A stretch of 64,000 bases of DNA from Clostridia bacterium. GTDB taxonomy: Bacteria; Bacillota; Clostridia; Oscillospirales; CAG-272. The notes beneath the pieces are model-generated. The model did no database searches. It was not told where the DNA came from and was given only the letters and a program-made list of their open reading frames with translations. The position numbers were made by a program, and so were the translations under genes. Positions 1-64,000 of this stretch are shown here, one piece after another. The stretch covers positions 1,575 through 65,574 of the forward strand of contig JAFTIH010000027.1 of NCBI GenBank assembly GCA_017456985.1. Direction: 5' to 3'. Numbering within the stretch: the first letter of the stretch is position 1; every line of letters begins with the position of its first letter.

Positions 1-2
1 TG

Positions 3-206
3 GGTGCTTTCGTGCTGACAGCAGAGAGCGCGGTGCGCTTCCTTGATGACTACCTCGTGGGCGACACCTATTTCAAATGCCTGTACGAGGGACACAATCT
101 CGTGCGCACCCGTTGCCAGCTCGTGCTTGCAAAGGATATTCTTGCTCATATGGACGAAATGAACGAAACGGTGGCGCGCATCGCGGCACAGGTCGCAAAA
201 AAATAA
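3..206 (+). CDS. C-terminal fragment of an unidentified protein; the gene begins upstream of the window
   Basis: The reading frame is open from the window edge to TAA at 204-206. I recognise no family from the 67 visible residues. Confidence 0.35.
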   Translation, partial: GAFVLTAESAVRFLDDYLVGDTYFKCLYEGHNLVRTRCQLVLAKDILAHMDEMNETVARIAAQVAKK

Positions 207-237
207 GAAAAAATATAAAAAAATCCCCCCAAACCCC

Positions 238-266
238 TTGACAAAAGGAAAAAGGGATGCTATAAT
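238..266 (+). promoter_or_regulatory. Sigma-70-type promoter for T-box leader 1
   Basis: TTGACA (238-243), a 17 nt spacer, then TATAAT (261-266), immediately upstream of the T-box leader. Confidence 0.6.
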
Positions 267-282
267 TTCTACATAATTTTAA

Positions 283-547
283 AGGCTGTGACGAAGACGG
301 ACGCGGCAAAAGCCTCCCCCAGAGAGTCGGTGACGGTGGAAATCCGACGGTGTGCGTGCCGAATGTCTTATCCCTTCCGAGCTGAGAGTCTGAAAGCGTG
401 CGCAAGTAAGGTTCTCCGTATGGCTGCGTAAAAGCACAGAGCTTGTTAGAGCTCATAAAGTGGCGCTACGGCGCAATTTGAGTGGTACCGCGGATAGTTT
501 TTTATGATCCGTCTCAAAGAAATCTTTGGGACGGATCTTTTGTTTTT
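283..547 (+). promoter_or_regulatory. T-box riboswitch leader 1 (tRNA-sensing transcription attenuator)
   Basis: K-turn-like GUGACGAAG at the Stem I base. AGAGAG box plus a GGUGGAAAU distal region. Conserved T-box sequence AATTTGAGTGGTACCGCGG at 475-493. Intrinsic terminator GATCCGTCTC...GGGACGGATC plus a T-run at 506-547, whose 5' arm can instead pair with GCGGAT of the T-box to form an antiterminator. Confidence 0.85.
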
Positions 548-580
548 CATTAAAACACTTTTGAAAGGAGAAAACACAAA

Positions 581-2845
581 ATGAAGGACACGAAAAATTC
601 TTTGATGGAGGTTGCCGCCCGCATTCGCGACCTGCGTGAAATTCTTGGGTTTTCGACTGCACAAATGGCGGAAAAAACGGACGTAGAGGAGGCAAAATAC
701 CTGCTTTATGAAGAGGGAGGCGTGGATCTTCCCTTTACGTTCATTCATAAATGCGCTCTCGCCTTCGGCGTAGAGATGAGCGACTTGCTTGAGGGACGCA
801 GCGCAAAGCTTTCCTCTTACACCGTGACGCGTCGGGGCAAGGGACAGCTGACGGCGAAGGAGGACGGCATCGAGATCTCCCATCTCGCCCCCAACTTCCG
901 CGGCAAGATCGCGGAGCCCTACTACGTGCGCTACGAGTATTCGGAGGCGCTGCAAAACAAGCCGATCCATTTGACCACGCACGGCGGTCAGGAGTTTGAC
1001 CTTGTCATCTCGGGCTCGCTCAAGGTGCAGGTCGGTGAGCACACCGTCGTGCTTGAAGAGGGCGACAGCATCTATTACGAGAGCGGCACCCCCCACGGTA
1101 TGATCGCCGTTGGCGGCAAGGAGTGCATATTCTGCGCCGTCGTGCTTCCCGGAGAAGACGAGGCGGACGAGGAAAAGCTCGTCGAGAGCATCGCCGCATC
1201 GGGCAAGCGGGAGAAGTTGCTGATCAGCAATTTCATCAAATGCACCGAGGATGAGCGCGGCGTTTTGACGGATATCGCCTTTGAGAACGAAGAAAAATAC
1301 AACTTTGCCTTTGATACGGTGGACGCCCTTGCCGACAAGTATCCCGACAAGCTCGCGATGCTTCACCTGGATGCGAACAAGGTCGAGCGCCGCTTCACCT
1401 TCCGTGACCTCAAGCGTGAGAGCGCCCGTGCCGCCAACTACTTTAAATCTCTTGGCATCGGCAAGGGCGACCGCGTGATGCTGGTCTTAAAGCGTCACTA
1501 TCAGTTCTGGTTCGCGATCCTCGGTCTGCACAAGCTGGGCGCCGTAGCGATCCCCGCGACCAATCAGCTCAAAGCCCACGACTTCGCCTACCGCTTCGGC
1601 GCCGCCGACGTCAAGGCGATCCTTTGCACCGCGACGGATAAGACCTCGTGTGAGGTCGATCTTGCGGCGGCAGAGTCCCCCTCGCTCACGACCAAGATCC
1701 TCGTGGGCGGCTCGCGTGAGGGCTGGCACGATTTCGACGAGGAGTATGCACTCTTCAGCACGCATTTCCACCGCACCGAGGACACCGCTTGCGGTTCCGA
1801 CCCGATGCTTATGTTCTTTACCTCGGGCACGACGGGCTACCCCAAGATCGCGGCACACAGCTTTAAGTATGCGCTCGGTCATTTTCCCACGGCGCGCTAT
1901 TGGCACGACGTCCGTCCTACCGACTTGCACTTAACCATCTCCGAAACGGGCTGGGGCAAGGCACTTTGGGGCAAGCTCTACGGTCAGTGGATGGCAGAGG
2001 GCGCGGTCTTTACCTACGACTTCGATCGCTTCCATGCCGCCGATATCCTGCCCCTCTTTGCAAAATACCGCATCACCACCTTCTGCGCACCTCCCACGAT
2101 GTACCGTATGCTCATCAAGGAGGATCTTTCGGGATACGATCTTTCCTCTATCCGCCACGCAACGACGGCGGGCGAGGCACTCAACCCCGAGGTCTTTACG
2201 CAGTTTAAGAAGGCGACGGGACTTTCCATTATGGAGGGCTTCGGACAGACCGAGACCACGCTGACCATCGGTAATATGGCAGGCACGACACCCCGCTCGG
2301 GCTCGATGGGTAAGGCGATGCCGCTTTACGATATCGACGTCGTGGATGCGGACGGCAACAGCGTTGGCATCGGTGAAAACGGCGAGATCGTCGTGCGCAC
2401 CGACAAGAGTGTCCCTTGCGGACTTTTCCTTGGTTATTACAAGGATGAGGAGCGCACGAAGGAGGTCTGGCACGACGGGATGTACCATACGGGCGACGTG
2501 GCGTGGCGTGACGAGGACGGCTACTTCTATTACGTGAGCCGTATCGACGACGTCATCAAGTCCTCGGGCTACCGCATCGGTCCGTTTGAGATCGAAAACG
2601 TGATCATGGAGCTTCCTTACGTTCTTGAATGCGGCGTTTCCGCCGCGCCCGACGAGGTGCGCGGTCAGGTCGTCAAGGCGTCGATCGTCTTGACCAAGGG
2701 AACCGAGCCGAGCGAGGAGCTGAAGAAGGAGATCCAAGAGTACGTCAAAACGCACACCGCTCCCTACAAATATCCCAGAATCGTGGTGTTCCGCGACGAG
2801 CTCCCCAAGACCATCAGCGGCAAGATCATTCATAGCAAGCTGTAA
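581..2845 (+). CDS. Fusion protein: N-terminal XRE-type HTH plus cupin domain, C-terminal AMP-forming short/medium-chain acyl-CoA synthetase
   Basis: SD GAAAGGAG upstream. Residues 1-70 have an HTH_3-like pattern (LREILGFSTAQMAEKT). Residues ~90-190 are cupin-like (GGQEFDLVISG...GDSIYYESGTPHG). The remainder carries adenylate-forming enzyme motifs: FFTSGTTGYPK, GYYKDEE, YHTGD, SSGYRIGPFEIE and a C-terminal PKTISGKI. Confidence 0.85.
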   Translation: MKDTKNSLMEVAARIRDLREILGFSTAQMAEKTDVEEAKYLLYEEGGVDLPFTFIHKCALAFGVEMSDLLEGRSAKLSSYTVTRRGKGQLTAKEDGIEISHLAPNFRGKIAEPYYVRYEYSEALQNKPIHLTTHGGQEFDLVISGSLKVQVGEHTVVLEEGDSIYYESGTPHGMIAVGGKECIFCAVVLPGEDEADEEKLVESIAASGKREKLLISNFIKCTEDERGVLTDIAFENEEKYNFAFDTVDALADKYPDKLAMLHLDANKVERRFTFRDLKRESARAANYFKSLGIGKGDRVMLVLKRHYQFWFAILGLHKLGAVAIPATNQLKAHDFAYRFGAADVKAILCTATDKTSCEVDLAAAESPSLTTKILVGGSREGWHDFDEEYALFSTHFHRTEDTACGSDPMLMFFTSGTTGYPKIAAHSFKYALGHFPTARYWHDVRPTDLHLTISETGWGKALWGKLYGQWMAEGAVFTYDFDRFHAADILPLFAKYRITTFCAPPTMYRMLIKEDLSGYDLSSIRHATTAGEALNPEVFTQFKKATGLSIMEGFGQTETTLTIGNMAGTTPRSGSMGKAMPLYDIDVVDADGNSVGIGENGEIVVRTDKSVPCGLFLGYYKDEERTKEVWHDGMYHTGDVAWRDEDGYFYYVSRIDDVIKSSGYRIGPFEIENVIMELPYVLECGVSAAPDEVRGQVVKASIVLTKGTEPSEELKKEIQEYVKTHTAPYKYPRIVVFRDELPKTISGKIIHSKL

Positions 2846-2894
2846 GAGCTCCTAATATTACTATAATATTAAAGAAGAAAATTTAAAAAAACAC

Positions 2895-2923
2895 TTGACA
2901 AATACCGAAAGACTTGCTATACT
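2895..2923 (+). promoter_or_regulatory. Sigma-70-type promoter for T-box leader 2
   Basis: TTGACA (2895-2900), a 17 nt spacer, then TATACT (2918-2923). Confidence 0.55.
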
Positions 2924-2934
2924 GTTACCATAAA

Positions 2935-3216
2935 AGAATAAAAGGCGATGACGAAGAGGGCTGAGCAAACGGCGCCATCAGAGAACCGACGGTTGGTGCG
3001 AGTCGGCGGTGACGTGCTTTCGCTTGTAGCTTCCGAGCCGAGAGGAAGAAAGCGAAAGCCGTAGAACCTCTCCGTGATTGCTGCGTAAAGGCATAGGACT
3101 TATAGGAGTCCGAGAGTGGCGCCGTCATTGGCGCAATTTGAGTGGTACCGCGGGATATAAGAAATTATAGCTCGTCTCAAAGTATTTTATGTCTTTGAGG
3201 CGGGCTTTTGTTTTAT
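2935..3216 (+). promoter_or_regulatory. T-box riboswitch leader 2
   Basis: GAUGACGAAG K-turn region and an AGAGA box. The T-box sequence AATTTGAGTGGTACCGCGG (3135-3153) is identical to that of leader 1. Terminator AGCTCGTCTCAAAG...CTTTGAGGCGGGCT plus a T-run at 3169-3216. Confidence 0.85.
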
Positions 3217-3246
3217 TCTTTTTCCCCCTCGGAAAACGGAGGAACT

Positions 3247-5547
3247 ATGAACGATCAGATCAAGAGCCTTGATGCGAAGATCAAGGAAATGGCTGCCCGT
3301 ATTCGCGAGCTTCGCGAGATCGAACAGCTCACCGTGCGTGAGATGGCGAGAAAAACGGGTGTCAGCGAAGCCGAGTACACGGCTTGTGAGCGCGGAGAGA
3401 GCGACTTAAACTTCGCGTTTATCTACCGTTGCGCACAGGCGTTCAACGTGGACGTTACGGATATTATTGAGGGTACGAGCCCCCGCCTTGCCGCCTACAC
3501 CGTCACCCGCGCGGGTGAGGGTCAGCGTATCGAGCAGGCGCACGGTATGGTGTATTATAACCTTGCCTCGGCATTCCGTAACCGTATTGCCGAGCCCCTT
3601 CTCGTACACGCCGCATACAGCGCCGAGGCAGAGGCAAAGCCCATTGAAGTCACCACGCACGACGGTCAGGAGTGCGATATCGTGCTCACGGGCTCGCTTT
3701 GCGTCCAGGTGGGCAACCACAAGGTCGTGCTTCACGCGGGCGACAGCATTTATTACGATAGTAGTACCCCTCACGGTATGATTGCGACGGGCGGCAAGGA
3801 CTGCACCTTCTACGCGATGGTGCTGAACCCCTCGGGCGAGCCCATCCCCGAGCTTGAGCCCACCAAGACCGTACAGGAAACGGTGCGCCGCAAGGAAACG
3901 GTCACCGAGGACGGTCCCCGCGTCTATGAGAAGTGGGTGGATACCGAGGAGGACGAGCGCGGCGTGCTTCGCAAGATCTCCTTCAAAAACGAAAACGAGT
4001 TCAACTTCGCCTTTGACGTGGTGGACGCGCTTGCCGCAAGCAAGCCCGATAAGCTCGCGATGCTGCACCTCGACAAAAACAAGACCGAGCGCCGCTTTAC
4101 CTTCCGCGACATCAGCCGCGCGTCCAATCAGTGCGCCAACTACTTTAAGTCGCTGGGCATTGAGCGGGGCGACCGCGTGATGCTGGTCTTGAAGCGTCAT
4201 TATCAGTTCTGGTTCGCCGCGATCGCCTTACATAAGCTGGGCGCGGTGATGATCCCCGCAACCAACCAGCTCAAAGCGAAGGACTTTGCGTACCGCTTTG
4301 AGGCGGCGGGTGTCAATACCATCGTATGCACCGCAGACGACGGCACGGTGGATGAGGCAGAGATCGCTTGTGCAAGCTCTCCCTCCATCAAGAACAAGCT
4401 CATCGTCGGCGGCAAAAAAGAGGGCTGGCGCGATTTCGACGAGGAATATACCCTTTACAGCTCTCATTATACCAAGCCCGAAAACGCCCCCTGCGGCGAG
4501 GATCTGATGTTAATGTTCTTCACCTCGGGCACGACGGGCTACCCCAAGATCGCGGCGCATAACTACAAGTACGCGCTCGGTCACTTCTTAACCGCAAAAT
4601 ACTGGCACGGCGTCAACCCGAGCGGCTTGCACTTGACCATCTCGGATACGGGCTGGGCAAAGGCGCTGTGGGGCAAGCTCTACGGTCAGTGGATGGCTGA
4701 GGGTGCGACCTTCGTGTACGACTTTGATCGCTTCCACGCCGCAGATATTCTGCCCCTGTTCGCCAAGTACCATATCACCACCTTCTGCGCACCTCCCACG
4801 ATGTACCGTATGCTCATCAAGGAGGACCTGACGCGCTACGATATGTCCTCGGTCGAGCGTGCGACCATCGCGGGCGAGGCACTCAACCCCGAGGTCTTCC
4901 GTCAGCTTGAAAAGCTCACGGGTCTTAAAATTATGGAGGGCTTCGGTCAGTCCGAGGGCACGCTTATGATCGGTAATTTGCGCGGTGACTCCTACAAGAT
5001 CGGCGCGATGGGTAAGCCCGTACCCCTTTACGACGTGGATATCGTGGATCCCGACGGTAAGAGCGTTGGCATCGGTGAATCGGGCGAGATCGTCGTCCAC
5101 ACCGAAAACGGCGCCCCTTGCGGTCTGTTTACGGGCTACTACCGCGACGAGGAAAAGACGCGCGAGGCTTGGCACGACGGAATGTATCACACGGGTGACG
5201 TGGCGTGGCGCGATGAGGACGGCTTCTATTGGTACGTCGGACGCATCGACGACGTGATCAAGTCCTCGGGCTACCGCATCGGTCCGTTTGAGATCGAGAA
5301 CGTCATTATGGAGCTTCCTTACGTGCTTGAGTGCGGCGTTTCCGCCGCTCCCGACCCCGTGCGCGGACAGGTCGTGAAGGCGTCCATCGTCTTGACCAAG
5401 GGAACCGAGCCGAGTGACGACCTCAAAAAGGAAATTCAGGACTACGTCAAGCAAAAGACGGCGCCCTACAAGTACCCCCGTATCGTCGTGTTCCGTGAGG
5501 AGCTTCCCAAGACGACGAGCGGCAAGATCATTCGCAATAAGCTGTAA
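3247..5547 (+). CDS. Paralogous fusion protein: XRE HTH plus cupin plus AMP-forming acyl-CoA synthetase
   Basis: Same architecture and motifs as 581-2845 (FFTSGTTGYPK, YHTGD, SSGYRIGPFEIE, PKTTSGKI). I chose ATG 3247 (SD ACGGAGGA) over the track start at 3208, because 3208 lies inside the T-box terminator. Confidence 0.85.
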   Translation: MNDQIKSLDAKIKEMAARIRELREIEQLTVREMARKTGVSEAEYTACERGESDLNFAFIYRCAQAFNVDVTDIIEGTSPRLAAYTVTRAGEGQRIEQAHGMVYYNLASAFRNRIAEPLLVHAAYSAEAEAKPIEVTTHDGQECDIVLTGSLCVQVGNHKVVLHAGDSIYYDSSTPHGMIATGGKDCTFYAMVLNPSGEPIPELEPTKTVQETVRRKETVTEDGPRVYEKWVDTEEDERGVLRKISFKNENEFNFAFDVVDALAASKPDKLAMLHLDKNKTERRFTFRDISRASNQCANYFKSLGIERGDRVMLVLKRHYQFWFAAIALHKLGAVMIPATNQLKAKDFAYRFEAAGVNTIVCTADDGTVDEAEIACASSPSIKNKLIVGGKKEGWRDFDEEYTLYSSHYTKPENAPCGEDLMLMFFTSGTTGYPKIAAHNYKYALGHFLTAKYWHGVNPSGLHLTISDTGWAKALWGKLYGQWMAEGATFVYDFDRFHAADILPLFAKYHITTFCAPPTMYRMLIKEDLTRYDMSSVERATIAGEALNPEVFRQLEKLTGLKIMEGFGQSEGTLMIGNLRGDSYKIGAMGKPVPLYDVDIVDPDGKSVGIGESGEIVVHTENGAPCGLFTGYYRDEEKTREAWHDGMYHTGDVAWRDEDGFYWYVGRIDDVIKSSGYRIGPFEIENVIMELPYVLECGVSAAPDPVRGQVVKASIVLTKGTEPSDDLKKEIQDYVKQKTAPYKYPRIVVFREELPKTTSGKIIRNKL

Positions 5548-5550
5548 GAT

Positions 5551-6207
5551 ATGAAAATGAATCCAAAACGCGTGACCCTCTTTGCAGGGCATTACGGAAG
5601 CGGAAAAACGAATATCGCGGTCAACTACGCCCTAAAAATGGCAGAGGCGGGGCTTCCCGTCACCATTGCGGACCTTGATATCGTCAATCCCTATTTCCGC
5701 ACCAAGGACAGCGCAGAGGACCTCGCCCGTGCGGGCGTCGCGCTGATCTCCTCGGCATACGCCAACACCAACGTGGACCTGCCCGCGTTGCCTGCGGAGC
5801 TGTACGCTCTGACGCAGAACCGCGACCGCTACGCCGTGCTTGACGTGGGCGGCGACGACCGCGGCGCACTGGCACTGGGCAGGTATACCCCCGCCATCCT
5901 CGAGGAAGGGAACTACGAGATGATCTTCGTTGCGAACTTCTATCGTCCTTTGACCCCGACGGCAGAGGATGCTATTGAGGTGATGCGGGAGATCGAGACG
6001 GCAGGAGGGATCCCCTTTACCGCCATCGTACACAATTCAAATCTCGGAGAAGAAACGACCGCACAGGATATTCTCGCCAAGGAGGCGGAGGCAGGGCGCC
6101 TATCGGCGCTCACGGGGCTTCCCATCCTCTTTACGGCGGCACCCGTATCCTTGGCGCCCTCGCTCTCTGAGAGCTTTCCCCTCGTATTACAGAAGAAAAT
6201 AACATAA
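5551..6207 (+). CDS. P-loop NTPase of unknown role (Walker A GHYGSGKT)
   Basis: N-terminal Walker A motif GxxGxGKT. Hydrophobic strand plus Asp (VLDVGGDD), consistent with Walker B. It starts 4 nt after the stop of the preceding synthetase gene. Confidence 0.5.
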   Translation: MKMNPKRVTLFAGHYGSGKTNIAVNYALKMAEAGLPVTIADLDIVNPYFRTKDSAEDLARAGVALISSAYANTNVDLPALPAELYALTQNRDRYAVLDVGGDDRGALALGRYTPAILEEGNYEMIFVANFYRPLTPTAEDAIEVMREIETAGGIPFTAIVHNSNLGEETTAQDILAKEAEAGRLSALTGLPILFTAAPVSLAPSLSESFPLVLQKKIT

Positions 6208-6223
6208 AAGGACGGACAAAAAA

Positions 6224-6430
6224 ATGGCAAAAGTGACATTTGACACCGACCTTTGCAAGGGCTGCGGACTTTGTGTGAACGCCTGCCCCAAGAAGATCCT
6301 CGTGATCGCAAAGGACAAGATCAACAAGAAAGGACATTCTCCTGCCGAGATGACGGACGAGAGCAAGTGCATTGGCTGCGCATTCTGCGCGACGATGTGT
6401 CCCGACTGCGTCATCCGCGTAGAGAAATAA
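6224..6430 (+). CDS. 2x[4Fe-4S] ferredoxin-type delta subunit of 2-oxoacid:ferredoxin oxidoreductase
   Basis: Two CxxCxxCxxxCP motifs (CKGCGLCVNACP and CIGCAFCATMCP) in 68 aa, directly upstream of the alpha subunit. Confidence 0.85.
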   Translation: MAKVTFDTDLCKGCGLCVNACPKKILVIAKDKINKKGHSPAEMTDESKCIGCAFCATMCPDCVIRVEK

Positions 6431-6440
6431 GGAGGCACAT

Positions 6441-7499
6441 ATGGCAAACAAGGTACTTATGAAGGGTAACGAGGCAATTGCCGAGGCGGCGATCCTTGCG
6501 GGATGCCGTCATTACTTCGGTTACCCCATCACCCCTCAAACGGAGATCGCCGCGTATATGGCAAAGCGTATGCCCAAGATCGGCGGCGTGTTCCTTCAGG
6601 CGGAGAGTGAGGTCTCCGCGATCAATATGGTTTACGGCGTTGCAGGCGCAGGCTTCCGCGTGATGACCTCCTCCTCCAGCCCCGGAATTTCCCTCAAGGC
6701 AGAGGGTATCTCCTATATCGCAGGCAGCGACCTTCCCGCGCTCATCGTCAACGTACAGCGCGGCGGCCCCGGTCTTGGCGGCATCCAGCCCTCCCAGTCG
6801 GACTATTTCCAGGCAACGCGCGGTGGCGGTCACGGTGACTACCATCTGCTCGTTTACGCTCCCGCCTCCGTGCAGGAGATGGCTGACCTGACCGTTCTCG
6901 GCTTTGAGAAGGCAGACGAATACCGTATGCCCGCGATGATCCTTGCCGACGGTACGATGGGTCAGATGATGGAGCCCGTGGAGCTTCCCTCGGGCGAAAG
7001 CAAGACCTTTGAAAAGCCCTGGGCGCTCAGCGGCACCAAGTGCGAGCGTCCCCACAACGTCGTCAACTCTCTCTACCTCAAGCCCGAAAAGCTCGAGGAG
7101 GTCAACTTTGCACGCTACGAGCGTTACCGCAAGATCGAAGAGACCGAAACGATGTACGAGTCCTACTTGATGGAGGACGCAGAATATTGCGTGGTTGCCT
7201 TCGGTATTGCCGCACGCGTGGCAAAGAACGCCGTCATCGCGGCACGTGCCAAGGGCATCCGCGTGGGTATGATCCGTCCGATCACCCTGTGGCCCTTCCC
7301 CAAGGCACCCCTTGCCGAGGCGGCAAAGACGGTCAAGGCGTTCCTCTCGGTCGAGCTCTCGATGGGTCAGATGATCGAGGACGTCGAGCTTGCGACCCGC
7401 TCGCAGAAGCCCGTTCTGCTTTGCAACCGCGCAGGCGGTATGATCCCCACGCCCGAAGAGGTGCTTGGTGCGATCGAGAATATGACGAAAGGAGTATAA
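6441..7499 (+). CDS. 2-oxoacid:ferredoxin oxidoreductase alpha subunit (VorB/KorA-like)
   Basis: N-terminus MKGNEAIAEAAILAGCRHYFGYPITPQTEI is typical of the OFOR alpha family. Operon position is between the delta and beta subunits. Confidence 0.85.
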   Translation: MANKVLMKGNEAIAEAAILAGCRHYFGYPITPQTEIAAYMAKRMPKIGGVFLQAESEVSAINMVYGVAGAGFRVMTSSSSPGISLKAEGISYIAGSDLPALIVNVQRGGPGLGGIQPSQSDYFQATRGGGHGDYHLLVYAPASVQEMADLTVLGFEKADEYRMPAMILADGTMGQMMEPVELPSGESKTFEKPWALSGTKCERPHNVVNSLYLKPEKLEEVNFARYERYRKIEETETMYESYLMEDAEYCVVAFGIAARVAKNAVIAARAKGIRVGMIRPITLWPFPKAPLAEAAKTVKAFLSVELSMGQMIEDVELATRSQKPVLLCNRAGGMIPTPEEVLGAIENMTKGV

Positions 7500-7502
7500 G
7501 CG

Positions 7503-8261
7503 ATGAGCGTTGTATTTGAAAAACCCAAATCTTTGGCAAACGTCCCCTTCCACTACTGCCCCGGATGCACGCACGGTATCATTCACCGTCTGGTTGCCGA
7601 GGCGATCGACGAGCTGGGCATTGAAGGCCGCGCCATCGGCGTTGCTCCCGTCGGCTGTGCCGTTATGGCATACGACTATTTTACCTGTGATATGATCGAG
7701 GCGGCACACGGCAGAGCCCCCGCCGTTGCGACGGGCATCAAGCGCGCGCGCCCCGAGAATATCGTCTTCACCTATCAGGGTGACGGCGACCTTGCCTCCA
7801 TCGGTATGGCGGAAACCGTACACGCGGCGGCAAGAAACGAGAACATCACCATCATCTTCGTCAACAACGCGATCTACGGTATGACGGGCGGTCAGATGGC
7901 ACCCACCTCGCTCCCCGGTCAGGTCACCCAGACCTCGCCCTACGGACGCGACGTCAAGCTGACGGGCTATCCCGTCAAGGTTGCCGAGCTGCTTTCCGCA
8001 CTCGACGGTCCTACCTATATTGAGCGCGTTGCCGTGAACAACGTCAAGAACGTGAAGGCGGCAAAGAAGGCGATCCTCAAGGCGTTCAAGAACCAGGTCG
8101 AGGGCCGTGGCTTCTCGCTCATCGAGGTCGTTTCCTCCTGCCCCACCAACTGGGGTATGACGCCCGAAAAGGCGCTCGAATGGGTTGACGAGAAGATGAT
8201 CCCCTATTATCCTCTCGGCGTATATCGCGATAAGACGGCAGAAACGGAGGAGAAGGCATGA
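7503..8261 (+). CDS. 2-oxoacid:ferredoxin oxidoreductase beta subunit (thiamine diphosphate-binding)
   Basis: Cys motif FHYCPGCTHG and TPP-binding GDGD...NNAIYGMTGGQ. Confidence 0.85.
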   Translation: MSVVFEKPKSLANVPFHYCPGCTHGIIHRLVAEAIDELGIEGRAIGVAPVGCAVMAYDYFTCDMIEAAHGRAPAVATGIKRARPENIVFTYQGDGDLASIGMAETVHAAARNENITIIFVNNAIYGMTGGQMAPTSLPGQVTQTSPYGRDVKLTGYPVKVAELLSALDGPTYIERVAVNNVKNVKAAKKAILKAFKNQVEGRGFSLIEVVSSCPTNWGMTPEKALEWVDEKMIPYYPLGVYRDKTAETEEKA

Positions 8262-8797
8262 AGACGACCAACCTTTTGATTGCAGGCTTCGGCGGACAGG
8301 GCGTCCTGTTCGCAGGTAAGTTCCTCGCTTACAAGGGACTCCTTGAGGGCAAGCAGCTCAGCTGGCTCCCCTCCTACGGTCCCGAAATGCGCGGCGGTAC
8401 GGCGAACTGCTCCGTCATCATCAGCGACGAGCCCGTCGGCTCTCCCATCGTGTCCAACCCCGACGTTCTGATGGTAATGAACCTGCCCTCGCTTGACAAA
8501 TACGAGGATGCGACCGTCGCAGGCGGCAAGATCTTCGTGGACTCCACGCTCATTGAGCGCAAGGTAGAGCGCACGGACGTGGATGCGTACTACATTCCCG
8601 CGACCCGTCTTGCCAAGGAAGCAGGCTTCCCCACGCTCGCCAATATGATCATGGTGGGCAAGCTCATCAAGGAAACGGGTATGGTGTCCTTTGATGGCAT
8701 CCGCGAGGCGCTCTCCAAGGTCGTTTCCGCAAAGCACGCCGATCTGCTTGAGATCAACCTCAAGGCGATCGAAACGGGCTACAACTACGCAGAATAA
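8258..8797 (+). CDS. 2-oxoacid:ferredoxin oxidoreductase gamma subunit
   Basis: GFGGQGVLFAGKFLA N-terminal motif of the OFOR gamma family. 4-nt overlap with the beta subunit gene. Confidence 0.8.
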   Translation: MKTTNLLIAGFGGQGVLFAGKFLAYKGLLEGKQLSWLPSYGPEMRGGTANCSVIISDEPVGSPIVSNPDVLMVMNLPSLDKYEDATVAGGKIFVDSTLIERKVERTDVDAYYIPATRLAKEAGFPTLANMIMVGKLIKETGMVSFDGIREALSKVVSAKHADLLEINLKAIETGYNYAE

Positions 8798-8861
8798 CCG
8801 AATCACTTTTCACTATGGATTTCCCCGCCTCGGTGCGGGATAAAGAAAGAAGGAAAAACAG

Positions 8862-9929
8862 ATGTTAAACATCAGAATTGAAAAGACCACCGCCCCCAAG
8901 GCAAAGCCTGCAAAGGGCGAGAAGCTCGGCTTCGGTCATATCTTTACCGACCATATGTTCGTGATGAACTATACCGAGGGCAAGGGCTGGTACGATCCCC
9001 GCATCGTGCCTTATCAGAACCTTTCGCTCTCTCCCGCCTCGATGGTGTTCCACTACGGTCAGGAGATGTTCGAGGGGCTGAAAGCGTACAAGGGTGAGGA
9101 CGACAAGGTCTACCTGTTCCGCCCCGATATGAACGCAAAGCGCGCGAACCAGTCTAACGACCGTCTTTGCATCCCCAACATCCCCGAGGAGGATTTCGTG
9201 GAGGCGGTCCGCGCTCTCGTTGAGGTAGAGCAGGATTGGATCCCCACCGATCCCGGCACCTCGCTTTATATTCGTCCCTTCGTGATCGCAACGGACGATT
9301 TCCTGGGTGTTGCGCCCTCTAAAAATTATCTGTTCCTCGTCATCGTTTCTCCCTCGGGTGCGTACTACGCAAGCGGTCTTGCCCCTGTTGGCATCTGGAT
9401 CGAGGACGAGTACGTCCGTGCCGTCAAGGGCGGTATGGGCTTTGCTAAGACGGGCGGTAACTACGCCGCGTCCCTTATCGCACAGGTCAAGGCACACGAC
9501 GATGGTTATTCGCAGGTCTTGTGGTTGGACGGTGTGGAAAGAAAGTACATTGAAGAGGTTGGCGCGATGAACATCTTCTTCAAGATCGCGGGCAAGGTCG
9601 TAACGCCTATGCTCAACGGCAGTATTCTTCCCGGTGTCACCCGTAACTCCGTGCTGACGCTTTGCCGCGCTTGGGGATACGAGGTCGAGGAGCGCCGCAT
9701 CTCGGTGGACGAGCTGGTTGCCGCCGCCAAGGACGGTACGCTCGAGGAGGTCTTCGGTACGGGTACGGCGGCAGTCGTTTCGCCTGTCGGTAAGCTCCGT
9801 TATATGAATGACGTGATGCAGATCGGCGGCGGTGAGATCGGCGAGCTGACGCAGAAGCTGTACGACGAGATCACGGGCATTCAGTGGGGCAAGCGCCCCG
9901 ATCCCTTCGGCTGGAGAGTCGAGGTCTAA
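8862..9929 (+). CDS. ilvE: Branched-chain amino acid aminotransferase
   Basis: 355 aa with class IV aminotransferase motifs: FTDHMF, HYGQEMFEGLKAY, GGNYAASL, EEVGAMNIFF, ILPGVTR. Confidence 0.9.
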   Translation: MLNIRIEKTTAPKAKPAKGEKLGFGHIFTDHMFVMNYTEGKGWYDPRIVPYQNLSLSPASMVFHYGQEMFEGLKAYKGEDDKVYLFRPDMNAKRANQSNDRLCIPNIPEEDFVEAVRALVEVEQDWIPTDPGTSLYIRPFVIATDDFLGVAPSKNYLFLVIVSPSGAYYASGLAPVGIWIEDEYVRAVKGGMGFAKTGGNYAASLIAQVKAHDDGYSQVLWLDGVERKYIEEVGAMNIFFKIAGKVVTPMLNGSILPGVTRNSVLTLCRAWGYEVEERRISVDELVAAAKDGTLEEVFGTGTAAVVSPVGKLRYMNDVMQIGGGEIGELTQKLYDEITGIQWGKRPDPFGWRVEV

Positions 9930-9939
9930 TTGAAAACGA

Positions 9940-9978
9940 CAAGGCTGTTTGAAATCCAAACAGCCTTGCTTTCCTCTT
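9940..9978 (+). terminator. Intrinsic terminator after ilvE
   Basis: 12-bp stem CAAGGCTGTTTG/CAAACAGCCTTG followed by a T-rich tail. Confidence 0.6.
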
Positions 9979-10048
9979 AAAATGCAAACTTAAGGTTGCT
10001 TTTATGCAAACAATAGTTTACATTTAAAGCAAAAGGAGAAAAACGAAA

Positions 10049-11332
10049 ATGAAAAACTTTGATATTGAAACGCGTTGCGTGCAGGGTGGCTACACCCCCG
10101 GCAACGGTGAGCCTCGTCAGATCCCCATCATCCAAAGCACCACCTTCAAGTACGATACGGGCGAGGATATGGGCAAGCTCTTTGACCTGGAAGCGTCGGG
10201 CTATTTCTACTCCCGCTTGCAGAACCCCACCTGCGACACCGTCGCGGCAAAGATCTGTGAGATGGAGGGCGGTAGCGCGGCGATGCTGACCTCCTCGGGT
10301 CAGGCGGCAAACTTCTACGCCGTTTTTAATCTTGCTAACTGCGGCGACCACGTGGTGGCGTCCTCTGCCATCTACGGCGGTACCTTTAACCTCTTCTCGG
10401 TCACGATGAAGAAGATGGGCATTGACTTCACCTTCGTCAAGCCCAACGCGACTGCCGACGAGCTTCGTGCGGCGTTCCGCCCCAACACCAAGGCGCTCTT
10501 TGGCGAGACCATCGCCAACCCCGCGCTCAACGTGCTGGACATTGAAACCTTCGCGACGGTGGCACACGAGATGGGCGTGCCGCTCATCATTGATAACACC
10601 TTTGCGACCCCCGTGCATTGCCGTCCCATCGAGTGGGGCGCTGATATCGTGACCCACTCCACCACCAAGTATATGGACGGTCACGGCGGATGCGTGGGCG
10701 GTGCGATCGTGGATGCGGGCAAGTTTGACTGGATGGCACACGCCGAGCGTTTCCCCGGTCTTTGCACGCCCGATGACAGCTACCACGGTGTCACCTACGC
10801 CGAGCGCTTCGGCAAGGAGGGTGCCTTCATCACGAAGGCGACCGCGCAGATCATGCGTGACCTCGGCTCGGTTTGCGCGCCGATGACGGCGTATATGCTC
10901 AACCTTGGGCTGGAGAGCCTGCACGTGCGTATGCAGCGCCATTATGAGAACGGTCTTGCCGTTGCCGAGTATCTTGCAAAGCACGAGAAGATCGCTTGGG
11001 TGAAATTCCCCTCGCTTCCCGACGACGAGGATTACGCGCTTGCTAAAAAGTATATGCCAAACGGCACCTGCGGCGTCGTCAGCTTTGGCGTCAAGGGCGG
11101 CAGAGAAGCGGCAGAGAAGTTTATGACGGGACTTCGTCTCGCGGCAATCGAAACCCACGTTGCCGACGCCCGCTCTTGCTGCCTGCACCCCGCATCCACC
11201 ACGCATCGCCAGATGAGCGACGCGGAGCTGCTTGCGGCTGGCGTATCGCCCGACCTCGTCCGCTTCTCCTGCGGTATTGAGAGCGCGCGTGACCTGATCG
11301 CGGATATCGAGCAGGCGCTCGCAAACGTATAA
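10049..11332 (+). CDS. metY: O-acetylhomoserine sulfhydrylase (aminocarboxypropyltransferase), PLP-dependent
   Basis: 427 aa with Cys/Met-metabolism PLP family motifs: FYSRLQNPT, SSGQAA, and HSTTKYMDGHG with the PLP lysine. Confidence 0.9.
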   Translation: MKNFDIETRCVQGGYTPGNGEPRQIPIIQSTTFKYDTGEDMGKLFDLEASGYFYSRLQNPTCDTVAAKICEMEGGSAAMLTSSGQAANFYAVFNLANCGDHVVASSAIYGGTFNLFSVTMKKMGIDFTFVKPNATADELRAAFRPNTKALFGETIANPALNVLDIETFATVAHEMGVPLIIDNTFATPVHCRPIEWGADIVTHSTTKYMDGHGGCVGGAIVDAGKFDWMAHAERFPGLCTPDDSYHGVTYAERFGKEGAFITKATAQIMRDLGSVCAPMTAYMLNLGLESLHVRMQRHYENGLAVAEYLAKHEKIAWVKFPSLPDDEDYALAKKYMPNGTCGVVSFGVKGGREAAEKFMTGLRLAAIETHVADARSCCLHPASTTHRQMSDAELLAAGVSPDLVRFSCGIESARDLIADIEQALANV

Positions 11333-11351
11333 GCTGCCCGCGCAGTAGTTT

Positions 11352-11794
11352 TATTGTCGCTTTGCGGCAGTGGTATTCTGCTATAGGCAGAGTGGTATTC
11401 ACCTACGGTGAGTGATATTGTCCGCGCGGCGGACAGTGGTATTCTGCTATAGGCAGAGTGATATTCACCTACGGTGAGTGGTATTGTCCGCGCGGCGGAC
11501 AGTGGTATTCTGCCACGGGCAGAGTGGTATTCACCTACGGTGAGTGGTATTGTCCGCGCGGCGGACAGCGGTATTCTGCCACGGGCAGAGTGGTATTCAC
11601 CTACGGTGAGTGGTATTGTCCGCGCGGCGGACAGTGGTATTCTGCCACGGGCAGAGTGGTATTCACCTACGGTGCGTGATATTGTCCGCGTGGCGGACAG
11701 TGGTATTCTGCCACGGGCAGAGTGGTATTCACCTACGGTGAGTGGTATTGTCCGCGCGGCGGACAGTGGTATTCCGCTTCCGCGGAGTGATAGG
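11352..11794 (+). repeat. Hierarchical tandem repeat: ~6.7 copies of a 66-bp unit, each made of three sub-units (22+20+24 bp) of AGTGGTATT plus a GC hairpin
   Basis: AGTGGTATT or one-mismatch variants start at 11369, 11391, 11411, 11435, 11457, 11477, 11501, 11523, 11543, 11567, 11589, 11609, 11633, 11655, 11675, 11699, 11721, 11741, 11765 and 11786. The intervening hairpins are CTGCCACGGGCAG, CACCTACGGTG and GTCCGCGCGGCGGAC. Confidence 0.95.
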
Positions 11795-11837
11795 CGTGCC
11801 CCGCGCGCAAAAAAAATCAACGAAAGGAGCGACCGAT

Positions 11838-12755
11838 ATGCCCATTCGCATACCGAACGAGCTTCCCGCAACCAAAGTTTTAGCGGATGAAAACATCTTC
11901 GTGATGACCGAGACCCGCGCACAGACGCAGGACATCCGCCCCCTTCGCATCGCGCTTCTGAACCTGATGCCCACCAAGATCGACACGGAAACCCAGCTTT
12001 CCCGTCTTCTCGGTAACACCCCGCTTCAGGTGGAGCTGACCTTGCTGCATACCAAAACGCACGAGTCGAAAAACACCTCCAAGGAGCACCTGCTCGCCTT
12101 CTATAAGACATTCGACGACGTCAAGAGCGAGCGCTTCGACGGTCTGATCATCACGGGTGCGCCCGTTGAGCAGATGCCGTTTGAAGAAGTCGAATACTGG
12201 GACGAGCTTTGTGAGATCATGGCGTGGAGCAAAAAGAACGTCCACAGCACCTTCCACATTTGCTGGGGTGCGCAGGCGGCGCTCTATTACCACTACGGTA
12301 TTCCCAAGTATGCGCTTCCCGAAAAGATGTTCGGCGTGTTCCCGCATACCGTTTGCGACCGCCGCTCTATGCTCTTCCGTGGCTTCGACGACACCTTCTT
12401 CGTGCCGCACTCCCGCCACACCGAGGTGCGCGAGGAGGACATCCGTGCGTGCGAGGCACTGACCGTGCTTTCCACCTCTCCCGCAGCGGGCGTTTACGCC
12501 GTCAGCGCGATGGAGGGCAGACAGATCTTTATTACGGGACATTCGGAGTACGATCCCGATACCTTAGCAAAGGAATTCTTCCGCGACCTTTCGCAGGGGA
12601 AAGCCATTCGCGTGCCCGAAAACTATTTCCCGAGCGACAACCCCGAAAACCCGCCGCTCGTGCTCTGGCGCGCTCATGCTAACTTGATCTACTCCAACTG
12701 GCTCAACTATTTCGTGTACCAGACGACGCCGTACGATCTGGATACGATGGAATAA
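11838..12755 (+). CDS. metA: Homoserine O-acyltransferase (MetA family; probably O-acetyl-forming given the adjacent metY)
   Basis: Canonical MetA N-terminus [23 protein letters not shown] with SD AAAGGAG 8 nt upstream. The track start at 11742 lies inside the tandem repeat and is rejected. Confidence 0.9.
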
Positions 12756-12820
12756 TGTTAATTTTTTGTTAAAATTCCAAAATACGGAACCCTCAAAACG
12801 GGGGCTCCATCCCCCAAAAA

Positions 12821-12868
12821 GCAGACGAAACCGTTGTTAAAGGCACGGGCTTTTCGTCTGCTTTTTTT
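12821..12868 (+). terminator. Intrinsic terminator after metA
   Basis: Stem GCAGACGAAA...TTTCGTCTGC followed by TTTTTTT. Confidence 0.75.
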
Positions 12869-13083
12869 CTTTTTTCGGCGTGTTGACGGAGCACGGAACT
12901 TTCGGGGAAAACCCTTCCTTTTCCTCGAAAGTCGCAGAAAAAACGAGTAAAACGGGGCGAAACGGGGGTAAAAATGAAAAAACCGTTAACGGCAAAATGT
13001 AAACCATTCTTTACAAATAGAGGAAAAATTTGGGTTATTTCGCGGCAGAATGTAGGCAAAACATACAAGAAACGCGCGCGAAA

Positions 13084-13100
13084 TTTGTCAATTTGACAAA
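13084..13100. promoter_or_regulatory. Perfect 17-bp palindrome TTTGTCAA-T-TTGACAAA; candidate operator
   Basis: Exact inverted repeat located 26 bp upstream of the -35 element of the large operon promoter. Confidence 0.35.
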
Positions 13101-13125
13101 ATTATTAAAAAAGAGAAAAAAACAG

Positions 13126-13154
13126 TTGATTTTATGAAAGAATTATTATATAAT
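13126..13154 (+). promoter_or_regulatory. Sigma-70-type promoter of the vWA/tubulin-like operon
   Basis: TTGATT (13126-13131), a 17 nt spacer, then TATAAT (13149-13154). This predicts a ~140 nt GC-rich leader before ATG 13300. Confidence 0.55.
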
Positions 13155-13299
13155 GTAACATAGGATTTTATCCCCTAGTATTATATTATAATAAATAAAG
13201 CATGTGCGCCCGTGCGCCCCGCACGCGTCACGGACGGTCCCCCCTCGGGCGGACCGCGAAACTACAACGTGAATTACACCCAGGAAGGAAACAACACGG

Positions 13300-16200
13300 A
13301 TGAAAAAGACGACGAAAATTCTCTCGGTATTGCTCGCGGTGCTTTTGCTCGTTCTGACGGTCCCCGTCACGACGGCGACGGCATCGAACGGCACCGACCC
13401 CTCTTACACCAAGAACAAGGTGGTCTCGGTCCTTTTCGACAACTCGGGCTCGATGCAGGGAGAAAAATGGAATACCGCGCGCTACGCTCTGCAAACGCTG
13501 ATGACGACGCTCGGCAAGAACGATACGCTCCGTGTCGTTCCGATGAACAAGACCAGCGGTGCCGTCAACAAGGACGGAGAATACGTAGAGGTCGATCTTG
13601 CCGCAGAGGATCGCAACAAGGAGATCGAGCGTATCTTTCTCACCGTAGGGGCTACCTTCCTCTCGGCAGCGACCCCCACCGGCAAGACGCCCTCGGAAAC
13701 CATTGGCGTGGCTTTGCAGGAGCTGATAGATATGGGCATGAAAACGACTGCCGAAACGGGCGCCGATGAGATCAGCAAAAACGATTACTTTCTTTTGGTG
13801 CTGACGGACGGTGCCTTCAACCCCAAGGGCGTCCCCGGCGAGGAGATCAAGGATCCCGCCGTGCTCTTTGACGGCTATTTCAAGGACGACCTTTCCAAGT
13901 ACGCTTCTTTCCAAAGCATCTACATCGGCTTCTCGGACGAGGCTCTTGACCTTAGCGCTTATTCCGCAAGCAGCGCGAATTTCTCTGCCTACAAGGCGAA
14001 GGATTCCGCAGCCATCGGCGGCGTGATGAAGCAGGTCGCCAACCGCATCACGGGCAGATACACGTTAGAGAATTTTACGGTCAACGGCAGTACCGTCACC
14101 ATTCCGCTGGATGGCGTGGGCTTTGCCCTAAGAAGCGTAACGGTGATGGCGACCCAGACCAACGCGCGCTTTTCGAGCGCCAAGTACGGAACGGAAACGC
14201 TCACCCCCTCTCAAAACGTGTCCTTCCAGCCCCCTGCCGGAATGGCGGGTAAGGGCGGCTTCACCGCGATCCTTTCCCGTTCTGCGGGAACCTTCTCGGG
14301 CGGCACCATCACCTTGACGCTGGACGAGGCGATCGAGAAAAGCTCCGTTTCCATCCTTCTTGAGCCTGCACTTGCGCTTTCTCCCATCGTGGAATGTGAG
14401 AAGGACGGCTCGTGGATCGAGGTGGATGCGGCTTACATCAACAGCAACCTCACGAAAAAGAACAAGATCCGCCTGTCCTACATCATCACGGAGCAGGGAA
14501 CGGGCAATACGGTGGACCTCGACGCCATTTTCGGCACGACGGTGGCGCGCGTGTCCTACAACACCAAAACATACGACGTCGGCGAAGCGTTCTCTCTTGC
14601 AACGGGTAACCACGAGATCGGACTTTCGGTCAGCGTGATGGACGGCGCGTACAGCCTGTACGCTTCCTTCCCCTGCGTGGTGCTTGACAACCCGACCTCC
14701 TTCCGCATCGAGGACGGCGGAACCGTCACCTCGGGCAACAACTACACCACCACCTTCAAGGTGTTTGACGACGGCAACCTGATCACCAGCCTTTCGGCGC
14801 TGAACGCTTACAGCCCCTCCGTCACGGCGACGCGTGAGGACGGAAGCACCATCCCCGTCAGCGTGATCAAGCGCGATGACGGCACCTTCGCGGCAACGCT
14901 TGCTCTGGACGGCGAGGCGTACGGCACCTTTAAGCTTCGCGCCACGGTGCGCTCGGCGGAGGGCAACCCCCGCACGCTGGACGTTGCGGTAGGGTACTAT
15001 CCTTCGGGACTCGTCATCACCCCCGACAAGACGGAGCTTTCCAAAACGCTCTTTGGCATCATTGACAACACCGAGGGCATCTCCTTCCGCCTGACGGCGC
15101 CCGACGCCGCAACGGGTAACGACATTGAGATCCCCTTCGGTCTTTCGCAGATCACCTACACGGTGACCGCAGGCACGGTGGATCTCACCGCGGCGGCAAG
15201 CGTTTCGGGCAACGTGCTTACGATCGTTCCCACGGCGGAGCTGCTCGGCGCGCTCGCGGGCAGCGTGGGTGAGCACGCGCTCAAGGTGAAGGTCGTCTTC
15301 AACAAGGGCAGCGCGGTCGAAACGGCAGAGGGAAGCGCCAAGCTCGCTCTGACCGATACGGTCTATGAGATCGTTCCCCTTGAAAAGACGCCCGCCCCCA
15401 TCAATCGCTTCTCCCTCTCCAAGAACGAGGGCTCCATCTATTTCCGCGTTCTGCGTGACGGCGTTTCGCTCTCCGAGGAGGAGCTTGCGGCACTGCTTGC
15501 CGACGGCTCGCTGACGGTTAACGCCAATCCTGCGGGCGGACTGCTTGACTTCATCAACGCCATCGGTCCGCTTGCCTCCGAGCAAACGGTGGAAACGGTG
15601 GACGGCGCCCCCGCCATCCGCGCGCGCATCTGCTCGTGTCAGGGCGGCTTCTTACCCTTCATCCTGACTGCAATGTTCGTTTCGGGCGATCGCGTCGAGA
15701 TGACGGCAAGCTATCGCGGTGTGGAGGCGATGAAGGCGGCTCCCCTTGCAAACGCGAGCATCTTCCAGTACGTCATCCGCATTCTCATTTACCTTTACAT
15801 CATCCAGCTGATCATCGTGGCGGTCACCTTCAAGGACCAGACGAAGGTCAAGCGTGTGCCGCAGGGCGCGCTCGTGCGTCTGTCGCTCTCCGCAAAGGAA
15901 GGACGGCACAAGGCGGTGGAAACCGTCAGGATCATCAAGGTCATCAGCCTGAAGGAGCACCTGATGCTCGGACGACTGATCCCCTTCGTAGGACTTCTGC
16001 CGCGCTTCCGCCAGAAGGACGTCCCCACCACCGTGGGCACGCTTCTTTACACCGAGACGGGACTTCGTATGCGCTCTACGCGTGCCTGCGTGGAAGCGGA
16101 GATCCGTACCCGTGACGGCAACAACCCCATCGTTCCCAAGGTTCGCCAGAAGTTTGCGAACATCAAGCCCAAGGGCGGTATCACGCTTCGGTACGAGCCT

Positions 16201-16344
16201 GCGGAGCTGAACAATATGTGGGTCGAGGCAACCGACCAGACCACCGAGGCGGCAAAGCTCTCCCGCCTTGGCACGATGAGCGGCCCCATCTTAAACGACA
16301 ACCTTTACGTCTTTATCGAGAAGAGCTTGTACGAAAAGCGATAA
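13300..16344 (+). CDS. Secreted or membrane-anchored von Willebrand factor A (vWA/MIDAS) protein with a beta-rich ectodomain, a C-terminal TM helix and a ~170 aa tail
   Basis: Signal peptide MKKTTKILSVLLAVLLLVLTVPVTTATA. MIDAS DNSGS (VLFDNSGSM) with downstream TPTGKT and LVLTDG. Long T/S/V/G-rich region. Hydrophobic helix IFQYVIRILIYLYIIQLIIVAVTF (nt ~15761-15832), then a basic tail. Confidence 0.8.
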   Translation: MKKTTKILSVLLAVLLLVLTVPVTTATASNGTDPSYTKNKVVSVLFDNSGSMQGEKWNTARYALQTLMTTLGKNDTLRVVPMNKTSGAVNKDGEYVEVDLAAEDRNKEIERIFLTVGATFLSAATPTGKTPSETIGVALQELIDMGMKTTAETGADEISKNDYFLLVLTDGAFNPKGVPGEEIKDPAVLFDGYFKDDLSKYASFQSIYIGFSDEALDLSAYSASSANFSAYKAKDSAAIGGVMKQVANRITGRYTLENFTVNGSTVTIPLDGVGFALRSVTVMATQTNARFSSAKYGTETLTPSQNVSFQPPAGMAGKGGFTAILSRSAGTFSGGTITLTLDEAIEKSSVSILLEPALALSPIVECEKDGSWIEVDAAYINSNLTKKNKIRLSYIITEQGTGNTVDLDAIFGTTVARVSYNTKTYDVGEAFSLATGNHEIGLSVSVMDGAYSLYASFPCVVLDNPTSFRIEDGGTVTSGNNYTTTFKVFDDGNLITSLSALNAYSPSVTATREDGSTIPVSVIKRDDGTFAATLALDGEAYGTFKLRATVRSAEGNPRTLDVAVGYYPSGLVITPDKTELSKTLFGIIDNTEGISFRLTAPDAATGNDIEIPFGLSQITYTVTAGTVDLTAAASVSGNVLTIVPTAELLGALAGSVGEHALKVKVVFNKGSAVETAEGSAKLALTDTVYEIVPLEKTPAPINRFSLSKNEGSIYFRVLRDGVSLSEEELAALLADGSLTVNANPAGGLLDFINAIGPLASEQTVETVDGAPAIRARICSCQGGFLPFILTAMFVSGDRVEMTASYRGVEAMKAAPLANASIFQYVIRILIYLYIIQLIIVAVTFKDQTKVKRVPQGALVRLSLSAKEGRHKAVETVRIIKVISLKEHLMLGRLIPFVGLLPRFRQKDVPTTVGTLLYTETGLRMRSTRACVEAEIRTRDGNNPIVPKVRQKFANIKPKGGITLRYEPAELNNMWVEATDQTTEAAKLSRLGTMSGPILNDNLYVFIEKSLYEKR

Positions 16345-16373
16345 CCTTTTCGGCATAAGAAAGGAATTTTGAT

Positions 16374-19300
16374 ATGAAAAGCATATTGATCCTTGGCGTC
16401 GGCGGCACCGGCAGCCGCGCCGTCAATCTGTTGCAAAAGAAGATCTCCCGTATGGGACAAAACGAGGAGACCAAGATCGTTTCCATCGTGTTTGATACCA
16501 ATGCGGCAGATGAGAAGAATATCGACGCCGCCTCCGTCATTTCTCTTTCGGAGAATGCGACGGTGGGTATGGTGCGCAACCGTCTTGGCGCACAGTGCAA
16601 CGAGTGGTTCCCGAACGACCACAAGTACGACGAGAACAATCTTTCCATCGGTGCGGGGCAGTGGAGAAAGCAGTCCTATCTTGCGTTCCTCAACGCGATG
16701 AACGACGCCATTCGCCGCAACGAGTTGGATAACGCCTTGCAAAAGCTGGTGGACCAGACGCAGTCGAATTTCTCGATCGACATCTATACCGTCGCCTCGC
16801 TTGCGGGCGGTACGGGCTCGGGTACCTTTATCCCTCTGACGCTGTACGTCAAAAAGCGCTTGCGTCAGCTCTTCCCGAACGCCACCGTGCGTGCCAGAGC
16901 GATGCTCGCCTGCCCCGATATTTACGAGGCAAAGCAGAACGGCGACCGTATGAACATCACGAGCATCTACGCAAACGCGTATGCGATCCTGCGTGAGCTC
17001 AACGGTATCAACCAGGTCGTTTACGGACTTAACGGTGCGGATTACGACAGCGGCAAGGGCGAGGTTGCGGGTCGCGGCAGAACGCCCGTGTCCTTCCGCC
17101 TCGGCAGTGAGCAGAGCCCCGTGGGCGTGCTCTTCGACTCCAAGGATAAAAAATACCATTCTCCCACGGCGGCGCCCTTTGAGCGCGTTTGCCTGATGGA
17201 GAAGATCGTCAACGTGACCTCGGTCGCCGCGCACGACGAGGCGATGGCAAACATCCTGTATTCGCTTATCTGCACCAAGGCGGGCGGCGAGCTCGACGGC
17301 ATCTGGTCCAACGAGGAAAAGAAGCGTGCGGGTGAAACGGGTCACAACTGTATGTATGCGGGCATCGGCTCCTCGGAGATCCAATACCCCGTCGATACGC
17401 TGCTTGAATACTTCGCTTGGCGCAAGACGCGCGACGACGCGGAGGGCGAGTGGCTGGTGTTGCACAACGCCACCGAAGCGCAGATCTCCGAAAAGCGCAA
17501 GCTTGCCAAGGAAATGCGCAAGGAATACCACCTGACCACCGAGGATTACGCAAAGCTCTTCCTCGATGCGCAAAAGGCAGAGGAGCGCACCGAAACGAGC
17601 TCGGTGACCGAGCTCGTGCATTCCGCGATCCGCTACTACGAAAAGGAAAACGGCACGGAAACCCTCAAATACGTCTTTACCGAGTATTGGGACCGCTTAC
17701 AGCAGAGCTTCCGCTCGCTGATCCCCGACCACAAGGCGATCGCGTCGCGCATCGCGACGCTGGATCCCGTACAGCGCCCCGGCATCTTTTCCTCCAAGAG
17801 CACCAAGGAGAGCGCGGCACAGCAGGTCTGCGACAATGCGGAGCAGGTCTATCTGCGCTTGAACGACTACTATCAGATGGCGGTAGATACCATCCGCAGT
17901 CAGGTCAACGTCTGCGCGGACGCGATCCTTCCGCTTGACACCAAGAAGGATCCCTGTGCAAACCTCGGGCTTTCCTTCACCCAGAACGTTCTCGCACGCG
18001 ACGGCAGCTTCATTCACCCCGTAGCGGCGATGGTGCAGCTTTGTACGCTTCGCCTTGCGATCGCGGATACGCTCGCAGGGATGAATTCCGCCGAGTGGAA
18101 GGATCTTTCCTCCTTCGACGTCGGCAAGCTTCCGATGAATCTGCTCGGATGCACGAGTGACCTCTCGGCGCTCGGTCTTGGCGGCAGAGCAAGCAGAAGC
18201 GCTTACTTAAAAAAGGACAGGACCCGTCTTGCCTCCATCCTTTCGGAGTCGGGCAAGGAGGAGTACGTCAAGCAGAAGACGGATTACGAGGCAGACTGTG
18301 CGGCAGTCCTTAAGGACGGCGATATGATCCTCACCCGCCTTGCTAACGAGGCGTACGAAATGCTCCTTAAACGCGTGCTCGGCGTGATCGCTGACCGCGT
18401 CAACACGATGATCGAGAGCTATCGCTCCTTCTTCCGCCGCTTTACCGAGCAGAAGGCTCGCCTTTCGGATCGCGTCAAGCGCGTCGAGGTAGAGCGCACG
18501 GGCTCCTCGGATACCTCCTGCATCTACGTCGGTGCCTCGGTTGAGAGCCGCCGCCGTCACTACGAGCGCCTCTTGGAGGAAAGCATGTCGGGCACGACCG
18601 AGAGCAACAACATCGCAGGCCGCGGCGTCTTTGCCATTTCCTATCAGATGGCGTGCGCAAAGCGCTTCCGCGGCGAGGACGACATCAAGGTGGATACCAC
18701 GGGCGTCTTTACGGCAATGTACGAGGCGAACAAGGTGGCGATCCGCAAGTCGGACTACTTCCACGAGATCGCTTCCAAGACGGTGCTTGAGGTCATCGCG
18801 GACGAGAACGTGGGCAGAGAGAGCGAGGTCGGTAAGAAGATCATGATCACCGCGTACGAGATGGCGAAGCCCGCTCTGCGCGTGATCGAAAACGGAATGC
18901 AGAAGGAACAGGCAGTCGTCCTCGTTCCCGACGCGATGGAAGAATATCTCGAAGCGAACACCCATATCTTCGATCTTTCCGTCGGTGGCGGCGATGCGCG
19001 CGCCTGCACGGACGACCTACTCGGCAGATGGTGCCAGAAGGCGCTCGTCCGTCAGGAGGAGAGCGTTCCTGCCAACACCATCTACATTTGCCGTGCGCTG
19101 ATGAGCGTTGACTCCATCGACATCATCAAGGTCAACGAAAAGAACCTTGAGGACGGCTACTATAAGTATTATCTCGAAACCGTCAGAATGGCGGGCTCCG
19201 ACCGCTCCAAGTGCGCGGACGGCTCGGGCTATTCGGACGACAGCAAGCTGCCGCACCTTGGCTTTAACTGGCACAAGCGCGGCTATTTGCCCCTCATCAA

Positions 19301-20216
19301 CCACGACCTCGAGCTCGAGGCGGACAAGAAGATGGTCAAGGCGCTCCTTTACGCGCTTCTCAACGGCGAGCTTTCCTTTAAGAAGGAATACGGCGACGTC
19401 GCGTTCCGTTACGACGGAGAGAAGATCGTGGGTGACGGCAGATTCGTGGATGACAACAATCTCGTCGGACTGATCTCCTGGCTCCGTCCGCAGGACGATA
19501 AGATCGAGCGCTGGAGCGAGGCGTTTGACCGCGAGGTCGAGGAGCAGCTTGCATCGCTGCCCTCCGCAGGCTTCGTCCACCAGATCGGCAAGGCGAAGAC
19601 GGCACTGACGCTGACGAAGTATCTGAAGATGCTCCGCCGCAACGTCTTTGAAAGCCTCTTCAAGACGGCGGGTAAGGAGAAGGGAAGTGCCGAGGACGAG
19701 AAGAAGTATGCAAAGCTGAAAAAGAAGCTGAACATGAACATCTTCGAGTTCGCTTACCGCATCAAGACGGAAGAGGAAGGGCATTACGGCTACGACTGTA
19801 ACGACGCAGAGAAGATCTTGCGCGTTGTCAGCGACCTGCTTTGGGAGATGTGCGAGCGCGTCATTTCCAGCGACAAGGATCAGTTCAAGGAGGTTTACGA
19901 GTGGGAGCTCGACTACTTCATTGCTGAGATGTACTTTGACGAGGATATGCCCGAGGACGAGGCAGACCGCGTCGCTGTGATGAAGACGATGCTGCACTTT
20001 GCAAACCGTGCAGACAGCTTTATGGAGATCGTTCCCTCCAAGGATCCCAGCAAGAAGTGGGAAAAGAAGGACTACAATCTCTCGGAATTTCTCGAAAAGC
20101 GGATCTCCGCGCTTGACCGCGTTGCGAAAAACAGAGCAAAGAGCGAGGGCGTGGATGAGGGCGAAGCCGACGAGGGTAGAGCTGACGAGCTTCCCCTCGA
20201 TGCCGCCGAGGTATGA
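16374..20216 (+). CDS. Giant tubulin/FtsZ-superfamily GTPase-like protein (Tubulin_2-type N-terminal domain plus ~900 aa helical extension), paralog 1
   Basis: ILILGVGGTGSRAVN at the N-terminus (T1-like loop). GGTGSG signature at nt 16806-16823. GAGQWRKQSYLAF motif. Acidic C-terminal tail EGVDEGEADEGRADELPLDAAEV. SD AAAGGAA upstream. Confidence 0.75.
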   Translation: MKSILILGVGGTGSRAVNLLQKKISRMGQNEETKIVSIVFDTNAADEKNIDAASVISLSENATVGMVRNRLGAQCNEWFPNDHKYDENNLSIGAGQWRKQSYLAFLNAMNDAIRRNELDNALQKLVDQTQSNFSIDIYTVASLAGGTGSGTFIPLTLYVKKRLRQLFPNATVRARAMLACPDIYEAKQNGDRMNITSIYANAYAILRELNGINQVVYGLNGADYDSGKGEVAGRGRTPVSFRLGSEQSPVGVLFDSKDKKYHSPTAAPFERVCLMEKIVNVTSVAAHDEAMANILYSLICTKAGGELDGIWSNEEKKRAGETGHNCMYAGIGSSEIQYPVDTLLEYFAWRKTRDDAEGEWLVLHNATEAQISEKRKLAKEMRKEYHLTTEDYAKLFLDAQKAEERTETSSVTELVHSAIRYYEKENGTETLKYVFTEYWDRLQQSFRSLIPDHKAIASRIATLDPVQRPGIFSSKSTKESAAQQVCDNAEQVYLRLNDYYQMAVDTIRSQVNVCADAILPLDTKKDPCANLGLSFTQNVLARDGSFIHPVAAMVQLCTLRLAIADTLAGMNSAEWKDLSSFDVGKLPMNLLGCTSDLSALGLGGRASRSAYLKKDRTRLASILSESGKEEYVKQKTDYEADCAAVLKDGDMILTRLANEAYEMLLKRVLGVIADRVNTMIESYRSFFRRFTEQKARLSDRVKRVEVERTGSSDTSCIYVGASVESRRRHYERLLEESMSGTTESNNIAGRGVFAISYQMACAKRFRGEDDIKVDTTGVFTAMYEANKVAIRKSDYFHEIASKTVLEVIADENVGRESEVGKKIMITAYEMAKPALRVIENGMQKEQAVVLVPDAMEEYLEANTHIFDLSVGGGDARACTDDLLGRWCQKALVRQEESVPANTIYICRALMSVDSIDIIKVNEKNLEDGYYKYYLETVRMAGSDRSKCADGSGYSDDSKLPHLGFNWHKRGYLPLINHDLELEADKKMVKALLYALLNGELSFKKEYGDVAFRYDGEKIVGDGRFVDDNNLVGLISWLRPQDDKIERWSEAFDREVEEQLASLPSAGFVHQIGKAKTALTLTKYLKMLRRNVFESLFKTAGKEKGSAEDEKKYAKLKKKLNMNIFEFAYRIKTEEEGHYGYDCNDAEKILRVVSDLLWEMCERVISSDKDQFKEVYEWELDYFIAEMYFDEDMPEDEADRVAVMKTMLHFANRADSFMEIVPSKDPSKKWEKKDYNLSEFLEKRISALDRVAKNRAKSEGVDEGEADEGRADELPLDAAEV

Positions 20217-20287
20217 CCCGTTTTCGGGTGACCGCGCAATCAAAAGCTTTCATTATTAAAATATATATATCTTGAAGGAGAAGAAAA

Positions 20288-23200
20288 ATGAAGAGTGTCC
20301 TCATTCTTGGCGTCGGTGGTACCGGTAGCCGCGCAGTCAATATGCTGCAAAAGAAAATTCTCAGAATGGGCAAGCAGGACGACGTCAACATCGTTTCCGC
20401 CGTATTGGATACCAACGCGGCAGACGAGAAAAACATCGATACTGCGACCATCGTGTCCCTTTCTGACAACGTGACCGTTAAGACGGTCCGTGAGCGTCTC
20501 GGTGCTTCCGTGGATGACTTTTTCCCCAAGGACTCGCTGTTTGACAGCAACAACATCTCCATCGGCGCAGGTCAGTGGAGAAAGCAGTCCTACCTTGCGT
20601 TCCTCAACGCGATGGCAGGCAGACAGAAAAACAATCTTGACAGCGCCCTCGAAAAGCTGGCTGACAAGTCCTCCCCCTCCATCTCGATCGACGTTTATAC
20701 CGTCGCGTCGTTAGCAGGCGGTACGGGCTCGGGCTCCTTTATCCCGCTGACGCTGTACGTCAAGAAGCGCATCCGTGAGATCTTCGGTGCCAAGACCACC
20801 ATTCACGCAAAGGCAATGCTCGCCTGCCCCGATATCTACGAGGGCAAGCAGAACGATCCGCTGAATATCACGAGCATCTATGCAAACGCATATGCGATCC
20901 TTCGTGAGCTCAACGCCATCAACCAGGTCGTTTACGGCTTGAATTCCGCAAATTATGACGACGGCAGCGGCGAGTTCGCACGCGCAGGCCGTACGCCCGT
21001 GCGCTTCCATATCGGTACGAAGGACAGCCCCGTTGGCGTTCTGTTCGATTCCCAGGATCCCGCATACCATACGCCCGAGGCAGCTCCCTTTGAGCGTGTT
21101 TGTATGATGGAGAAGATCACGGGTGTGTCCTCTATCATCGCACACGACGAGGCGCTTGCCAACACGCTGTACTCCCTCATCTGCACCAAGGCAGGCGGCG
21201 AGCTTGATTCCATCTGGTCCAACGAGGAAAAGAAGCGTGCCAACGAAACGGGTCACAACTGCATGTACGCAGGTATCGGCTCCTCGGAGATCCAGTATCC
21301 TATCGACGAGATGATGGAATACTTTGCATGGCGTAAGACCCAGGCGGATGCCGAGGGTGCTTGGCTTGCTCTGCACAACGCCACCGAAGCCCAGATCGCG
21401 GAAAAACGCCGTCTTGCCAAGGAAATGCGCAAGGACTTCCATATGACCGTCAAGGACTACGCGAAGTTCTTTACTGATGCCCAGAAGGCAGAGGCACGCA
21501 CCGAGACCTGCAACGTGACCGAGCTGATCCGCTCCTCCGTTATGCGCGAGGTCGAGCGCGGTGACAGCATCGAAATGGTCAGCATTCTTGCCGAGTATTG
21601 GGACGGCATCAAGGAGGCTCTTGCCGACCTCGTTCCCGATCACAAGCCCGCAGCAGGCAAGATTGCATCCCTTGACCCCGTAGAGAACCCCGGTCTGTTC
21701 GGCGGCAAAGCAGAGAAAGAGGGCAAGGCACAGGCAATCTGTGACAATGCTTCCCAGGCGTATAGCACGATGAACAAGTACTATCACGACGCCGTAGAAG
21801 CGATCAACACCCAGATCGACGTTACGACCGACGCCATCCTTCCCATCGATACCAAGAAGGACCCCGAGGCAAACCTCAAGCTCTCCTTCGCAAGAAACGT
21901 TTTACAGCGTGACGGCTTCTACATCCATCCCGTTGCCGCTATGGTACAGCTTTGTACCTTCCGTCTGATGCTGCAAGAGGAGCTTTCCGCTCTGACGGGC
22001 AGCGAGTGGAAGGATGTCGGCTCGTACGAGATCGGCAAGCTTCCCGCAAGCCTGCTTTCCTGCACGGAAGACCTCGATACGCTGGGTCTTGGCGGCAAGG
22101 CAAGCAAGAGCTTCTATCTTAAGGGCGGCAGATCGCGTTTCACCTCTCTGCTTGGCGATACCGCTGCTGACGCTTTCAAGAACCAGAAGACGGATTATGC
22201 AACCGACAGCGAGGCACTTCTCAAGGATGCCGATATGCTTCTGACCAAGCTCCACAACGAGGCGAGCGAGATGCTTTTGCGCCGCGTGATCGAAAAGCTT
22301 GGCGAGCGCATCGACGCTCTGATCGAGAGCTACCGTTCCTTCTTTGGCCGTTTTGCTGAGCAGAAGGACCGCCTTGTCGATAAGGTCAAGAGAGCGGAAG
22401 AGGACAAGGCAAAGAACGCCGACACCTCTTGCGTTTACGTGGGTGCGTCCATCGCACAGCGTCAGCGCCACTACGAGCTTCTGATGGAAGAGAGCATGAC
22501 CGACGAGCGCGAGGGCAACAGCGTTGCCGGCGAGAGCGTGTTCGGCATCTCCTACAAGATGGCTTGCGCAAAGAAGGGCAACGCCGCAGAGGAAGAGCGT
22601 GTTGACGCTACGGGCGTCTTTGACGCGATGAAGAAGGCAAACCTCGTACAGCTTTCCAAGACCGACTACTGCGTCGCACTGCGTGCAAGAAACGTCTTTG
22701 AGGTGCTCGCAGAGGAGAACCGCGGTCACGAGTATGAGGCAGGTAAGACGGCAGTTCAGACGGCTTACGAAATGGCAAAGCCCGCCCTTCAGGTCGCTAC
22801 GGGCGGTCAGCATAAGAATCAGGCAGTCGTTCTCGCGCCCAAGAGCGTTGAGGAATATCTGCAGAAGAATACCGATCGCTTCGGCATTTCGATCAGTGCC
22901 GCTTGCACGGACGACTTGGTCACCAGATGGTGCCCCGAGTCCTTCGTCCGCATTGAGGACACCGTACCGCGCAACACCATTTTCATCTGCCGCGCACTGA
23001 TGAGCGTCAACTCGGTTGACATCGTGAAGGTCAACGAGAAGAGCGGTGAGGACGGCTACTACAAGCGTTATCTGGAAGCAGTCCGCATCGGTGAGGAGCA
23101 GAAGAACGACAGTATGTTCCCGCACCTTGGCTTTAACTGGCACAAGCGCGGTTACCTGCCCTTCATCAACCCCGACCTTGAGGCAGAGGCAGACAAGAAG

Positions 23201-24052
23201 ATGATCAAGGCGCTCCTTTACGCCATTATGAACGGCGAGATCACCTTCAGCGTGCAGTACTCCGACAAGGCGTTCCGTTACGGCAACGATAAGATCGTTG
23301 GCGACGGCAAGTTCGTGGACGAGAACAACCTGCTCGGACTGATCGCTTGGCTGCGTCCTCAGGACGACAAGATCGAAAAGTGGTGCGCAGAGTTCGACCG
23401 CAACGTGGAGGATCAGCTCAAGGTCCTTCCCAAGACGGGCTTTGTACACGAGATCCCCGCCGCAAAGGCAAAGCTGACCACCACCAAGTACCTGCGTATG
23501 TTCCGTAAAAACATCTTCGAGACCATTATGGAGAATAGCTCCGGCTCCGCTCAGACCGTGATGAAGAAGGATCTGAATATGAGCCTGTTCGAGTTCGCTT
23601 ACCGTATCAAGGTCGAGGAAGAGAGCCGCGGCGGCTACGACTGCAACGACGCTGAGAAGATCCTCAAGGTCGTCAGCGACCTGCTTTGGGAGCTCTGCGA
23701 GCGCGTTGTCAGCAGCGAGAACGACCAGTTCCAAGAGGTTTATCAGTGGGAGCTTGACTACTTCATTGCCGAGCTTTACTGCGACGACGATATGCCCGAA
23801 AAGAGCGCAGGCGACGTGGCAAGAACGATGCTCCAGTTTGCAAACCGTGCAGGCTGCTTTATGGAGATCAGCCCCTCGACCGATCCCGCAAAGGGCAAGT
23901 GGGAGAAGAGACCCTTCGACCTCAACGCCTTCCAGAGAGACCGCATGAACGCTTGCGTTAGCCGTGTGATGGCAAGCAAGGGCGGCAAGGCACCCGCAGA
24001 GGATGCTCCCGCGACCGAGGCGCCCGCAACCGAGGCACCTGTCGAAGAATAA
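20288..24052 (+). CDS. Giant tubulin/FtsZ-superfamily GTPase-like protein, paralog 2
   Basis: Collinear with 16374-20216 over its whole length. It has the same GVGGTGS, GGTGSG (nt 20717-20734) and GAGQWRKQSYLAF motifs. Acidic/Pro-rich tail APAEDAPATEAPATEAPVEE. SD GAAGGAGA upstream. Confidence 0.75.
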   Translation: MKSVLILGVGGTGSRAVNMLQKKILRMGKQDDVNIVSAVLDTNAADEKNIDTATIVSLSDNVTVKTVRERLGASVDDFFPKDSLFDSNNISIGAGQWRKQSYLAFLNAMAGRQKNNLDSALEKLADKSSPSISIDVYTVASLAGGTGSGSFIPLTLYVKKRIREIFGAKTTIHAKAMLACPDIYEGKQNDPLNITSIYANAYAILRELNAINQVVYGLNSANYDDGSGEFARAGRTPVRFHIGTKDSPVGVLFDSQDPAYHTPEAAPFERVCMMEKITGVSSIIAHDEALANTLYSLICTKAGGELDSIWSNEEKKRANETGHNCMYAGIGSSEIQYPIDEMMEYFAWRKTQADAEGAWLALHNATEAQIAEKRRLAKEMRKDFHMTVKDYAKFFTDAQKAEARTETCNVTELIRSSVMREVERGDSIEMVSILAEYWDGIKEALADLVPDHKPAAGKIASLDPVENPGLFGGKAEKEGKAQAICDNASQAYSTMNKYYHDAVEAINTQIDVTTDAILPIDTKKDPEANLKLSFARNVLQRDGFYIHPVAAMVQLCTFRLMLQEELSALTGSEWKDVGSYEIGKLPASLLSCTEDLDTLGLGGKASKSFYLKGGRSRFTSLLGDTAADAFKNQKTDYATDSEALLKDADMLLTKLHNEASEMLLRRVIEKLGERIDALIESYRSFFGRFAEQKDRLVDKVKRAEEDKAKNADTSCVYVGASIAQRQRHYELLMEESMTDEREGNSVAGESVFGISYKMACAKKGNAAEEERVDATGVFDAMKKANLVQLSKTDYCVALRARNVFEVLAEENRGHEYEAGKTAVQTAYEMAKPALQVATGGQHKNQAVVLAPKSVEEYLQKNTDRFGISISAACTDDLVTRWCPESFVRIEDTVPRNTIFICRALMSVNSVDIVKVNEKSGEDGYYKRYLEAVRIGEEQKNDSMFPHLGFNWHKRGYLPFINPDLEAEADKKMIKALLYAIMNGEITFSVQYSDKAFRYGNDKIVGDGKFVDENNLLGLIAWLRPQDDKIEKWCAEFDRNVEDQLKVLPKTGFVHEIPAAKAKLTTTKYLRMFRKNIFETIMENSSGSAQTVMKKDLNMSLFEFAYRIKVEEESRGGYDCNDAEKILKVVSDLLWELCERVVSSENDQFQEVYQWELDYFIAELYCDDDMPEKSAGDVARTMLQFANRAGCFMEISPSTDPAKGKWEKRPFDLNAFQRDRMNACVSRVMASKGGKAPAEDAPATEAPATEAPVEE

Positions 24053-24157
24053 TTCCCGGCGGGTTGTCCGCCAAAAATTTCCCGATGCCCTATACGGGCA
24101 TCGGGACCCCCAAAGGGGCGCCGCAAGGACGCCCGATCAAAGAAAGGGTTGAAACCG

Positions 24158-26179
24158 ATGTTAACCTATGTGATCAATACGTCTGAGAATAAGGTTTTGA
24201 AGAGTGAGATTCTTTTCGATCTTGTCGGATATAACAAGATCGAATGGATGCGCAGCGGACTTTCTGCCGTCGCGGACTGCACCGATGAGATCATTCGCCG
24301 TCAACAGCCTATGACCGCGGAGGAATACCGCGTGGTGGTGCTCGTTGACTTTTTGGCGTTTGAAAAGACGCTGTTTCCCGAAGAAAATCCGGTCAGCGAA
24401 TATCTGACGATTTACAGAAAGCTGATTGAAATATATCTTTATAACCATCTTTATATGCCGCTTCGCCGTGCCAAGCTCGGCTTTGAGGGGCTTGAGGTGT
24501 TCTATATTCAATACACCGAGAAGAACACCATCCGCGAAAACGCGGCGGAGAAGATGCACTTAGCCCAGCTTTTAGAGCTTTCCGAGGAGGAGATCGAGCG
24601 CGCGGCGGGCAAGGTGGACGAGGAGAAGAAGGACGCGGAGGAAAGCGCCCCCAAATCTGCGCGCGCAAAAGCCAAAAAGCAGGAAGAAGAGGAGCCGACC
24701 GAGACGAAGACGCCCGCGCAGGTGTACGACGTCTTCAAGGTCGCGTACCGCGACGGGGAGTTTTTCTTCCGTGCCGAGGATTTCTGCAAGAATACCAAGG
24801 CGGGAGAGTCGGTGACCTTTGACACCTTCTACCGCAATTTTGGCGAAAACCACGTAAACGCGTACCGCGCCTTCGGCGCCCGCTCGCGCACCTACGTAGC
24901 GGAGGCGGCGTCTGCAAGACTTGAAAGCCGCGCCGCGTTCGATAACTTGAATTTGTCGCTCGCCCTCATCCGTGCTTACGAGCAGGATATGAAGTTTGAG
25001 GACGCGACGGAGAGCGACGACGTTTTGGACATCCCCAAGATGAACAAGGAAGCGTTCTTCCGTGTGATCCAAAAGGCATACGGCAAGGTGAAAAACGCCC
25101 TTGAGCTCGTCCGTCAGAGCGGAAAAGCCAACGGCTTCTACCGCTTGGAAACGCCCACCTCCGTGTCTGCGGATATTTGCCGCGACACCCTGACGGATGA
25201 AGAGCGGACGGAGATCAGCTCCCAAGCCAAGGGGAAGGACATCAAGGATCAGTTTGCCGAGATCCGCCGCTACGCCGCGACCAAGGCGGGAGAGAAGAGC
25301 GACGACGAGCGCAAGAAGCTGACCCAATATATGAGCGCTTACAAAACGGAGCGCGATAAGATCCGCAACCACACGACGGAGCAGGACGTCAAGATGATGC
25401 TCCGCGACGCGAAAAAGCAGGACAAGTACCCCTCGGGTTTAGAATATGAAAACGCGGTCGAGAAGAAAAAATCGACGATGCGCACCATTTTGAAGCACGC
25501 GATCAACGCCGACTACAAGGGCACCGATTACGAGGAAGAGATGAAGGACGCCAACGAGGTCTATGACGGCTACCTGCGCGCCAAGGCAATGCTTGCGAAG
25601 AATTTCCGCACGCACGTCGTTTGCCTGCTTCTCGTTCTCGTGGCGATGATCGTTCCGTACGTCGTGTTGCAGAGCACGGATTTTTCCCGCGTGGGCGCGA
25701 TCCTGCTCGCTTCGATCGCCGTCGCGATCTTCAGCGGCGTGTACATTTTTTCAGCCTTCGTCCACATCATTCCTCTTATGCGGCAGATCACGGCGGCGAA
25801 GATCAGAATGACGGACATCTATGCCAAGTGCCTTTGCAAGCGCGCTGAGGCGATGCTTGCCCTGCGCCATCGCTACGAGCTGTACCTGCCCGCCGTGGAG
25901 CAGATCTACTACGAGCTTTACACGCTTGAGGTCCTGCACAATGCTAACCGCGAGATCAATCGCCATATCGAGGAGCACAGAGAGATGCTCGAATGCCTGC
26001 GCGACGTTCTTCTCGGTATGCTCAACAGTATGCAGGTCACGCACAGAGCGACGGAGGACGTGGCGCTCGACGAGGACGAATTCCTCATCGGCGAGTCCAT
26101 CCGTGCCAACAGTATTTATAAAGTCTTTACGCTTGACGTGATCGAAGAGATCTTTGGAGAGGGAGGTATGAGAATATGA
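24158..26179 (+). CDS. Membrane protein of unknown function: N-terminal globular domain, charged K/E-rich helical region, two TM helices
   Basis: I prefer ATG 24158 (SD AAAGAAAGGG) over TTG 24149. Highly charged region EEEIERAAGKVDEEKKDAEESAPKSARAKAKKQEEEEP. Hydrophobic helices VVCLLLVLVAMIVPYVVL and VGAILLASIAVAIFSGVYIFSAFVHIIPL. I recognise no family. Confidence 0.6.
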   Translation: MLTYVINTSENKVLKSEILFDLVGYNKIEWMRSGLSAVADCTDEIIRRQQPMTAEEYRVVVLVDFLAFEKTLFPEENPVSEYLTIYRKLIEIYLYNHLYMPLRRAKLGFEGLEVFYIQYTEKNTIRENAAEKMHLAQLLELSEEEIERAAGKVDEEKKDAEESAPKSARAKAKKQEEEEPTETKTPAQVYDVFKVAYRDGEFFFRAEDFCKNTKAGESVTFDTFYRNFGENHVNAYRAFGARSRTYVAEAASARLESRAAFDNLNLSLALIRAYEQDMKFEDATESDDVLDIPKMNKEAFFRVIQKAYGKVKNALELVRQSGKANGFYRLETPTSVSADICRDTLTDEERTEISSQAKGKDIKDQFAEIRRYAATKAGEKSDDERKKLTQYMSAYKTERDKIRNHTTEQDVKMMLRDAKKQDKYPSGLEYENAVEKKKSTMRTILKHAINADYKGTDYEEEMKDANEVYDGYLRAKAMLAKNFRTHVVCLLLVLVAMIVPYVVLQSTDFSRVGAILLASIAVAIFSGVYIFSAFVHIIPLMRQITAAKIRMTDIYAKCLCKRAEAMLALRHRYELYLPAVEQIYYELYTLEVLHNANREINRHIEEHREMLECLRDVLLGMLNSMQVTHRATEDVALDEDEFLIGESIRANSIYKVFTLDVIEEIFGEGGMRI

Positions 26180-29100
26180 CGGTTTTAAAGATCGTATTTA
26201 TCGTCGTATCGCTTTTGCTCCTGTTCTTCCCCCTCTTGCCGCTTCCTATGAAGCTGCGCAAGTTCTCCACCTTCCGCAAGCTGCGCTACGACGCGCCTCA
26301 CAACCGTGTGAACGCGGCGTTTATTCTCTTGACCATCCTTGAATTCGTGGCGATCGCCATCGTTTACAGCGCGATCTTTACGCTGGCGATCAAGATCGCC
26401 TCCGTTCCCTTTATCGCGAGCCTTTTGCAGAAATTCTCGGACACGGTGGCGTTCAACAGCAACGTGCTCTTCCGCGTGCTGCTTCTCAACATCGTCACCC
26501 TTTACGCCTTCCTTATCCTGAAAGCCATCGTCAAGGGCTTCTTGAACGTGCTGTTCGGCTTTACCAAGAAGAAGGCAAAGAAAAAGAAGAAAAAGGAAGC
26601 GGAGGAAGCGACGGCTGACGAAAAGCCCGCAAAGCGGAAAAAGAAGCCCGGCCGCATCTCCTATTTCTTCCGTCCCCGCCGTAAGAAAAAGACGGACGAG
26701 GAGGACGAGGAGCCCTCTGCACAGGACGAAAAGCCGACCGAGCGTGTGGTTACGGCAAAGAACGAGAAGTTCAAGAAGGAACACCCCATTCTTTTCCGTA
26801 TGTATCAGAAATTCTGGGGACTGTTCTTTGAGGGTCCCGATTTCTACCACGCAAAGCGCTTCGTTTCGTCTGCAGTTTCCGCGATCCAGTTCTTTATCTA
26901 TCTGGTCGAGATCCTTTACGCGATCTTGTTCCTCTTGATGCTTCTCGCCGTATTTTTCCCGCTTCCTTCGTTCTTCTACGGCGTGCTCAACTGGATGACG
27001 ATCAAGACCTACATCTATCCCTTCGTGTCGCTTTTGCTGTTGCAGGAGATCTGCAACACCTTCCGCGCACCTTGCAAGGAGATCGAGCCCGTAGAGGAAA
27101 CCTACGAGAAGGAGATCGAAGAGGTCGAACAGCAGAAGAAGATCGCGCTTGACAAGCTGCGCAACGATATTCTTCGCCGCTTTGCCAAGAATCACAGCAT
27201 CCGCTTCTTCCCCGCAACGGATGCGAAGGAAATGTCCGAGTATCACGTGACGAGCAAGGTCTATCAGGACGCCCTCACGTATATCGGCACCTATATGAAA
27301 GAGAACTACGGACGCGTGGTGCAGAGCTATATGAGCGGTCTTGACGCCGTGTTCAACGACCGTCACGTGTATTTCGGCTCCTCCTTCTATTCTCAGCTTG
27401 GCGAATACATCATCACCTATACTTATATCCGCCTGCTTTCGGGACAGAGAATGATCTTTATCGTTTCCGACCGCTCGCAGGTCGTGAAGCTGCAGCAGTA
27501 TATCGGTAACCGCCTGACGGATATCACGGGCGTGACGCGCGAGGAGACCTGGCGCGTTTACAGTGCCGACTCGCATCACGTCAACGAAGCGGACGTTCTC
27601 GTGGGTGTTCCCGAGGACTTTGCGACGGATAACCTGGTTGAAAACTACCCCGCCTTCTTCGAAGAGGTGTGCAACGCCGTCTTCGTGGATGCGGACAGCA
27701 TTTTGAATCTCAACAGCTACCTTTGCACCATTATGGCGTGCCGCCTGCTTTCGGCGACCGAGCAAAAGATCCGTTTCCTTTTCCTCTCGCGCGACGTCCT
27801 GCAGGGCTTCTCCGCGTCCTTGCGCAAGTTCTTCTGCATCGACGAGGAGATCGTGGACTGCAACAGCGCCGAGGAAAACGAAAACGTTTCCTATATGCTT
27901 TGGAACCGTGAGTGCAACTCGCTTTACAACAAGAACGGACAGAGCGAGACCACGATCGAGTGCCTCGTCGCGGAAGCGGCTTACAGCGCGGACGTGGACG
28001 GCATCCGTATTCTGACGAGCGTACCCCTTAAGCCTGCCGAGAAGCAGAACTTCCTAGCACACGACGTGGAGATCAACGAGTTCCATAAGAAGGTGCCGCG
28101 CGTCAACTATATGATCTGCACCGATGACCGCTGCAACCTTGCCGCCGCCATCTATGCGTACACGCGTTTCCACGGCAGAGAAGCCTCGATCGTGCATATT
28201 CTCAGCCGTCCCTATCTGCTTCGCGAATACTTCGGCGACCGCGTTGAGCTGTACGTCAATCGCTCCGATCTGATCAAGCCCCGCGCGACCGAGCACGCAG
28301 ACACCAAGAAGCTGCTCCTTCTGCGCCTCGTTTGCGAAGCCACCTCAAGCCCGAGCGGCATTCCGCTCTCCGTCTTCACCGAGAAGGTGGATGCCATTAT
28401 GACGGAGCGTGGCTGTGCGCCCGCCTTCGACCTTTCCGCCCGCGTCGCTTACGTGCTCAGCGAGCTGATGAGCGACTCCACTCTCATCGAGAAGACGGAA
28501 GAGGAAAAGAGCGACGGAACGCTTACCTACTATACCAAGGCGAAGAAGCCCGTTTATACCTACTTTATCGTGCTCCAGCCCGAGCGTAAGGACGGCTACA
28601 CGTTGAAGAACGAAAACGGCATCACCTTCCTTTGCCTTGAACGCATCTTTGATAAGCTTCTTGCCAACAACCGCCGCGTGGAGCTCGTTCTGCACGGCTC
28701 GGTGATCGGCACGCTGGAAACCTTCCCCGAGCGCGTTTATCAGCAGTACGTTCCCGGTCAATACATCATTTTTGACAACCACGAGTATGAAATTGAGAAG
28801 ATCTCGGATGACCGTACCGTCATTTATTTAAGACAGGAGAACATCACCAACAACTCTTGTCTTGATACGGCATTCCTTCGCCATTACGAGGTGCGCCGCC
28901 GTCACGACGACGAGCATTTCCTGCACGGCGAAAAGGAATACAGCGCAGGACAGCTTTTGAAGATCGAAACGGTCGTACAAAACGCAAGCATCCTGGGCGA
29001 GACGTACGGTACGTACCGACTGATGGCAGACAGCCAGACGCTCAACTTCAAGGATCTTGTGGGCGGTAACTTCCGCCTTGCGGACAGCGTCATCAAGAAG

Positions 29101-31647
29101 CAGGCAAGAAAGTTAGACAACGGACGCGTCTTGACCGTCCGCCTGACGGCAAACGAGCCCTGCGACGACGGCGTCAGGCGCCTGCTTGCCGCTGTGCTCA
29201 ACGAATTTCTGCGCACGATGTTCCCCGAGACCTACCGTTGCGTTGCGGTCTGTCCCGTGCTCCGCACGCCCCTTTCCAAGGAAAAGGGTGAGGCGGCTAC
29301 CGACTTTAACAGCCGCGTGGAATCCTTGTATCCTTATCTGCTTTGCTGTGAGGATGAAGACGGCGCTTCGGGTACCAAGGACAACGTCTGCGAATTTCTG
29401 ATCATCAACGACGCGCACGAGGACGTGGGTATCCTCGACCGTCTGTACGACGGCAGTGCGCGCATTATGGAGGAGATCTTCTCCTACATTTACGACTACC
29501 TTATCTGGCTCAAATCCAAGCCCACGCTTCCCGAGGGGGATGCGCACTACATCTACTTCGGTAGCGACACGCTTCCCGAGGTTTATGCACTGGATGAGAG
29601 CATCGCGCTCCTTGCCAACTGTGCAAGAGAGTTCGGTGTGCTGGAGGACGAGGAAGAGGTCGAAAAGCCCACGCACTGCTCCTTCTGTAAGAAGCCGCTC
29701 GTGACGGGTCGCTACGCGATCTACGACGAGAACCGCTACATCTGCTTTGACTGTCAGGTGGAAAGCATCAGCGATGAGGACGCTTTGGAAAAGACGGTGA
29801 GCGCAGTGGAAGCCTATTGGAAGGAAGCCTTCCCGCTCGTACCCCTTCCCGAGGGTGTCAGCTTTGATCTTGCCGATCCCTTCTCGCTGGAGGAAGGACA
29901 GGATCAGACGGAGTACTTCTACCGTCTGCATTATGAGGACAGACGCGTCGATATTGAATGCGACCTTCCCGAGAAGAGCGTATTCGCCGCCGTTTTGCGT
30001 GCGTATATGGCAGTTTACCATCGCGACGGCAATATCGTGACCCCTGCGGCAGAGGCACAGCTTTACTTTGAGGAGCTGCGTTATCTTGACACCGTCGGCG
30101 CCGCAGAGCGCGCCGCCTACGTGCGTGAGCAGATCCCCGATTGGATGGCTCCTATCCTTGACGAGATGAAGGCGTACGTCGGTGACGGCGCAGAGGGTAA
30201 GACCTCCTTTGACTACGTAGCGGAGAATTCCGTTCCCGAGGAGCCCGAGGAAATCGTTCCTACGCCGGGCGACGACGAAAACGGCACCGACAACTCGGAT
30301 GCTCTGTACGATCCCGACCGTGTACCGCGCTTCTGGAAGCGCTATTTGCGCGGCAAGCAAGCCAGCGATGACGACACAGATGAGGACGCTCTGCCCGCAG
30401 ATGCCGAGGACGGCGATGCGGCAGACGAGGGCGCCGAGGACGTGGCAGAAACGGGTGCCGAGGATGCGGGTGCAAAGCCCAAGAAGAAGGGCAAGCTCTC
30501 CAAGCTCAAAACGGGTGAGGAGCTCATCCCCTACGAGGCAGAGGAAAAGACCAACCCCGAGATCCGTCTTTACAACCGTTTTGCCCGCGCGATCGCCGAT
30601 TTCAGCGATCAGCCCATCCCTTGTGAGGGTATGTCGCTTGCGACGGTCAACAAGATCTACTACCTCGTGCTTTACGATTATCCCGAGTTCTTTTGGGTGG
30701 AGAACGGTTATCGCTACAACCACGACGGCAAGGGTCACGTCAATAGCCTCTTGCTTTCCTTCCGTTGCCTTGGCAGTGACGGCAAGATCGACATTGCCCG
30801 TGTGCAGAAGTACAGACGCGAGCTGCGTGCCAGCGTGAAATTCTTCACCAAGGGCATCACGCGCAAGACGAGCCCCTACGACGCACTGCTTACCATCTAC
30901 CGTCGCCTGATCCTCAACCTCGACTACGACGGTGTGGGACTTGATGGCGGTGCAGGCAGAAGCGTGCGCGACGAGGATACGCTCCGTTCGCTTCACAGCG
31001 CTCTCGTAGAGCGCAAGGTCGTTTGCCAGGGCTACGCCGTGGCGATGCAGTACCTGTTGCAATCGGTTGGTATTTGTTGCGGTCAGGTCGTCAGCCAGAC
31101 GCACTCTTGGAACGTCGTTAAGATCGACAAGCAGTGCTACTTCCTGGATGCAACCTGGGGCGACAACTCCAACACCAAGACGGGTGAGGATTATAAGAAC
31201 GTCGTTGGCTATGAATACTTCTGCGTTCCCGCCAAGGAAAACCTGCTTGGCGAAAAGGCAGAGGTTCGTATGCCCGACCCCAATATCTTCGTGGGACTTG
31301 AGGAGTTCCGCGCAACGAAGCACGAATATGCGCGTTTCCACGGCGGCTACCTGACCTCGTACGACGTGGACCAGATCGCCGCGGCATTCGCCAAGGCGGC
31401 GACCGCCCGTCCCTTCGAGAAGGAGCGACCCAGCGTGATGTTCCGTTGCCGCGACGTTGCTGTGTTCCGTATGGTTCAGGATTATCTGTTCAAGGGACGC
31501 GGCTGGCAGACGGCAATGCAAAAGGCGCAAGCCATCGTTGCCGAGGACGGCAAGAACAAGCGTGCGCAAAAGCTGCTTTCGGGCGGTATCTCCTGGTGGT
31601 ACAGCGAAAAGCATCTGACGCTGACCATCTTCTTCACGGAAGAATAA
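26176..31647 (+). CDS. 1823 aa polytopic membrane protein with a zinc ribbon and a C-terminal transglutaminase-like (Cys-His-Asp) domain
   Basis: ATGA overlap with the upstream gene. At least 5 N-terminal hydrophobic helices split by a poly-K/E linker (KKKAKKKKKKEAEE). HCSFCKK...ICFDCQ zinc ribbon at nt 29672-29757. Acidic disordered stretch. Core VCQGYAVAMQYLL (Cys codon 31024-31026), THSWNVV (His 31102-31104) and FLDATWGD (Asp 31147-31149). Confidence 0.75.
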   Translation: MTVLKIVFIVVSLLLLFFPLLPLPMKLRKFSTFRKLRYDAPHNRVNAAFILLTILEFVAIAIVYSAIFTLAIKIASVPFIASLLQKFSDTVAFNSNVLFRVLLLNIVTLYAFLILKAIVKGFLNVLFGFTKKKAKKKKKKEAEEATADEKPAKRKKKPGRISYFFRPRRKKKTDEEDEEPSAQDEKPTERVVTAKNEKFKKEHPILFRMYQKFWGLFFEGPDFYHAKRFVSSAVSAIQFFIYLVEILYAILFLLMLLAVFFPLPSFFYGVLNWMTIKTYIYPFVSLLLLQEICNTFRAPCKEIEPVEETYEKEIEEVEQQKKIALDKLRNDILRRFAKNHSIRFFPATDAKEMSEYHVTSKVYQDALTYIGTYMKENYGRVVQSYMSGLDAVFNDRHVYFGSSFYSQLGEYIITYTYIRLLSGQRMIFIVSDRSQVVKLQQYIGNRLTDITGVTREETWRVYSADSHHVNEADVLVGVPEDFATDNLVENYPAFFEEVCNAVFVDADSILNLNSYLCTIMACRLLSATEQKIRFLFLSRDVLQGFSASLRKFFCIDEEIVDCNSAEENENVSYMLWNRECNSLYNKNGQSETTIECLVAEAAYSADVDGIRILTSVPLKPAEKQNFLAHDVEINEFHKKVPRVNYMICTDDRCNLAAAIYAYTRFHGREASIVHILSRPYLLREYFGDRVELYVNRSDLIKPRATEHADTKKLLLLRLVCEATSSPSGIPLSVFTEKVDAIMTERGCAPAFDLSARVAYVLSELMSDSTLIEKTEEEKSDGTLTYYTKAKKPVYTYFIVLQPERKDGYTLKNENGITFLCLERIFDKLLANNRRVELVLHGSVIGTLETFPERVYQQYVPGQYIIFDNHEYEIEKISDDRTVIYLRQENITNNSCLDTAFLRHYEVRRRHDDEHFLHGEKEYSAGQLLKIETVVQNASILGETYGTYRLMADSQTLNFKDLVGGNFRLADSVIKKQARKLDNGRVLTVRLTANEPCDDGVRRLLAAVLNEFLRTMFPETYRCVAVCPVLRTPLSKEKGEAATDFNSRVESLYPYLLCCEDEDGASGTKDNVCEFLIINDAHEDVGILDRLYDGSARIMEEIFSYIYDYLIWLKSKPTLPEGDAHYIYFGSDTLPEVYALDESIALLANCAREFGVLEDEEEVEKPTHCSFCKKPLVTGRYAIYDENRYICFDCQVESISDEDALEKTVSAVEAYWKEAFPLVPLPEGVSFDLADPFSLEEGQDQTEYFYRLHYEDRRVDIECDLPEKSVFAAVLRAYMAVYHRDGNIVTPAAEAQLYFEELRYLDTVGAAERAAYVREQIPDWMAPILDEMKAYVGDGAEGKTSFDYVAENSVPEEPEEIVPTPGDDENGTDNSDALYDPDRVPRFWKRYLRGKQASDDDTDEDALPADAEDGDAADEGAEDVAETGAEDAGAKPKKKGKLSKLKTGEELIPYEAEEKTNPEIRLYNRFARAIADFSDQPIPCEGMSLATVNKIYYLVLYDYPEFFWVENGYRYNHDGKGHVNSLLLSFRCLGSDGKIDIARVQKYRRELRASVKFFTKGITRKTSPYDALLTIYRRLILNLDYDGVGLDGGAGRSVRDEDTLRSLHSALVERKVVCQGYAVAMQYLLQSVGICCGQVVSQTHSWNVVKIDKQCYFLDATWGDNSNTKTGEDYKNVVGYEYFCVPAKENLLGEKAEVRMPDPNIFVGLEEFRATKHEYARFHGGYLTSYDVDQIAAAFAKAATARPFEKERPSVMFRCRDVAVFRMVQDYLFKGRGWQTAMQKAQAIVAEDGKNKRAQKLLSGGISWWYSEKHLTLTIFFTEE

Positions 31648-31662
31648 CGCCTAAAATAAAAG

Positions 31663-31693
31663 AAAATGCCATCCCGCGAGGGATGGCATTTTT
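31663..31693. terminator. Bidirectional intrinsic terminator between convergent operons
   Basis: Stem AATGCCATCCC / GGGATGGCATT with a GCGA loop, flanked by an A-run and a T-run. Confidence 0.85.
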
Positions 31694-31701
31694 GATGCTC
31701 T

Positions 31702-34296
31702 TTATGAGAGCGTCTTTAAGGGAATGCTCGCGGGCAAGCGCGCCTCGGAGCAAACGGTATAGATGATCTGGAAGCGCTCCGCAAGCGTCGCAAGAAGGGC
31801 GCACGCCTTGGCGTAATTGCCGTCGTCCAGATTGATGAACGGGTCGTCGAGAAGCAAGAAGGGCGTCTCGGCGGTAAAGATCGCTTCCATCAGGGAAAGA
31901 CGGGCGCAGAACGCCGCAAGATCGGATTCGCCGCGCGAGAGTGCAGACACGGGGCGGCGCTCGCCGTACCTCTCGACCGAGAGGGCGAGCGAGACATCCA
32001 TCGAAAAGCTTGAGATGCGGGAGCCGTCGCTCGGCAGCTCGGCGTCCGCGCTTTCCGTCAGCTTTTGATAATAACGGTCAAAATGCATCTCCATATCCCG
32101 CAAATAGCGCGTGGCAAGGTCATCCTTGGCTTCCTTTAAGGTGGATTTCGTCAAAAGGATGAGGGAAAGCGTGTGCTCGGCGTTTTCCTTATCCCGCTCA
32201 AGCGCCTCGCGCTGGGCAAGTAGGGTGGGAATCGTCGCGGCGATCTCCTCTTGACGCGCCCCGTCGCTCTTTTTGACGGAAAGCGCCGCCTCCGTTTCAC
32301 GCAAAGCCGCCTCCGTTTGCCGCTCCTCTTCGAGAATCAGGTGGATCTCCCCGAGATACGGCGGGGGCGAGGCTTCGGGATCAAAGTGCGTCGTGCTGAG
32401 GAATTCGTCCACGCGTCCGCGCGCGCCGTTGTAGCTTTGCAGCCTCTGACGGCAAAGCAGGACGTTTTGCTTGATCTGATCCAGCGCCGCACGCGGTGTG
32501 AGCGCGGCAAGCGCGGGGAAGTGAGAAAGGAAGAGCGAGAGCTGGGTGGAAAGACGCTCTTGCTCCGCGCAAAGCCGTTTTTTCTGCGCGGCGCACGCGG
32601 CATCCTTTTGGGTAAGATGGGCGTAAAGCGAAAGTTCGGCTTCGATTTTTTGTAATGCGGCGTCGGGGTCCTCGGTGCCCTCGGGAAGCAGGGCAAACAG
32701 AACGGCGCGCCCCTGTGCCTCCTCCGTCGCCAGTGCGGCTATGTCCTCGGAAAGCGCGGCAAGCTCCCCTCTGACACTCTCATACCGTGTAAGATCGTCA
32801 AGGAAGCGGGACGCCGCAAGCAAGGCGTTTTTATCGGTATAGCCGAAGGGGGATAGCAAATAAAGCAGTCGGTCTGCTTGTACGTGATATTCATCGGGTA
32901 AGCGGCTTTTTTGCGTGCGCGTCTTAAAGAGTGCGAAGAGCAAGAGCACGAGCGCACCCGCGCACAGAGCAAAGCCGCAGACGGCGAGCGGGACGACGGA
33001 AAGCGCAACGCCAAGCACGCCCAAAACGGCAAAGAGCACCGCGCTTGCGCACGAGAAGATGGGCAACATCTTGCCCCTCTTCGGTGTGCCCGCGTAGAGC
33101 GCCGCCTGCGCTTCTTCGGTCGCCTCCTTGGCGGCACGGATGGCAAGCAGCTCAGCTTCCGTGGGATAACGCGCACAAAGGCGGGAAGCGGCGGCTTCCT
33201 CTTTGGCTTCCTTCTTGGCGAGAAGTGCGGCAAGCGCGTCCTTTTTCTTATGCCAGTGGGCGTGTGAAGCGCGCAGCTTTTCTAAAAACGCACCGCTGCC
33301 CCCCTGCACGCCGTAGCGCAAGGAAAGGGAAGAGAGCGACGTTTTTTCCTCTTCGCTCAGCGCGGCACCGTCGATCTGTACCGCAAGCGTGTTAAGCTCG
33401 GACACGGCGGTATCCGCCGAAAGAAGCTCCTCGTCGGTAGGGAAGTGGGGGGCGAAAAATTCTTCTAACGGCGCAAGTGCCGTCTTTTCCGCGTCACGCG
33501 CCTCGCAAAGCGAGCGGTAGTGGGCGCTTTGCTCCTCCCAGCGGCGGCGTTTTTCCGCCTCGGTGCGCTTGACCTTTACCGCCTCTAATTGCTCGGTAAG
33601 TTCAACTTTTTTTGCTTCGAGCGCGGCGCATTCCGCACGCAGTACGGCGGCGCGCTCTTCCGCTGCTTTGGCGGCGGCGATCTCGTTTGCCTTTTCGCGT
33701 GCGTCGTCCGCAAGCTCTGCGATCAGACCGCGACCGCCTTGCACGCTGTAAAAGCGCCGTGCATCGTCAAGCAGCTTGTCCGCCCGCTCAAAGTTTCCGA
33801 GGTCGTCGGACGCATCGAGAAGGGTGCCAAGGCGCGTGCGGATGCTGTTGTTGTCGGGGGGCGCAAAGGGAAGACGCTGGGAGATATAAAGGCTTCGCTC
33901 AAACCCCTCGGCATCCACGCCGAACAGCTCGACGCCCACGTTCTCCGTGTAACGGTCGGAAAGGTTTCCCGTTGCTAGATGGTAGAGTGCAAAGCGGTCC
34001 TCCTTTTCCTTCTCTCCGAAAAAGCGTTCGAGGCGGTAGCCCTCGCCCTCTGCCTCAAAGCAAAGCGAGCCACCGAAGGAGCCGCCCTGCCAGGGCATAT
34101 AGCGCCGCCTTTCGCTTTCCTGCAAGGCGCGCTTGTTGATGGGGGGAAGCCCGTAGAGCATCGCTTTGAGAAAAACGGCAAAGGTGCTTTTGCCCTGTCC
34201 GTTTGCGGCGTATAAAAGATTTAATCCCTCGTCAAAACGGAAGGTAACGTCCGAAAGACAACCAAAGTTTACAATATGGCAGTGTAAGAGCTTCAT
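31702..34296 (-). CDS. SMC/SbcC-like AAA ATPase (YhaN-like) with coiled coils and a central hydrophobic segment
   Basis: N-terminal Walker A NGQGKST in MKLLHCHIVNFGCL... Long Ala/Glu/Leu-rich coiled coils. Central TM-like stretch LPIFSCASAVLFAVLGVLGVALSVVPLAVCGFALCAGALVLLLFALF. C-terminal Walker B FLLLDDPFINLD. Confidence 0.75.
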   Translation of the reverse strand: MKLLHCHIVNFGCLSDVTFRFDEGLNLLYAANGQGKSTFAVFLKAMLYGLPPINKRALQESERRRYMPWQGGSFGGSLCFEAEGEGYRLERFFGEKEKEDRFALYHLATGNLSDRYTENVGVELFGVDAEGFERSLYISQRLPFAPPDNNSIRTRLGTLLDASDDLGNFERADKLLDDARRFYSVQGGRGLIAELADDAREKANEIAAAKAAEERAAVLRAECAALEAKKVELTEQLEAVKVKRTEAEKRRRWEEQSAHYRSLCEARDAEKTALAPLEEFFAPHFPTDEELLSADTAVSELNTLAVQIDGAALSEEEKTSLSSLSLRYGVQGGSGAFLEKLRASHAHWHKKKDALAALLAKKEAKEEAAASRLCARYPTEAELLAIRAAKEATEEAQAALYAGTPKRGKMLPIFSCASAVLFAVLGVLGVALSVVPLAVCGFALCAGALVLLLFALFKTRTQKSRLPDEYHVQADRLLYLLSPFGYTDKNALLAASRFLDDLTRYESVRGELAALSEDIAALATEEAQGRAVLFALLPEGTEDPDAALQKIEAELSLYAHLTQKDAACAAQKKRLCAEQERLSTQLSLFLSHFPALAALTPRAALDQIKQNVLLCRQRLQSYNGARGRVDEFLSTTHFDPEASPPPYLGEIHLILEEERQTEAALRETEAALSVKKSDGARQEEIAATIPTLLAQREALERDKENAEHTLSLILLTKSTLKEAKDDLATRYLRDMEMHFDRYYQKLTESADAELPSDGSRISSFSMDVSLALSVERYGERRPVSALSRGESDLAAFCARLSLMEAIFTAETPFLLLDDPFINLDDGNYAKACALLATLAERFQIIYTVCSEARLPASIPLKTLS

Positions 34297-35396
34297 CGGC
34301 GTCCCCCCTCACGGCTTTCATAAATCACTTCCTCGGGCATCTCGCCCTCGAGCGCACGCAGTCCGAAGGTTAACACCCTTTGCTTGTCCTCCTCGGAAAG
34401 CGCCTCGTTTTGCATCACGCGGCGCACGAACTCGCCGCGCAGGGAAACGTCGTTTTCGTAGCCCTCGGGGCGCAGGCGCAAGCGCGTGGCATCCTTGAGC
34501 TTAGAGAAAAAGAACTTGCCATCGAGCAAAAGTCGGATCTGCTCGGGCTGCTTGAGATGAACGTCCTCGATCTCGCCCACGAGTGTGAGCGTGACCATAT
34601 CCTCTTTACGGATCTCTGCAATTGCCTCGCGCACGCGGCGCTCGATCTCGTTTAAGGTCTCGGCACCGCTCACGTCAACGCGCACGTCGTGGATCAGGCG
34701 CCTTGCGGTCGGAACGAAGGAGGCGCACAGCGTGTCGCTGTCAAAAAGGATAACGCCGCATTTTCCCGTTTCGTCAAAGCCGCGTCCCTCGGGCGTTCCT
34801 GCATAGCAGGCAAGCCCGCCGTCCTCAAGGCGCATCGGCGTATAGCTGTGGAAGTGTCCGAGTGCCAAATAATCCACGGGCTTTCCGCGAAAGAGTGCGT
34901 GCGGAATGATCTCCTCGCGCGTGTCGGAGCGGGAGGTGGAGAGCGTACCGTGCAAAAGGAAAATATTCTTTTTTTCTTTTTGGGGTGTGAACGCCTCGAT
35001 CACGCTCCCGGGCGTCGCATAGCCTGCGGCGTAAACGCAAACGTCCCCAAAGCGAAAGACCTCCGCCGTTCCTTTCGGGATGCGGTGAAGATTGTCGGGA
35101 AGCTCGTAGGCGGCAAGCGCGCCCGCGTCGTGATTGCCTTCAATATATAAGAATGTCATATCGGCGTGCGATGCGATGCAGTCGAGCACGTAGCGCACCG
35201 CGCTTGCCGAGGGGACCTCGGTATCAAAAAGATCCCCCGCGATGAGCACAAGAGAAACGCCCTCGCTTCGCGCGCCTTCCATCACGTCGGAGAAGGTCAG
35301 AAGAAGCTCGCGCCGCCTGCTTTTTGCGGTGCGGGCGGGCAGATGGCTCTCCATCGCGGAATCGAGGTGGCAGTCTGCAATATGTAAGATTTTCAA
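34293..35396 (-). CDS. SbcD/Mre11-like metallophosphoesterase nuclease (YhaO-like)
   Basis: LKILHIADCHLD, GDLFD and GNHD motifs. I prefer the TTG start at 35396 with SD AAGAGGTGA over the longer track ORF. 4-nt overlap with the downstream ATPase gene. Confidence 0.75.
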   Translation of the reverse strand: MKILHIADCHLDSAMESHLPARTAKSRRRELLLTFSDVMEGARSEGVSLVLIAGDLFDTEVPSASAVRYVLDCIASHADMTFLYIEGNHDAGALAAYELPDNLHRIPKGTAEVFRFGDVCVYAAGYATPGSVIEAFTPQKEKKNIFLLHGTLSTSRSDTREEIIPHALFRGKPVDYLALGHFHSYTPMRLEDGGLACYAGTPEGRGFDETGKCGVILFDSDTLCASFVPTARRLIHDVRVDVSGAETLNEIERRVREAIAEIRKEDMVTLTLVGEIEDVHLKQPEQIRLLLDGKFFFSKLKDATRLRLRPEGYENDVSLRGEFVRRVMQNEALSEEDKQRVLTFGLRALEGEMPEEVIYESREGGRR

Positions 35397-35564
35397 GAGA
35401 TCACCTCTTTCTTGTGTGTCGTGGGATTGACTTTTGGGGAAAAGACTGGTATAATCATAGAAGAGCGCCCTCTTTTCCACCACCTTCTATTATACCAAAA
35501 ATCAGAAGTGGGGTCAAGTGGCGCACCGAAAAAAGATGCAATTTGTGAAAGGCAGGAAACGTAT

Positions 35565-36038
35565 ATGATCGTGATCGAAATGGAAAACGGTAAAAAAATC
35601 AAGATCGAGCTTCGCGAGGACGCCGCCCCCATTACCGCGGCGAACTTTTTGAAGCTCGTTAAGGAAGGGTTCTACGACGGGCTTATCTTCCACCGCGTCA
35701 TTCGCGGCTTTATGATCCAAGGCGGCGACCCCACGGGAACGGGTATGGGCGGCGCCTCGGAGCGCATCAAGGGTGAGTTTTCGATGAACGGCTGGAACAA
35801 CCCCCTGCGCCACACGCGCGGCGTGATCTCGATGGCGCGCTCGCAGATGCCCAACTCCGCCTCCTCGCAGTTCTTTATTATGCACGAGGATGCGCCCCAC
35901 CTCGACGGCTCCTACGCCGCATTCGGTCAGGTGGTTGAGGGGATGGACGTCGTGGACGAGATCGCCGCGACCCCGACCGATTACGCCGACCGCCCTGTGA
36001 TCGAGCAGAAAATGCTGCGCGTCACGGTAGAAGAATAA
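35565..36038 (+). CDS. ppiB: Cyclophilin-type peptidyl-prolyl cis-trans isomerase
   Basis: FHRVIRGFMIQGGDPTGTGMGG and SQFFIM motifs. I chose ATG 35565 because family members begin near this point. Confidence 0.85.
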   Translation: MIVIEMENGKKIKIELREDAAPITAANFLKLVKEGFYDGLIFHRVIRGFMIQGGDPTGTGMGGASERIKGEFSMNGWNNPLRHTRGVISMARSQMPNSASSQFFIMHEDAPHLDGSYAAFGQVVEGMDVVDEIAATPTDYADRPVIEQKMLRVTVEE

Positions 36039-36163
36039 AAGAAAAAAAGAAAAGGTCAGTCCTTGCTTTGCCCTTTAAGACGGTGCGGGCGGGGACTGCC
36101 TTTTTTTGTATATTTTTTGCGCGTCCTTCGTACAATAAACAAAAAGAAGGGCGGTGGGGAAGT

Positions 36164-37198
36164 GTGAATGAGCGCGTAAGGGCGTTTGGTGCGTGGTGTG
36201 TGGCGATCCTTGGAGGCGGGGCAATCTTGTATTTGATCCTCCGATATGCGCTAGGCGTGCTTTTGCCCTTCGGCTTTGGCTGGGCGGTCGCCGTCGCGGT
36301 GCGCCGCCCCGCCGCCTTTTTGCATAAAAAGCTCGGGCTCCCGACGGGCGCGGCACGGCTCCTTTTGGTGATCTTATCCCTTTTGCTCCTGTCTTTCGCC
36401 GTCGTGCTCGGCGTGCGCGGCATCGTGCGGGAGCTGTCCGCACTTGCGGGGGGACTTGGCGGAGATGCGGGCGCACTGCTTGAGCGCCTTCGGGCGATGC
36501 TCCTTAAAATTCCCTTGATCGGGGAGCGTCTTGCCGAGGGCGCCTTCTGGGGAGATGCGATCTCCGCCCTTCTCTCCGCTCTGCCCGCCGCCGTTGCCGC
36601 ACTGGGCGGCAAGCTTCCCTCGCTCCTTTTTACGCTCGGGGTGGGTGCCATCGCTGCGGCGTACTTTTGCCTTGATTTGGAACGCATCCACGCGGCGCTC
36701 TTGCGGCGCATCCCCCGCGCGTGGCAGGGCGTGCTCCGCTTTGCCAAGGACTCCGCCACGCGTGCCGCCTTGTCCGTGTTGCGCGCGCAAGGGGCGCTCG
36801 TTCTGATCGCCTTCGTTTTTTTGCTTTTGGGCTTCCTGCTTCTCAGGGTGCGTTACCCGTTGCTTCTCGCCACGCTCTTTTGTCTGTTTGATATTCTCCC
36901 CGTGCTGGGCGTGGGGATGCTGCTCGTGCCGTGGGGCGTCTTCGCTCTGCTTTCGGGCGCCAAGGGACTCGGGGTCGGGCTTCTTGTGCTTTTTGCCGCC
37001 ATCAGCATCGTCAGGCAGTTTGCGGAGCCGCGCTTGCTTGGCGCCTCGTACGGCGTGCATCCGTTGCTTACGCTGTTATCGCTCTATGCGGGCGCGCGGC
37101 TGTTCGGATTTTTAGGACTGTTGCTCTTTCCCGCTCTGACGCTCCTTCTTTACGAAACGTTTTTTGCGGACGAAGAAAAAAATAAAAGCCACCCGTGA
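36164..37198 (+). CDS. AI-2E/PerM family integral membrane protein (YtvI-like)
   Basis: Multiple TM helices. The C-terminal region IVRQFAEPRLLGASYGVHPLLTLLSLYAG is typical of the AI-2E family. The start is uncertain; GTG 36164 is proposed. Confidence 0.55.
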   Translation: MNERVRAFGAWCVAILGGGAILYLILRYALGVLLPFGFGWAVAVAVRRPAAFLHKKLGLPTGAARLLLVILSLLLLSFAVVLGVRGIVRELSALAGGLGGDAGALLERLRAMLLKIPLIGERLAEGAFWGDAISALLSALPAAVAALGGKLPSLLFTLGVGAIAAAYFCLDLERIHAALLRRIPRAWQGVLRFAKDSATRAALSVLRAQGALVLIAFVFLLLGFLLLRVRYPLLLATLFCLFDILPVLGVGMLLVPWGVFALLSGAKGLGVGLLVLFAAISIVRQFAEPRLLGASYGVHPLLTLLSLYAGARLFGFLGLLLFPALTLLLYETFFADEEKNKSHP

Positions 37199-37210
37199 TG
37201 GGTGGCTTTT
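37184..37210. terminator. Bidirectional terminator shared by the permease gene and rpmB
   Basis: Stem AGCCACCC / GGGTGGCT flanked by A- and T-runs. The stop codon of the permease gene lies in the loop. Confidence 0.75.
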
Positions 37211-37219
37211 ATAGAGCAC

Positions 37220-37405
37220 TTATGCGCGCTCAACCTTGCCGGAACGCAGGCAACGGGAGCAAACGTAAACGGTCTTGTTGGTGCCGTTTACAACTGCTTT
37301 TACCTTGCGGATGTTGGGCTTCCAGGTTCTGTTGCACTTACGGTGGGAGTGCGAGACGGTGTTGCCGAATACAACGCCCTTACCGCAAACACTGCACTTT
37401 GCCAT
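37220..37405 (-). CDS. rpmB: 50S ribosomal protein L28
   Basis: 61 aa: MAKCSVCGKGVVFGNTVSHSHRKCNRTWKPNIRKV..., a conserved bL28 sequence. Confidence 0.9.
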   Translation of the reverse strand: MAKCSVCGKGVVFGNTVSHSHRKCNRTWKPNIRKVKAVVNGTNKTVYVCSRCLRSGKVERA

Positions 37406-37475
37406 GAGTAATTACCTCCTAAATAATTCCATACTGTCGCATAATGCGATCTTGTTACACAAATCGACGAATTGT

Positions 37476-37504
37476 ATTATAACACATAACTTTCCAAAAA
37501 TCAA
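37476..37504 (-). promoter_or_regulatory. Sigma-70-type promoter of rpmB
   Basis: On the minus strand: TTGATT, a 17 nt spacer, then TATAAT. Confidence 0.55.
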
Positions 37505-37534
37505 TAGGCTTGGACGATTTTTTTAAAATATTTT

Positions 37535-40078
37535 TTAATGCTCCGCCTCTAACCAGTTCTTGCCCACGGCAGTTGCCACCGTCAGAGGAACGGCGAGCAG
37601 GACGGCGCCCTCCATTTCTTCTTTCAGAATGGTGCGGACACGCTCTGCCTCGCCCTCGTCGCATTCCACGATCAGCTCGTCGTGGACCTGCATCACGAGC
37701 CGCGCACTCTTGCACTCCTCGCACAGGCGGCGGTCGGCGCGCACCATCGCGACCTTGATGACGTCGGCGGCACTGCCTTGGATGGGGCTGTTCATCGCCA
37801 CGCGCTCGCCAAAGGAGCGCTGGGCGTAGATGCGGGAGGAAAGCTCGGGAATATAGCGGCGGCGACCGAGCACCGTCGTCGTGTAGCCCTGCTCCTTCGC
37901 GTCGGCGACGGTTTTGTCAAGATACGCCTTGATGCCCGGGAACTCGGCAAAATAGCTTTCCATATAGCGCTTTGCCTCGGCAACGCTGACACCAATGTCC
38001 GCGGAAAGGGAATATGCGCTGATGCCGTACACGATGCCGAAGTTGACCGCCTTCGCCCGACTGCGAAGCTCGTCGGGAACGGCACCCTCGGGGACGCGAA
38101 ACACGGCGGCGGCTGTGCGGCGGTGAATATCCACGCCCGAGAGAAAGGCGTCGCACATATTTTCGTCGCCCGAGAAGGCGGCGAGCAGGCGAAGCTCGAT
38201 CTGCGAGTAGTCGGCATCCACGAACACCCGCCCCTTTCCCTTGGGGACAAAGACGCGGCGCAGCTCTCTACCAAGCGCGGTGCGGATGGGAATGTTCTGC
38301 AAGTTCGGCTCCGCCGAGGACAGGCGTCCCGTTGCAGTCAGGGCTTGCTTGAAGTCGGTGTGGATCACGCCCTCCTCGTCTGCCACCTTTAAAAGTCCTT
38401 GCGCGTAGGTGGAGTAGAGCTTGGTGATTTTGCGATAGGTGAGGATCTCGTCCACGATGGGGTGCGCAAAGCGCAAGGAGCTCAGCGTATCGACGTCGGT
38501 CGAGTAGCCGTTTTTGTTCTTTTTAAGTCCCTTGGTGGGGAGCGCCAGATGCTCGAACAGCACCTCGGCGAGCTGCTTCGGCGAGTTGATGTTAAAATCC
38601 ATCCCCGCAAGCGCCGTGATGTTTTCGGTGAGCAAAACGATCTCTGCGGCAAGTCTCTCGCCAAAGGCGGTGAGCGCCGCCGTATCGATGCGGAAGCCCT
38701 CCTTCTCCATCCGCGTAAGCACGGGGCAAAGGGGAAGCTCGACCTCGTCTAAAAGCGCGCGGGCACCGATGGCGTCGATCTCTGTCGAAAGCGCCTCTTC
38801 TAAGCGCAAAAGAAGTGTCACAGCCCCATCGTCCTCGGGGAGCGCTTCGCCGAGATAGCGAAGCGAAAGGGAGGACAGGTCCGTGCTGCCGTCCCCGCCG
38901 CTGAGCACGTAGCCGTACAGCAAAAGATCGCGCGGCACGAGCGGCGTATCGGGAAGGGCGTGTAAAAGCCGCTTGGCGTCGTGCGTCACGACGCGGCGGG
39001 AGCCGTCAAAGAGGGGGAAAAGCGCCGAGGGGGCGCAGGTGCTTTTGAAGATCTCCTTGCCGTTTGAGAACAAAAAGCCGTCGGGAGAGGGAAGGACTGC
39101 GAGCGCCGATCCTGCGGGAAAACGCGCGATCAGCTCGTCGGCGTTGCAGGACGAAGCGGCGGGCGCGGCGGGTGCGCTCTCTTTTTGTGTCCCCTCCGCC
39201 TCGCAAGGACATTTGGATGGGGTGAGCGAGAGCTTCTTGATCAGTCCCGTAAATTCGAGCGCCACGCATTTGTCGTACATCGCGGGGGATACGCCCATAT
39301 AGCACAGCTCCTCGAGCGTCACGCCGAGCGGGACCTCGCGGCAGATGGTGGCGAGAAACAGGGATTCTTCTGCATACGAGCGACCTGCCGTGAGCTTTTC
39401 GCGCACGCCCTTAGAAATGGAGGGCGCGTCCAGATGCTCGTATAGCCCATCGATGGAATGAAATTCCGCGATCAGCTTGGTCGCCGTTTTTTCTCCGATG
39501 CCGGGCACGCCGTAAATATGGTCGGAGGAATCTCCCATCAGCGCTTTAAGCGCAACGAACTCGGAGGGCTCGATGCCGTACTTGGTGAAAAACGCGTCGC
39601 GGTCGAAGGAGACCGTTTCTCCCGTCGAGGCGAGAAGCACGGTCGTTTTGTCGCTGATGAGCTGGAGCAGATCGCGGTCGCCCGACAGCACGTAGGTGTG
39701 CGTGTCCTCGCGTGCGTCGCCAAGCGCGGCAACGGTGCCGAGAATATCGTCTGCCTCGTACCCCTCTAGCTCTAAGGTGCGGAAGCCGAGCAGACGCAAG
39801 CATTCCTTCGCGTCGTTAAATTGGGCGAGCAGATCGGGGGGCGTTTCGTGACGCCCCTCTTTATAATAAGGATATTTTTGTTTGCGGAAATTGGGTGCCT
39901 TCAAATCAAAGGCAACGGCGGCAAAGTCGGGACGGATGGCGTCGAGGTGCCTGAGCACGATATTCAGCATTCCGTAAATGGCGTTCGTGGGCTTGCCGTC
40001 CTTGGTCGAGAGGGGGCGGATGCCGTAGAAGGCGCGGTTGAGGATGCTGTTTCCGTCAATGACGAGTGTTTTCTTCAT
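37535..40078 (-). CDS. polA: DNA polymerase I
   Basis: 847 aa. N-terminal 5'-3' exonuclease domain (LVIDGNSILNRAFYG). Pol A family motifs DYSQIELR and QVHDELIVE. Confidence 0.95.
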   Translation of the reverse strand: MKKTLVIDGNSILNRAFYGIRPLSTKDGKPTNAIYGMLNIVLRHLDAIRPDFAAVAFDLKAPNFRKQKYPYYKEGRHETPPDLLAQFNDAKECLRLLGFRTLELEGYEADDILGTVAALGDAREDTHTYVLSGDRDLLQLISDKTTVLLASTGETVSFDRDAFFTKYGIEPSEFVALKALMGDSSDHIYGVPGIGEKTATKLIAEFHSIDGLYEHLDAPSISKGVREKLTAGRSYAEESLFLATICREVPLGVTLEELCYMGVSPAMYDKCVALEFTGLIKKLSLTPSKCPCEAEGTQKESAPAAPAASSCNADELIARFPAGSALAVLPSPDGFLFSNGKEIFKSTCAPSALFPLFDGSRRVVTHDAKRLLHALPDTPLVPRDLLLYGYVLSGGDGSTDLSSLSLRYLGEALPEDDGAVTLLLRLEEALSTEIDAIGARALLDEVELPLCPVLTRMEKEGFRIDTAALTAFGERLAAEIVLLTENITALAGMDFNINSPKQLAEVLFEHLALPTKGLKKNKNGYSTDVDTLSSLRFAHPIVDEILTYRKITKLYSTYAQGLLKVADEEGVIHTDFKQALTATGRLSSAEPNLQNIPIRTALGRELRRVFVPKGKGRVFVDADYSQIELRLLAAFSGDENMCDAFLSGVDIHRRTAAAVFRVPEGAVPDELRSRAKAVNFGIVYGISAYSLSADIGVSVAEAKRYMESYFAEFPGIKAYLDKTVADAKEQGYTTTVLGRRRYIPELSSRIYAQRSFGERVAMNSPIQGSAADVIKVAMVRADRRLCEECKSARLVMQVHDELIVECDEGEAERVRTILKEEMEGAVLLAVPLTVATAVGKNWLEAEH

Positions 40079-41043
40079 TCTTTCTCCTCATCGTTCTTGG
40101 GGGTGATGTCAAAGGTATCGGTCTTGGCGTCAAAATTAAAACGCTCTTGCGCGAAGGGCTCCTTTTCGTCGGGAATGATCGGGATCTCCTCTGCCTCGAA
40201 TGCAGTGGGACGCCCGATGGCGGCGGCAAGATCCTCCGAGGTGTAGTAGGTAGGCAGGCAGAAGGAGAGGAGCCTTGTCAAGGTGTAAAGGAAGAGTCCG
40301 AACAAAAGGAAGTCGTGCATCACGATGCCGACGAGAGGGCGCTGCTCCACCGCGTTGTAGATCAGACCCGACACGGCGGCAGAGCCGCAAAGCGTGACGG
40401 CACACATACAGACGGGCAGGAAGAGTGCCTCGTGCATCGTCCCCTGACGGAAGCGACCCTCGGCAAGAAAGAAGAGAACGAGCACGACGAAGGTGATCTG
40501 GTCAAAGATCTTGATGGGGCTGTTCAGCGTGAACGCGGTGTCAAAGTACGCGTAGAACGCAAAGGCGAGGCAGAAGAGCGCTGCGCCGAGTCCCGTTAGT
40601 AGCGTTGCACCGTGCGGCGGGTGGGGAAGGGCGTTGAGAACGAGATATACCGCACTCACGGCGCCAAAGCACAAAAGAAGGATGCCGCAAACCGTTTGCA
40701 CGGGCATGTGCGGCTCTGAAAAGAACTCGCCCGCAAAGGAAACGAGCCACACGACGGTGGCAATTGCGGCAAAGCCCGCGGCAAAGAGGGTGGGGAGCGT
40801 GGTCTTGTACGCTCTGCCCGTCAGTGACTCGCGGAAGAGCGCGCCGAAGAGCAAAAACGCCACGGCGGCTGCTATATATATTAAAGGAAGAAAAACGTCG
40901 GCAAAAAATCCCCCGTCAAAATGTCCGAGCGAGGGGGTGTAGTGAGAAAGGAGCGCGTACGTGCGCGCACCCGTCGTTAAGATAACGAACAAAAGCGTGG
41001 CGACAAACGCCGTAAAGAAAACTTTCTTTGCTTTGAAGTTCAT
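40075..41043 (-). CDS. Polytopic membrane protein of unknown function
   Basis: 322 aa with about 8 hydrophobic helices. The stop overlaps the polA start by 4 nt. Confidence 0.55.
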   Translation of the reverse strand: MNFKAKKVFFTAFVATLLFVILTTGARTYALLSHYTPSLGHFDGGFFADVFLPLIYIAAAVAFLLFGALFRESLTGRAYKTTLPTLFAAGFAAIATVVWLVSFAGEFFSEPHMPVQTVCGILLLCFGAVSAVYLVLNALPHPPHGATLLTGLGAALFCLAFAFYAYFDTAFTLNSPIKIFDQITFVVLVLFFLAEGRFRQGTMHEALFLPVCMCAVTLCGSAAVSGLIYNAVEQRPLVGIVMHDFLLFGLFLYTLTRLLSFCLPTYYTSEDLAAAIGRPTAFEAEEIPIIPDEKEPFAQERFNFDAKTDTFDITPKNDEEKE

Positions 41044-41198
41044 AACAGATCCTCTTCTTCATCTTTGATAAAACCATTGTACCGCAGAGATGTGAATAAA
41101 ATGTAAAGAAAGGCGGCTTTGTGCAAAATATCCAAAAAATAACCGCGGATTTCGAGAATTTTTTTCATAAAAATTTACAAATAAATCGGACAAAGGGG

Positions 41199-41227
41199 TT
41201 GCTTTTTTACGAGAAATCCGTTATAAT
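41199..41227 (+). promoter_or_regulatory. Sigma-70-type promoter of the S10 operon
   Basis: TTGCTT (41199-41204), a 17 nt spacer, then TATAAT (41222-41227). Confidence 0.55.
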
Positions 41228-41234
41228 AGTAAGG

Positions 41235-41464
41235 CTTGATATGCGTTGAAGCGAGAGGTTGCCGCTAAAAGCGGGTAATTTTCGTGGAGTATGTCCGACA
41301 AATCGGGCGAAACACACTAGCCCCCTGCGTCAAAACCGCGATCCCGGGTTCTGCCTTTGCGGAAAGGCGATTCCCGGATAACTTTCGTAGAGGTTTGAAA
41401 CGCGCGGAGCCGTGTGAATGGCAATCGCCCCCCTGAGAAAGAATTCTAAAAGGAGGCAGACAAA
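41235..41464 (+). promoter_or_regulatory. Long (~230 nt) structured 5' leader of the S10 operon
   Basis: Non-coding stretch between the promoter and rpsJ with several GC-rich inverted repeats. No long ORF is present. Confidence 0.4.
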
Positions 41465-41773
41465 ATGGCAAAGGAAAAAATCAGAGTGAAGCTCAAGAGC
41501 TACGACCACACGCTCGTCGATGCTGCGGCAGCAAAGGTTGTGGAAGTTGCTAAGAGAAACGGCGGTGCGGTATCGGGTCCCATTCCCCTTCCCACTGACA
41601 AAGAGATCATCACTATTCTTCGTGCGGTACACAAGTACAAGGACAGCCGTGAGCAGTTCGAGACCCGTACCCACAAGCGTCTGATCGACATTCTGAACCC
41701 CCAGCAGAAGACCATCGAGGACCTGATGAGCCTCGAGCTTCCCGCCGGTGTTGAGATCGAGATCAAGGCGTAA
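41465..41773 (+). CDS. rpsJ: 30S ribosomal protein S10
   Basis: Conserved uS10 sequence ([10 protein letters not shown]...) with SD AAAGGAGG upstream. Confidence 0.95.
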
Positions 41774-41882
41774 CTCCTCATTCCGCAGAGGAACCCAAAC
41801 TTAACCACGATCCGTGGTCACGTTGGTGTGATCGGGAAACCGAAAATTCAAACACATCAACCAATAACGAACGGAGGAAAAA

Positions 41883-42515
41883 ATGAAAAAAGGCATGATC
41901 GGTAAGAAGCTGGGTATGACCCAGATCTTCGACGAGGTCGGCAACGTGATCCCCGTAACCCTGATTGAAGCAGGTCCTTGCGTGGTCGCGCAGAAGAAGA
42001 CGGTTGAGAACGATGGCTACGATGCAGTCCAGCTCGCATACAGCGACGTTAAGGATAAGCACCTGGCAAAGGCTCAGCTCGGTCACTTCAAGAAGGCAGG
42101 TATCTCTCCCAAGAGACACCTCAAGGAGTTCCGCTTGGCAGATACGAGCGCGTACGAGGTTGGCACTGTGGTTTCCGTCGATACCTTCGCCGCAGGCGAG
42201 AAGGTCGACATCACCGGAACCAGCAAGGGTCACGGTTATTCGGGCGTTGTCAAGAGATGGAATTTCGCAGTGCTCAGAATGTCCCACGGTACGGGTCCTG
42301 TACACCGTACGGGCGGCTCGATGGGTATGAACTCCACTCCTTCCCGCATCTTCAAGAACAAGAAGATGGCTGGTCACTGGGGTGACGAGAAGGTAACCAT
42401 CCTGAACCTGGCAGTAGTTAAAGTTGACGCAGAAAAGAACATTATCGCGGTCAAGGGTGCCGTTCCCGGCGCTAAGGGAAGCATCGTCTTCATCCGTGAT
42501 TCTGTGAAAGCATAA
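41883..42515 (+). CDS. rplC: 50S ribosomal protein L3
   Basis: Conserved uL3 sequence (GMIGKKLGMTQIF...) in canonical operon order. Confidence 0.95.
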   Translation: MKKGMIGKKLGMTQIFDEVGNVIPVTLIEAGPCVVAQKKTVENDGYDAVQLAYSDVKDKHLAKAQLGHFKKAGISPKRHLKEFRLADTSAYEVGTVVSVDTFAAGEKVDITGTSKGHGYSGVVKRWNFAVLRMSHGTGPVHRTGGSMGMNSTPSRIFKNKKMAGHWGDEKVTILNLAVVKVDAEKNIIAVKGAVPGAKGSIVFIRDSVKA

Positions 42516-42533
42516 CGGAAGGAGGAAATACGA

Positions 42534-43160
42534 ATGCCTAACATGAAAGTTGTAGATATGGCGGGCAAGGAAGTAGGCGAGATCGCTCTGTCCGATGTCA
42601 TTTTCGGTGCAGAAGTAAATCCCAGCGTCCTCCACACCGCAGTAAGAGCATATCTTTTGAACCAGAGACAGGGTACGCAGTCCACGCTCACTCGCAGCGA
42701 GGTTTCGGGCGGCGGCAAGAAGCCCTGGAAGCAGAAGGGTACCGGCCACGCAAGACAGGGCTCGACCCGTTCTCCTCAGTGGACGCACGGTGGTATCGCA
42801 CTCGGCCCCAAGCCCCGCAGCTACCGCGTGAGCCTCAACAAGAAGATGAAGAGAGCAGCGCTGTTCGGCGCACTCACCAGCAAGGTTGCTGAGGAGAGCC
42901 TCGTCATCGTTGACAGCATCGTAGCAGAGAGCTACAGCACCAAGGCTATGGTCGCTTTCCTTGACGCCGTCAGCGGCGCAAAGAAGACTCTGATCGTTCT
43001 TCCCGCAGTTGACGAGAAGGTCGTAAAGAGCTGCGACAACATCCCCGGTGTTAAGACGACTGTCTATAACTCCATCAACGTTTACGACATCCTGAACTGC
43101 GATAAGCTGGTTCTTGCAAAGGGTGCGGCTGAAAAGATCCAGGAGGTATATGTAAAATGA
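42534..43160 (+). CDS. rplD: 50S ribosomal protein L4
   Basis: Conserved uL4 sequence (KPWKQKGTGHARQGS). Confidence 0.95.
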   Translation: MPNMKVVDMAGKEVGEIALSDVIFGAEVNPSVLHTAVRAYLLNQRQGTQSTLTRSEVSGGGKKPWKQKGTGHARQGSTRSPQWTHGGIALGPKPRSYRVSLNKKMKRAALFGALTSKVAEESLVIVDSIVAESYSTKAMVAFLDAVSGAKKTLIVLPAVDEKVVKSCDNIPGVKTTVYNSINVYDILNCDKLVLAKGAAEKIQEVYVK

Positions 43161-43453
43161 GAAACCTTTCTGATATCATTTTAAAGCCTGTCATCACCGA
43201 AAAGGCGATGGACATGATCTCCGCAAAGCGCTACGTATTCAAGGTAGCGAAGGATGCGAACAAGCCCGAGATCGCAGCAGCGGTCGAGGCAATGTTTGAG
43301 GGCGTTAAGGTCGCTGACGTTAACGTCATCACCATGAAGAAGAAGCCCAAGAGACTTGGTGTTCACGCGGGCTATACCGGCGAATGGAAGAAGGCGATCG
43401 TCACCCTGACGGAAGACTCCAAGAGCATCGCATTCTTCGAGAGCCTGAGCTAA
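43157..43453 (+). CDS. rplW: 50S ribosomal protein L23
   Basis: Conserved uL23 sequence, overlapping the rplD stop. Confidence 0.95.
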
Positions 43454-43466
43454 GGAGGAACAAAGA

Positions 43467-44297
43467 ATGGCTACTATGAATTATAAGCCCACAACTCCTT
43501 CCCGCAGAAATATGGTTACCCCCTCTTTCGCAGAGCTGACCAAGTTCACTCCCGAAAAGAGCCTGATCGAAACCAAGAAGAAGCATGCGGGTCGTAACAG
43601 TTACGGCAAGATCACCGTTCGCCATCACGGCGGCGGCAACAAGGTAAAGTACAGAATCGTTGACTTCAAGCGCCGCGAAACGGGTGCTGCAAAGGTCATC
43701 GGTGTCGAGTACGACCCTAACCGTACCGCATATATCGCCCTTCTCGAGGACGAGGCCGGCGATAAGAGCTATATCATCGCTCCCGCAGGTCTGACGGACG
43801 GCGACGTCGTTTACTCGGGCGCTGAGGCAGATATCAAGCCCGGTAACACGCTGCCGATCTCCTCGATTCCCGTAGGTACCGTCATTCACAACATCGAGCT
43901 GTATCCCGGTAAGGGTGGTCAGCTTGCTCGCTCGGCTGGTGCTCAGGCACAGCTGATGGCTAAGGAAAACGGCGTAGCACAGGTTCGTCTTCCTTCCGGC
44001 GAGGTTCGCATCGTCCGTCTTGACTGCAAGGCTACGATCGGACAGGTCGGTAACATCGAGCACGACACCATCAAGATCGGTAAGGCAGGTAAGACCCGTC
44101 ACAAGGGTATTCGTCCTACCGTCCGCGGTAGCGTTATGAACCCTGTTGACCACCCCCACGGTGGTGGTGAGGGTCGTGCGCCCATCGGTCACACGGGTCC
44201 TCGTACGCCTTGGGGCAAGCCCGCTCTTGGTCTTAAGACCAGAAGCAAGAAGGCGAGAACGAATAAGTTTATCGTGAAGCGTCGCGGTAGCAAGTAA
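43467..44297 (+). CDS. rplB: 50S ribosomal protein L2
   Basis: Conserved uL2 sequence ([16 protein letters not shown]). Confidence 0.95.
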
Positions 44298-44311
44298 GGA
44301 GGCACACAGTA

Positions 44312-44587
44312 ATGAGTAGAAGTTTGAAAAAAGCGCCCTTCGTGGAAGAGAAGCTGTATAACAGAATCGTTGCCATGAACGAAAAGGGCGAGAAGAAAGT
44401 CCTCAAGACCTGGTCTCGTGCATCCACGATCTTCCCTGAGTTCGTCGGTCATACGATCGCCGTTCACGACGGTAGAAAGCATGTTCCGGTTTACGTTACG
44501 GAAGATATGGTCGGACACAAGCTCGGTGAGTTTGCTCTGACCCGTACCTTCAAGGGCCACGCCGGCACGAAGACGTCCAACAAGTAA
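44312..44587 (+). CDS. rpsS: 30S ribosomal protein S19
   Basis: Conserved uS19 sequence ([11 protein letters not shown]...HDGRKHVPV). Confidence 0.95.
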
Positions 44588-44611
44588 GGCGAGAGGAGGC
44601 ATAGCTAAACA

Positions 44612-45025
44612 ATGAAGAAAGAAAAGAGAATTGCGCTGGAAGAGAGAAAGGCTGCGGAAAAGAACGCACCCGAAGGCAGAGCGTATCTGAAGTACGTTCG
44701 CATCTCCCCCCGCAAAGTTGAAATCGTCCTGAATCTGATCAGAGGCAAGGACACCGATACCGCTATGGCGATCCTCAAGAACACGCCCAAGCGTGCATCC
44801 GAATACCTTGTAAAGCTCTTGAAGAGCGCTGTTGCAAACGCTGAGCACAAGAACGCAGAGAAGGCTCTGGGTATGGATACCTCGAACCTTTACGTTGCAG
44901 AGTGCTTCGTATGCCCCGGCCCTACGCTCAAGAGAATTCAGCCCAGAGCTCAGGGTAGAGCATTCCAGATTTTAAAGAGAACCAGCCACGTAACGCTGGT
45001 AGTCAAAGAAAGGGGGACTAAATAA
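44612..45025 (+). CDS. rplV: 50S ribosomal protein L22
   Basis: Conserved uL22 core ([18 protein letters not shown]) with a short charged N-terminal extension. Confidence 0.9.
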
Positions 45026-45795
45026 TGGGACAGAAAGTAAATCCTCACGGCCTGCGTGTCGGTGTTATCAAGGATTGGGATTCCAGATGGTTCGTTAAGG
45101 ACGAGGAATTCGGCGATGCCCTTGTGTCCGACTACAAGATCAGAAAGTATCTGAAGGCAAAGCTTCAGTCTGCAGGTGTCCCCAAGTTTGAGATCGAGCG
45201 CGACAGAATGCGCGTTCGCGTCTTCATCCACTGCGCAAAGCCGGGTATGGTAATCGGCCGCGGCGGCTCCGAGATCGAGAAGCTGCGCACCGAGCTTGAG
45301 GCAATGGTTGGTCGCCCCGTGGTCGTCAACGTTGTCGAGATCAAGAACCCCGACCTCAACGCACAGCTCGTTGCTGAGAACATCGCAGCACAGCTCGAAA
45401 ACAGAATTGCTTTCCGTCGTGCTATGAAGAAGGCAATCGGTAACACGATGCGCCTTGGTGCGAAGGGTATCAAGATCTCCTGCGGCGGCCGTCTTGGCGG
45501 CGCTGAGATCGCCCGCACCGAGCACTATCACGAAGGCACCATTCCGCTTCAGACCATCAGAGCCGACATCGAGTACGGCTTCTGGGAGGCAAACACCACC
45601 TACGGTAAGATCGGTATCAAGGTTTGGATCTACAAGGGCGAGGTTCTTGCAGAGAACGAAAACGCTCAGAGAAGAAACGACCGCACCGACAGACGTCCTC
45701 CCCGCCGTGACGGCGATCGCCGCCGCGATGGAGGCAGAGGTCCTCGCAACGGTGGCTTCCGTGGTCCCAGAAAACCCGAGGGAGGTAACCGCTAA
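45025..45795 (+). CDS. rpsC: 30S ribosomal protein S3 with an Arg/Gly/Asp-rich C-terminal extension
   Basis: Conserved uS3 sequence ([13 protein letters not shown]...). Tail [41 protein letters not shown]. Confidence 0.95.
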
Positions 45796-46220
45796 TGTTG
45801 ATGCCTAAGAGAGTAAAATACAGACGTGTCCACCGCGGTCGTATGACCGGTAAGGCACTGCGTGGTAACACGCTGTCCAACGGTGCATACGGTCTTGTAG
45901 CAACCGAGCCTGCATGGATCACCGGCACCCAGATCGAGGCTGCCCGTATCGCAATGACCCGTTACACCAAGCGTGGCGGTCAGGTTTGGATCAAGATTTT
46001 CCCCGACAAGCCCGTAACCGAGAAGCCTGCTGAGACCCGAATGGGTTCCGGTAAGGGTTCTCCCGAATACTGGGTCGCTGTGGTTAAGCCCGGCAGAATC
46101 CTGTTCGAGATGGACGGCGTTGCCGAGGACGTTGCAAAAGAAGCAATGCGTCTTGCAATGCACAAGCTTCCTATCAAGTGTAAGTTTGTGACGCGCGAAA
46201 CGCAGGGACAGGAGGGTTAA
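45795..46220 (+). CDS. rplP: 50S ribosomal protein L16
   Basis: Conserved uL16 sequence ([17 protein letters not shown]). Confidence 0.95.
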
Positions 46221-46223
46221 GCC

Positions 46224-46412
46224 GTGAAAGTAAAGGAACTCAGAGAAATGAGCGGCGAGCAGCTCAAGGCAAAGCTCGTCGAGCTGAAGAAGGAACTCTT
46301 CAATCTCCGCTTCCAGCTTGCGATCAATCAGCTTGACAATCCTCACAAGATCGCGGACGTCAAGCATGACATCGCGCGTGTTATGACCGTTCTTCGTGAG
46401 AAGAATGCGTAA
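46224..46412 (+). CDS. rpmC: 50S ribosomal protein L29
   Basis: Conserved uL29 sequence (LKAKLVELKKELFNLRFQ) with a GTG start. Confidence 0.9.
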   Translation: MKVKELREMSGEQLKAKLVELKKELFNLRFQLAINQLDNPHKIADVKHDIARVMTVLREKNA

Positions 46413-46424
46413 GGAGGAATTAAC

Positions 46425-46685
46425 ATGGCAGTAGAACGCAACCTGAGAAAGGTGAGAGTCGGTACTGTTGTCAGCAACAAGATGGATAAGACCATCGTCG
46501 TTGCCATCGCAGACCACGTTCGTCACCCCAAGTACAACAAGATCATCAAGCGTACCATTAAGATCCACGCACACGACGAGCAGAACGTTTGCTCCGTAGG
46601 CGATAAGGTATCCGTAATGGAGACCAGACCCCTCTCCAAGACCAAGAGATGGAGACTGGTGGAGATCATCGAAAAGGCGAAGTAA
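46425..46685 (+). CDS. rpsQ: 30S ribosomal protein S17
   Basis: Conserved uS17 sequence ([14 protein letters not shown]...HPKY). Confidence 0.95.
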
Positions 46686-46763
46686 TTCTTCGTAACGTAA
46701 CCGTTTCACAATAATCACAGTAGGCAGGTCAAAAAGCTTGCCGAAACAAGGAGGAAACAACCA

Positions 46764-47132
46764 GTGATTCAGCAGCAGACACTTATGAAAGTCGCTGACA
46801 ACACCGGCGCGAAGGAAATTATGTGCATTCGCGTTCTCGGTGGTACCGGTCGCCGCTACGCCAACATTGGCGACGTGGTGGTTGCCTGCGTTAAGAAGGC
46901 AGCTCCCGGCGGTGTCGTGAAAAAGGGCGACGTTGTAAAGGCTGTCGTTGTCAGAAGCGTGAAGGGTGTTCGTCGTGCAGACGGCTCCTATATCAAGTTC
47001 GACGAGAACGCAGCAGTTATCATCAAAGAGGATAACAACCCCAAGGGTACCCGTATTTTTGGCCCGATCGCAAGAGAGCTCCGCGATAAGGACTTCACCA
47101 AGATCCTTTCGCTTGCTCCCGAAGTACTGTAA
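46764..47132 (+). CDS. rplN: 50S ribosomal protein L14
   Basis: Conserved uL14 sequence ([18 protein letters not shown]). Confidence 0.95.
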
Positions 47133-47145
47133 GGAGGACACAACA

Positions 47146-47472
47146 ATGAGTAAGCTTCATATTAAAAAAGATGATCTTGTTGTAGTCATCGCAGGCGACG
47201 ACAAGGGCGTTCGCGGTAAGGTTATTGCCACCTCTCCCGAAGAGGGCAAGGTAATGGTCGAGGGCGCGAACATCGTATCCAAGCACAGCAAGGCTCGCCG
47301 TCAGGGCGAGGTTTCGAGCATCGTGAAGACCGAGGGCGCTATGTACGCATCCAAGGTTATGCTCGTTTGCCCCAAGTGCGACAAGGGTGTCCGTACCAAG
47401 GTCTCCTACGAGGAGAAGGACGGCAAGAAGATCAAAGTTCGCGTTTGCGCTAAGTGCGGCGCGAAAATCTAA
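47146..47472 (+). CDS. rplX: 50S ribosomal protein L24
   Basis: Conserved uL24 KOW region (IKKDDLVVVIAGDDKG). I chose ATG 47146 with SD AAGGAGGA; the longer track ORF overlaps rplN. Confidence 0.9.
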   Translation: MSKLHIKKDDLVVVIAGDDKGVRGKVIATSPEEGKVMVEGANIVSKHSKARRQGEVSSIVKTEGAMYASKVMLVCPKCDKGVRTKVSYEEKDGKKIKVRVCAKCGAKI

Positions 47473-47491
47473 GAGAAGGGAGTAATTGAAA

Positions 47492-48031
47492 ATGTCGAGA
47501 TTCAGCGAAATGTATAAAAAAGAAGTTGCTCCCGCTCTGATGGCGAAGTTTGGCTACAAGAGCCCCATGCAGATCCCCAAGTTCGACAAGATCGTTATCA
47601 ACGTCGGCGCGGGCGACGCTAAGGAGAACTCCAAGGTCATCGACGCTATCATCGCAGACCTCACCCTCATCACGGGTCAGAAGGCTGTTCCGACCTTCGC
47701 TAAGAAGTCGGTTGCAAACTTCAAGCTCCGTGAGGGCATGAAGATCGGCGCAAAGGTAACGCTGCGCGGCGAGCGTATGTACGAATTCATGGATAAGCTG
47801 TTCAGCTTCGCGCTGCCCCGCGTCCGTGACTTCAAGGGTATCAATCCCAACGCCTTCGACGGCAGAGGCAACTATGCACTCGGTTTGAAGGAACAGCTCA
47901 TTTTCCCCGAGATCGAGTACGATAAGGTGGAAAAGGTTCGCGGTATGGACATCATCTTCGTCACCACCGCAAACACCGATGAAGAAGCAAAAGAGCTGCT
48001 CACCCTGATGGGCGCTCCCTTTGCAAAGTAA
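47492..48031 (+). CDS. rplE: 50S ribosomal protein L5
   Basis: Conserved uL5 sequence. I prefer ATG 47492 (SD AGAAGGGAG) over TTG 47486. Confidence 0.9.
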
Positions 48032-48050
48032 GATAGGGAGGTAAAATAAA

Positions 48051-48236
48051 ATGGCAAAGACTTCTATGAAACTGAAGCAGCAGAGACCCCAGAAGTTCTC
48101 TACTCGTGAGTACAACCGTTGCAAGATCTGCGGCAGACCTCACGCCTACCTCCGTAAGTACGGAATTTGCCGTATCTGCTTCCGTGAGCTCGCATACAAG
48201 GGCGAGATCCCCGGAGTAAGAAAGGCAAGCTGGTAA
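48051..48236 (+). CDS. rpsN: 30S ribosomal protein S14, type Z (zinc-binding)
   Basis: 61 aa with CxxC...CxxC ([20 protein letters not shown]). Confidence 0.95.
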
Positions 48237-48343
48237 AAAATTCTCTCTCTACCGGCAGGAAAGTCAAGGACTTTTACCACCGGTCAGCCGTCGCACAAAG
48301 TGCGGCAGCAAGATTATGAACTTGCATATAGGAGGATAAAAAA

Positions 48344-48742
48344 ATGCAAATTTCAGACGTAATCGCAGATATGCTCACCCGTATCCGCAATGCAAACGAC
48401 GCAAAGCACGAAACGGTTGACGTTCCTGCATCCAACATGAAGAAGGCAATCGCAGAGATCCTGCTGGGCGAGGGCTACATCAAGTCCTACAACGTCATCG
48501 AGGACGGCAAGCAGGGCATCATCCGCATTGCTCTTAAGTACGCTCCCGGTAAGCAGAAGGTCATTCACGGCCTGCGCCGCGTATCGAAGCCCGGTCTTCG
48601 TATCTACGCAAGCTGCGAGGAGATGCCCCGCGTTCTCAACGGTCTGGGCATCGCCATCGTATCTACTTCCAAGGGCATTATGACCGATAAGAAAGCTAGA
48701 GAAGCAAACGTTGGCGGCGAAGTTCTCGCCTTCGTTTGGTAA
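48344..48742 (+). CDS. rpsH: 30S ribosomal protein S8
   Basis: Conserved uS8 sequence ([13 protein letters not shown]). Confidence 0.95.
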
Positions 48743-48756
48743 GGGAGGGTAAAGAG

Positions 48757-49296
48757 ATGTCGAGAATCGGAAGAGCACCCATTACCATCCCCGCAGGCGT
48801 AACCGTAACGGTTGACGCAGGCAACTTCGTAACTGTCAAGGGCCCCAAGGGCGAGCTGAAGGAACAGTTCAGCGCGGCTCTCACCATCGCGGTAGAGGGT
48901 AACGTCCTCACGGTAAGCCGCCCCGACGATGAGAAAGAGAATCGTTCTCTGCACGGTCTTACCCGTACCCTCATCAACAACATGGTGGTCGGCGTAACCG
49001 AGGGTTATTCCAAGACCCTTGAGATCAACGGTGTCGGTTACAGAGCAGAGAAGCAGGGCAAGAAGCTCGTTCTCAACCTCGGTTATTCGCACCCCGTCTT
49101 CTTCGAGGAAGACGACAACGTCAGCTTCGCATGCCCCAACAACACCACCATCGTTGTCAGCGGCATCAACAAGCAGGCAGTCGGTCAGGTAGCGGCTCAG
49201 ATCCGCTCCAAGAGACCTCCCGAACCCTACCTTGGTAAGGGTATCAAGTACACCGGTGAGCGTATCCGCCGCAAGGCTGGTAAGGCCGGTAAGTAA
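48757..49296 (+). CDS. rplF: 50S ribosomal protein L6
   Basis: Conserved uL6 sequence ([15 protein letters not shown]). I chose ATG 48757 with SD GGGAGGG. Confidence 0.9.
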
Positions 49297-49315
49297 TTAG
49301 AAAGGAGTAGACACA

Positions 49316-49675
49316 ATGGTTAAGAGAACAGATAGCAACAAACAGCGTCTGAAGAGACACATCAGAGTCAGAAGCAAGATCTCCGGTACCGCAGAGCGTC
49401 CCCGCCTTGCCGTGTATCGCTCGAACGCCAACATCAGCGCACAGATCATTGATGATGAAAACGGCGTGACCCTCGTATCTGCTTCGACCGTCGAGGCTTC
49501 CTTCGACGGAATCGGCTCCAACAAGGCAGCAGCTGCTAAGATCGGCGAGCTGATCGCTGAGAGAGCACTGGCAAAGGGCATCACCACCGTCGTATTCGAC
49601 CGTGGTGGCTATATCTATCACGGACGTGTGTCGGAGTTGGCTGAAGGCGCTCGCAAGGGCGGCTTAAAGTTCTGA
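49316..49675 (+). CDS. rplR: 50S ribosomal protein L18
   Basis: Conserved uL18 sequence ([19 protein letters not shown]). Confidence 0.95.
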
Positions 49676-49728
49676 TCCGGTTTGCACACATCCAAAGTAA
49701 TTTGGATTAAAAGATAAGGAGTAAAAAC

Positions 49729-50229
49729 ATGGCAAAAAAGTTTGATGCAGCAGGCGTAGAACTCGAAGAAAAGCTTGTTGTTCTGAACCGTGTTTCCAAG
49801 ACCGTGAAGGGTGGCCGTATCGCCCGCTTCGCAGCGCTGATGGTTGTCGGCGACCGCGATGGTCACGTTGGCTTTGGTCTGGGAAAGGCATCTGAGGTAC
49901 CCGACGCGATCCGCAAGGGTATTGAGGACGCAAAGAAGAATATGATTAAGGTATCGCTGAACGGTAACACCATTCCTCACGAGGTTATGGGCGTTTACGG
50001 CGCAGGTAAGGTTCTTTTGAAGCCTGCCGCAGAAGGTACCGGTATTATCGCAGGCGGCACGGTCCGTGCCATCCTTGAGCTTGCAGGTGTGAAGAACATC
50101 CGTGCAAAGTGCCTCCGTTCCTCGAACCCCATCAACGTTGTTAAGGCAACGTTCGAGGGTCTGAAGGAGCTGCGCACGCTTGAGGAAGTTGCAGCACTCC
50201 GCGGCATTTCCGCAGAGAACGTAAAGTAA
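49729..50229 (+). CDS. rpsE: 30S ribosomal protein S5
   Basis: Conserved uS5 sequence ([18 protein letters not shown]). Confidence 0.95.
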
Positions 50230-50242
50230 GGAGGACGACGAA

Positions 50243-50422
50243 ATGGAAAAGGTTAAAGTTGTTCTCGTAAAAAGCCTTATCGCTGCAAAGCCCGCACAGA
50301 AGGCAACCGCACAGGCTCTTGGTCTGAAGAAGATCGGCGACTGCAACGTTGTTGCAAACGACGCCGCTCTCGCAGGTCAGATCCGTGTTATTCGTCACCT
50401 TGTTAAGGTAGAAACCGTTTAA
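50243..50422 (+). CDS. rpmD: 50S ribosomal protein L30
   Basis: 59 aa ORF that does not appear in the supplied track: MEKVKVVLVKSLIAAKPAQKATAQALGLKKIGDCNVV... SD AAGGAGGA upstream. Expected position between rpsE and rplO. Confidence 0.85.
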   Translation: MEKVKVVLVKSLIAAKPAQKATAQALGLKKIGDCNVVANDAALAGQIRVIRHLVKVETV

Positions 50423-50446
50423 TCGGAATAAGAAGGAGGAAAACAA

Positions 50447-50887
50447 ATGAAGCTCCATGAACTTTCTCCTGCGGAGGGCTCTGTAAGAGATTCCTACCGT
50501 AAGGGTAGAGGTCCCGGTTCCGGTAACGGAAAGACCGCGGGCAAGGGTCATAAGGGTCAGAACGCACGCTCCGGCGGCGGTGTCCGTCCCGGCTTTGAAG
50601 GCGGCCAGATCCCGCTTTACAGAAAGCTTCCCAAGAGAGGCTTTTACAACAAGTTTGGCAAGTGCTATGCAATTGTCAACGTCGATGCTCTGAACATTTT
50701 TGAAGACGGCGCAGTAGTTGACGAGGCCGCTCTCCTGAGTTACGGCTTAATTGACGATGTATGCGACGGCGTCAAGGTTCTTGGCAGAGGTGAACTCTCT
50801 AAAAATCTCACCGTAAAAGCACAAATCTTTTCGGCTACCGCAAAAGAGAAGATCGAGGCTAAGGGTGGAAAGACCGAGGTGATCTGA
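50447..50887 (+). CDS. rplO: 50S ribosomal protein L15
   Basis: Conserved uL15 sequence ([19 protein letters not shown]). Confidence 0.95.
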
Positions 50888-50888
50888 T

Positions 50889-52289
50889 ATGCTGCAGACG
50901 CTGAGAAATGCGTGGAAGGTAATTGACCTTCGTAAAAAGCTCATCTACACCTTGATTGTCCTGCTTCTGTACCGCATCGGTACGGTAATCCCCGTTCCCT
51001 TCGTGAGTGCTGCCGGCTGGGCGCAAAGCTTTGGCGGTACCATTCTCGATTACCTGAACACGCTCTCGGGCGGCTCGCTTCAGGTCGCGACGCTGTTTGC
51101 TCTGGGTATCTCGCCCTACATCACGGCGTCCATCGTGATCCAGCTTCTTTCCGTTGCGATCCCTGCTCTTGCGCGTTGGTCGCAGGAGGGTGAGGAAGGA
51201 AAGAAGAAGATCAACAACCTGACCCGTTACACGACCGTGATTTTAGCAGTCGTTACGGCAATCGGCTACTACTTCCTTATGAAGAATAGCGGTATGATCG
51301 TCGGAGAAGGTACGACCGTTCTCGGCGCATTTACGATCATCTCTTGCTATTGCGCAGGCGCGTCGCTCGTGATGTGGCTTGGCGAAAAGATTAACGAAAA
51401 CGGTATCGGCAACGGTATCTCCGTGATCCTCTTCGCAAACATCATCTCGGCACTCCCTGCAAAGATCATCCGTCTGGTTGATCTGTGCATCCAGGGCTTC
51501 GCAGGAACCAATCCCGGTCTTTGGGGCACTCTCTCTCTCGTATTCGCTATCGGCTATATTGTACTGCTTCTTGCAATGGTGGTGTTCTGTGTCTATGTCA
51601 CCGGCTCCGAGCGCCGCATCCCCGTACAGTACGCTAAGCGCGTTGTTGGCCGCAAAATGTATGGCGGGCAGAGTCAGAATCTGCCTCTCAAGCTCAATAT
51701 GTCGGGTGTTATGCCCGTCATCTTCGCCTCCTCCATCATCTCGCTTCCCGCGACGATCATGGCTTTTGCAGGTGTCAAGAGCGCAGATAGCTGGGATAAG
51801 GCTTCCGGTTTCTGGGAGAAGTTTAACTACCTTCTTCGCAGCGACGGATGGATCTATCCTATCCTTTTGTTCGTTCTCATCATCGCGTTCGCTTACTTCT
51901 ACACCACGATCTCCTTTGATCCCGTAGAGGTTTCGAACAACCTGAAAAAGAACGGCGGTACCATCCTTGGTCAGCGCCCCGGTGCTCCCACGGCTGAGTA
52001 TATCAAAAAGAGTCTGTCGAAGATCACCCTGATCGGTGCATTCTTCCTCAGCATCGTGGCGATCGTTCCGATCATCCTCGTACCGACCGTCATGGAACCC
52101 CTGGTGAAGGCGGTTCTTTCGAACCATCCCACCTACGCGGCAAACGCCGCAAGCTACGTTTCCTACTTTACGGGCGCATTCGCATTCGGTGGAACCTCGC
52201 TTCTCATCGTTGTCGGTGTTGCTCTTGAGCTGGTACGCGATCTGGAAGCACAGCTCGCAATGCGTAGCAACAAGGGCTTCTTAAAGTAA
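50889..52289 (+). CDS. secY: Preprotein translocase subunit SecY
   Basis: 466 aa, 10-TM pattern, conserved N-terminus (LRKKLIYTLIVLLLYRIG) and canonical position. Confidence 0.95.
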   Translation: MLQTLRNAWKVIDLRKKLIYTLIVLLLYRIGTVIPVPFVSAAGWAQSFGGTILDYLNTLSGGSLQVATLFALGISPYITASIVIQLLSVAIPALARWSQEGEEGKKKINNLTRYTTVILAVVTAIGYYFLMKNSGMIVGEGTTVLGAFTIISCYCAGASLVMWLGEKINENGIGNGISVILFANIISALPAKIIRLVDLCIQGFAGTNPGLWGTLSLVFAIGYIVLLLAMVVFCVYVTGSERRIPVQYAKRVVGRKMYGGQSQNLPLKLNMSGVMPVIFASSIISLPATIMAFAGVKSADSWDKASGFWEKFNYLLRSDGWIYPILLFVLIIAFAYFYTTISFDPVEVSNNLKKNGGTILGQRPGAPTAEYIKKSLSKITLIGAFFLSIVAIVPIILVPTVMEPLVKAVLSNHPTYAANAASYVSYFTGAFAFGGTSLLIVVGVALELVRDLEAQLAMRSNKGFLK

Positions 52290-52315
52290 TTCTTCGCACA
52301 AGGAGGGAAAAGGAT

Positions 52316-52948
52316 ATGAAGATCATCTTCCTTGGAGCTCCCGGTGCAGGTAAAGGCACCCAGGCAGAGATCGTTTCGGAGCGGCTTTCGATCCCGACGA
52401 TCTCTACCGGCGCCATTATCCGGGAAGCCTTAAAGGCAGGAACCGAAATGGGACTTGCCGCAAAGAAGTTCATCGACGCGGGCGCGCTCGTTCCCGATGA
52501 GGTCGTGATCGGCATCATCAAGGAGCGTCTTGCGAAGGAGGACTGCAGAAGCGGCTTTATCCTCGACGGATTTCCTCGCACCGTGCCTCAGGCTGAGGCA
52601 CTCGACCAAATGGGTGTTGCGATCGATCTCGTGCTTTCGCTTGAGGTTGCCGATGAGGCGATCGTAGAAAGAATGAGCGGCCGCCGTGTCTGCGATAAGT
52701 GTGGCGCTTCGTATCATACGAAGTACCTGCCTTCAAAGGACGGCGTAAACTGCGACAAGTGCGGCAACGCGCTTTCCATCCGCCGCGACGACGCTCCCGA
52801 GGTCGTATTGAGTCGTCTTGAAGTTTACCATAACACCACCGAGCCGCTGAAGGAATACTACGAAAAGAAGGGTATTCTCAAGCTGGTGGCAGGGCAGGAG
52901 GATGTCAAGGACACCACCGCTCTGACCTTGGCGGCACTTGGAATCTAA
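52316..52948 (+). CDS. adk: Adenylate kinase (zinc-lid type)
   Basis: GAPGAGKGTQ P-loop. CDKCG...CDKCG lid. Confidence 0.95.
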   Translation: MKIIFLGAPGAGKGTQAEIVSERLSIPTISTGAIIREALKAGTEMGLAAKKFIDAGALVPDEVVIGIIKERLAKEDCRSGFILDGFPRTVPQAEALDQMGVAIDLVLSLEVADEAIVERMSGRRVCDKCGASYHTKYLPSKDGVNCDKCGNALSIRRDDAPEVVLSRLEVYHNTTEPLKEYYEKKGILKLVAGQEDVKDTTALTLAALGI

Positions 52949-52950
52949 AC

Positions 52951-53709
52951 ATGGTCATTGTAAAAAATTCCGATCAGCTGAAGCTGATGAAGATTGCCTG
53001 TCGGATCACGGGTGAGACGCTGGCATACGCGCACGAGCTTGTTCGTGAGGGCGTATCCACCAAGTTCCTCGACACGAAGATCCGCGCCTTCATCGAGAAG
53101 CAGGGTGCAAGACCCTCCTTCCTCGGGTACGGCGGTTTTCCGGGCAGTGCTTGTATCAGCATCAACGATGAAGTCATTCACGGCATCCCTACTGAGAAGA
53201 GAATTCTTCGCGAGGGTGACATTGTAAAAATCGATGTCGGTGCCTGCTATCGCGGGTACAACGGCGACAGCGCACGCTCCTTTCCCGTCGGACGGGTGAG
53301 CGACGAGGCGCTCCGCCTGATCGAAACGACCAAGGCGTCCTTCTTTGCCGGTATGGAAAAGGCGGTCGTCGGGGGCAGGATCGGTGACATCGGCAGTGCC
53401 GTGGAGAATTGTGTCACGAGCGCGGGCTATACCGTCGTCAGACAGTACGTCGGGCACGGTGTCGGCGCAGAACTGCACGAAGATCCCGAGGTTCCGAATT
53501 TCGGAACGGCAGGCAGAGGCGTGCGGCTATATCCGGGAATGACGATTGCGATTGAGCCAATGGTCAATGCCGGAGGGCACACGGTAAGAGTGCTCGATAA
53601 TGATTGGACCGTTGTTACCACGGACGGGTCGCTTTCCGCGCATTACGAAAACACCGTCGCGATCACCGCGAACGGACCGGAAAACCTCACCGACGTCGGT
53701 GACAGCTGA
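52951..53709 (+). CDS. map: Type I methionine aminopeptidase
   Basis: Conserved metal-ligand context ([17 protein letters not shown]). Confidence 0.95.
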
Positions 53710-53738
53710 CGCAGTGCTATAGTAACAAGGAGAAAAAC

Positions 53739-53960
53739 ATGGCAAAAGACGATCTGATTGAATTTGAAGACGGTGTTGTCGTTGAAGCACTTCCCAATGC
53801 CACCTTCAAGGTAAAGCTGCCGAACGGTTACATCGTAACCGCCCACATTTCCGGCAAGCTTCGCATGAACTATATCAAAATTCTTCCCGGTGATACCGTA
53901 ACGGTTGAGGTTTCGACTTACGACCTCAGCAAGGGACGCATCACTTGGAGAAAAAAATAA
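53739..53960 (+). CDS. infA: Translation initiation factor IF-1
   Basis: 73 aa, conserved S1-like sequence ([11 protein letters not shown]-type N-terminus, [16 protein letters not shown]). Confidence 0.95.
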
Positions 53961-53984
53961 TCGGAAAAGGAACGGTATAAAACA

Positions 53985-54098
53985 ATGAAAGTTAAGCCTT
54001 CCGTCAAGAAGATTTGCGAAAAGTGCAAAATCATCAAGAGAAAAGGCCACGTGATGGTGATTTGCGAGAATCCCAAGCACAAGCAGAGACAGGGCTAA
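53985..54098 (+). CDS. rpmJ: 50S ribosomal protein L36
   Basis: 37 aa ORF that does not appear in the supplied track: [37 protein letters not shown]. Confidence 0.9.
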
Positions 54099-54178
54099 GT
54101 CCCGTCGGCTTTCGCTGAGATTTTAGCAAAAAGTACGGCCGCATAAGGCGGTCAAATGACAAGAAAGGGTGAAATAAC

Positions 54179-54547
54179 ATGGCTCGTATAGCTGGTGTTG
54201 ATATTCCGAACAACAAGCGCATCGAATACGCTCTGACCTATATTTACGGTATCGGCGTAAAGAGCGCACGCGACATTCTCGAAAAAACCGGCATCAATCC
54301 GGATACCCGTGCGAAGGACCTGACCGAGGCAGAGGTTGCCAAGCTCCGTGATGAGATCGAAACCTCCTACCAGGTAGAGGGTGATCTTCGCCGCGAAGTT
54401 GCTCTTAACATTAAGAGACTGAACGAAATCAGCTGCTACCGCGGCATCAGACACCGCAAGGGTCTGCCCGTACGCGGTCAGAGAACCAAGACCAACGCAA
54501 GAACGCGCAAGGGTCCCAAGAAGACCATTGCTAACAAGAAGAAGTAA
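54179..54547 (+). CDS. rpsM: 30S ribosomal protein S13
   Basis: Conserved uS13 sequence ([14 protein letters not shown]). Confidence 0.95.
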
Positions 54548-54561
54548 GGAGGGTAAGTGAA

Positions 54562-54957
54562 ATGGCAGTAACGAAAAAGGTTGTTACCAAGAAGCGCCGC
54601 GAGCGCAAGAACATTGAAAAGGGTCAGGCACACATCCGTTCTACCTTCAACAACACCCTCGTAACCATCACCGACGTTGCCGGAAACGCAATTTCCTGGG
54701 CATCCGCTGGTGAGCTCGGCTTCAAGGGCTCCAGAAAGTCCACTCCTTACGCTGCACAGATGGCTGCAGAGCACGCTGCAAAGCTTGCTATGGAGCACGG
54801 TCTTAAGACGGTTGAAGTGTATGTCAGAGGCCCCGGAGCAGGCAGAGAGTCCGCGATCCGCGCACTCGCTACCGCAGGTCTTTCCATCACGCTCATCAAG
54901 GACGTCACGCCCATTCCTCACAATGGTTGCCGTCCCCCCAAGCGCCGTCGCGTATAA
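54562..54957 (+). CDS. rpsK: 30S ribosomal protein S11
   Basis: Conserved uS11 sequence ([16 protein letters not shown]). Confidence 0.95.
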
Positions 54958-54976
54958 TTACAGGAGGTAGAGAAAA

Positions 54977-55603
54977 ATGGCAAGATATACAGGCCCCAGC
55001 TGCAAACTGTGCCGCAGAGAAGGCACGAAGCTTTTCCTGAAGGGCGAAAGATGCACCTCCGGCAAGTGTGCTTTTGATCACAGAAGCACCGCTCCCGGTC
55101 AGCATGGCGCAGCCCGCAAGAAGGTAGAAGAATACGGAAAGCAGCTCCGTGAAAAGCAGAAGACCCGCCGTTACTACGGCGTACTTGAGGGTCAGTTCAA
55201 GCACTATTATGAGCTGGCTGAGAAGAAGGAAGGCATCACCGGTGAGAACCTTCTGATCATCCTCGAGAGCCGTCTTGATAACGTTGTTTACAGAATGGGT
55301 ATGGCTTCCAGCCGTAAGGAAGCGCGTCAGCTCGTTCTCCACGCACACTTCACCCTCAACGGCAAGAAGGTAACCATCCCCTCTCTGCTCGTTAAGGCAG
55401 GTGACGTGATCGCCGTTAAGGAGTCCAGCCGCGACTCCGTTAAGATCAAGGCTCTGGCAGAGACCATGCAGTCCGCCATCACGCCCAAGTGGCTTGATGT
55501 GGATAAGACCGCTCTCTCTGCAAAGGTTCTGACTCTTCCCGCAAGAGAGGACATCGACTTCGACTTCGAAGAGCAGCTGATCGTCGAGCTCTATTCCAAG
55601 TAA
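54977..55603 (+). CDS. rpsD: 30S ribosomal protein S4
   Basis: Conserved uS4 sequence ([16 protein letters not shown]). Confidence 0.95.
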
Positions 55604-55740
55604 TACCCGCCTCCGCCGCGTGAATACGGCAATCGGCGGGTACCCCCTATGGGGACTCGCATGTGTATTCACGGCAGTTCTTTTCCCTATGGTTAGGGAT
55701 CGCTTGAAAGTTATGAATTGAATAGGAGGATTTGTAAGTA

Positions 55741-56715
55741 ATGATTGCAATAGAGAAACCCAATATTACCGCAGTAGAAATCAGCGAAGACGGAAGCTAC
55801 GGCGAGTTTGTCGTAGAGCCTCTTGAGCGTGGCTACGGTCTGACGCTTGGCAACTCCCTTCGCCGCATTCTGCTCAGCTCTCTTCCCGGATATGCCGCAA
55901 CGGCAATTCATATCAGAGACGTTCTGCACGAGATCTCGTCCGTCCCCGGTGTTAAGGAGGACTGCCCCGAGATCGTGCTCAACGTCAAGAGCATCATTGC
56001 AAAGCTTCACACCACCGCCGCAAAGACGGTCGTGCTTGAGGCTGTCGGTCCTTGTGAGGTTACCGCAGGTGACATCACGCCCGATGCAGAGCTTGAGATC
56101 TTGAATCCCGAGCAGCATATCGCAACCGTTTCGAACGGTGAACACTTTTATATGGAGATCACCTTTGACCACGGCCGTGGCTACGTTTCTTCCGAGAAGA
56201 ACAAGCAGAAGTACGTGGATGCAGCAGGTGGCTTCGGCGCACCCATCGGCAGAATCTTTACCGACTCCATCTTTACTCCCGTGTACAAGGTGGAGTACCG
56301 CGTAGAGAACGCGCGTGTCGGCGGTAACATCACCGACTACGACAAGCTGACGCTGTGTGTCAAGACCAACGGTACCATCGCCGCAAAGGAAGCAATCTCC
56401 CTGAGCGCCAAGATTCTGAATGATCATCTCAATCTCTTTGTGAATATGTCCGATGAGGCAAAGACGCTGGAGACCATCGTGGAAAGACCCGAGGATAAGA
56501 AGGGTAAGGTTCTTGAGATCACCATTGAGGAGCTTGACCTGTCGGTTCGTTCCTTCAACTGCTTGAAGCGCGCCGGCATCAACACCGTCGAAGATTTGAT
56601 CAGCAAGACCGAGGAAGATATGATCAAGGTAAGAAACCTTGGTAGAAAATCCCTCGAAGAAGTTATGCAGAAGCTCCACTCTTTGGGTCTCAGCCTGAAG
56701 ACGGTAGAGGAGTAA
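55741..56715 (+). CDS. rpoA: DNA-directed RNA polymerase alpha subunit
   Basis: 324 aa. Conserved NTD ([17 protein letters not shown]) and CTD ([16 protein letters not shown]). Confidence 0.95.
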
Positions 56716-56737
56716 TTTTAAAAGGAGGTTTAAGGAA

Positions 56738-57247
56738 ATGTCCGGAAATAGAAAACTCGGCAGAACCAGTTCGCAGAGAAAGGCGATGCTGAGAGGCATG
56801 GTTACCTATCTTTTCGAGAACGGAAAGATTGAAACCACATATACTCGTGCAAAAGAAGTTGCTGCGATTGCAGACAGCATGATCACCCTGGCAAAGGTTC
56901 AGGACAAATCGCAGGAGCTCGCCGCTTACCGCCGCGCACTTGCATATATCACCAAGTGGCAGGTAGCAAGAAAGCTCTTTGACGAGATCGCTCCCGGCTA
57001 TGCGAAGCTCGCAGGCGGCTACACCCAGATCCTGAAGCTCGGTCCCCGCCGTGGCGACGCCGCTGAAATGGCAATCGTCCGCCTGGTTCCCGCAGTAAAG
57101 GAAGAGGTCGTCGAGGAGAAGCCCGCTAAGAAGACTGCTAAGAAGGCAGCTCCCAAGAAGGCTAAGAAGGCTGAAGAAGCCGCTCCCGCCGTCGAGGAGA
57201 CTCCCGTTGCAGTAGAGGAAGCTCCCGAAGCACCTGTTGAAGAATAA
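56738..57247 (+). CDS. rplQ: 50S ribosomal protein L17 with a K/A/P/E-rich C-terminal extension
   Basis: Conserved bL17 core ([16 protein letters not shown]). About 50 aa of low-complexity tail [44 protein letters not shown]. Confidence 0.95.
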
Positions 57248-57258
57248 TCTTTAACTGC

Positions 57259-57289
57259 AAAAGCACCGTGTGAAAGCACGGTGCTTTTT
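57259..57289 (+). terminator. Intrinsic terminator after rplQ (copy 1)
   Basis: Stem AGCACCGTG / CACGGTGCT followed by TTTTT. Confidence 0.85.
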
Positions 57290-57316
57290 ATCATCCTGCG
57301 ACATGCGGTCGCCCTT

Positions 57317-57414
57317 CCTGAAACATAGTCGTCTGCTATCGCCTGCGCCTGCTCGGCTCTGCATACTCCTTGTTTCAGTTACATCCGTAAAAAAACAGTT
57401 ATCAACTGTTTTTT
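57317..57414. repeat. Tandem element copy 1: 63-nt core bounded by the inverted repeat CTGAAACA/TGTTTCAG, plus its own terminator-like hairpin
   Basis: Core at 57317-57379. Hairpin AACAGTT-ATC-AACTGTT flanked by A- and T-runs at 57389-57414. Confidence 0.8.
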
Positions 57415-57423
57415 CGCCGGTGA

Positions 57424-57522
57424 CCTGAAACATAGTCGTCTGCTATTGCCTGCGCCTGCTCGGCTCTGCATACTCCTTGTTTCAGTTAAGCACTTCGGAA
57501 AAACAATTATGAATTGTTTTTT
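57424..57522. repeat. Tandem element copy 2 (107 bp downstream of copy 1)
   Basis: The core at 57424-57486 differs from copy 1 at one position (C to T). It has a different terminator-like hairpin, AAAAACAATT-ATG-AATTGTTTTTT. Confidence 0.8.
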
Positions 57523-57536
57523 CTCGTTTACCCGCT

Positions 57537-57599
57537 GTCGAGGAGACTCCCGTTGCAGTAGAGGAAGCTCCCGCAGAGGCACCCGCAGACGCAGAATAA
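57537..57599 (+). pseudogene. Displaced duplicate of the rplQ 3' end (alternative L17 C-terminal tail with stop codon)
   Basis: 37 nt are identical to rplQ 57191-57227. The sequence then diverges but stays in frame ([20 protein letters not shown]-stop). It is followed by an exact copy of the rplQ terminator. Confidence 0.7.
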
Positions 57600-57606
57600 T
57601 TGCACC

Positions 57607-57637
57607 AAAAGCACCGTGTGAAAGCACGGTGCTTTTT
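57607..57637 (+). terminator. Intrinsic terminator (copy 2 of the rplQ terminator)
   Basis: Identical AAAAGCACCGTGTGAAAGCACGGTGCTTTTT. Confidence 0.8.
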
Positions 57638-57800
57638 CATATTTACTTTTCTTGATTTTTGTGCTATACTGTACGTGAGGATTTGTTTTATTACGGCAAG
57701 CATATGCGAAATCACCTGTCGCACGACAAAAACTGTCGCAGACGAAACGGAAACGATCGTGTATAATGAAATCACCAAAGAACAGAAAGGTGATTTCCCA

Positions 57801-58145
57801 ATGAGAAACTACGTAATTTGCAAATGTGCAGGACAAGCGAAAACGTCTTTTTACCTCGTATTAAACAACGACGAGCATTATTTGTTCACGCAAGGCTATC
57901 GCAAGGGCGTCAAGGAGTACTTTATGAAAGGCGTAACGATCCACGATGCCTTCGACACGAGCAAAGCAAGGTTTGACAGCGCTTTGATGCGCACGATGGA
58001 AAAAATACCGTCTTACATTCGGTACGTTGAAAAAGAATGTGGCATTGCCGTATTAGAGAAAACGAAGAAAAAACGAAAGCGCCTTGCCGCCAAATGCGAT
58101 AGCAGAAGCAAGAGCGCCGTTCATTTGCGCTTTAGCTGCACGTGA
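57801..58145 (+). CDS. Hypothetical small protein (114 aa)
   Basis: ATG with SD AGAAAGGTGA. An extended -10-like TGTATAAT lies at 57760-57767. The segment is AT-richer. I recognise no family. Confidence 0.45.
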   Translation: MRNYVICKCAGQAKTSFYLVLNNDEHYLFTQGYRKGVKEYFMKGVTIHDAFDTSKARFDSALMRTMEKIPSYIRYVEKECGIAVLEKTKKKRKRLAAKCDSRSKSAVHLRFSCT

Positions 58146-58155
58146 GGGAGGTCTT

Positions 58156-59319
58156 ATGATGACAACGGTAAAGAATATTCAAAAATTCATTGAAGACGTG
58201 ATGGATCGGTACTCTATATCGTACGACTTCTTCTTCACGACGTATAACGACGAAGACCGACCGGTCAGACGCAGAGTTTTTCCGCAAGGCAAAGTGGATG
58301 AATACAACTTGAACCGTGTTTGTCGCATCCTTGGTTTGGATAAGGACGTGATATTGTGCGCAGACAGAGAAAAGGCAAACCTCTGGTTTCAAAAATTTCC
58401 TTTTTTTCGCATAATGCTTGAATACAGAACGGCAAATTATTATGCCACCTACGGAACGTCCCCCGCAGAGGGAAGGCTTTTAAGCGCAATTTTCGGGCAA
58501 AGGTTTTGCAAAAAGTACGCAGATGAAGAAATAAAAGACAGGCTGTTGCAAACGCTCAAGCAATACGATAGTGTAATCCCGCATTTGTATCATCCCAACG
58601 CGACGATCGATAGATTTTTGCACAGTGAGCAGGATTTCGTTCCGTTTGAGCGGGTGGAAGGTTTGGTGCAGAGCTTCCTCTTGTTGGTCGAACGGCATAA
58701 GGAGCTATTCTTTAAGATCTGGCACTTGGATTTGCGTGCGGAAGAAATCAACGAGTATAATTTTCTTACGACGGTGCTTGAAGCGCAGGATATTGCCAAA
58801 GCGGGTGGGCTTTTGTACCATCATAAGGTGTTACAGATGCTTCCGATCTTTAAAAAAGAAGGATTTGAGAGGTACGAGTCCTTTGTAAAAATTGGAAAAC
58901 GCGATTTTGAGCCTTGGCGATGCCCTCGCTTCGCTGACGATTTTGCACTTGCCCAACGATATATAAACGTTTTTCCAAGAGCAAAGGAGAATATCCGCGA
59001 ATTTTGTATGCAGATCCGCAACATTCGTTGCAGCTATACGTGGTCTGACGATGAATACGTCGTTGACGAAGAGGATGCCATGGTGCCCGAGGAGCTTCGC
59101 TTGGGGCGCTACCGTCCCTTGAAGCAAATCTACGTTCCGAAGACGGAAGCCGAACTGGGTGACGATTTCATCTACGCGGAAAAGCTGAGTCGATTGGCGG
59201 CGCCGCCCACGCAAAACGGTCTTGTCGTCCCACAACCCGAGAGCCCCCAGGTTAAAAACTTTATGCGTCGTATGATGGATAGAGTTGCCGCCGGTATAAA
59301 AAAGGGGGAGGACGATTGA
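58156..59319 (+). CDS. Hypothetical protein (387 aa)
   Basis: ATG 58156 with SD GAGGGAGG. The long ORF is uninterrupted in AT-richer DNA, where spurious long ORFs are unlikely. I recognise no family. Confidence 0.6.
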   Translation: MMTTVKNIQKFIEDVMDRYSISYDFFFTTYNDEDRPVRRRVFPQGKVDEYNLNRVCRILGLDKDVILCADREKANLWFQKFPFFRIMLEYRTANYYATYGTSPAEGRLLSAIFGQRFCKKYADEEIKDRLLQTLKQYDSVIPHLYHPNATIDRFLHSEQDFVPFERVEGLVQSFLLLVERHKELFFKIWHLDLRAEEINEYNFLTTVLEAQDIAKAGGLLYHHKVLQMLPIFKKEGFERYESFVKIGKRDFEPWRCPRFADDFALAQRYINVFPRAKENIREFCMQIRNIRCSYTWSDDEYVVDEEDAMVPEELRLGRYRPLKQIYVPKTEAELGDDFIYAEKLSRLAAPPTQNGLVVPQPESPQVKNFMRRMMDRVAAGIKKGEDD

Positions 59320-59320
59320 A

Positions 59321-59536
59321 ATGATGGAAAAATCGTTCTCTCTTGTCGCAGGCGAAAGACTAAGACAGCTGATCAAGGAATATTATTCGTCCCAAGAGGA
59401 GTTTGCACTCGACTACCCGATGGATCTGCGAACAGTGAGTCGCTATGTCAATAACGGCATCACAAGGATCGATACGATTCAAGAGCTGGCTGAATTTTTT
59501 AAGGTTCCGTTCATTACGTTTTTTGAATCTACGTGA
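59321..59536 (+). CDS. XRE-family helix-turn-helix protein (71 aa)
   Basis: HTH_3-like pattern: GERLRQLIKEYYSSQEEFALDYPMDLRTVSRYVNNG. Confidence 0.65.
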   Translation: MMEKSFSLVAGERLRQLIKEYYSSQEEFALDYPMDLRTVSRYVNNGITRIDTIQELAEFFKVPFITFFEST

Positions 59537-59571
59537 GATCGTTATATACTTGGAAAAGAAAGGAGCGTACG

Positions 59572-59838
59572 GTGGAAGATTTTTGGAAAACATATGGTGG
59601 CAAAGAGCGATCCTCGGACGACGGACGACAGCAAAGCCGTGCTATAAATGCAGACGGGGGAGCAAAAAAACAACGCGAAAGCCCCGACGAAAAGAAAAAG
59701 GCGCTTTTCTTACAGCAAAAGAAAACGCTGGACACCTTTCTTGGGACGGGTGCCATCACGCGCGCGCAGTATGATAAAAGCCTTGGCGACCTCATTGAAA
59801 AAATGGGGATGCAGGGCGTGGAACAGGAATCATTTTGA
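59572..59838 (+). CDS. Small protein with a SHOCT-like C-terminal motif
   Basis: I prefer GTG 59572 (SD AAAGGAG, 6 nt spacer). Motif LDTFLGTGAITRAQYDKSLGDLIEKM. Lys/Glu-rich middle. Confidence 0.45.
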   Translation: MEDFWKTYGGKERSSDDGRQQSRAINADGGAKKQRESPDEKKKALFLQQKKTLDTFLGTGAITRAQYDKSLGDLIEKMGMQGVEQESF

Positions 59839-59867
59839 CTTATTTTTTTCAAACGGAGGATAATGAC

Positions 59868-60776
59868 ATGAGCAATGAGAAGAAAACGGAAATGCAAGAG
59901 AAAAAGATTGATTTGGGAACAGTTATCGCGACTGTTACAAAAATGCCGGGTGTTAAAGTTAATAGAGAGGCTTTTTTGAAGGAGCAATTTAAGGATTTAA
60001 GCAAAGAAGAAATTGCTTGTATCGTTGAAAAAGGCCCGGTGGATGCGGGGCAAAGCCGTGAAGCGTTAGCCAAAAAGGCGAGTAGAATTATAAAAGAGCG
60101 TACTGCGGTTTCATCTGCAGCCTCTTTGGTGGCTGGGCTTCCCGGAGGAATGGCTGTGCTTGCGACGCTTCCCGCAGACATCGTACAGTTCTATGCGGTA
60201 GCGTTGAGAATGGCGCAAGAATTAGTTTATTTGTATGGGGAAAAAGATTTATGGTGTGAGGCTACTGATAACTATGAACACGTAAACAATCAACTTATTT
60301 TGTATTGTGGCGTAATGTTAGGAGCTTCCGGTGCGGATGCAACAGTTAAGGTTTTGGCGGCGGCACTGGCAAAACAAGCATTGAACCAACTGCCTAAAAA
60401 GGCGTTAACGAAGACCTTTTATTTTCCTGCAATTAGAGCTACACTCAAATTCTTTGGTATCAAGCTCACAAAATCGATGTTCGGAAAGGGTGTTTCCAAG
60501 GTTGTTCCCATTTTGGGGGGAGTTGTATCCGGCGGCATAACACTTGCGTCAATGCTTCCTATGGGCAAGCGGCTTGCAAAGGTTTTGGATAAAGCGCACT
60601 TCGACTATTCGGAAGAAGATTTTGAGAAGGATATCAATATCATATTGGAACTTTCCGAGAAAGAGGAGGAAGATGTCTTAGCAAAAATTGAAAATGCTAA
60701 AGCTTTGTTGGATGAAGGCGTTATAACAGAGGGCGAATTCCTTAAGATAAAAGAAAAATTGCTCTCGGAAATCTAA
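59868..60776 (+). CDS. EcsC-like protein with a C-terminal SHOCT domain
   Basis: ATG 59868 with SD ACGGAGGA. The central LPGGMAVLATLPADIVQFYAVALRMAQELVYLYG resembles the EcsC family. The C-terminal AKALLDEGVITEGEFLKIKEKLLSEI is a typical SHOCT motif. Confidence 0.6.
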   Translation: MSNEKKTEMQEKKIDLGTVIATVTKMPGVKVNREAFLKEQFKDLSKEEIACIVEKGPVDAGQSREALAKKASRIIKERTAVSSAASLVAGLPGGMAVLATLPADIVQFYAVALRMAQELVYLYGEKDLWCEATDNYEHVNNQLILYCGVMLGASGADATVKVLAAALAKQALNQLPKKALTKTFYFPAIRATLKFFGIKLTKSMFGKGVSKVVPILGGVVSGGITLASMLPMGKRLAKVLDKAHFDYSEEDFEKDINIILELSEKEEEDVLAKIENAKALLDEGVITEGEFLKIKEKLLSEI

Positions 60777-60781
60777 ATACG

Positions 60782-60808
60782 AAAAAGGCAGGGAAACCTG
60801 CCTTTTTC
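60782..60808. terminator. Bidirectional intrinsic terminator
   Basis: AAAAAGGCAGG-GAAA-CCTGCCTTTTT between convergent genes. Confidence 0.8.
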
Positions 60809-60831
60809 GTTTGTTCGTTTGTATGAGGCAT

Positions 60832-61986
60832 CTACTTATCCAAGCACCCGCGTGCGAGGGCGTTGCAAAAGCCGGACGCGGTAAAAAACTTGTATTCTCC
60901 GATACAAAGTCCGTTGTCAAGAGAAAAGCCGTGTCCCTCGTTGTTGCCGTCCACGATTTTGGAGCAGGGGTTGAAGATGACCATCTTTTTGATGCCCGCC
61001 TCAGCTTCAAAGCCGTATGAAAAGCGGCTCTCCCACAGCTCGTGACGCTCTTGCGTTAAGTTTCGGAAATAGGTCGTCCGCAGGGCGAAGGGACGGAAAA
61101 CGAACACGTGGACGCGGGCGCCCGTGCCGTTTGCATAAAAGCGGTGGATGAGGTTCGGACGGAAGGTGCCAAACACCTTGCATTCATAGATCTCGCCTGC
61201 CGTCACCAGCGTAAAGCGCGTACCCTGTGCGCCACGAAAGAGAGAAAGGATCGGGCGTTTTAGTTCGGGGAGTGGGAGCTTTGCCTCTTTGCAAGCGTCT
61301 TGCAGCTTTTCAAGAAAGGCACGGCGAATGGAGAGGGCGCGAAGGATGCGGACCAGCCATAGCGTGCCAAGTATCACGAGCAGAGCGCTGCCAAGCGAGC
61401 TGGTGATCAGCATCAGTGCGATGCCGGGCAGCGAAAAGCAAACCATAATAAAATAGGGAAGTGCGACACCGCCCACGAAGTAAAGCAGAGCGAAGAAAAG
61501 CACGCGAAAGGGGAAGAAAAAGGGTGCCTTTTTGCCCTTGGCGTCGTTTTTCTCCCGATAGGATAGTCCCGACACACTGCCAAGCACGAAGGCAAGGAGA
61601 TAGAGCGGAAGGATGGCTCTTGAAGAGAGATAAAGCAAAAATGGCGACAGATTGCCGAACAAAGTGGCAAACATCGGCGTGGGAACGGGGAGAAAAAGAA
61701 AAAGGAGAAATGCGATCCTCGTTTTCGTGCGGTGCAAAAGAAAGGAGATCTTTTCCCGTGTGCTTTTCTTACCCTCGTATAATTGCTTTTTGTGTTCAAA
61801 GCGAATCAAAAGGCGACTGAGGGAGTAGAGAAGCAGACAGGAGAGCAAGATCGCTGTCAGGGATGCAAGCGCGGGCACTCCCGTGCGCAGGGCGTAGCGG
61901 AAGATCGCGTCAGCGTCCAAATACAGAGCTAGCCAAACGAGAAAAAAGTGAATACAGGAAAAGAAACTGATGCCGTGCTTTTTCAT
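60832..61986 (-). CDS. Membrane protein of unknown function (N-terminal polytopic region plus C-terminal soluble domain)
   Basis: 384 aa with about 7 hydrophobic helices, then a ~150 aa soluble C-terminal domain. I recognise no family. Confidence 0.55.
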   Translation of the reverse strand: MKKHGISFFSCIHFFLVWLALYLDADAIFRYALRTGVPALASLTAILLSCLLLYSLSRLLIRFEHKKQLYEGKKSTREKISFLLHRTKTRIAFLLFLFLPVPTPMFATLFGNLSPFLLYLSSRAILPLYLLAFVLGSVSGLSYREKNDAKGKKAPFFFPFRVLFFALLYFVGGVALPYFIMVCFSLPGIALMLITSSLGSALLVILGTLWLVRILRALSIRRAFLEKLQDACKEAKLPLPELKRPILSLFRGAQGTRFTLVTAGEIYECKVFGTFRPNLIHRFYANGTGARVHVFVFRPFALRTTYFRNLTQERHELWESRFSYGFEAEAGIKKMVIFNPCSKIVDGNNEGHGFSLDNGLCIGEYKFFTASGFCNALARGCLDK

Positions 61987-62010
61987 AAGCGCGCCCCTTC
62001 TTTCTTTGTT

Positions 62011-62712
62011 TTATTTTGTCAGATCCTTGATGATCTCGCCCGCCATGATCAGTCCCACGACGGAGGGAACGAAGCTGCACGATGCGGGGATAGGCTTGCC
62101 GCTTGCCTCGTCAAAGAGTGCCGTTTTGACGGGCTCCTCTTCCGAATAGACTACCTTAAGGTCGGTAATACCGTGTGCCTTCAGCTTGGTGCGCAAGGCA
62201 CGCGAAAGCGGGCAGACCTTGGTCTTGTCGATGGTGGTGACGCGAAAGGCGGTGGGGTCAAGCTTATTGCCTGCGCCCATCGCGCTGATCATCGGAATAC
62301 CGCTTTCCTTGGCGTAAACGGCAAGCGCGATCTTGGCGCTGACCGTGTCGATCGCATCGGCAAAATACGACACCCCTCGAAGCGGAAGCGTGGGGACGGT
62401 TTCGGGCAGAACGAAGGCATCCACCGTATGCACGGTGATAGCGGGGTCTATCAGGCGCACGCGCTCGCGCGCGGCGTCCGTTTTCTTTTGCCCGATCGTA
62501 GCGGTCGTCGCGTAGAGCTGACGGTTGAGGTTGCTTTCGGTATAGGCGTCGCTGTCGATAAGCGTGAGCTCTCCCACGCCCGCGCGCGCAAGCGCCTCCA
62601 CAAGATAGGACCCCACGCCGCCAAGTCCAAACACGGCAACGTGAGAAGCATTTAATCGCGCGATCGCGTCTTCGCCCAAAAGAAGCGCGGTACGGCTGTG
62701 GCGTTCTTGCAT
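62011..62712 (-). CDS. tcdA: ThiF/E1-like tRNA threonylcarbamoyladenosine dehydratase
   Basis: VAVFGLGGVGSY Rossmann motif. DSDAYTESNLNRQ. I chose ATG 62712 with SD AAAGGAGA. Confidence 0.75.
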   Translation of the reverse strand: MQERHSRTALLLGEDAIARLNASHVAVFGLGGVGSYLVEALARAGVGELTLIDSDAYTESNLNRQLYATTATIGQKKTDAARERVRLIDPAITVHTVDAFVLPETVPTLPLRGVSYFADAIDTVSAKIALAVYAKESGIPMISAMGAGNKLDPTAFRVTTIDKTKVCPLSRALRTKLKAHGITDLKVVYSEEEPVKTALFDEASGKPIPASCSFVPSVVGLIMAGEIIKDLTK

Positions 62713-62753
62713 ACGGTTCTCCTTTCTTCGCACGCCGTGCGGTTGTAGCGGGA

Positions 62754-63326
62754 TCATTTCGGGGGATGCTTCAAAAGGTACGCCTTTTGCAGAGCAAAGG
62801 TCGTTTTGCCATCCTCAAGCACACCGTCAAGCACCATTCCAAGGGCATCGCGAAGCGGAAGGGTGAGGGGCAAAAGGTTTTCGTCCTCGTCGGGATGGCA
62901 TTCGCCAAAGGTAAGATCCTCGGCGAGAAAACAGTAAATGCGCTCGGACAGGATCGCAGGGGAGGACAGATAAACGCCAAGCGGCGTCATTTTCCCCGCC
63001 GTGGCGCCAATCTCTTCCGAAAGCTCGCGCCTTGCGGCTTCCATCACGTCGTCCTCGCCGACCTCGAGCTTGCCCGCAGGGATCTCAAGCGTGCTTCTTC
63101 CTACCGCGTAGCGGTACTGTCGCACGAGCGTCACGCGCTCCTCGCCATCCAGCGCCACAACGGCGACGGCACCGCGGTGCAGAGCGTATTCGCGCATCGA
63201 TTCCTTGCCGTTCGGAAGGGCGATTTTATCGCGGAATACGTGCAAGACCTTGCCGTCGAAGATCTCCTCGCGCGCAATGGGCTCCTCGCGCAAAAGGGTG
63301 TCGAAATCCATATTTTTTTCGTTCAT
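62754..63326 (-). CDS. NUDIX hydrolase (ADP-ribose pyrophosphatase-like)
   Basis: NUDIX box GKLEVGEDDVMEAARRELSEEIG. I chose ATG 63326. Confidence 0.8.
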   Translation of the reverse strand: MNEKNMDFDTLLREEPIAREEIFDGKVLHVFRDKIALPNGKESMREYALHRGAVAVVALDGEERVTLVRQYRYAVGRSTLEIPAGKLEVGEDDVMEAARRELSEEIGATAGKMTPLGVYLSSPAILSERIYCFLAEDLTFGECHPDEDENLLPLTLPLRDALGMVLDGVLEDGKTTFALQKAYLLKHPPK

Positions 63327-63426
63327 TACGATTTTCCTTTTTTGGATAGAAAATAGTTGCAAAAAAATGGTAAAAATCCTTGTCAAGATGCGAAGGTGTA
63401 GAAAATGCCGTTTGCTTTAAAAAAGT

Positions 63427-63533
63427 TTTTCCACATCTAAAATGTTGAAAATGTTGAAAACTTTTGGGAAAAAAGGCTTTGAAAGCCGTTTGGGGTGTGG
63501 AAAACCCAAAAGTTATCCACAACGTTTTCCACA
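63427..63533. promoter_or_regulatory. Cluster of four DnaA boxes with AT-rich ATGTTGAAAA repeats
   Basis: TTTTCCACA at 63427-63435. TGTGGAAAA (inverted) at 63496-63504. Perfect consensus TTATCCACA at 63513-63521. TTTTCCACA at 63525-63533. ATGTTGAAAA occurs three times (63442-63461 and 63548-63557). Confidence 0.6.
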
Positions 63534-63693
63534 GTTTTCACCTCAAAATGTTGAAAACTCGGAAAAACAGAAAACTGTGCGATTTGCACAAATTTCCCAT
63601 TTAATCCCACGAAAAAGGCAGTTAAAGGATGGGGAAAAATGGATTTTTCGCCCCGGATGCTAATCGGTTTTGGTAAAATTTCTCTGCCGCGAA

Positions 63694-64000
63694 TTAAGTC
63701 CGTTTTCCCTGCTTTTTGGCTTTTCCACCGAAGGAGACGCGTGGTTTTGCGCCTTTTTTCGTCCCTTTTTGGGCGGGCGTTGCACCGCCCTTCCGCGTAG
63801 GGAGGTGTGAGGTGTGCTTGCCTCCTCGGCTTGCGGATCTTTTTACGCCCGCGCGGTCGGCCTTTTTGGCGTCAGTGCCCCGTTCGGGGTGCTTTTCCTT
63901 CGACGGTGCCTGCCCGCCAAAGTGAGAAGCGGGCGCGGGGCGCACCAGACATTCGGGGCCGTTGCCGATCAGGTCCTCGCGGTGCGCATAGCGAAGCGCC
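63694..64000 (-). CDS. 3' end of an unidentified gene entering from the right edge; strongly basic low-complexity C-terminal tail
   Basis: The minus-strand frame is open from position 64000 to the stop at 63694. The tail is rich in K/R/G/A/P. Real coding status is uncertain. Confidence 0.3.
   Translation of the reverse strand, partial: ALRYAHREDLIGNGPECLVRPAPASHFGGQAPSKEKHPERGTDAKKADRAGVKRSASRGGKHTSHLPTRKGGATPAQKGTKKGAKPRVSFGGKAKKQGKRT

Follow-up and report, generated by a model that had tools for sequence, protein, structure and literature searches.

Five co-directional open reading frames on the + strand, at 13300–16344 (g1), 16374–20216 (g2), 20288–24052 (g3), 24158–26179 (g4) and 26176–31647 (g5), encode proteins of 1014, 1280, 1254, 673 and 1823 aa, respectively, within the 64,000-nucleotide stretch of Clostridia DNA that was analyzed here (hereinafter the window). 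The intergenic gaps are 29 nt (g1–g2), 71 nt (g2–g3) and 105 nt (g3–g4, with an alternative TTG start of g4 at 24149). The g4 and g5 genes share an ATGA overlap; an AGGGAGG ribosome-binding site precedes the g5 start by 9 nt, and the two genes are predicted to be translationally coupled. A promoter-like site, TTGATT-17-TATAAT (13126–13154, + strand; a consensus match only), is located in a 540-nt AT-rich intergenic stretch downstream of the HTS gene and is the top sigma-70-type match within 12500–32000 (10 of 12 positions); because the whole scan shows no enrichment relative to shuffled sequences (10 sites found vs. 6.9 expected), it is best regarded as a plausible but unproven promoter. The strong hairpin in the g3–g4 gap (24080–24106; 11-bp stem with 8 G-C pairs) has no U-tract on the + strand, the T-run being present only on the − strand, and is therefore not an intrinsic terminator for the operon; it is possibly an mRNA processing or stability element. 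A bidirectional intrinsic terminator (31662–31693; 13–14 bp stem, T-runs on both strands) is common to the operon and the convergent sbcC gene. The coordinates, gaps, promoter-like site, overlap and terminator given by an earlier interpretation made without database searches (the sequence-only reading) were all re-found in the sequence, and its parts list, namely a vWA/MIDAS protein, two tubulin-like paralogs and two membrane proteins, is correct.

The operon is a strongly conserved five-gene unit of uncultured gut Clostridia. Its gene order is kept in ~45 species-level genomes, at 25–45% protein identity and in differing chromosomal contexts, the five genes being co-conserved, and is stable over several Clostridia families. 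Four-gene versions with a single tubulin-like gene occur as well. Moreover, Proteobacteria carry a parallel architecture that consists of a type I vWA protein, an FtsZl1 protein, a two-TM hairpin protein, a polytopic anchor and a soluble Zn-ribbon peptidase; the locus denoted L057 below is Zetaproteobacterial. The immediate neighbors of the five genes in the window are HTS and sbcC, and the wider surroundings are core genes (metA-like HTS, sbcCD, polA and a ribosomal protein cluster); mobile-element genes are absent from these housekeeping flanks, in agreement with the earlier statement that no integrase, phage or transposon genes adjoin the operon. The flanks are housekeeping in most of the other loci too, no relatives were detected in viral contigs, and PADLOC returned zero defense matches. 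Retention of the operon looks long-term and vertical. In six species, TIR-domain genes adjoin the operon; because the TIR-LRR neighbors are orthologous among themselves, this adjacency may represent one or two inherited syntenies.

Hydropathy and charge indicate that g1 is a type I membrane protein with a signal peptide (aa 1–28), an extracellular vWA domain (aa ~38–235), a beta-rich stalk that extends to aa ~820, a TM segment (aa 825–843; 15772–15828, + strand) and a cytoplasmic tail (aa 844–1014). The MIDAS residues, D47-x-S49-x-S51 (the DNSGS motif, aa 47–51), T130 and D170, are invariant across g1 orthologs (n = 25). The Pfam VWA model recovers the window protein only weakly (E = 0.017), but the vWA assignment is supported through L057, whose vWA protein exceeds the Pfam threshold (26.2 bits vs. 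a cut-off of 23.8) and is matched by the g1 HMM with E = 1.6e-37. Some g1 orthologs also match the Ig-like families Big_6 and Big_13. No other gene product of the operon has an extracellular part, and g1 is the most mosaic and fastest-evolving gene (identity 47% where that of g3 is 88%). Because the neighboring sbcC diverges as fast as the fast-diverging part of the operon, this divergence cannot be read as a specific sign of an arms race.

The products of g2 and g3 each start with a tubulin/FtsZ-like GTPase fold (aa 1–~360; 16374–17453 in g2 and 20288–21367 in g3, + strand). Pfam Tubulin_2 matches g2 over aa 5–350 with E = 2.7e-36 and g3 with E = 3.7e-33. Both proteins contain GVGGTGS and AGGTGSG motifs; the T1 GGTGS and T4 GGTGSG signatures are invariant, and both GTP-binding loops are intact in g3. 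A Foldseek search with the AlphaFold2 model of g2 (pLDDT 86.5) retrieved CetZ2 (4b45; E = 2.3e-4, 364 aligned columns, TM 0.46 on the target), together with FtsZ, gamma-tubulin and TubZ, at probability 1.0. The sequence-only reading had made the tubulin/FtsZ assignment a point of refutation, and the profile and predicted-structure searches both agree with it; g2 and g3 are true members of the tubulin/FtsZ superfamily, of the FtsZl1 family, with predicted GTP binding. A canonical T7 catalytic loop is not identifiable in these proteins, GxLFD255xxD258 being only a candidate; likewise, T6-H7 was not found in the FtsZl1 family (Makarova and Koonin, 2010). The FtsZ_C and Tubulin_C domains are absent, and the GTPase fold of g2 is followed by ~900 aa that are largely helical in the AlphaFold2 model, with two very long helices (aa 475–518 and 638–706). 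The two paralogs are 61% identical over their full length (BLASTP) and originated by a lineage-specific duplication. Most lineages have two or three tubulin-like copies that arose through repeated duplication, one of them often being degenerate in the GTP loops; the recurrence of adjacent paralogous genes suggests a heteromer.

Topology prediction for g4 yields an orphan membrane-hairpin protein with a cytoplasmic N-domain (aa 1–485), two TM helices (aa 486–504 and 512–530; 25613–25747, + strand) and a cytoplasmic C-domain (aa 531–673). None of the 27 orthologs matches a Pfam family, and comparison with the PDB by sequence or profile gave no match. A g4 profile run against 1.84 billion representatives retrieved 133 matches, all to the same protein type, and the gene is invariably positioned between the tubulin-like gene(s) and g5.

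For g5, the sequence-only reading was right about the membrane location, the Zn ribbon and the Cys-His-Asp core, CSFC...CFDC and the core being read directly in the sequence, but it missed a central MrfA/DUF1998 helicase fold of some 900 aa that has no ATPase P-loop. The N-terminal polytopic anchor (aa 1–~295; 26176–27060, + strand) comprises hydropathy segments at aa 3–21, 45–63, 91–129 and 229–267 and a poly-lysine cytoplasmic loop; its L057 counterpart is a separate 276-aa protein with five TM helices, whose gene directly precedes that of the soluble Zn-ribbon protein. The anchor is followed by an MrfA/YprA-like SF2 helicase fold (aa ~340–1150) and a four-cysteine Zn ribbon (aa 1168–1193; 29677–29754, + strand), which together span 27193–29754 (+ strand). 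The AlphaFold2 model of aa 300–1450 (pLDDT 84.3, pTM 0.80) matches MrfA (6znp_A) in Foldseek with E = 2.3e-21 over 910 aligned columns (TM 0.61 on the target for 6zns), followed by RecQ1, Hel308, Pol-theta helicase and Brr2 at ~1e-7. This region has no sequence or profile match to any helicase (~10% identity to MrfA-type proteins), lacks the Walker A pattern [AG]x4GK[ST], and contains DxD[RK] as motif II with no DExH. Because the Walker A lysine and DExH are missing, no ATP-driven translocation is expected; given also the membrane tether and the peptidase fusion, g5 is therefore not an active MrfA-family helicase but rather a pseudo-helicase scaffold or a domain for a different ligand. The near-invariance of SFYSxLGEY at the motif I position and of D505/D507, that is, the high conservation of the former motif I and II positions, implies a functional site; furthermore, 78 of 78 homologs retain all four ribbon cysteines (Cys 1168, 1171, 1190 and 1193).

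Downstream of the ribbon, aa ~1200–1290 (29773–30045, + strand) form a decayed zincin-like segment. In hhalign, the g5 profile matches the 977-aa protein of L057 (probability 97.2, E = 3e-11), with g5 VLRAYMAVYHRD aligned to LVHELTHVWQH of that protein. In the proteobacterial relatives (L057 and L061), an HExxH motif follows the Zn ribbon at a distance of 115–125 aa, whereas 0 of 82 Clostridia homologs have one. An acidic disordered linker leads to a transglutaminase-like domain (aa ~1493–1742; 30652–31401, + strand) with C1617, H1643 and D1658, a triad that is invariant in 64 of 64 homologs. This domain matches PDB 9crn_A with E = 4.8e-10 as a single sequence and 1.6e-28 as a profile; with Pfam Transglut_core, g5 itself remains under the cut-off of 23 (21.6 bits), whereas an ortholog (L052) scores 39.2 bits. 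The module is fused in some species, whereas in others an adjacent gene of its own, located downstream, encodes it with neither a signal peptide nor a TM segment; by these features the domain is predicted to be cytoplasmic.

In our assessment, the operon most likely functions as a transmembrane sensor linked to a tubulin-like assembly that depends on GTP and governs a tethered peptidase; as a whole, the explanation by a membrane-spanning FtsZl1–vWA complex is put forward tentatively, at a little short of an even chance. By its topology and MIDAS residues, g1 displays a metal-dependent vWA ligand-binding domain outside the cell on a beta-rich stalk, connected by one membrane pass to its cytoplasmic tail. 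By folds, motifs and topology, the cytoplasmic face of the membrane carries the hairpin-anchored g4 and the polytopic-anchored g5, with its helicase-shaped scaffold lacking a P-loop, Zn ribbon and Cys-His-Asp transglutaminase-like peptidase. On this platform, g2 and g3, predicted GTP-binding tubulin-superfamily proteins with long helical extensions, might form a hetero-oligomer or filament whose GTP-dependent assembly would be governed by ligand binding to g1. The assembly, in turn, might control the activity or reach of the g5 peptidase, the presumptive enzymatic output. What speaks most for such an output is that the Clostridia clade let the ancestral zincin site decay while gaining a different peptidase fold, either fused or adjacent.

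The least certain step is the biological role, where a conflict function, in which the cell surface is monitored for phage, competitors or host contact, is slightly favored over envelope or membrane-remodeling housekeeping. The helicase/DUF1998 fold, present also in the defense helicases of DISARM and Druantia, was counted as a conflict-like trait. The other traits counted in this way are the fast, mosaic g1, the displaced catalytic domain, the TIR neighbors, and the tubulin and vWA neighborhoods of Kaur et al. (2020); counted against a defense role were the empty PADLOC result, the housekeeping flanks, the lack of mobile-element genes and the lack of viral-contig relatives.

Several other explanations have to be weighed. 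The published reading of the FtsZl1 family is membrane remodeling (Makarova and Koonin, 2010), and a housekeeping cytoskeletal system of this kind is a serious, if rather unlikely, alternative. In it, g4 and g5 would anchor FtsZl1 polymers that shape the membrane, remodel it or organize the cell surface; g1 would attach to the wall or matrix from the outside, and envelope or cytoskeletal components would be processed by the g5 peptidase. Such a system would agree with the membrane anchoring of three of the five proteins, the presence of a tubulin-superfamily polymer candidate, the chromosomal site among core genes, the stable gene order over several Clostridia families, and the lack of defense-library matches and viral copies. 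It is harder to reconcile with the transglutaminase-like domain, which is predicted on the cytoplasmic side and therefore cannot act on the wall, with the mosaic extracellular part that evolves fastest, with the repeated degeneration of the second tubulin copy and the swapped peptidase type, and with a helicase-like fold that has no obvious place in membrane remodeling. Alternatively, the operon could encode a nucleic-acid-handling machine, in which g5 would use its MrfA-like domain to bind DNA or RNA at the membrane, and this nucleic acid would be moved or positioned by the tubulin-like proteins. Such a machine might serve in DNA uptake or transfer, in repair, or in capturing invading DNA. 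TubZ of plasmids and PhuZ, which acts on phage DNA, provide precedents for such positioning, and the fold match to the DNA-bound helicase MrfA (E = 2.3e-21) includes the Zn-binding domain, the ribbon being invariant and the former motif I and II positions highly conserved. Nevertheless, we consider this improbable: the Walker A lysine and DExH are missing, the region is undetectable by sequence against any helicase, the operon contains no nuclease, recombinase, DNA-binding adaptor or centromere-like repeat, and the extracellular vWA domain and peptidase output would be left unexplained. Outside our main model, the g5 helicase-like domain might still bind nucleic acid.

Among the described conflict systems, those with a DO-GTPase and GAP1-N2 combine a TRAFAC double-GTPase with GAP1 as the switch, and include tubulin and vWA proteins as variable components in neighborhoods classed as conflict systems (Kaur et al., 2020). 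In the Firmicutes version of this "tubulin theme," two tubulin and coiled-coil genes accompany a membrane protein with an extracellular vWA domain, and the window shares both traits. Membership was nevertheless rejected as highly improbable: the two components that define the core of these systems are absent, neither g4 nor g5 contains a conserved P-loop, and the GAP1, DO-GTPase and SLATT families are unmatched in the window proteins as well as in 25–27 orthologs each of g1 and g4. Moreover, the g4 profile is confined to its own narrow family among the 1.84 billion representatives, the outside neighbors are HTS and sbcC, and the single vWA gene has no YtkA fusion. That unrelated genes lie together here by chance, or through an artefact of annotation, has a negligible probability, with the g4 stop and g5 start codons overlapping and ~45 species keeping these five (or four) families in one order at 25–45% identity and in differing contexts; this neighborhood conservation refutes it.

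With alpha/beta-tubulin, BtubA/B, FtsZ, CetZ and TubZ, g2 and g3 share the GTPase fold with T1 and T4 loops, and the often degenerate partner is loosely analogous to non-exchangeable or non-hydrolysing subunits; they differ in having ~900 extra residues per protein, in lacking FtsZ_C and Tubulin_C, and in that T7 is not confidently identified. The MrfA/YprA DUF1998 helicases (6znp, 6znq and 6zns) have the same ~900-residue fold with two RecA-like domains and a C-terminal four-cysteine Zn-binding domain, whereas g5 is membrane-tethered, fused to peptidase modules and devoid of Walker A GK[ST] and DExH. Zorya-type membrane-embedded anti-phage sensors combine an envelope-spanning sensor with an elongated cytoplasmic structure, and helicase- or nuclease-like effectors are recruited or activated at the membrane; the likeness is a functional analogy only, with no homology detected and no MotAB-like stator here, and a tubulin homolog would serve as the transducer, with a peptidase as the output. 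With the tubulin theme of DO-GTPase/GAP1-N2 systems, the operon shares two tubulin and coiled-coil genes and an extracellular-vWA membrane protein in Firmicutes, a predicted membrane-proximal location and the idea of a regulated cytoskeleton-like assembly; however, it has no DO-GTPase, GAP1 or second (YtkA-fused) vWA protein, an FNIII-repeat protein was not detected, and in their place are the orphan g4 and the helicase-like/Zn-ribbon/peptidase g5.

The operon belongs to the FtsZl1 (Tubulin_2, PF13809)–vWA class, itself a computational prediction of 2010. The sequence-only reading had pointed to that work, which indeed covers FtsZl1 and, by comparative genomics, its vWA-linked operons (Makarova and Koonin, 2010). 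The reading had recognized no characterized pathway with this composition; our literature search likewise found no experimental characterization of the operon class, but the layout vWA–FtsZl1–"B5"–"B12 zincin + Zn finger" was already tabulated in the supplement, with examples in Ruminococcus lactaris (RUMLAC_01529-01526) and 'Bacteroides' capillosus (BACCAP_04124-04121) (Makarova and Koonin, 2010). The likeness to these two operons rests on gene order and similar sizes as tabulated. The window shares with this layout a membrane-associated vWA protein that is encoded upstream and keeps its MIDAS intact; a giant FtsZl1 protein that opens with an FtsZ-like GTPase and also has long helices and a C-terminal part that is helical; then a ~670 aa protein; and then a very large membrane-associated Zn-finger protein. 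In the window, by contrast, the FtsZl1 gene is duplicated, the copies being 61% identical, and the B12-like protein lacks HExxH, possesses a transglutaminase-like Cys-His-Asp domain, and contains, in its central part, an MrfA-like helicase fold that was unreported in the 2010 work.

The five + strand genes of the operon, namely g1, encoding the vWA protein (13300-16344, 1014 aa), g2 and g3, encoding the tubulin-like proteins (16374-20216, 1280 aa; 20288-24052, 1254 aa), g4, encoding the hairpin protein (24158-26179, 673 aa), and g5, the largest (26176-31647, 1823 aa, or about 1450 aa minus an added C-terminal module), were recovered by ORF calling at the coordinates proposed in the sequence-only reading of the window, the parts list of which was right and the family assignment of which is now verified. 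The gaps of 29, 71 and 105 nt between g1-g2, g2-g3 and g3-g4 and the ATGA overlap of g4 and g5 were likewise reproduced, with a ribosome-binding site (AGGGAGG) preceding g5, and the strong bidirectional terminator of that reading was found at 31662-31693 (13-14 bp stem). The promoter it had proposed, TTGATT-17-TATAAT (13126-13154), is present and is the best match of the region, but the scan as a whole showed no enrichment compared with shuffled sequence, so that the operon promoter is plausible rather than demonstrated; the fold of the 5' leader is unremarkable (z = -1.7). The 105-nt g3-g4 gap contains a strong hairpin (24080-24106; 11-bp stem with 8 G-C pairs), and a second G+C-rich stem lies immediately 3' of it (~24117-24136). 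A T-run follows the stem of the hairpin on the - strand only; given that the + strand has no U-tract, this structure is no argument against read-through, and it might mark a site of mRNA processing or confer unequal stability on the two halves of the operon.

The g1 protein is predicted to consist of a signal peptide, an ectodomain of ~800 aa, one transmembrane (TM) helix (aa 825-843) and a cytoplasmic tail of 170 aa. Its MIDAS set (pattern DxSxS...T...D; D47, S49, S51, T130 and D170) is invariant in 25 orthologs, which bears out the external vWA/MIDAS module behind a signal peptide that had been read from the sequence. Direct comparison with the Pfam VWA model leaves g1 below threshold (15.8 bits against a cut-off of 23.8), but the HMM of the g1 family matches the vWA protein of the Zetaproteobacterial locus L057 (E 1.6e-37), which itself passes Pfam VWA (26.2 bits), and by this transitive route g1 is predicted to carry a vWA domain. 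A search of the PDB with the g1 family profile gave no meaningful match. In close relatives in which g3 is 88% identical, g1 is 47% identical, and the protein is a mosaic, its tail and ectodomain following different relatives. In one Christensenellaceae MAG, the best g1 match lies within an ORF of 2324 aa, ~2x the usual size (L030:3010-9984), and a second g1-like match is found just upstream, outside this ORF (63-2714), suggesting that g1 is duplicated in that lineage.

The assignment of g2 and g3 to the tubulin/FtsZ superfamily, made initially from nucleotide-binding signatures, is upheld by matches to Pfam Tubulin_2 (PF13809) over residues 5-350 (E 2.7e-36 and 3.7e-33; 126 and 116 bits against a gathering score of 27), the family designated FtsZl1, and by structural comparison. 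In an AlphaFold2 model of residues 1-1200 of g2 (pLDDT 86.5), Foldseek aligned the first ~360 residues with the full-length chains of CetZ, FtsZ, gamma-tubulin and TubZ at a probability of 1.0 and a TM-score on these targets of about 0.45; the remaining ~850 residues, for which no PDB match was found, are mostly helical, with very long helices at aa 475-518 and 638-706. When the PDB was searched by sequence with g2, either singly or as a profile, no meaningful match emerged. [quoted passage not shown] The T1 (GGTGS, in GVGGTGS) and T4 (GGTGSG, in AGGTGSG) motifs do not vary among first-position copies, and both genes of the window share them. In the superfamily, an acidic residue of the T7 'synergy' loop activates GTP hydrolysis in the adjacent subunit. 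Immediately past H7 (aa 217-240 of g2), however, the sequence is variable and modelled with low confidence, and no canonical T7 loop could be recognised, just as T6-H7 was not identifiable in the original description of FtsZl1 (Makarova and Koonin, 2010); the sole T7 candidate is a conserved GxLFD255xxD258 motif (94% and 83%) ~35 residues farther on. Because T1 and T4 are invariant, the predicted binding of GTP by g2 and g3 has good support, which does not extend to how the proteins would hydrolyse GTP and polymerise.

As the sequence-only reading had it, g2 and g3 are paralogs, with 61% identity over their whole length. In a neighbour-joining tree built from the GTPase domains, the first-position copy is slow-evolving; the second-position copies form long branches, are shorter and often have eroded T1/T4 loops. 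The g2/g3 pair of the window derives from a separate, more recent duplication, and some relatives possess three tubulin-like copies. That at least two neighbouring paralogs have repeatedly been kept suggests that proteins of the g2/g3 type form a heteromer. In two close relatives, three tubulin-like genes stand in a row (L006:10001-18953 and L009:5144-15228), the third copy being divergent and shorter (857-950 aa, the L006 copy ending at the contig end) beside two full-length ones; the window lineage may have lost this divergent copy.

The g4 protein is predicted to enter the membrane as a hairpin of two helices, with a large N-domain before it and a C-domain after it, both in the cytoplasm. 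Neither g4 nor any of 27 orthologs matched a Pfam family at E <= 0.05, no PDB relative was detected with the single sequence or the family profile, and a profile search of 1.84 billion cluster representatives retrieved 133 relatives, all of the same protein type. Alignments by hhalign with the FtsZl1 profile and with the 536-aa hairpin protein of L057 were insignificant. So far as sequence comparison reaches, g4 is predicted to represent an orphan family; its identification as a GAP1/SLATT protein was rejected at the same level, the orthologs lacking Pfam matches and the profile finding its own family only.

The largest protein, g5, begins with a polytopic membrane anchor containing a poly-lysine loop. 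An AlphaFold2 model of residues 300-1450 (pLDDT 84.3, pTM 0.80) was matched by Foldseek to the DUF1998 helicase MrfA (6znp_A; E 2.3e-21 over 910 aligned columns) and further to other SF2 helicases, RecQ1, Hel308, the Pol-theta helicase and Brr2, a relationship that went undetected by sequence and profile methods. The modelled fold comprises two RecA-like domains and the C-terminal four-Cys Zn-binding MZB domain that are diagnostic of MrfA/YprA; the helicase motifs I (GxGKT) and II (DExH) are missing, GK[ST] being absent throughout aa 300-1300. At the position of motif I, which we infer from the succession of strand, loop and helix in the model, there is a strictly conserved SFYSxLGEY, and motif II is represented by DxD[RK]. 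The ATPase site of this putative helicase-shaped domain is accordingly predicted to be gone. As far as could be established, such a modelled helicase-shaped domain without a P-loop is new within this class of operons, and the literature searched yielded no report that connects DUF1998/MrfA to systems with tubulin or vWA proteins.

The zinc ribbon and the Cys-His-Asp core that had been noticed in g5 are both strongly conserved: the four ribbon cysteines are invariant (78/78 homologs), as is the triad C1617, H1643 and D1658 in all 64 of the 64 homologs that have the domain. Past the ribbon, a profile comparison with the L057 relative aligned 'VLRAYMAVYHRD' of g5 with 'LVHELTHVWQH'. An HExxH motif occurs at the aligned position in both proteobacterial relatives (L057 and L061) and in 0/82 Clostridia homologs of g5, as well as being absent from g5 itself. 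This zincin remnant is followed by an acidic disordered linker and then by the C-terminal transglutaminase-like domain, which matches PDB 9crn_A (E 4.8e-10 for the single sequence, 1.6e-28 for the profile), a structure for which we found no paper in the literature searched, and contains the Cys-His-Asp catalytic triad that marks the papain-like core of the transglutaminase-like cysteine peptidase superfamily (PF01841). With the Pfam model itself, g5 of the window remained just under the cut-off (21.6 against 23 bits), but orthologs exceeded it (39.2 bits); the sole NCBIfam match among the operon proteins was a partial transglutaminase-related one, in g5. In several species, the transglutaminase-like domain is the product of its own gene, the next one downstream, and has neither signal peptide nor TM segment. 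Therefore this domain is cytoplasmic, and its link with the rest of g5 is functional.

To assess conservation, one genome per GTDB species was scanned, and tblastn with all five proteins followed. The order g1-tubulin(s)-g4-g5 is present in about 45 species-level MAGs, with protein identities of 25-45%, and is held wherever the contig is long enough, so that the five genes proposed as a unit are indeed co-conserved. The hosts bear labels such as Oscillospiraceae, Christensenellaceae, 'Eubacteriales' and Candidatus Scatosoma, the MAGs come, where the record names a source, from animal or human gut samples, and the chromosomal context of the operon differs between lineages. More distant Clostridia have a single tubulin-like gene and keep g1, g4 and g5, from which it follows that the core consists of four families. 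In one MAG, two divergent complete copies of the locus were noted (L005 + L007, MAG SIG648, SVRR01; L008 + L010, JAZSBJ01), each with its own flank of Cys/Met-metabolism and homoserine O-succinyltransferase (HTS) genes; their g3 genes share 88% and 75% identity with g3 of the window. Two related strains or species were probably binned together, in which case divergent operon alleles would coexist in one sample.

Beyond Clostridia, FtsZl1 operons were found in a Zetaproteobacterial MAG (L057:2255-10962) and a Panacagrimonas MAG (L061:1880-13089). Both encode a type I vWA protein resembling g1, an FtsZl1 protein with similarity extending beyond the GTPase domain, and a protein of ~1000 aa in which an intact zincin motif (HELTH) accompanies the Zn-ribbon region of g5; in L057, moreover, a two-TM hairpin protein occupies the g4 position, and a five-TM protein with its own gene occupies that of the g5 anchor. 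Given these shared parts and the separate proteins of L057, g5 appears to have arisen by fusion, and the overall architecture appears to be old and to predate the split of the Clostridia and Proteobacteria phyla. The last protein of L057 has a weak Pfam match to DUF6782.

The sequence of the window is chromosomal and comes from Clostridia. An S10-Clostridia leader, the sole Rfam match in the whole window, lies at 41237-41310 with SecY after it, and identical proteins were found in MAGs labelled 'Clostridia bacterium'. The operon is flanked upstream by Aminotran_4, Cys/Met-metabolism enzyme and HTS genes, and downstream by convergent sbcCD, an AI-2E transporter and polA. The earlier observation that integrase, phage and transposon genes are absent from the vicinity holds, the flanking and other ORFs scanned in the window having matched no mobile-element family; with no tRNA in the window and no operon relative in 2.9 million viral contigs, phage or mobile origin was rejected. 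The operon is absent downstream of HTS in 45/45 metagenomic loci with an HTS gene 67-73% identical, loci too distant to bear on whether it is core or accessory at this site, and its position after HTS is specific to the narrow clade of the window.

Several other features of the window deserve mention. In the products of two tandem paralogs (581-2845 and 3208-5547), a cupin domain is joined to an AMP-binding (adenylate-forming) enzyme, and the product of the second has an N-terminal HTH domain as well, an unusual regulator-enzyme fusion. Long ORFs overlap on opposite strands at 9977-11206 (-) and 10049-11332 (+); the latter is a Cys/Met-metabolism PLP enzyme in relatives (L002, a locus with the same flanks as the window), its translation being 82-87% identical in syntenic loci, and the former has no family match and is probably spurious. 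Many antisense ORFs of this kind across the operon are attributable to G+C content. At 58000-62000, G+C falls to 0.45-0.49 vs about 0.55-0.60 elsewhere, and three ORFs there (58084-59319, 59835-60776 and 60832-61986, - strand) have no Pfam match at E <= 1e-5; the segment may be a small foreign island beside a ThiF-family gene (62011-62757, - strand).

With respect to function, the operon joins an external metal-dependent module on a transmembrane protein, two GTP-binding tubulin-fold proteins and two membrane-anchored proteins of the cytoplasmic face, and in g5 a Cys-His-Asp site is tethered to the membrane via a scaffold that has the shape of a helicase, is not an ATPase and includes a Zn ribbon. 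We hypothesize that the five proteins would form one complex, in which binding of an external ligand would control the GTP-dependent assembly of a g2/g3 hetero-oligomer inside the cell, and this assembly would in turn control the g5 peptidase. The best argument for peptidase chemistry as the conserved output is that a decayed zincin was replaced by a cysteine peptidase, fused or adjacent, which argues that proteolysis, or isopeptide chemistry, is what the system delivers.

As for the purpose of the system, defence or surveillance is possible, short of being probable. None of the five proteins matched PADLOC (PADLOC-DB 2.0) at E <= 0.1, and the 78 flanking genes of independent loci are mostly housekeeping; 'defence island' surroundings were rejected, since the PADLOC matches of flanking genes are largely generic ATPase cross-matches and TIR-domain neighbours alone stand out. 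In five species, a conserved gene combining TIR and BspA-type LRRs, absent from the window, precedes the operon by no more than a few kb, its orientation varying and its product being 66-97% identical between loci (L003:3357-5003, L043, L048:2265-3863, L015:2433-4010(-), L035:253-1812(-) and L024:7-963), and in a sixth species a TIR + beta-propeller gene abuts the four-gene version of the operon (L077:1-2404(-)). These neighbours are suggestive only, of inherited synteny or of a functional link to immunity. In one sub-clade, a polytopic membrane protein of ~507-530 aa, 51% identical between species and without a family match, is encoded between the TIR-LRR gene and g1 (L003:5096-6619 and L048:5048-6646) and may be an extra operon component there. 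Accelerated evolution was dropped as an arms-race signal: at L002, metabolic neighbours are 80-92% identical to those of the window vs 36-50% for the operon proteins, but the flanking SbcC, at 35%, has diverged as much, so that the divergence of the operon is fast without being unique.

Organisation of the envelope and membrane, akin to the membrane remodelling proposed for FtsZl1 and vWA-linked operons when these were defined (Makarova and Koonin, 2010), a prediction that the sequence-only reading had cited correctly, is a slightly less likely purpose, and handling of nucleic acids is quite improbable, even if the MrfA-like domain of g5 may still bind DNA or RNA. Taking defence or surveillance as the purpose, we tentatively suggest, as a composite that is itself doubtful as a whole, a new type of trans-envelope machine for both signalling and effector action, with a tubulin homolog as its transducer, in which ligand capture by the MIDAS-vWA module would lead to GTP-dependent assembly of an FtsZl1 hetero-polymer on a membrane platform and this would switch on the tethered pseudo-helicase/peptidase, serving surface surveillance or immunity in gut Clostridia; its ancient architecture would extend to Proteobacteria, with the peptidase module exchanged. 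If this transducer model is true, the tubulin superfamily would gain a new category of function. FtsZl1 belongs to the most divergent branches of that superfamily, and the class is an open problem of prokaryotic cytoskeleton biology, of which the present locus is a well-defined, widely conserved version (about 45 species) that offers experimental handles in the invariant MIDAS, the intact GTP loops of both paralogs, the invariant Cys-His-Asp triad and the conserved non-ATPase site. Moreover, the predicted pseudo-helicase and the swap of zincin for cysteine peptidase yield hypotheses for the whole FtsZl1-vWA class in Bacillus, Actinobacteria, Planctomycetes and archaea.

The lack of a characterised counterpart, noted from the sequence, stands insofar as we found no experimental work on FtsZl1-vWA or DO-GTPase systems in the literature searched, but the same layout was already tabulated in 2010. 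In the vWA-FtsZl1-B5-B12 subtype (B5 and B12 being protein labels of that supplement), vWA and FtsZl1 genes are followed by one for a protein of about 660-680 aa and one for a membrane-associated Zn-finger protein of about 1420 aa; the published rows of 732/1136/678/1418 and 861/1183/658/1435 aa (Makarova and Koonin, 2010, Additional file 5) match the order and sizes of the window proteins (1014, 1280 + 1254, 673 and 1823 aa), g4 being likened to B5 and g5 to B12 by gene order and size, not sequence (Ruminococcus lactaris and 'Bacteroides' capillosus rows). The FtsZl1 partner is present as well, g1 being directly upstream, membrane-associated and equipped with an intact vWA MIDAS; in contrast, the zincin (HExxH) of B12 is missing from g5. 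Sixteen years after the prediction, the literature and structure libraries searched yielded no experimental function, structure or phenotype for FtsZl1, and a later study used the Tubulin_2 group as an outgroup only, remarking on its irregular architectures (Santana-Molina et al., 2023).

Firmicutes neighbourhoods that pair two genes for tubulin with coiled-coil and one for a membrane protein exposing a vWA domain outside the cell, a theme common to g2/g3 and g1, have been counted among the DO-GTPase/GAP1-N2 conflict systems (Kaur et al., 2020). No follow-up of these systems was found in the literature searched. The TRAFAC-clade DO-GTPase of these systems (Walker A, Walker B Glu, often N-terminal Zn ribbons) is absent from the operon, with no conserved P-loop in g4 or g5 and no GTPase family match; g5 was rejected for this role in the absence of a conserved P-loop, its single GDGAEGKT being not conserved. 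The GAP1 protein (GAP1-N2, -M, -C) was undetected by sequence in g4 and its 27 orthologs. Since both defining components are lacking, membership of the operon in the DO-GTPase/GAP1-N2 conflict systems is rejected. The operon is a variant of a class that is predicted but experimentally unexplored, rather than a system of a new category, and what is new here is the modelled pseudo-helicase fold of g5, the swap of a zincin for a transglutaminase-like domain and the cytoplasmic placing of the latter, together with the repeated duplication of the tubulin-like gene with one copy degenerate, the four-family core and the breadth of the operon in gut Clostridia.

Follow-up and report, generated by a model that had tools for sequence, protein, structure and literature searches.

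Two diverged FtsZl1 (Tubulin_2) paralogues encoded in tandem within a membrane-protein operon of a Clostridia bacterium

The stretch of DNA analysed here (the window, 64,000 nucleotides in length) contains, on its forward strand, five adjacent genes in the order P1, A, B, P4 and P5, where P1 encodes a membrane protein with an extracellular vWA domain and A and B encode two related tubulin-like proteins. The best sigma-70-like promoter match upstream (TTGATT-17-TATAAT, positions 13126-13154) agrees with the consensus at 10 of 12 positions, about 145 nt ahead of the first gene, and is a consensus match only. The genes are closely packed, with gaps of 29 nt between P1 and A and 71 nt between A and B, and an ATGA overlap joins the stop of gene 4 to the start of gene 5. 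A bidirectional intrinsic-terminator-like hairpin (31662-31693), with a 13-14 bp stem and T-runs on both strands, closes both the operon and a convergent sbcC-like gene. On this arrangement the five genes are predicted to be co-transcribed as one membrane-associated operon of gut Clostridia. Between B and gene 4 there is a G+C-rich hairpin (24080-24106) with an 11 bp stem and without a T-run on the forward strand, which might influence how stable the mRNA is or how much upstream relative to downstream product is made.

Paralogue A (16374-20216) encodes 1280 amino acids and belongs to the FtsZl1/Tubulin_2 family, and paralogue B (20288-24052) encodes 1254 amino acids with the same architecture. 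An earlier note on this DNA had reported two such open reading frames, and both were recovered with exactly these coordinates and lengths; its view of them as collinear paralogues is borne out by a BLASTP alignment that spans both from end to end. The identity that it had estimated at roughly two-thirds is right in pointing to close paralogues and slightly high as a figure, since the computed values are 61% by BLASTP (77% positives and 2% gaps, end to end) and 62.5% globally by MAFFT. Within the MAFFT alignment identity amounts to 73% over residues 1-400, 53% over 401-720, 57% over 721-940, 67% over 941-1240 and 27% in the tails. The glycine loop GVGGTGS, at residues 8-14 of both proteins, represents T1 (nt 16395-16415 in A and 20309-20329 in B), while GGTGSG represents T4 (nt 16806-16823 in A and 20717-20734 in B); both motifs had been located correctly, as had GAGQWRKQSYLAF and YANAYAILRELN, each of which is found in A and in B. 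The longer string AGGTGSG, at residues 144-150 of both, fits the PROSITE tubulin signature, [SAG]-G-G-T-G-[SA]-G. Together with a T3-like loop (GAGQWR, residues 93-98 in A), the T1 and T4 nucleotide-binding loops are intact in A and in B. In public annotation B is a 'hypothetical protein' of a Clostridia MAG (P0013). A further pair of tandem paralogues lies in the window, which makes local duplication nothing exceptional in this DNA.

To which family do these proteins belong, and how close are they to the tubulins themselves? Within the FtsZ/tubulin superfamily, A and B fall in the FtsZl1 branch (Pfam Tubulin_2), of which they are two diverged representatives. The Tubulin_2 model (PF13809) matches residues 5-350 with E-values of 2.7e-36 (A) and 3.7e-33 (B), scoring 126 and 115.7 bits, respectively, against a curated cut-off of 27 and covering positions 1-349 of the 356 in the model. 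The Pfam Tubulin model (PF00091) gives a sub-threshold match (E 6e-5), and there is no Pfam match to Tubulin_C or FtsZ_C in either protein. In the structural comparison the AlphaFold (AF2) model of the N-terminal domain, with a pLDDT of 85.4, was searched against the PDB with Foldseek, where ranks 1-35 are all CetZ, FtsZ, TubZ or tubulins (E 7e-7 to 6e-4), the best matches being CetZ (3zid, 4b45), several FtsZ structures and TubZ (2xka). Ordinary Rossmann enzymes first appear at rank 36, which upholds the earlier assignment of a tubulin-superfamily fold rather than some other Rossmann fold. The global TM-scores of this model to FtsZ and tubulin are low, at 0.24-0.46, and some of the alignments extend over 311-328 columns of FtsZ or CetZ with a TM-score of only 0.41-0.46. 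With hhalign the family profile aligns to FtsZ (E 7e-5) through T1, the NTD/DTD motif, T3, T4, S5/T5 and H5, and past helix H5 the alignment confidence is essentially zero, so that the comparison does not establish a longitudinal interface of the tubulin type with a catalytic T7 loop. The family profile found no PDB relative by sequence. Motifs and model together predict that the N-terminal regions of A (residues 1 to about 400, nt 16374-17573) and B are GTP-binding domains of the FtsZ/tubulin type.

The T7 loop is also where asymmetry between the two proteins had been anticipated, in the form of an acidic catalytic residue in one paralogue only. No such asymmetry is found, as A and B are the same at every family-invariant position, and no conserved T7-type N-x-D-x-x-D/E motif was identified in the family alignment. 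The complete set of family-wide invariants after H5 comprises P268, A292, Y296, N313, G323, N325, G330, P339 and W360, none of which is acidic. The two paralogues are separated by 89 fixed differences, none of them within the nucleotide-binding motifs. Makarova and Koonin did not find the T6-H7 elements and C-terminal polymerisation domain in FtsZl1 (PMC2875224), and in A and B, too, the sequence reveals neither T6-H7 nor the C-terminal domain of FtsZ.

Beyond the N-terminal domain both proteins continue into an extension of about 880 residues, composed of long helices and mixed alpha/beta modules. The model of residues 401-1280 of A (AF2, pLDDT 87.3) has helical bundles with small beta modules between them, and the extension proper (residues 401-1260) includes helices of 44 and 69 residues (475-518 and 638-706); it has no counterpart in the PDB, where the best E-value is 0.11. 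The earlier note had remarked that an extension of some 900 residues has no counterpart in FtsZ, TubZ or BtubA/B; it is no novelty, being the defining architecture of FtsZl1, published in 2010 (PMC2875224). The acidic C-terminal tails are a different matter, being confirmed in A and in B. In A the tail (residues 1261-1280, nt 20154-20213) is modelled as disordered, with a pLDDT below 50, and in B it is acidic, rich in Pro, Ala and Glu, and finishes in -EE. The last 30 residues are net negative in all 26 proteins of the two-copy clade, with a mean charge of -4.85, compared to -0.74 in control windows of the same proteins and -0.13 in single-copy relatives; only the two-copy clade has the acidic tail.

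The three partner proteins are membrane proteins. P1 (gene 1, 13300-16344, 1014 aa) has a signal/anchor helix (residues 7-25), a vWA domain, beta-rich repeats, a TM helix (residues 825-843) and a predicted cytoplasmic tail of about 170 residues. The extracellular vWA domain carries the MIDAS motif DNSGS (residues 47-51, nt 13438-13452). Pfam VWA, VWA_2 and CobT_C all match residues 37-173 below threshold (E 0.017 for the window's P1), Pfam VWA reaches E<=3e-6 in 4 of 28 P1 homologues, and the MIDAS positions D47, S49, S51, T130 and D170 are invariant across the 28. Gene 4 (P4, 24149-26179) encodes 676 amino acids when counted from TTG, although the true start is likely to be the ATG at 24158. 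It has a soluble N-terminal portion of about 485 residues with charged low-complexity stretches, a TM hairpin (residues 489-507 and 515-533) and a C-terminal portion of about 140 residues. In every cassette examined the gene at this position shares this topology, P4 aligns with distant third genes at a probability of 96% (hhalign, E 5e-9), and it has no similarity to the tubulin domain. Gene 5 (P5, 26176-31647, 1823 aa) encodes an N-terminal polytopic membrane region (residues 3 to about 300) with a lysine-rich loop, followed by a large Cys-rich region, a CxxC...CxxC zinc ribbon (residues 1168-1193, nt 29677-29754) and a C-terminal transglutaminase-like Cys-His-Asp domain (residues ~1486-1811, nt 30631-31608). 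The P5 family profile matches a PDB entry named 'transglutaminase-like domain-containing protein' (9crn_A, E 5.8e-30), and neither P4 nor P5 has a visible P-loop motif. In the set of 94 sources that were searched, made up of 93 loci and the window, the tubulin gene is flanked by P1-, P4- and P5-like genes, with a P1 homologue directly upstream of it in 84 and P5 homologues in 57.

A central question concerns why two tubulin genes should be kept. Each of the 13 subfamily loci retrieved in which the tubulin genes are covered has at least two of them, in differing genomic contexts, whereas 48 of 59 complete cassettes overall have just one; the side-by-side retention claimed earlier is thus a property of the subfamily and not of the wider cassette, whose one-tubulin four-gene form is widespread in gut Firmicutes. 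Copy number among relatives ranges from 1 to 3. The prevalence of single-copy cassettes, an outcome that the earlier note had named as refuting its proposal, rules out an ancestral obligate heterodimer, though not a derived one, and implies that the ancestral protein needs no paralogous partner to work. A and B together are monophyletic with 100% bootstrap and the copies of all other loci fall outside, which makes the duplication young and clade-specific rather than an ancient split of the alpha/beta type. Within this grouping the A clade and the B clade each have 100% bootstrap, so that each copy has its own orthologues. A second, independent tubulin pair is found in loci L031 and L083. In one clade duplications of the tubulin gene have occurred repeatedly and two copies are always kept. 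Duplication and turnover have gone through two rounds or more there, the two-copy state was re-established following turnover, and this lineage habitually retains a pair. Both A and B are under purifying selection (dN/dS 0.03-0.18). Four loci (L009, L010, L012 and L014) have a shorter second copy, of 943-1071 aa, in which T1 is degenerate, with T4 lost as well in L009, and the retention of such copies argues against simple redundancy. A non-redundant partnership between A and B is likely.

The cassette occupies a fixed site in the chromosome and is hypervariable among close relatives. In loci L001 and L003-L006 the flanking metabolic genes are 82-87% identical, yet the identity of P1 to that of the window is no more than 41-47%, and the tubulins of L001 share 38-40% identity with A and B. 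The sequence of P1 is a mosaic, and across relatives the distribution of the cassette is patchy and its insertion sites vary. TIR-domain genes adjoin it in L009, L011, L012 and L014, but such neighbours occur in only a few lineages and the flanks are mostly housekeeping genes. In the window the locus is chromosomal and lies among metabolic and DNA-repair genes with conserved synteny, with neither an integrase nor a G+C anomaly seen near the operon. None of the five operon proteins matches any defence-system model in PADLOC-DB 2.0, the sole PADLOC match being that of the SbcC-like neighbour ATPase to generic ATPase models, and a search of 2.9 million viral contigs returned one weak match.

Several known systems resemble this locus in part. 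CetZ, FtsZ and TubZ/PhuZ are single-gene, filament-forming members of the superfamily, and share the T1, T3 and T4 loops with A and B, which in turn lack FtsZ_C and the TubZ C-terminal helix. The TubR and TubY (centromere/adaptor) genes that go with TubZ/PhuZ are absent here, and the locus is on neither a plasmid nor a phage. Alpha/beta-tubulin and BtubA/B of Prosthecobacter are, like A and B, adjacent or paired paralogues of one superfamily with the tubulin signature motif, and alpha/beta-tubulin also has acidic C-terminal tails. A heterodimer of A and B appears plausible. Unlike these heterodimeric tubulins, A and B have only remote fold similarity to tubulins (TM 0.3-0.35), no Tubulin_C, identifiable T7 loop or catalytic asymmetry, about 880 additional residues, a place in a membrane-protein operon and a young, lineage-specific duplication.

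FtsZl1, including its linkage to vWA genes, was described in 2010 by Makarova and Koonin (PMC2875224). A and B share with it an FtsZ-like N-terminal domain that contains GGTGSG, a coiled-coil/helical middle, a helical C-terminal domain and a size of about 1,000-1,300 residues, and the operon shares the vWA gene immediately upstream and the membrane-protein partners. The published representative operons, in the accessible part of the listing (PMC2875224, Additional file 5), have one FtsZl1 gene each, whereas here there are two full-length copies. The published partners are OmpA, kinase, GTPase or B1-B9 families (PMC2875224, Additional file 6), none of which is a partner here, where a two-helix TM hairpin protein and a 1,823-residue polytopic transglutaminase-like protein take their place. 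The acidic disordered tails are likewise specific to the A/B clade and not to FtsZl1 at large. The family and its extension are therefore already known, and what sets this locus apart is the two full-length copies, the different partners and the acidic tails. Kaur, Burroughs, Iyer and Aravind (2020) placed tubulin and vWA genes in GTPase-centric conflict systems, and described two tubulin plus coiled-coil genes in conflict systems of firmicutes (PMC7159879). Their GAP1-N2 systems combine two such genes with a TM protein bearing an extracellular vWA domain, as do A, B and P1, and are predicted to form membrane-proximal, multi-component, cytoskeleton-like complexes (PMC7159879), as may this operon. 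They differ in that the output-like component here is a transglutaminase-like giant and the tubulin genes are close paralogues at 61% identity. Furthermore, DO-GTPase, GAP1, FNIII-repeat and YtkA-vWA were not detectable by Pfam scans in or next to the operon, where the coverage of GAP1 by Pfam is uncertain; neither the five operon proteins, even at E-values up to 10, nor the scanned neighbours gave Pfam matches to GTPase, GAP1 or FNIII.

The reading that we favour, with a probability of about 0.6, is that A and B are non-redundant partners that co-assemble into a GTP-regulated, membrane-side assembly coupling P1 to P4 and P5. Co-assembly would proceed through the GTPase domains, the helical extensions or both, and would generate a GTP-regulated oligomer or short polymer on the membrane's cytoplasmic side. 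The binding of a ligand to P1, the variable protein with the extracellular vWA domain, would thereby be coupled to the membrane-embedded P4 and P5, with the transglutaminase-like domain of P5 providing the output as a peptidase or cross-linker. By analogy, the logic of the operon resembles that of NTPase and vWA systems. It may also resemble that of the MoxR (AAA+)-DUF58/vWA-TgpA gene triads, which combine an NTPase with a vWA-fold protein and a transglutaminase-like protein anchored in the membrane, a set similar to the one seen here except that the NTPase here is tubulin-like rather than AAA+.

How else could the pair be explained? An obligate heterodimer like alpha/beta-tubulin or BtubA/B, forming head-to-tail GTP-dependent protofilaments with the T7 residue supplied across subunits, would account for the tandem diverged copies in 13 of 13 subfamily loci, the intact T1 and T4 loops of both proteins and the restriction of disordered acidic tails to the two-copy clade, and a sister-lineage copy without glycine loops loosely recalls an asymmetric dimer. 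It is nonetheless unlikely, given the non-acidic invariants after H5, the agreement of A and B at all invariant sites, the T6-H7 and C-terminal elements not found in FtsZl1 (PMC2875224), the youth of the duplication and the predominance of single-copy cassettes. A similarly low probability attaches to duplicates with separate or overlapping jobs that form homo-oligomers without direct A-B binding, where the P1 tail might be the docking site of one copy and P4 or P5 that of the other, or the extra copy might simply raise dosage. The variable copy number, the repeated duplication and turnover, the identical nucleotide-binding motifs and the other tandem pair in the window all sit well with it. 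Long-term purifying selection on both copies alongside 89 fixed differences does not, nor does re-establishment of the two-copy state, and one would expect a copy kept for dosage to disappear, not to persist as a pseudo-GTPase as in the four loci with degenerate second copies.

Both of these alternatives concern how A and B relate to one another, whereas a third concerns the role of the operon. Makarova and Koonin predicted a membrane-remodelling or vesicle-forming role for FtsZl1 operons (PMC2875224), and a housekeeping cytoskeletal machine of this kind, as opposed to one involved in conflict or surface sensing, is doubtful here but less improbable than either of the previous two. In agreement with that prediction, three of the five operon products are membrane proteins, the site is a syntenic chromosomal one among metabolic and DNA-repair genes without an integrase or G+C anomaly, and PADLOC matches none of the five. 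Against it, cassette proteins are 38-47% identical where flanking enzymes are 82-87% identical, and this divergence, the mosaic P1, the patchy distribution with variable insertion sites and the TIR-domain neighbours in several lineages are unlike the marks of a conserved housekeeping machine. The rapid diversification instead suggests a role in surface sensing or biological conflict rather than in housekeeping cell division.

The two tandem tubulin-like genes, A and B, are open reading frames on the + strand at 16374..20216 (1280 aa) and 20288..24052 (1254 aa), as placed in the earlier note, and the end-to-end collinearity claimed there is borne out by a full-length BLASTP alignment with 61% identity, 77% positives and 2% gaps. 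On global alignment the identity is 62.5%, and conservation varies along the length from 73% in residues 1-400, through 53% in residues 401-720, 57% in residues 721-940 and 67% in residues 941-1240, to 27% in the tails. Every motif that had been noticed by eye is found in both proteins, and GGTGSG had been placed at the right nucleotides. It is firmly established that A and B are members of the FtsZl1 family, the Pfam Tubulin_2 (PF13809) branch of the tubulin/FtsZ superfamily and its most divergent one. The Tubulin_2 model matches at residues 5-350 of each protein (E 2.7e-36 for A and 3.7e-33 for B), and the classical Tubulin/FtsZ model PF00091 gives a sub-threshold match only. An AlphaFold2 model of residues 1-400 of A, built on an 82-sequence alignment, has a mean pLDDT of 85.4; when it is compared with the PDB by Foldseek the best 35 matches are all CetZ, FtsZ, TubZ or tubulins (E 7e-7 to 6e-4), with ordinary Rossmann dehydrogenases first appearing at rank 36, and the TM-scores are low (0.24-0.46). 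The tubulin-family profile found no relative among PDB sequences. When the profile of the wider family is compared by hhalign with three FtsZ sequences, the result is E 7e-5 at 62% probability, the alignment covering T1, the NTD/DTD motif, a T3-like GAG, T4, S5/T5 and helix H5, the last of which aligns with YANAYAILRELN; past H5 there is no reliable alignment of the profile with these sequences. An assignment of YANAYAILRELN to H7 was discarded, having a probability of only 4.6% in a single-sequence hhalign, and the better profile run, in agreement with the 2010 paper, points to H5. D288 as the counterpart of E. coli FtsZ D212 was dropped as evidence, the alignment carrying zero confidence and the position being unconserved in the wider family.

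In the description of FtsZl1 by Makarova and Koonin in 2010 (PMC2875224) a long coiled coil and a helical C-terminal domain bring the total to ~1,050 aa and the operon partner is a vWA gene, a picture that A and B match. The ~900-aa extension, which had been said to have no counterpart in FtsZ, TubZ or BtubA/B, is therefore not new but the standard architecture of the family. Its model (residues 401-1280, pLDDT 87.3) includes both helical bundles and small beta modules, has helices that are 44 and 69 residues long, and is disordered over the last 20 residues. A Foldseek search of the PDB with these 880 C-terminal residues gave no match (best E 0.11), such that the extension combines a confident model (pLDDT 87) with the lack of a solved structural relative. 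The net charge over the last 30 residues is negative in 26/26 proteins of the two-copy clade, the subfamily of cassettes to which the window belongs (mean -4.85), and averages -0.13 in 55 single-copy relatives; the acidic tail is a trait of the two-copy clade. A set of 1.84 billion proteins, each of which represents a 50%-identity cluster, contains 954 family matches at E<=1e-3, of which 141 reach E<=1e-30, and this makes FtsZl1 a family of moderate size.

A and B are the second and third genes of a five-gene operon, separated from their neighbours by short gaps (29 and 71 nt), with an ATGA overlap joining genes 4 and 5, the best promoter-like site at 13126-13154 and a bidirectional terminator-like hairpin at 31662-31693. 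The first gene encodes P1 (13300..16344, +; 1014 aa), which has a signal/anchor helix, a vWA domain, beta-rich repeats, one transmembrane helix and a cytoplasmic tail of ~170 aa. Its MIDAS residues D47, S49, S51, T130 and D170 are unchanged in 28 homologues, 4 of which pass Pfam VWA, and the P1-family profile found no relative among PDB sequences. P4 (24149..26179, +) consists of a soluble part of ~485 aa, a two-helix transmembrane hairpin and then ~140 residues. P5 (26176..31647, +; 1823 aa) is polytopic in its N-terminal part, continues with a large Cys-rich region that includes a zinc ribbon, and ends in a transglutaminase-like Cys-His-Asp domain, the P5-family profile matching PDB 9crn_A at E 6e-30; the homologue search returned only unannotated proteins, a few of them with Transglut_core. 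PADLOC matched no model to any of the five operon proteins, and an NCBIfam scan of them returned nothing useful. That A and B belong to a conserved membrane-associated vWA cassette is firmly established. In some single-copy cassettes the P5 homologues are divided into separate ORFs, the transglutaminase-like part being an ORF of ~410-440 aa in L080, L088 and L092 and a ~300-aa module equivalent to P5 residues ~1113-1362 being one in L019, L023, L056, L057 and L089; P5 is thus a fusion of separable modules. Between B and gene 4 lies a strong 11-bp G+C-rich hairpin (24080-24106, coding strand, no T-run), which might control how much of the upstream products P1, A and B is made relative to P4 and P5, encoded downstream of it.

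Related loci, 93 in total (L001-L093), were fetched. Exact protein look-up gave six distant loci (L001, L002, L009-L012), a single-protein scan of genome contigs gave six close loci only, and a metagenome scan with the family alignment gave 80 more distant ones, with N-domains 23-46% identical. The six distant loci from the look-up share the five-gene cassette, with its two Tubulin_2 genes side by side, and have it in differing genomic contexts; once close relatives are included, two or more copies are present in 13 of the 13 two-copy-clade loci that cover the tubulin genes, and L004 has three. Iterative searches revealed a homologous cassette in the 80 distant metagenome loci, made up of a P1-like vWA protein (~700-760 aa), FtsZl1 (~1,130-1,240 aa), a P4-like hairpin protein (~610-740 aa) and a P5-like protein (~1,000-1,490 aa) whose transglutaminase part is sometimes its own ORF. 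With the count restricted to loci in which P1-like and P4-like genes bracket the tubulin gene or genes, there is one tubulin gene in 48 (36 non-redundant) and two in 11, and the pair in L031 and L083 is of independent origin. The neighbourhoods in part 1 of 4 of Makarova and Koonin's Additional file 5 (PMC2875224) have one FtsZl1 gene per operon. An hhalign comparison of the tubulin N-domain with P4 and with the distant third genes, made in search of a hidden second tubulin in the single-copy cassettes, was negative. Retention of two diverged copies is firmly established as a property of the two-copy clade. In L004 (10001-18953, Eubacteriales MAG JAZRGD010000028) the three tubulin-like genes lie in a row: the first is A-like (1277 aa), the middle one (950 aa) is diverged with a partly degenerate T1 (GVGGNGV) and joins the A+B clade with 98.5% bootstrap, and the third is B-like and cut by the contig end. 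L003 and L006 both come from the MAG SVRR01 (Oscillospiraceae SIG648), which has the whole locus twice, on two contigs, each time with the Cys/Met and HTS genes beside it; it appears that one bin contains two strains, and not that one genome contains two cassettes. Viral contigs, when scanned, yielded a single weak match, and there is thus no sign of a phage-borne system; the match is a 1551-aa protein of L013 (9608-14263, IMG/VR UViG_3300014489_000002), weakly similar to the FtsZl1 N-domain (E 3e-11) and preceded by a 1137-aa ORF.

The history of the pair can be read from neighbour-joining trees with bootstrap, in which the A orthologues and the B orthologues each form a clade with 100% support and A+B exclude the copies of every other locus, also with 100% support. 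The separate 'copy 1' clade comprises L001, L002, L009, L010 and L012 (96.5%), and the two L001 copies never cluster together. This pattern implies that duplication took place at least twice: the split between A and B is confined to the sub-clade of the window and L003-L007, and the two-copy state has been re-established following turnover or homogenisation. An ancient split like that of alpha and beta tubulin is unsupported, given the exclusion of other loci's copies and the sub-clade-specific nature of the split. Both genes are under purifying selection, with dN/dS of 0.03-0.14 among A orthologues and 0.03-0.18 among B orthologues. There are 89 clade-fixed A/B differences, 40 of them within the N-terminal 400 residues and none in T1, T3, T4 or H5. 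Across 76 diverse members the invariant positions are G8, G10, G11, G13, D41, T42, F79, P80, G93, A94, Q96, R98, S101, S142, A144-G150, P181, N201, Y203, A204, E208, P268, A292, Y296, N313, G323, N325, G330, P339 and W360; A equals B at every one, and an invariant acidic T7-like residue is not among them. The asymmetric-heterodimer signature that had been proposed at T7 is for these reasons absent, and catalytic asymmetry between A and B is unsupported. The second copy in L009, L010, L012 and L014 is shorter by 200-300 residues and has a degenerate T1 (GAGRTGC, GIGQFGA, GIGESGC), that of L009 having lost the T4 loop too. That such a putatively nucleotide-blind paralogue has been retained speaks for a role as a partner and against redundancy.

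Flanking genes common to the window, L001 and L003-L006 are 82-87% identical at the protein level. Across the same loci P1 is merely 41-47% identical, the L001 tubulins are 38-40% identical to A and B, and P4 is 40-68% identical among loci with the same flanks. P1 is a mosaic: relative to L006 the cytoplasmic tail is 73% identical but the ectodomain only ~40%, and relative to L003 and L005 the pattern is the opposite. As a consequence of this hypervariability at a fixed chromosomal site the cassette is a candidate surface-sensing or immunity module, and its fast and mosaic evolution is more suggestive of a role in surface sensing or conflict than of a housekeeping one. Treating the locus as a defence island would draw on the TIR-domain genes that adjoin the cassette in L009, L011, L012 and L014 and on TIR_2 being the commonest Pfam family in 77 flanking ORFs (5 matches); this was not adopted because Pfam scans show the flanks to be otherwise mostly housekeeping genes, with TIR/LRR neighbours limited to few lineages. 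The TIR_2 + LRR_5 proteins, of ~550 aa, are encoded at 3357-5003 in L009, 3271-5028 in L014 and 2953-4614 (-) in L012, each gene being paired with one for an unannotated protein of 507-683 aa; in L011 (1-912, -) the neighbour is instead a Band_7-DZR-TIR_2 protein. These TIR neighbours occur in several lineages with a degenerate or divergent second tubulin copy, and no TIR_2 + LRR_5 gene lies beside the cassette of the window.

Taken together, A and B are probably partners with non-redundant roles, predicted to assemble with each other at the membrane in a GTP-controlled manner, and the pair would thereby link a variable extracellular vWA protein to the membrane components P4 and P5. The joint reading, to which we assign a probability of roughly 0.3 as a single claim, is that in one clade of Oscillospiraceae-type gut Clostridia a tubulin-superfamily GTPase, normally the product of a single gene, repeatedly gave rise to a pair of non-redundant subunits, that one subunit turned into a nucleotide-blind pseudo-GTPase in some lineages, that the pair is the cytoplasmic GTP-gated switch of an undescribed hypervariable transmembrane sensing/effector cassette, and that this cassette, an assembly of extracellular vWA receptor, tubulin-like pair, membrane hairpin protein and transglutaminase-like giant, acts in phage, bacteriocin or cell-contact conflicts. 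If true, bacteria would here have independently repeated the step from which alpha/beta-tubulin arose.

The FtsZl1 family has been known since 2010 and paired tubulin-like genes in firmicute systems since Kaur et al. 2020 (PMC7159879), so that tandem tubulin-like genes are not unprecedented; the GTPase, GAP1 and FNIII components of the systems of Kaur et al. are, however, undetectable in the present cassette. The literature searched contains no experimental study of any FtsZl1/Tubulin_2 member, no tubulin-like anti-phage system and no earlier description of the cassette composition, of the graded series of one, two, three or intact-plus-degenerate copies, of clade-specific acidic tails or of hypervariability at a fixed chromosomal site. 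An Esx defence preprint (Actinobacteria) shows, in its abstract and section headings, no link to the present system. What is defined here is a membrane cassette of four or five genes, widespread in human and animal gut Firmicutes and so far unannotated, every component of which is a 'hypothetical protein' in public records. Close cassettes with one gene, two intact copies, three copies, or an intact and a degenerate copy provide a natural comparison set, which makes the homomeric-to-heteromeric change of a tubulin-like GTPase directly testable.

Within the window the neighbours of the operon are ordinary chromosomal genes, with a Cys/Met PLP enzyme and homoserine O-succinyltransferase upstream and SbcC/SbcD-like genes and DNA polymerase I downstream. 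The S10-Clostridia ribosomal-protein leader at 41237-41310 (+; Rfam RF03136, 48 bits), at the start of the S10 ribosomal operon, confirms a clostridial chromosome, and the nearest public relatives are MAGs of Oscillospiraceae, Eubacteriales and Clostridia. The G+C content drops to 0.45-0.49 at 58-62 kb. Convergent to the operon, at 31702-35483 (-), are genes for an SbcC-like SMC/Rad50 ATPase (864 aa) and an SbcD-like metallophosphatase (396 aa), which are read as housekeeping SbcCD; the ATPase has generic matches to the PADLOC ATPase models mad3, LmuB and PtuA, and its gene is kept at the same position in L001, which stops inside it. The window has another tandem paralogue pair, at 581-2845 and 3208-5547 (+), whose 754- and 779-aa products are 67% identical and are each an unusual fusion of HTH (HTH_19/HTH_3), cupin and an AMP-binding (acyl-CoA synthetase-like) enzyme.

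What the first reader, a model, noticed from the sequence alone, without database searches (positions are those of the whole stretch)
26176..31647. 1823 aa mosaic membrane protein: TM bundle, poly-K/E linker, possible degenerate helicase-like region, zinc ribbon, acidic IDR, transglutaminase-like core
Seen directly:
- At least five hydrophobic helices, split by an extremely charged linker (KKKAKKKKKKEAEEATADEKPAKRKKKPG...).
- A CxxC-x20-CxxC ribbon (HCSFCKK...ICFDCQ, nt 29672-29757).
- A D/E-rich stretch (DDDTDEDALPADAEDGDAADEGAEDVAETGAED).
- A C-terminal core with Cys (CQGYA), His (HSWN) and Asp (DATWG), in the order and spacing typical of transglutaminase-like cysteine peptidases.

Residues ~330-700 look like two alpha/beta lobes with a VDAD motif where helicases have DEAD. 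I see no Walker A motif there, so an inactivated helicase-like module is only a weak guess.

The ATGA start/stop overlap with the 673 aa membrane protein gene suggests translational coupling and a stoichiometric complex.
Basis: partly seen in the sequence, partly recalled or inferred. Interest (0 to 1): 0.65.

Follow-up and report, generated by a model that had tools for sequence, protein, structure and literature searches.

The report
Membrane-anchored dead helicase carrying thiol peptidase
This giant membrane protein from an uncultured gut Clostridium has a helicase skeleton that has lost its ATP-burning residues, carries a papain-like (transglutaminase-fold) enzyme on a flexible tether, and is the last gene of a conserved operon with two bacterial tubulin relatives whose role has been unresolved since 2010.

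Summary
Tools add four points.

1. Residues ~340-1150 fold with high confidence (pLDDT 86.7) like the MrfA/YprA DUF1998 DNA helicase (Foldseek E 2e-22). There is no Walker A GKT and no catalytic Glu (VDAD), here or in any of 191 relatives, so it is an old pseudo-helicase.
2. After the invariant C4 zinc ribbon comes a dead zincin domain. Relatives have HELTHxW at this position; this protein has RAYMA.
3. The C-terminal ~370 aa are homologous end to end to S. pyogenes TglA (PDB 9CRN, profile E 4.5e-29). Cys1617, His1643 and Asp1658 are invariant.
4. In 17 loci this module is a separate downstream gene without a signal peptide, so it is cytoplasmic.

The gene closes a conserved cassette: extracellular vWA protein, FtsZl1/Tubulin_2 (two copies), a 2-TM protein, then this protein. 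[quoted passage not shown]

Best reading: a membrane-proximal proteolytic output subunit on an ATPase-dead scaffold. It is a new variant of a known, uncharacterised family. Substrate and biological role (conflict system or membrane remodelling) are unresolved.

The parts
26176..31647 (+). Whole ORF, 1823 aa (B12-type subunit)
   Evidence: 83 homologues of 34-99% identity; 465 representative clusters.
26182..26541 (+). TM1-TM3 (aa 3-23, 47-69, 98-122), with a K/R-rich cytoplasmic loop at aa 24-46
   Evidence: Hydropathy and positive-inside counts across 84 sequences. The N-out orientation is inferred.
26542..26859 (+). Poly-K/E cytoplasmic linker (aa 123-228)
   Evidence: Family medians are 28 K/R and 26 D/E in ~109 aa. 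Composition is conserved; sequence is not.
26860..27054 (+). TM4-TM5 hairpin (aa 229-261, 273-293)
27091..27195 (+). Long stalk helix leaving the membrane (aa 306-340)
   Evidence: AlphaFold helix at model residues 7-41.
27196..27870 (+). RecA1-like lobe (aa ~341-565). Dead motif I is HVYF-GSSFYSQ-LGEY, the motif Ib-like stretch is VLVGVPEDF, motif II is VDAD and motif III is LSRD.
   Evidence: AlphaFold secondary structure. Foldseek matches to MrfA and other SF2 helicases. Motif state in the family. Boundaries are approximate.
27871..28290 (+). RecA2-like lobe (aa ~566-705), with the motif VI-like YTRFHGRE and the family signature PYLLREYF
   Evidence: Boundaries are approximate.
28291..29625 (+). 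Helicase accessory region (aa ~706-1150): a helical domain, a beta-rich OB/CON-like part and an alpha/beta MZB-like part
   Evidence: The Foldseek alignment to MrfA spans ~895 columns at E 2e-22, against 1e-8 for the next helicases. MrfA domain order comes from PMC7797055. Sub-boundaries are approximate.
29674..29757 (+). C4 zinc ribbon (C1168, C1171, C1190, C1193)
   Evidence: Present in 82 of 84 sequences. Weak ClpX zf-C4 similarity.
29773..30210 (+). Dead zincin (DUF6782-like) domain, aa ~1200-1345. HExxH is replaced by RAYMA and EGH by EAQ.
   Evidence: Alignment with relatives that carry HELTHxW. DUF6782 hit in P0109 at 28 bits, cutoff 27. Weak selecase and IrrE fold hits.
30304..30351 (+). 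Conserved linear motif LYDPxxxPRFWKRYLRG (aa 1377-1392), flanked by disorder
   Evidence: Near-invariant in this clade. Kept on the scaffold protein in split forms.
30358..30516 (+). Disordered tether: an acidic stretch (aa ~1398-1432), then a basic stretch (aa 1434-1445)
   Evidence: pLDDT below 50. The gene fission point lies between the acidic and basic halves.
30523..31644 (+). TglA-type transglutaminase-fold domain (aa ~1450-1823). C1617 is nt 31024-31026, H1643 is nt 31102-31104 and D1658 is nt 31147-31149.
   Evidence: Profile vs PDB 9crn_A, E 4.5e-29. Foldseek to 9crn, E 2.4e-13, TM 0.67. Triad invariant in 69 of 69. Pfam and NCBIfam hits.
13300..16344 (+). Operon gene 1: signal peptide, extracellular vWA domain (MIDAS DNSGSMQG), beta-rich repeats, one TM helix and a cytoplasmic tail
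   Evidence: Translation. Weak VWA Pfam hits. Homology to a VWA_2 protein in the same position in L060, E 1e-16.
16374..20216 (+). Operon gene 2: FtsZl1/Tubulin_2 GTPase, 1280 aa, with intact T1 (GVGGTGSR) and T4 (GGTGSG) loops
   Evidence: Pfam PF13809, E 2.7e-36. Motifs.
20288..24052 (+). Operon gene 3: second FtsZl1/Tubulin_2 GTPase, 1254 aa, 61% identical to gene 2
24158..26179 (+). Operon gene 4 (B5-type): ~500 aa cytoplasmic part, 2 TM helices and a ~130 aa tail. Its stop overlaps the start of the target gene (ATGA).
   Evidence: Conserved directly upstream in all loci with enough sequence. The B5 label comes from the 2010 supplement.
13126..13154 (+). Promoter-like site upstream of gene 1 (TTGATT-17-TATAAT)
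   Evidence: This is a consensus match only.
31662..31693 (.). 14-bp-stem hairpin with T runs on both strands: a likely bidirectional terminator closing the operon

Best explanation
The gene encodes the terminal, catalytic output subunit of a five-gene envelope-spanning module. The module consists of an extracellular vWA protein, two FtsZl1/Tubulin_2 GTPases, a 2-TM 'B5' protein and this 'B12-type' protein.

Architecture:
- Five TM helices (N-terminus out, C-terminus in) anchor a ~1500-aa cytoplasmic body.
- The core of that body has the MrfA/YprA helicase layout (RecA1, RecA2, helical, OB/CON-like, MZB-like, then a C4 zinc ribbon).
- It has lost the Walker A lysine and the motif II glutamate, so it most likely cannot hydrolyse ATP. 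It probably acts as a rigid scaffold or adaptor.
- Next come a zincin domain whose HExxH is destroyed, a conserved PRFWKRYL peptide, and an acidic-then-basic disordered tether.
- Last is a TglA-type transglutaminase-fold domain with an intact Cys-His-Asp triad. This is the only catalytic centre left.

Inferred mechanism: the tethered thiol enzyme works as a peptidase or amidase on a cytoplasmic partner close to the membrane. It would be positioned, and probably gated, by the dead-helicase scaffold together with B5, the tubulin-like GTPase assembly and the surface vWA protein.

Status of each step:
- Shown: domain architecture, loss of the ATPase and zincin motifs, conservation of the triad, obligatory linkage of all parts, and the gene fission.
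- Inferred: topology, hydrolase rather than cross-linking chemistry, gating, and substrate.
For: Fold and motifs:
- The AlphaFold model of aa 300-1200 has pLDDT 86.7 and pTM 0.86.
- The top Foldseek hits are all MrfA structures: E 2e-22 over ~895 columns, target-normalised TM-score (TMt) 0.5-0.6. The next helicases score 1e-8.
- Motif I, beta1-loop-alpha1, reads HVYF-GSSFYSQ-LGEY, and motif II reads VDAD.
- A subfamily only 25% identical has the same dead motifs.
- No [GA]xxGxGK[ST] lies in the helicase region of any of the 191 family proteins of 1000 aa or more, and no DExH/D lies at motif II.

Transglutaminase-like domain:
- Family profile vs 9crn_A: E 4.5e-29 over ~340 residues.
- Foldseek to 9crn: E 2.4e-13.
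- The triad is invariant in 69 of 69.
- Transglut_core hits 20 of 24 members.

Obligatory partnership (loci L001-L059):
- The module is fused in 38 loci and is the next gene in 17.
- In the other 4 loci the contig ends first.

Cytoplasmic location:
- The stand-alone forms have K-rich N-termini with no signal peptide or TM helix.
- Positive-inside counts agree.
- The partner tubulin-like proteins have no signal peptide.

Peptidase logic:
- Relatives carry an intact HELTHxW zincin (DUF6782) at the position where this protein has a dead copy.
- Of 27 proteins with a fused transglutaminase-like domain, 25 have lost HExxH.
- Cassettes with a zincin and no transglutaminase-like gene also exist.

Cassette:
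- The vWA, Tubulin_2, B5, B12 order is conserved.
- It was listed in the 2010 supplement.

A published analogue pairs vWA, an NTPase and a membrane-linked transglutaminase-like peptidase. This is the MoxR-vWA-YebA system, predicted to be a membrane-proximal degradation system (PMC3495828).
Against: - There is no experimental datum on any member of this family or on FtsZl1.
- The Cys-His-Asp triad is shared by peptidases, transglutaminases, deamidases and N-glycanases, so the chemistry is not fixed by sequence.
- No function was found for TglA in the searchable literature.
- Three proteins or loci keep both an active HExxH and a transglutaminase-like module (P0107, P0110, L061). The two are therefore not simply interchangeable.
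- Triad geometry could not be measured.
- Topology rests on hydropathy and charge rules, not on a dedicated predictor.
- A helicase fold without ATPase motifs could still bind nucleic acid, which would change the model.
Confidence: 0.5

Rival explanations
1. Same molecule, specific role: the cassette is an NTP-dependent biological conflict (anti-phage or abortive) system. The surface vWA protein senses an invader. The tubulin-like GTPases polymerise as a threshold device. This protein is the effector, whose peptidase then cleaves host or invader proteins.
For: - Kaur et al. 2020 classify Firmicute systems with two tubulin plus coiled-coil genes and an extracellular TM-vWA protein as conflict systems. 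They list transglutaminase-like thiol peptidases among effectors.
- YprA-type helicases are central to DISARM, Dpd and Druantia.
- The C-terminal module varies across the family: zincin, transglutaminase-like domain, DUF6273.
- One MAG carries two paralogous cassettes (L004 and L007).
- Some relatives sit next to a TIR-NB-ARC-TPR gene (L060), a D5 primase (L064) or an integrase (L062).
Against: - No PADLOC model hits any of the five proteins.
- The DO-GTPase, GAP1-N2 and FNIII components that define the Kaur systems were not detected here.
- The flanks in the window and in L001 and L003 are housekeeping genes.
- There is no compositional anomaly.
- No relatives occur on IMG/VR viral contigs.
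- The helicase is dead, unlike defensive YprA proteins.
Confidence: 0.3
2. Same molecule, different role: the cassette is a constitutive cytoskeletal or membrane-remodelling machine, as Makarova and Koonin proposed in 2010. It might act in envelope morphogenesis or sporulation. This protein would be the membrane anchor that matures or turns over the FtsZl1 filaments.
For: - The original genome-context inference.
- Chromosomal housekeeping neighbourhoods and stable gene order across Clostridia and Bacilli.
- Carriers are spore formers: sigF operon, SplA and Cse60 genes lie nearby.
- Three of the five proteins are membrane proteins.
Against: - The distribution is patchy: 56 loci among 185,579 species representatives.
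- The cassette is duplicated within one genome.
- The output domain is variable.
- There is no link to known division or sporulation genes beyond loose proximity.
Confidence: 0.2
3. The C-terminal domain is a true transglutaminase. It would cross-link Gln and Lys residues, for example to lock tubulin-like filaments or partner proteins to the membrane complex.
For: - The same Cys-His-Asp triad supports transamidation.
- Lys-rich segments are abundant in the protein and in the stand-alone module's N-terminus.
- S. suis 'TGase' (4xz7) is a weaker structural neighbour.
Against: - The domain sits where relatives have a metallopeptidase, and that peptidase decays when the transglutaminase-like domain is fused. 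This argues for hydrolysis.
- Published surveys note that active versions of this fold include peptidases, N-glycanases, transglutaminases and deamidases, and they predict the membrane-linked bacterial versions to be peptidases.
Confidence: 0.12
4. The protein is an active DNA helicase or repair factor working with the adjacent SbcCD-like genes.
For: - The fold matches the DNA-repair helicase MrfA.
- SbcC- and SbcD-like genes lie immediately downstream.
Against: - Walker A and the catalytic Glu are absent in the whole family.
- SbcCD is on the opposite strand, beyond a terminator.
- SbcCD is not next to the gene in the other loci with called genes.
- The protein is membrane-anchored and always linked to tubulin-like genes.
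Confidence: 0.02
5. The transglutaminase-like domain is extracellular, like the mycoplasma MAG6410 lipoproteins, and modifies the cell surface.
For: - The best NCBIfam hit is a lipoprotein family.
- TM5 is only weakly hydrophobic.
Against: - Stand-alone versions lack any signal peptide.
- Positive-inside counts favour a cytoplasmic location.
- The C4 zinc ribbon and free catalytic Cys fit the cytoplasm.
- The tubulin-like partners are cytoplasmic.
Confidence: 0.05

Closest known systems
[quoted passage not shown]
   Same: - N-terminal TM region and C4 zinc ribbon.
- Last position in the cassette vWA, FtsZl1, B5, B12, with a start/stop overlap with B5.
- HExxH-bearing relatives of the window protein found here (e.g. 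P0109, E 6.6e-70) sit in exactly that context.
   Different: - The window protein's zincin is dead.
- A TglA-type thiol-enzyme domain is fused on an acidic tether.
- The tubulin gene is duplicated.
- The 2010 work did not recognise the ~800-aa helicase-fold core or any transglutaminase link.
MrfA/YprA (DUF1998) SF2 helicases: B. subtilis MrfA (PDB 6ZNP/6ZNQ/6ZNS), DISARM DrmA, Druantia DruE
   Same: The overall fold and order of domains, including the accessory region, followed by a four-Cys zinc site. MrfA is by far the best structural match.
   Different: - No Walker A, no DExH and no detectable sequence similarity.
- Membrane-anchored.
- The zinc site is a CxxC-x18-CxxC ribbon after the MZB-like domain rather than closely spaced Cys inside it.
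- Not linked to nucleases or methylases.
- Absent from the 2025 YprA survey.
Streptococcus pyogenes TglA (PDB 9CRN), a transglutaminase-like domain protein
   Same: Homologous over the whole ~340-370 aa module, including the helical parts before and after the catalytic core. The motifs are the same: VCxGYA, HxWN, DxTWGD.
   Different: - TglA is a stand-alone 379-aa protein.
- Here the module is tethered to, or encoded next to, a membrane scaffold.
- No function for TglA was found in the searchable literature.
MoxR-vWA-YebA operon (Zhang and Aravind 2012), a predicted membrane-proximal protein-degradation system
   Same: The same combination of parts: a vWA protein, an NTPase, and a polytopic membrane protein with a cytoplasmic transglutaminase-like thiol peptidase.
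   Different: - The NTPase here is a tubulin-superfamily GTPase, not a MoxR AAA+ ATPase.
- The vWA domain is extracellular.
- The transglutaminase-like domain is of TglA type, at the end of a dead helicase rather than in a TM7-TM8 loop.
DO-GTPase/GAP1-N2 tubulin-vWA conflict systems of Firmicutes (Kaur et al. 2020)
   Same: Two tubulin plus coiled-coil genes and an extracellular TM-vWA protein. Membrane-proximal, with variable peptidase-type outputs.
   Different: - The defining DO-GTPase, GAP1-N2 and FNIII genes were not detected in this cassette.
- B12-type proteins are not described there.
Vasohibin-SVBP tubulin carboxypeptidases (eukaryotes)
   Same: A transglutaminase-fold thiol peptidase functionally tied to a tubulin-superfamily polymer. 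This is an analogy only.
   Different: - No detectable homology beyond the superfamily fold.
- The triad differs (Cys-His-Ser in vasohibins).
- No evidence here that FtsZl1 is the substrate.

Membership tests
Transglutaminase-like superfamily (Pfam PF01841), TglA type | Profile match at or above the curated threshold | tested here: met
   The window protein alone scores 21.6 bits against a 23-bit cutoff. Twenty of 24 family members hit, with a best E of 1.7e-8 and 35 bits. The family profile hits 9crn_A at E 4.5e-29.
Transglutaminase-like superfamily (Pfam PF01841), TglA type | Cys, His and Asp in this order on the papain-like core | tested here: met
   C1617, H1643 and D1658 are invariant in 69 of 69. 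They align with VCNGYA, HAWN and DVTWGD of 9CRN.
Transglutaminase-like superfamily (Pfam PF01841), TglA type | Papain-like alpha+beta fold | tested here: met
   The model has pLDDT 86. Foldseek to 9crn gives E 2.4e-13 and TM 0.67. Other TGase and cysteine-protease structures come next.
Transglutaminase-like superfamily (Pfam PF01841), TglA type | Triad side chains within catalytic distance; enzymatic activity | not testable with these tools
   Model coordinates are not exposed. No assay is possible.
MrfA/YprA DUF1998 helicase family | Domain layout RecA1, RecA2, WH, OB, CON, MZB | tested here: met
   Foldseek gives E 2e-22 over ~895 columns to 6znp, 6znq and 6zns, 14 orders of magnitude better than other SF2 helicases.
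MrfA/YprA DUF1998 helicase family | Walker A (motif I, GxGKT) | tested here: not met
   The loop between beta1 and alpha1 reads GSSFYSQ. None of the 191 relatives has the motif there.
MrfA/YprA DUF1998 helicase family | Motif II DExH with the catalytic Glu | tested here: not met
   The sequence is VDAD. Position 506 is Ala, Ser, Thr, Val or Cys across the family. The distant subfamily has CDVDK.
MrfA/YprA DUF1998 helicase family | DUF1998 four-Cys zinc cluster inside the MZB domain | tested here: inconclusive
   An invariant C4 site exists. However, it is a CxxC-x18-CxxC ribbon after the MZB-like domain and resembles the ClpX zf-C4 weakly. Equivalence could not be checked without coordinates.
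MrfA/YprA DUF1998 helicase family | Sequence-level match to DEAD, Helicase_C or DUF1998 profiles, or to helicases in the PDB | tested here: not met
   No such Pfam hit in 24 members at E up to 1. No helicase appears in the PDB profile search at E up to 10.
B12 component of vWA/FtsZl1 operons (Makarova and Koonin 2010) | Membrane association plus Zn finger | tested here: met
B12 component of vWA/FtsZl1 operons (Makarova and Koonin 2010) | Active zincin (HExxH) | tested here: not met
   The homologous domain is present, but HELTH is replaced by RAYMA and EGH by EAQ. Among the >=1000-aa hits of the representative search, 53 carry the HE[L]THxW motif.
B12 component of vWA/FtsZl1 operons (Makarova and Koonin 2010) | Position after vWA, FtsZl1 and B5 in one operon | tested here: met
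   Published layout.
B12 component of vWA/FtsZl1 operons (Makarova and Koonin 2010) | Direct homology to RUMLAC_01526 or BACCAP_04121 | not tested
Membership is inferred from HExxH relatives of the same size and context.
Known anti-phage defence systems (PADLOC-DB v2) | Match of any cassette protein to a defence-system model | tested here: not met
   No hit for the five cassette proteins at E up to 0.01. Only the neighbouring SbcC-like gene hits generic ABC-ATPase models.
DO-GTPase/GAP1-N2 tubulin conflict systems (Kaur et al. 2020) | DO-GTPase, GAP1-N2 and FNIII-repeat genes in the neighbourhood | tested here: inconclusive
   No GTPase or FNIII gene lies in the 13.1-31.7 kb operon. The B5-type gene could be a GAP1 relative: B5 follows the GTPase in C. 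kluyveri. No profile hit supports this.

The most novel reading that the evidence does not exclude
The tethered transglutaminase-fold enzyme trims or otherwise modifies the acidic C-terminal tails of the co-encoded bacterial tubulin homologues. The ATPase-dead YprA ring and the poly-K linker would serve as the filament- or tail-binding adaptor. This would be a prokaryotic counterpart of vasohibin-type tubulin tail processing, and the first known 'tubulin code' enzyme outside eukaryotes. It would also be the first example of a DNA-helicase chassis converted into a membrane-bound cytoskeleton adaptor.
Probability: 0.1. Interest if true: 0.85.

Novelty: new variant of a known kind. Interest (0 to 1): 0.6.

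Why it matters
FtsZl1/Tubulin_2 proteins are the most divergent branch of the tubulin superfamily. Fifteen years after their description, no paper found in the searches run here reports an experimentally tested function for them.

This analysis gives the least understood partner in their operons a concrete anatomy:
- a YprA-type helicase skeleton that lost catalysis before the family diversified;
- a membrane anchor;
- one or two peptidase-type output domains (a zincin, a TglA-type thiol enzyme, or both).

That anatomy turns a string of hypothetical proteins into a testable model of a membrane-proximal, tubulin-linked proteolytic switch. It also offers point mutants (C1617A) and a natural split form for biochemistry.

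It links two published and conflicting views of these operons: membrane remodelling and conflict system. It also extends the YprA helicase family, currently seen as a DNA-repair and defence motor, to a non-motor scaffold role.

Tried and rejected
- Pfam, NCBIfam and PADLOC scans of the whole protein gave nothing for aa 1-1550.
- A Pfam scan of 24 family members at E up to 1 gave no helicase or DUF1998 hit.
- Profile searches against PDB sequences found no helicase. The helicase relationship is visible only at fold level.
- The search for relatives on IMG/VR viral contigs found none.
- Five literature searches for S. pyogenes TglA or 9CRN found no paper. No function can be transferred from the closest solved structure.
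- In one search my query for the C-terminal module was one base out of frame and gave spurious hits to alternative-frame ORFs. This was corrected.
- My first Walker A regular expression would have missed AxxGxGKT. I redid it with the same negative result.
- I considered a functional link to the adjacent SbcCD-like genes and rejected it. They are on the opposite strand beyond a terminator, and they are not adjacent in the other loci with called genes.
- I considered C996, C1022 and C1026 as a remnant DUF1998 cluster and rejected it, because they are not conserved.
Triad distances and domain-by-domain superposition could not be done.


Full report
**1. The observation**

The window holds an uninterrupted ATG-started ORF at 26176-31647 on the + strand, encoding 1823 aa.

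- Hydropathy finds helices at aa 3-23, 47-69 and 98-122, and then at aa 229-261 and 273-293.
- A 106-aa linker with 30 K/R and 16 D/E separates the two groups.
- The zinc ribbon is C1168-x2-C1171-x18-C1190-x2-C1193 (nt 29674-29757 for H1167-Q1194). The spacing is 18 residues, not 20.
- The start codon overlaps the stop of the upstream gene as ATGA.

The gene is conserved. A word-indexed search found 83 homologues of 1056-2170 aa, 34-99% identical and all unnamed. A profile search of 1.84 billion representatives found 465 clusters at E<=1e-3.

In an alignment of 84 sequences:
- the four ribbon cysteines are present in 82;
- D505 and D507 of VDAD are present in 80;
- C1617, H1643 and D1658 are present in all 69 that carry the C-terminal domain.

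**2. The middle region is a dead MrfA/YprA-type helicase**

An AlphaFold2 model of aa 300-1200, built on a 54-sequence alignment, has mean pLDDT 86.7 and pTM 0.86.

- Foldseek against the PDB puts the four B. subtilis MrfA structures first: 6znp, 6znq and 6zns, E 2e-22 to 7e-14, ~825-895 aligned columns, target-normalised TM-score (TMt) 0.5-0.6.
- Ski2, Hel308, Pol-theta and RecQ helicases follow only at about 1e-8.
- A gap of 14 orders of magnitude means the accessory domains match too, not just the two RecA lobes.
- MrfA is built as RecA1, RecA2, WH, OB, CON and MZB (PMC7797055). The same order is called characteristic of the YprA family in a 2025 survey.

Reading the model's secondary structure against the sequence:
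- strand beta1 (HVYF), the loop (GSSFYSQ) and helix alpha1 (LGEY...) occupy the place of motif I, but there is no GKT;
- VLVGVPEDF looks like motif Ib;
- AVFVDADS occupies motif II, with Ala in place of the catalytic Glu;
- FLFLSRD occupies motif III;
- YTRFHGRE resembles motif VI.

A second subfamily, only 25% identical (L052-L054, L058), has the same state: DTVLYSALGDY and CDVDK. No [GA]xxGxGK[ST] motif lies in the helicase region, and no DExH/D lies at the motif II position, in any of 191 family proteins of at least 1000 aa.

At sequence level there is no detectable relation to helicases. There is no DEAD, Helicase_C or DUF1998 hit in 24 members at E<=1, and no helicase in a PDB profile search at E<=10.

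The module therefore has the helicase fold, most likely descends from that lineage, and fails the defining catalytic features. It is a pseudo-helicase, and the loss predates the split of the subfamilies. The replaced motif I loop is strongly conserved ([YF]S-x-[LIFV]-G-[ED]-Y) in the Transglut-fused clades and many other relatives, as is PYLLREYF. This suggests a new binding function.

**3.

The broader family consists mostly of ~1250-1320-aa proteins with the same N-terminal TM region, pseudo-helicase and zinc ribbon. They are followed by a short C-terminal domain carrying HELTHxW...EGH.

- Pfam recognises this domain as DUF6782, a putative metallopeptidase (P0109: 28 bits, cutoff 27). There are weaker BSP, M78 and M1 hits.
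- Aligning that region shows that window residues ~1200-1345 are the same domain with the metal ligands gone. HELTH has become RAYMA and EGH has become EAQ; the neighbouring WQxDN motif is kept in close relatives.
- Weak fold hits of the second model to selecase, IrrE and aminopeptidase N fit a zincin fold.

**4. The C-terminal domain is a TglA-type transglutaminase-fold enzyme, and it is cytoplasmic**

- The family profile matches PDB chain 9crn_A ('Transglutaminase-like domain-containing protein', S. pyogenes TglA) at E 4.5e-29 over ~340 positions.
- The single sequence matches at 2.4e-11, with VCQGYA/VCNGYA, HSWN/HAWN and DATWGD/DVTWGD aligned.
- The AlphaFold model of aa 1150-1823 (pLDDT 86.0, pTM 0.82) matches 9crn at Foldseek E 2.4e-13 and TM 0.67. 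Other TGase and cysteine-protease structures follow.
- Transglut_core hits 20 of 24 members.
- Residues 1359-1375 and 1402-1442 are predicted disordered.

Among loci L001-L059, the module is fused in 38 and encoded by the immediately downstream gene (~400 aa) in 17. In the remaining 4 the contig ends first. It is therefore an obligatory partner in this clade.

The stand-alone proteins begin with hydrophilic, K-rich N-termini and have no signal peptide or TM helix. In split forms the scaffold keeps the conserved PRFWKRYL motif and ends in the acidic tail. The fission point thus lies exactly between the acidic (aa ~1398-1432) and basic (aa 1434-1445) halves of the tether.

Several observations argue for an N-out, five-TM topology with the whole body, including the thiol-enzyme domain, in the cytoplasm:
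- positive-inside counts, with loop 24-46 at a median of 6.5 K/R, the linker at 28, and 9 just after TM5;
- the C4 zinc site;
- the cytoplasmic tubulin-like partners.

This is an inference. No dedicated topology predictor was available.

**5. Context**

The gene is the last of a five-gene operon. A promoter-like site lies at 13126-13154 and a 14-bp-stem bidirectional terminator hairpin at 31662-31693. Gene spacings are 29, 71, ~100 and -4 nt.

- Gene 1 (13300-16344) has a signal peptide, a vWA domain with the MIDAS motif DNSGSMQG, beta-rich repeats, one TM helix and a cytoplasmic tail.
- Genes 2 and 3 are 61%-identical FtsZl1/Tubulin_2 proteins of 1280 and 1254 aa. Their T1 and T4 GTP-binding loops are intact and their C-terminal ends are acidic.
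- Gene 4 has ~500 cytoplasmic residues, two TM helices and a helical tail.

The order Tubulin_2, Tubulin_2, gene 4, gene 5 recurs in loci from 56 GTDB species representatives. All are uncultured gut Clostridia: Oscillospiraceae, Christensenellaceae, Lachnospiraceae and others.

HExxH-type relatives sit in the shorter cassette vWA, Tubulin_2, ~700-aa protein, B12-type protein, also in Bacilli-like genomes.

The flanks differ between genomes and are housekeeping genes in the window and in several loci. The GC content of the operon matches its flanks. The SbcCD-like pair downstream is convergent and is not next to the gene in the other loci with called genes.

**6. What was already known**

- Makarova and Koonin (2010) defined FtsZl1 and its vWA-containing operons and proposed a membrane-remodelling machine.
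[quoted passage not shown] It lists the same layout in 'Bacteroides' capillosus.
- Neither helicase nor transglutaminase is mentioned there.
- Kaur et al. (2020) reinterpret Firmicute tubulin/vWA neighbourhoods, with DO-GTPase, GAP1-N2 and FNIII genes, as NTP-dependent conflict systems. Those defining genes were not found here.
- Zhang and Aravind (2012) predicted that the MoxR-vWA-YebA operon is a membrane-proximal degradation system, in which a membrane-linked transglutaminase-like domain is the peptidase. This is the closest functional analogue.
- The 2025 YprA-family survey has no tubulin-, TM- or transglutaminase-linked branch.

**7. Mechanism**

Shown:
- a membrane-anchored protein whose helicase and zincin catalytic residues are gone;
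- a thiol triad that is invariant;
- strict genetic linkage to a vWA surface protein, tubulin-like GTPases and a 2-TM protein;
- a conserved start/stop overlap with the latter.

Inferred:
- the dead helicase is a scaffold or adaptor;
- the tethered thiol enzyme is the output;
- it acts as a hydrolase.

The main argument for hydrolysis is the distribution of the two peptidase-type domains among the >=1000-aa hits of the representative search:
- 51 relatives have an active zincin and no fused thiol domain;
- 25 have the fused thiol domain and a decayed zincin;
- only 2 (plus one locus with a separate gene) keep both.

Zincin-only cassettes also exist. This looks like partial functional displacement of one peptidase by another. 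It does not prove it, because the two coexist in a few cases.

I put the following confidences on the separate steps:
- architecture: about 0.9;
- cytoplasmic location: about 0.8;
- hydrolase rather than cross-linker: about 0.55;
- any specific substrate: below 0.25.

Whether the module serves defence (about 0.3) or cell morphogenesis (about 0.2) is open. A few relatives neighbour TIR-STAND, primase or integrase genes. However, no PADLOC model hits and no viral contig carries a relative.

**8. Verdict**

The protein is a new variant of a previously listed but uncharacterised family. Its zincin is dead, it carries a transglutaminase-fold enzyme, and its cassette has two tubulin genes. The main new recognition is that the family's core is an ATPase-dead YprA/MrfA helicase fold.

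Noticed in passing
window 16374-20216 and 20288-24052: The two FtsZl1/Tubulin_2 genes are tandem paralogues, 61% identical over their full length, and both end in acidic tails. In Christensenellaceae loci the pair is unequal (~1320 and ~920 aa). HExxH-type cassettes have a single copy.
   Followed up: partly
L052-L054 and L058 (e.g. L053:2719-14251): A second subfamily, ~25% identical, has the same TM, dead helicase, Zn ribbon and transglutaminase-like layout. It sits in a cassette with one Tubulin_2 gene and a different 766-aa 2-TM protein that is only faintly similar to gene 4.
   Followed up: partly
L004 and L007 (both from Oscillospiraceae MAG SIG648): One MAG carries two complete paralogous cassettes on different contigs.
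   Followed up: no
P0112 (1461 aa): This family member has, in place of the zincin or transglutaminase-like domain, a long EEKEERKRKLEEE repeat followed by a DUF6273 domain (E 5e-29). This is a third type of C-terminal module.
   Followed up: no
L060:13851-19866: Downstream of an HExxH-type cassette lie an AAA (AAA_lid_6) ATPase, an unknown 644-aa protein and a TIR-NB-ARC-TPR (STAND) protein, which is a typical immune-type gene.
   Followed up: no
window 24080-24106: A perfect 11-bp-stem GC-rich hairpin lies in the ~100-nt gap between tubulin gene 3 and gene 4. The scan scored it as a terminator on the minus strand, so it may be an intra-operon RNA element.
   Followed up: no
window 581-2845 and 3208-5547: Two tandem paralogous genes encode an unusual fusion of HTH (XRE type), a cupin domain and an AMP-binding (acyl-CoA synthetase-like) enzyme.
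   Followed up: no
window 31702-35483 (minus strand): An SbcC-like (864 aa) and SbcD/Mre11-like (396 aa) pair converges on the operon. The ATPase hits PADLOC mad3 and LmuB models (E 1e-16, 1.5e-11), probably through generic SMC/ABC similarity.
   Followed up: partly
window 24158-26179 vs the 2010 supplement: The family label B5 is used both for the gene upstream of B12 in R. lactaris and for the gene following the novel GTPase in C. kluyveri. Gene 4 may therefore be related to the 'GAP1' proteins of Kaur et al. 2020. No profile hit supports this yet.
   Followed up: partly
window 40075-41043 (minus strand): A 322-aa ORF overlaps the start of polA by 4 nt and has no Pfam match.
   Followed up: no
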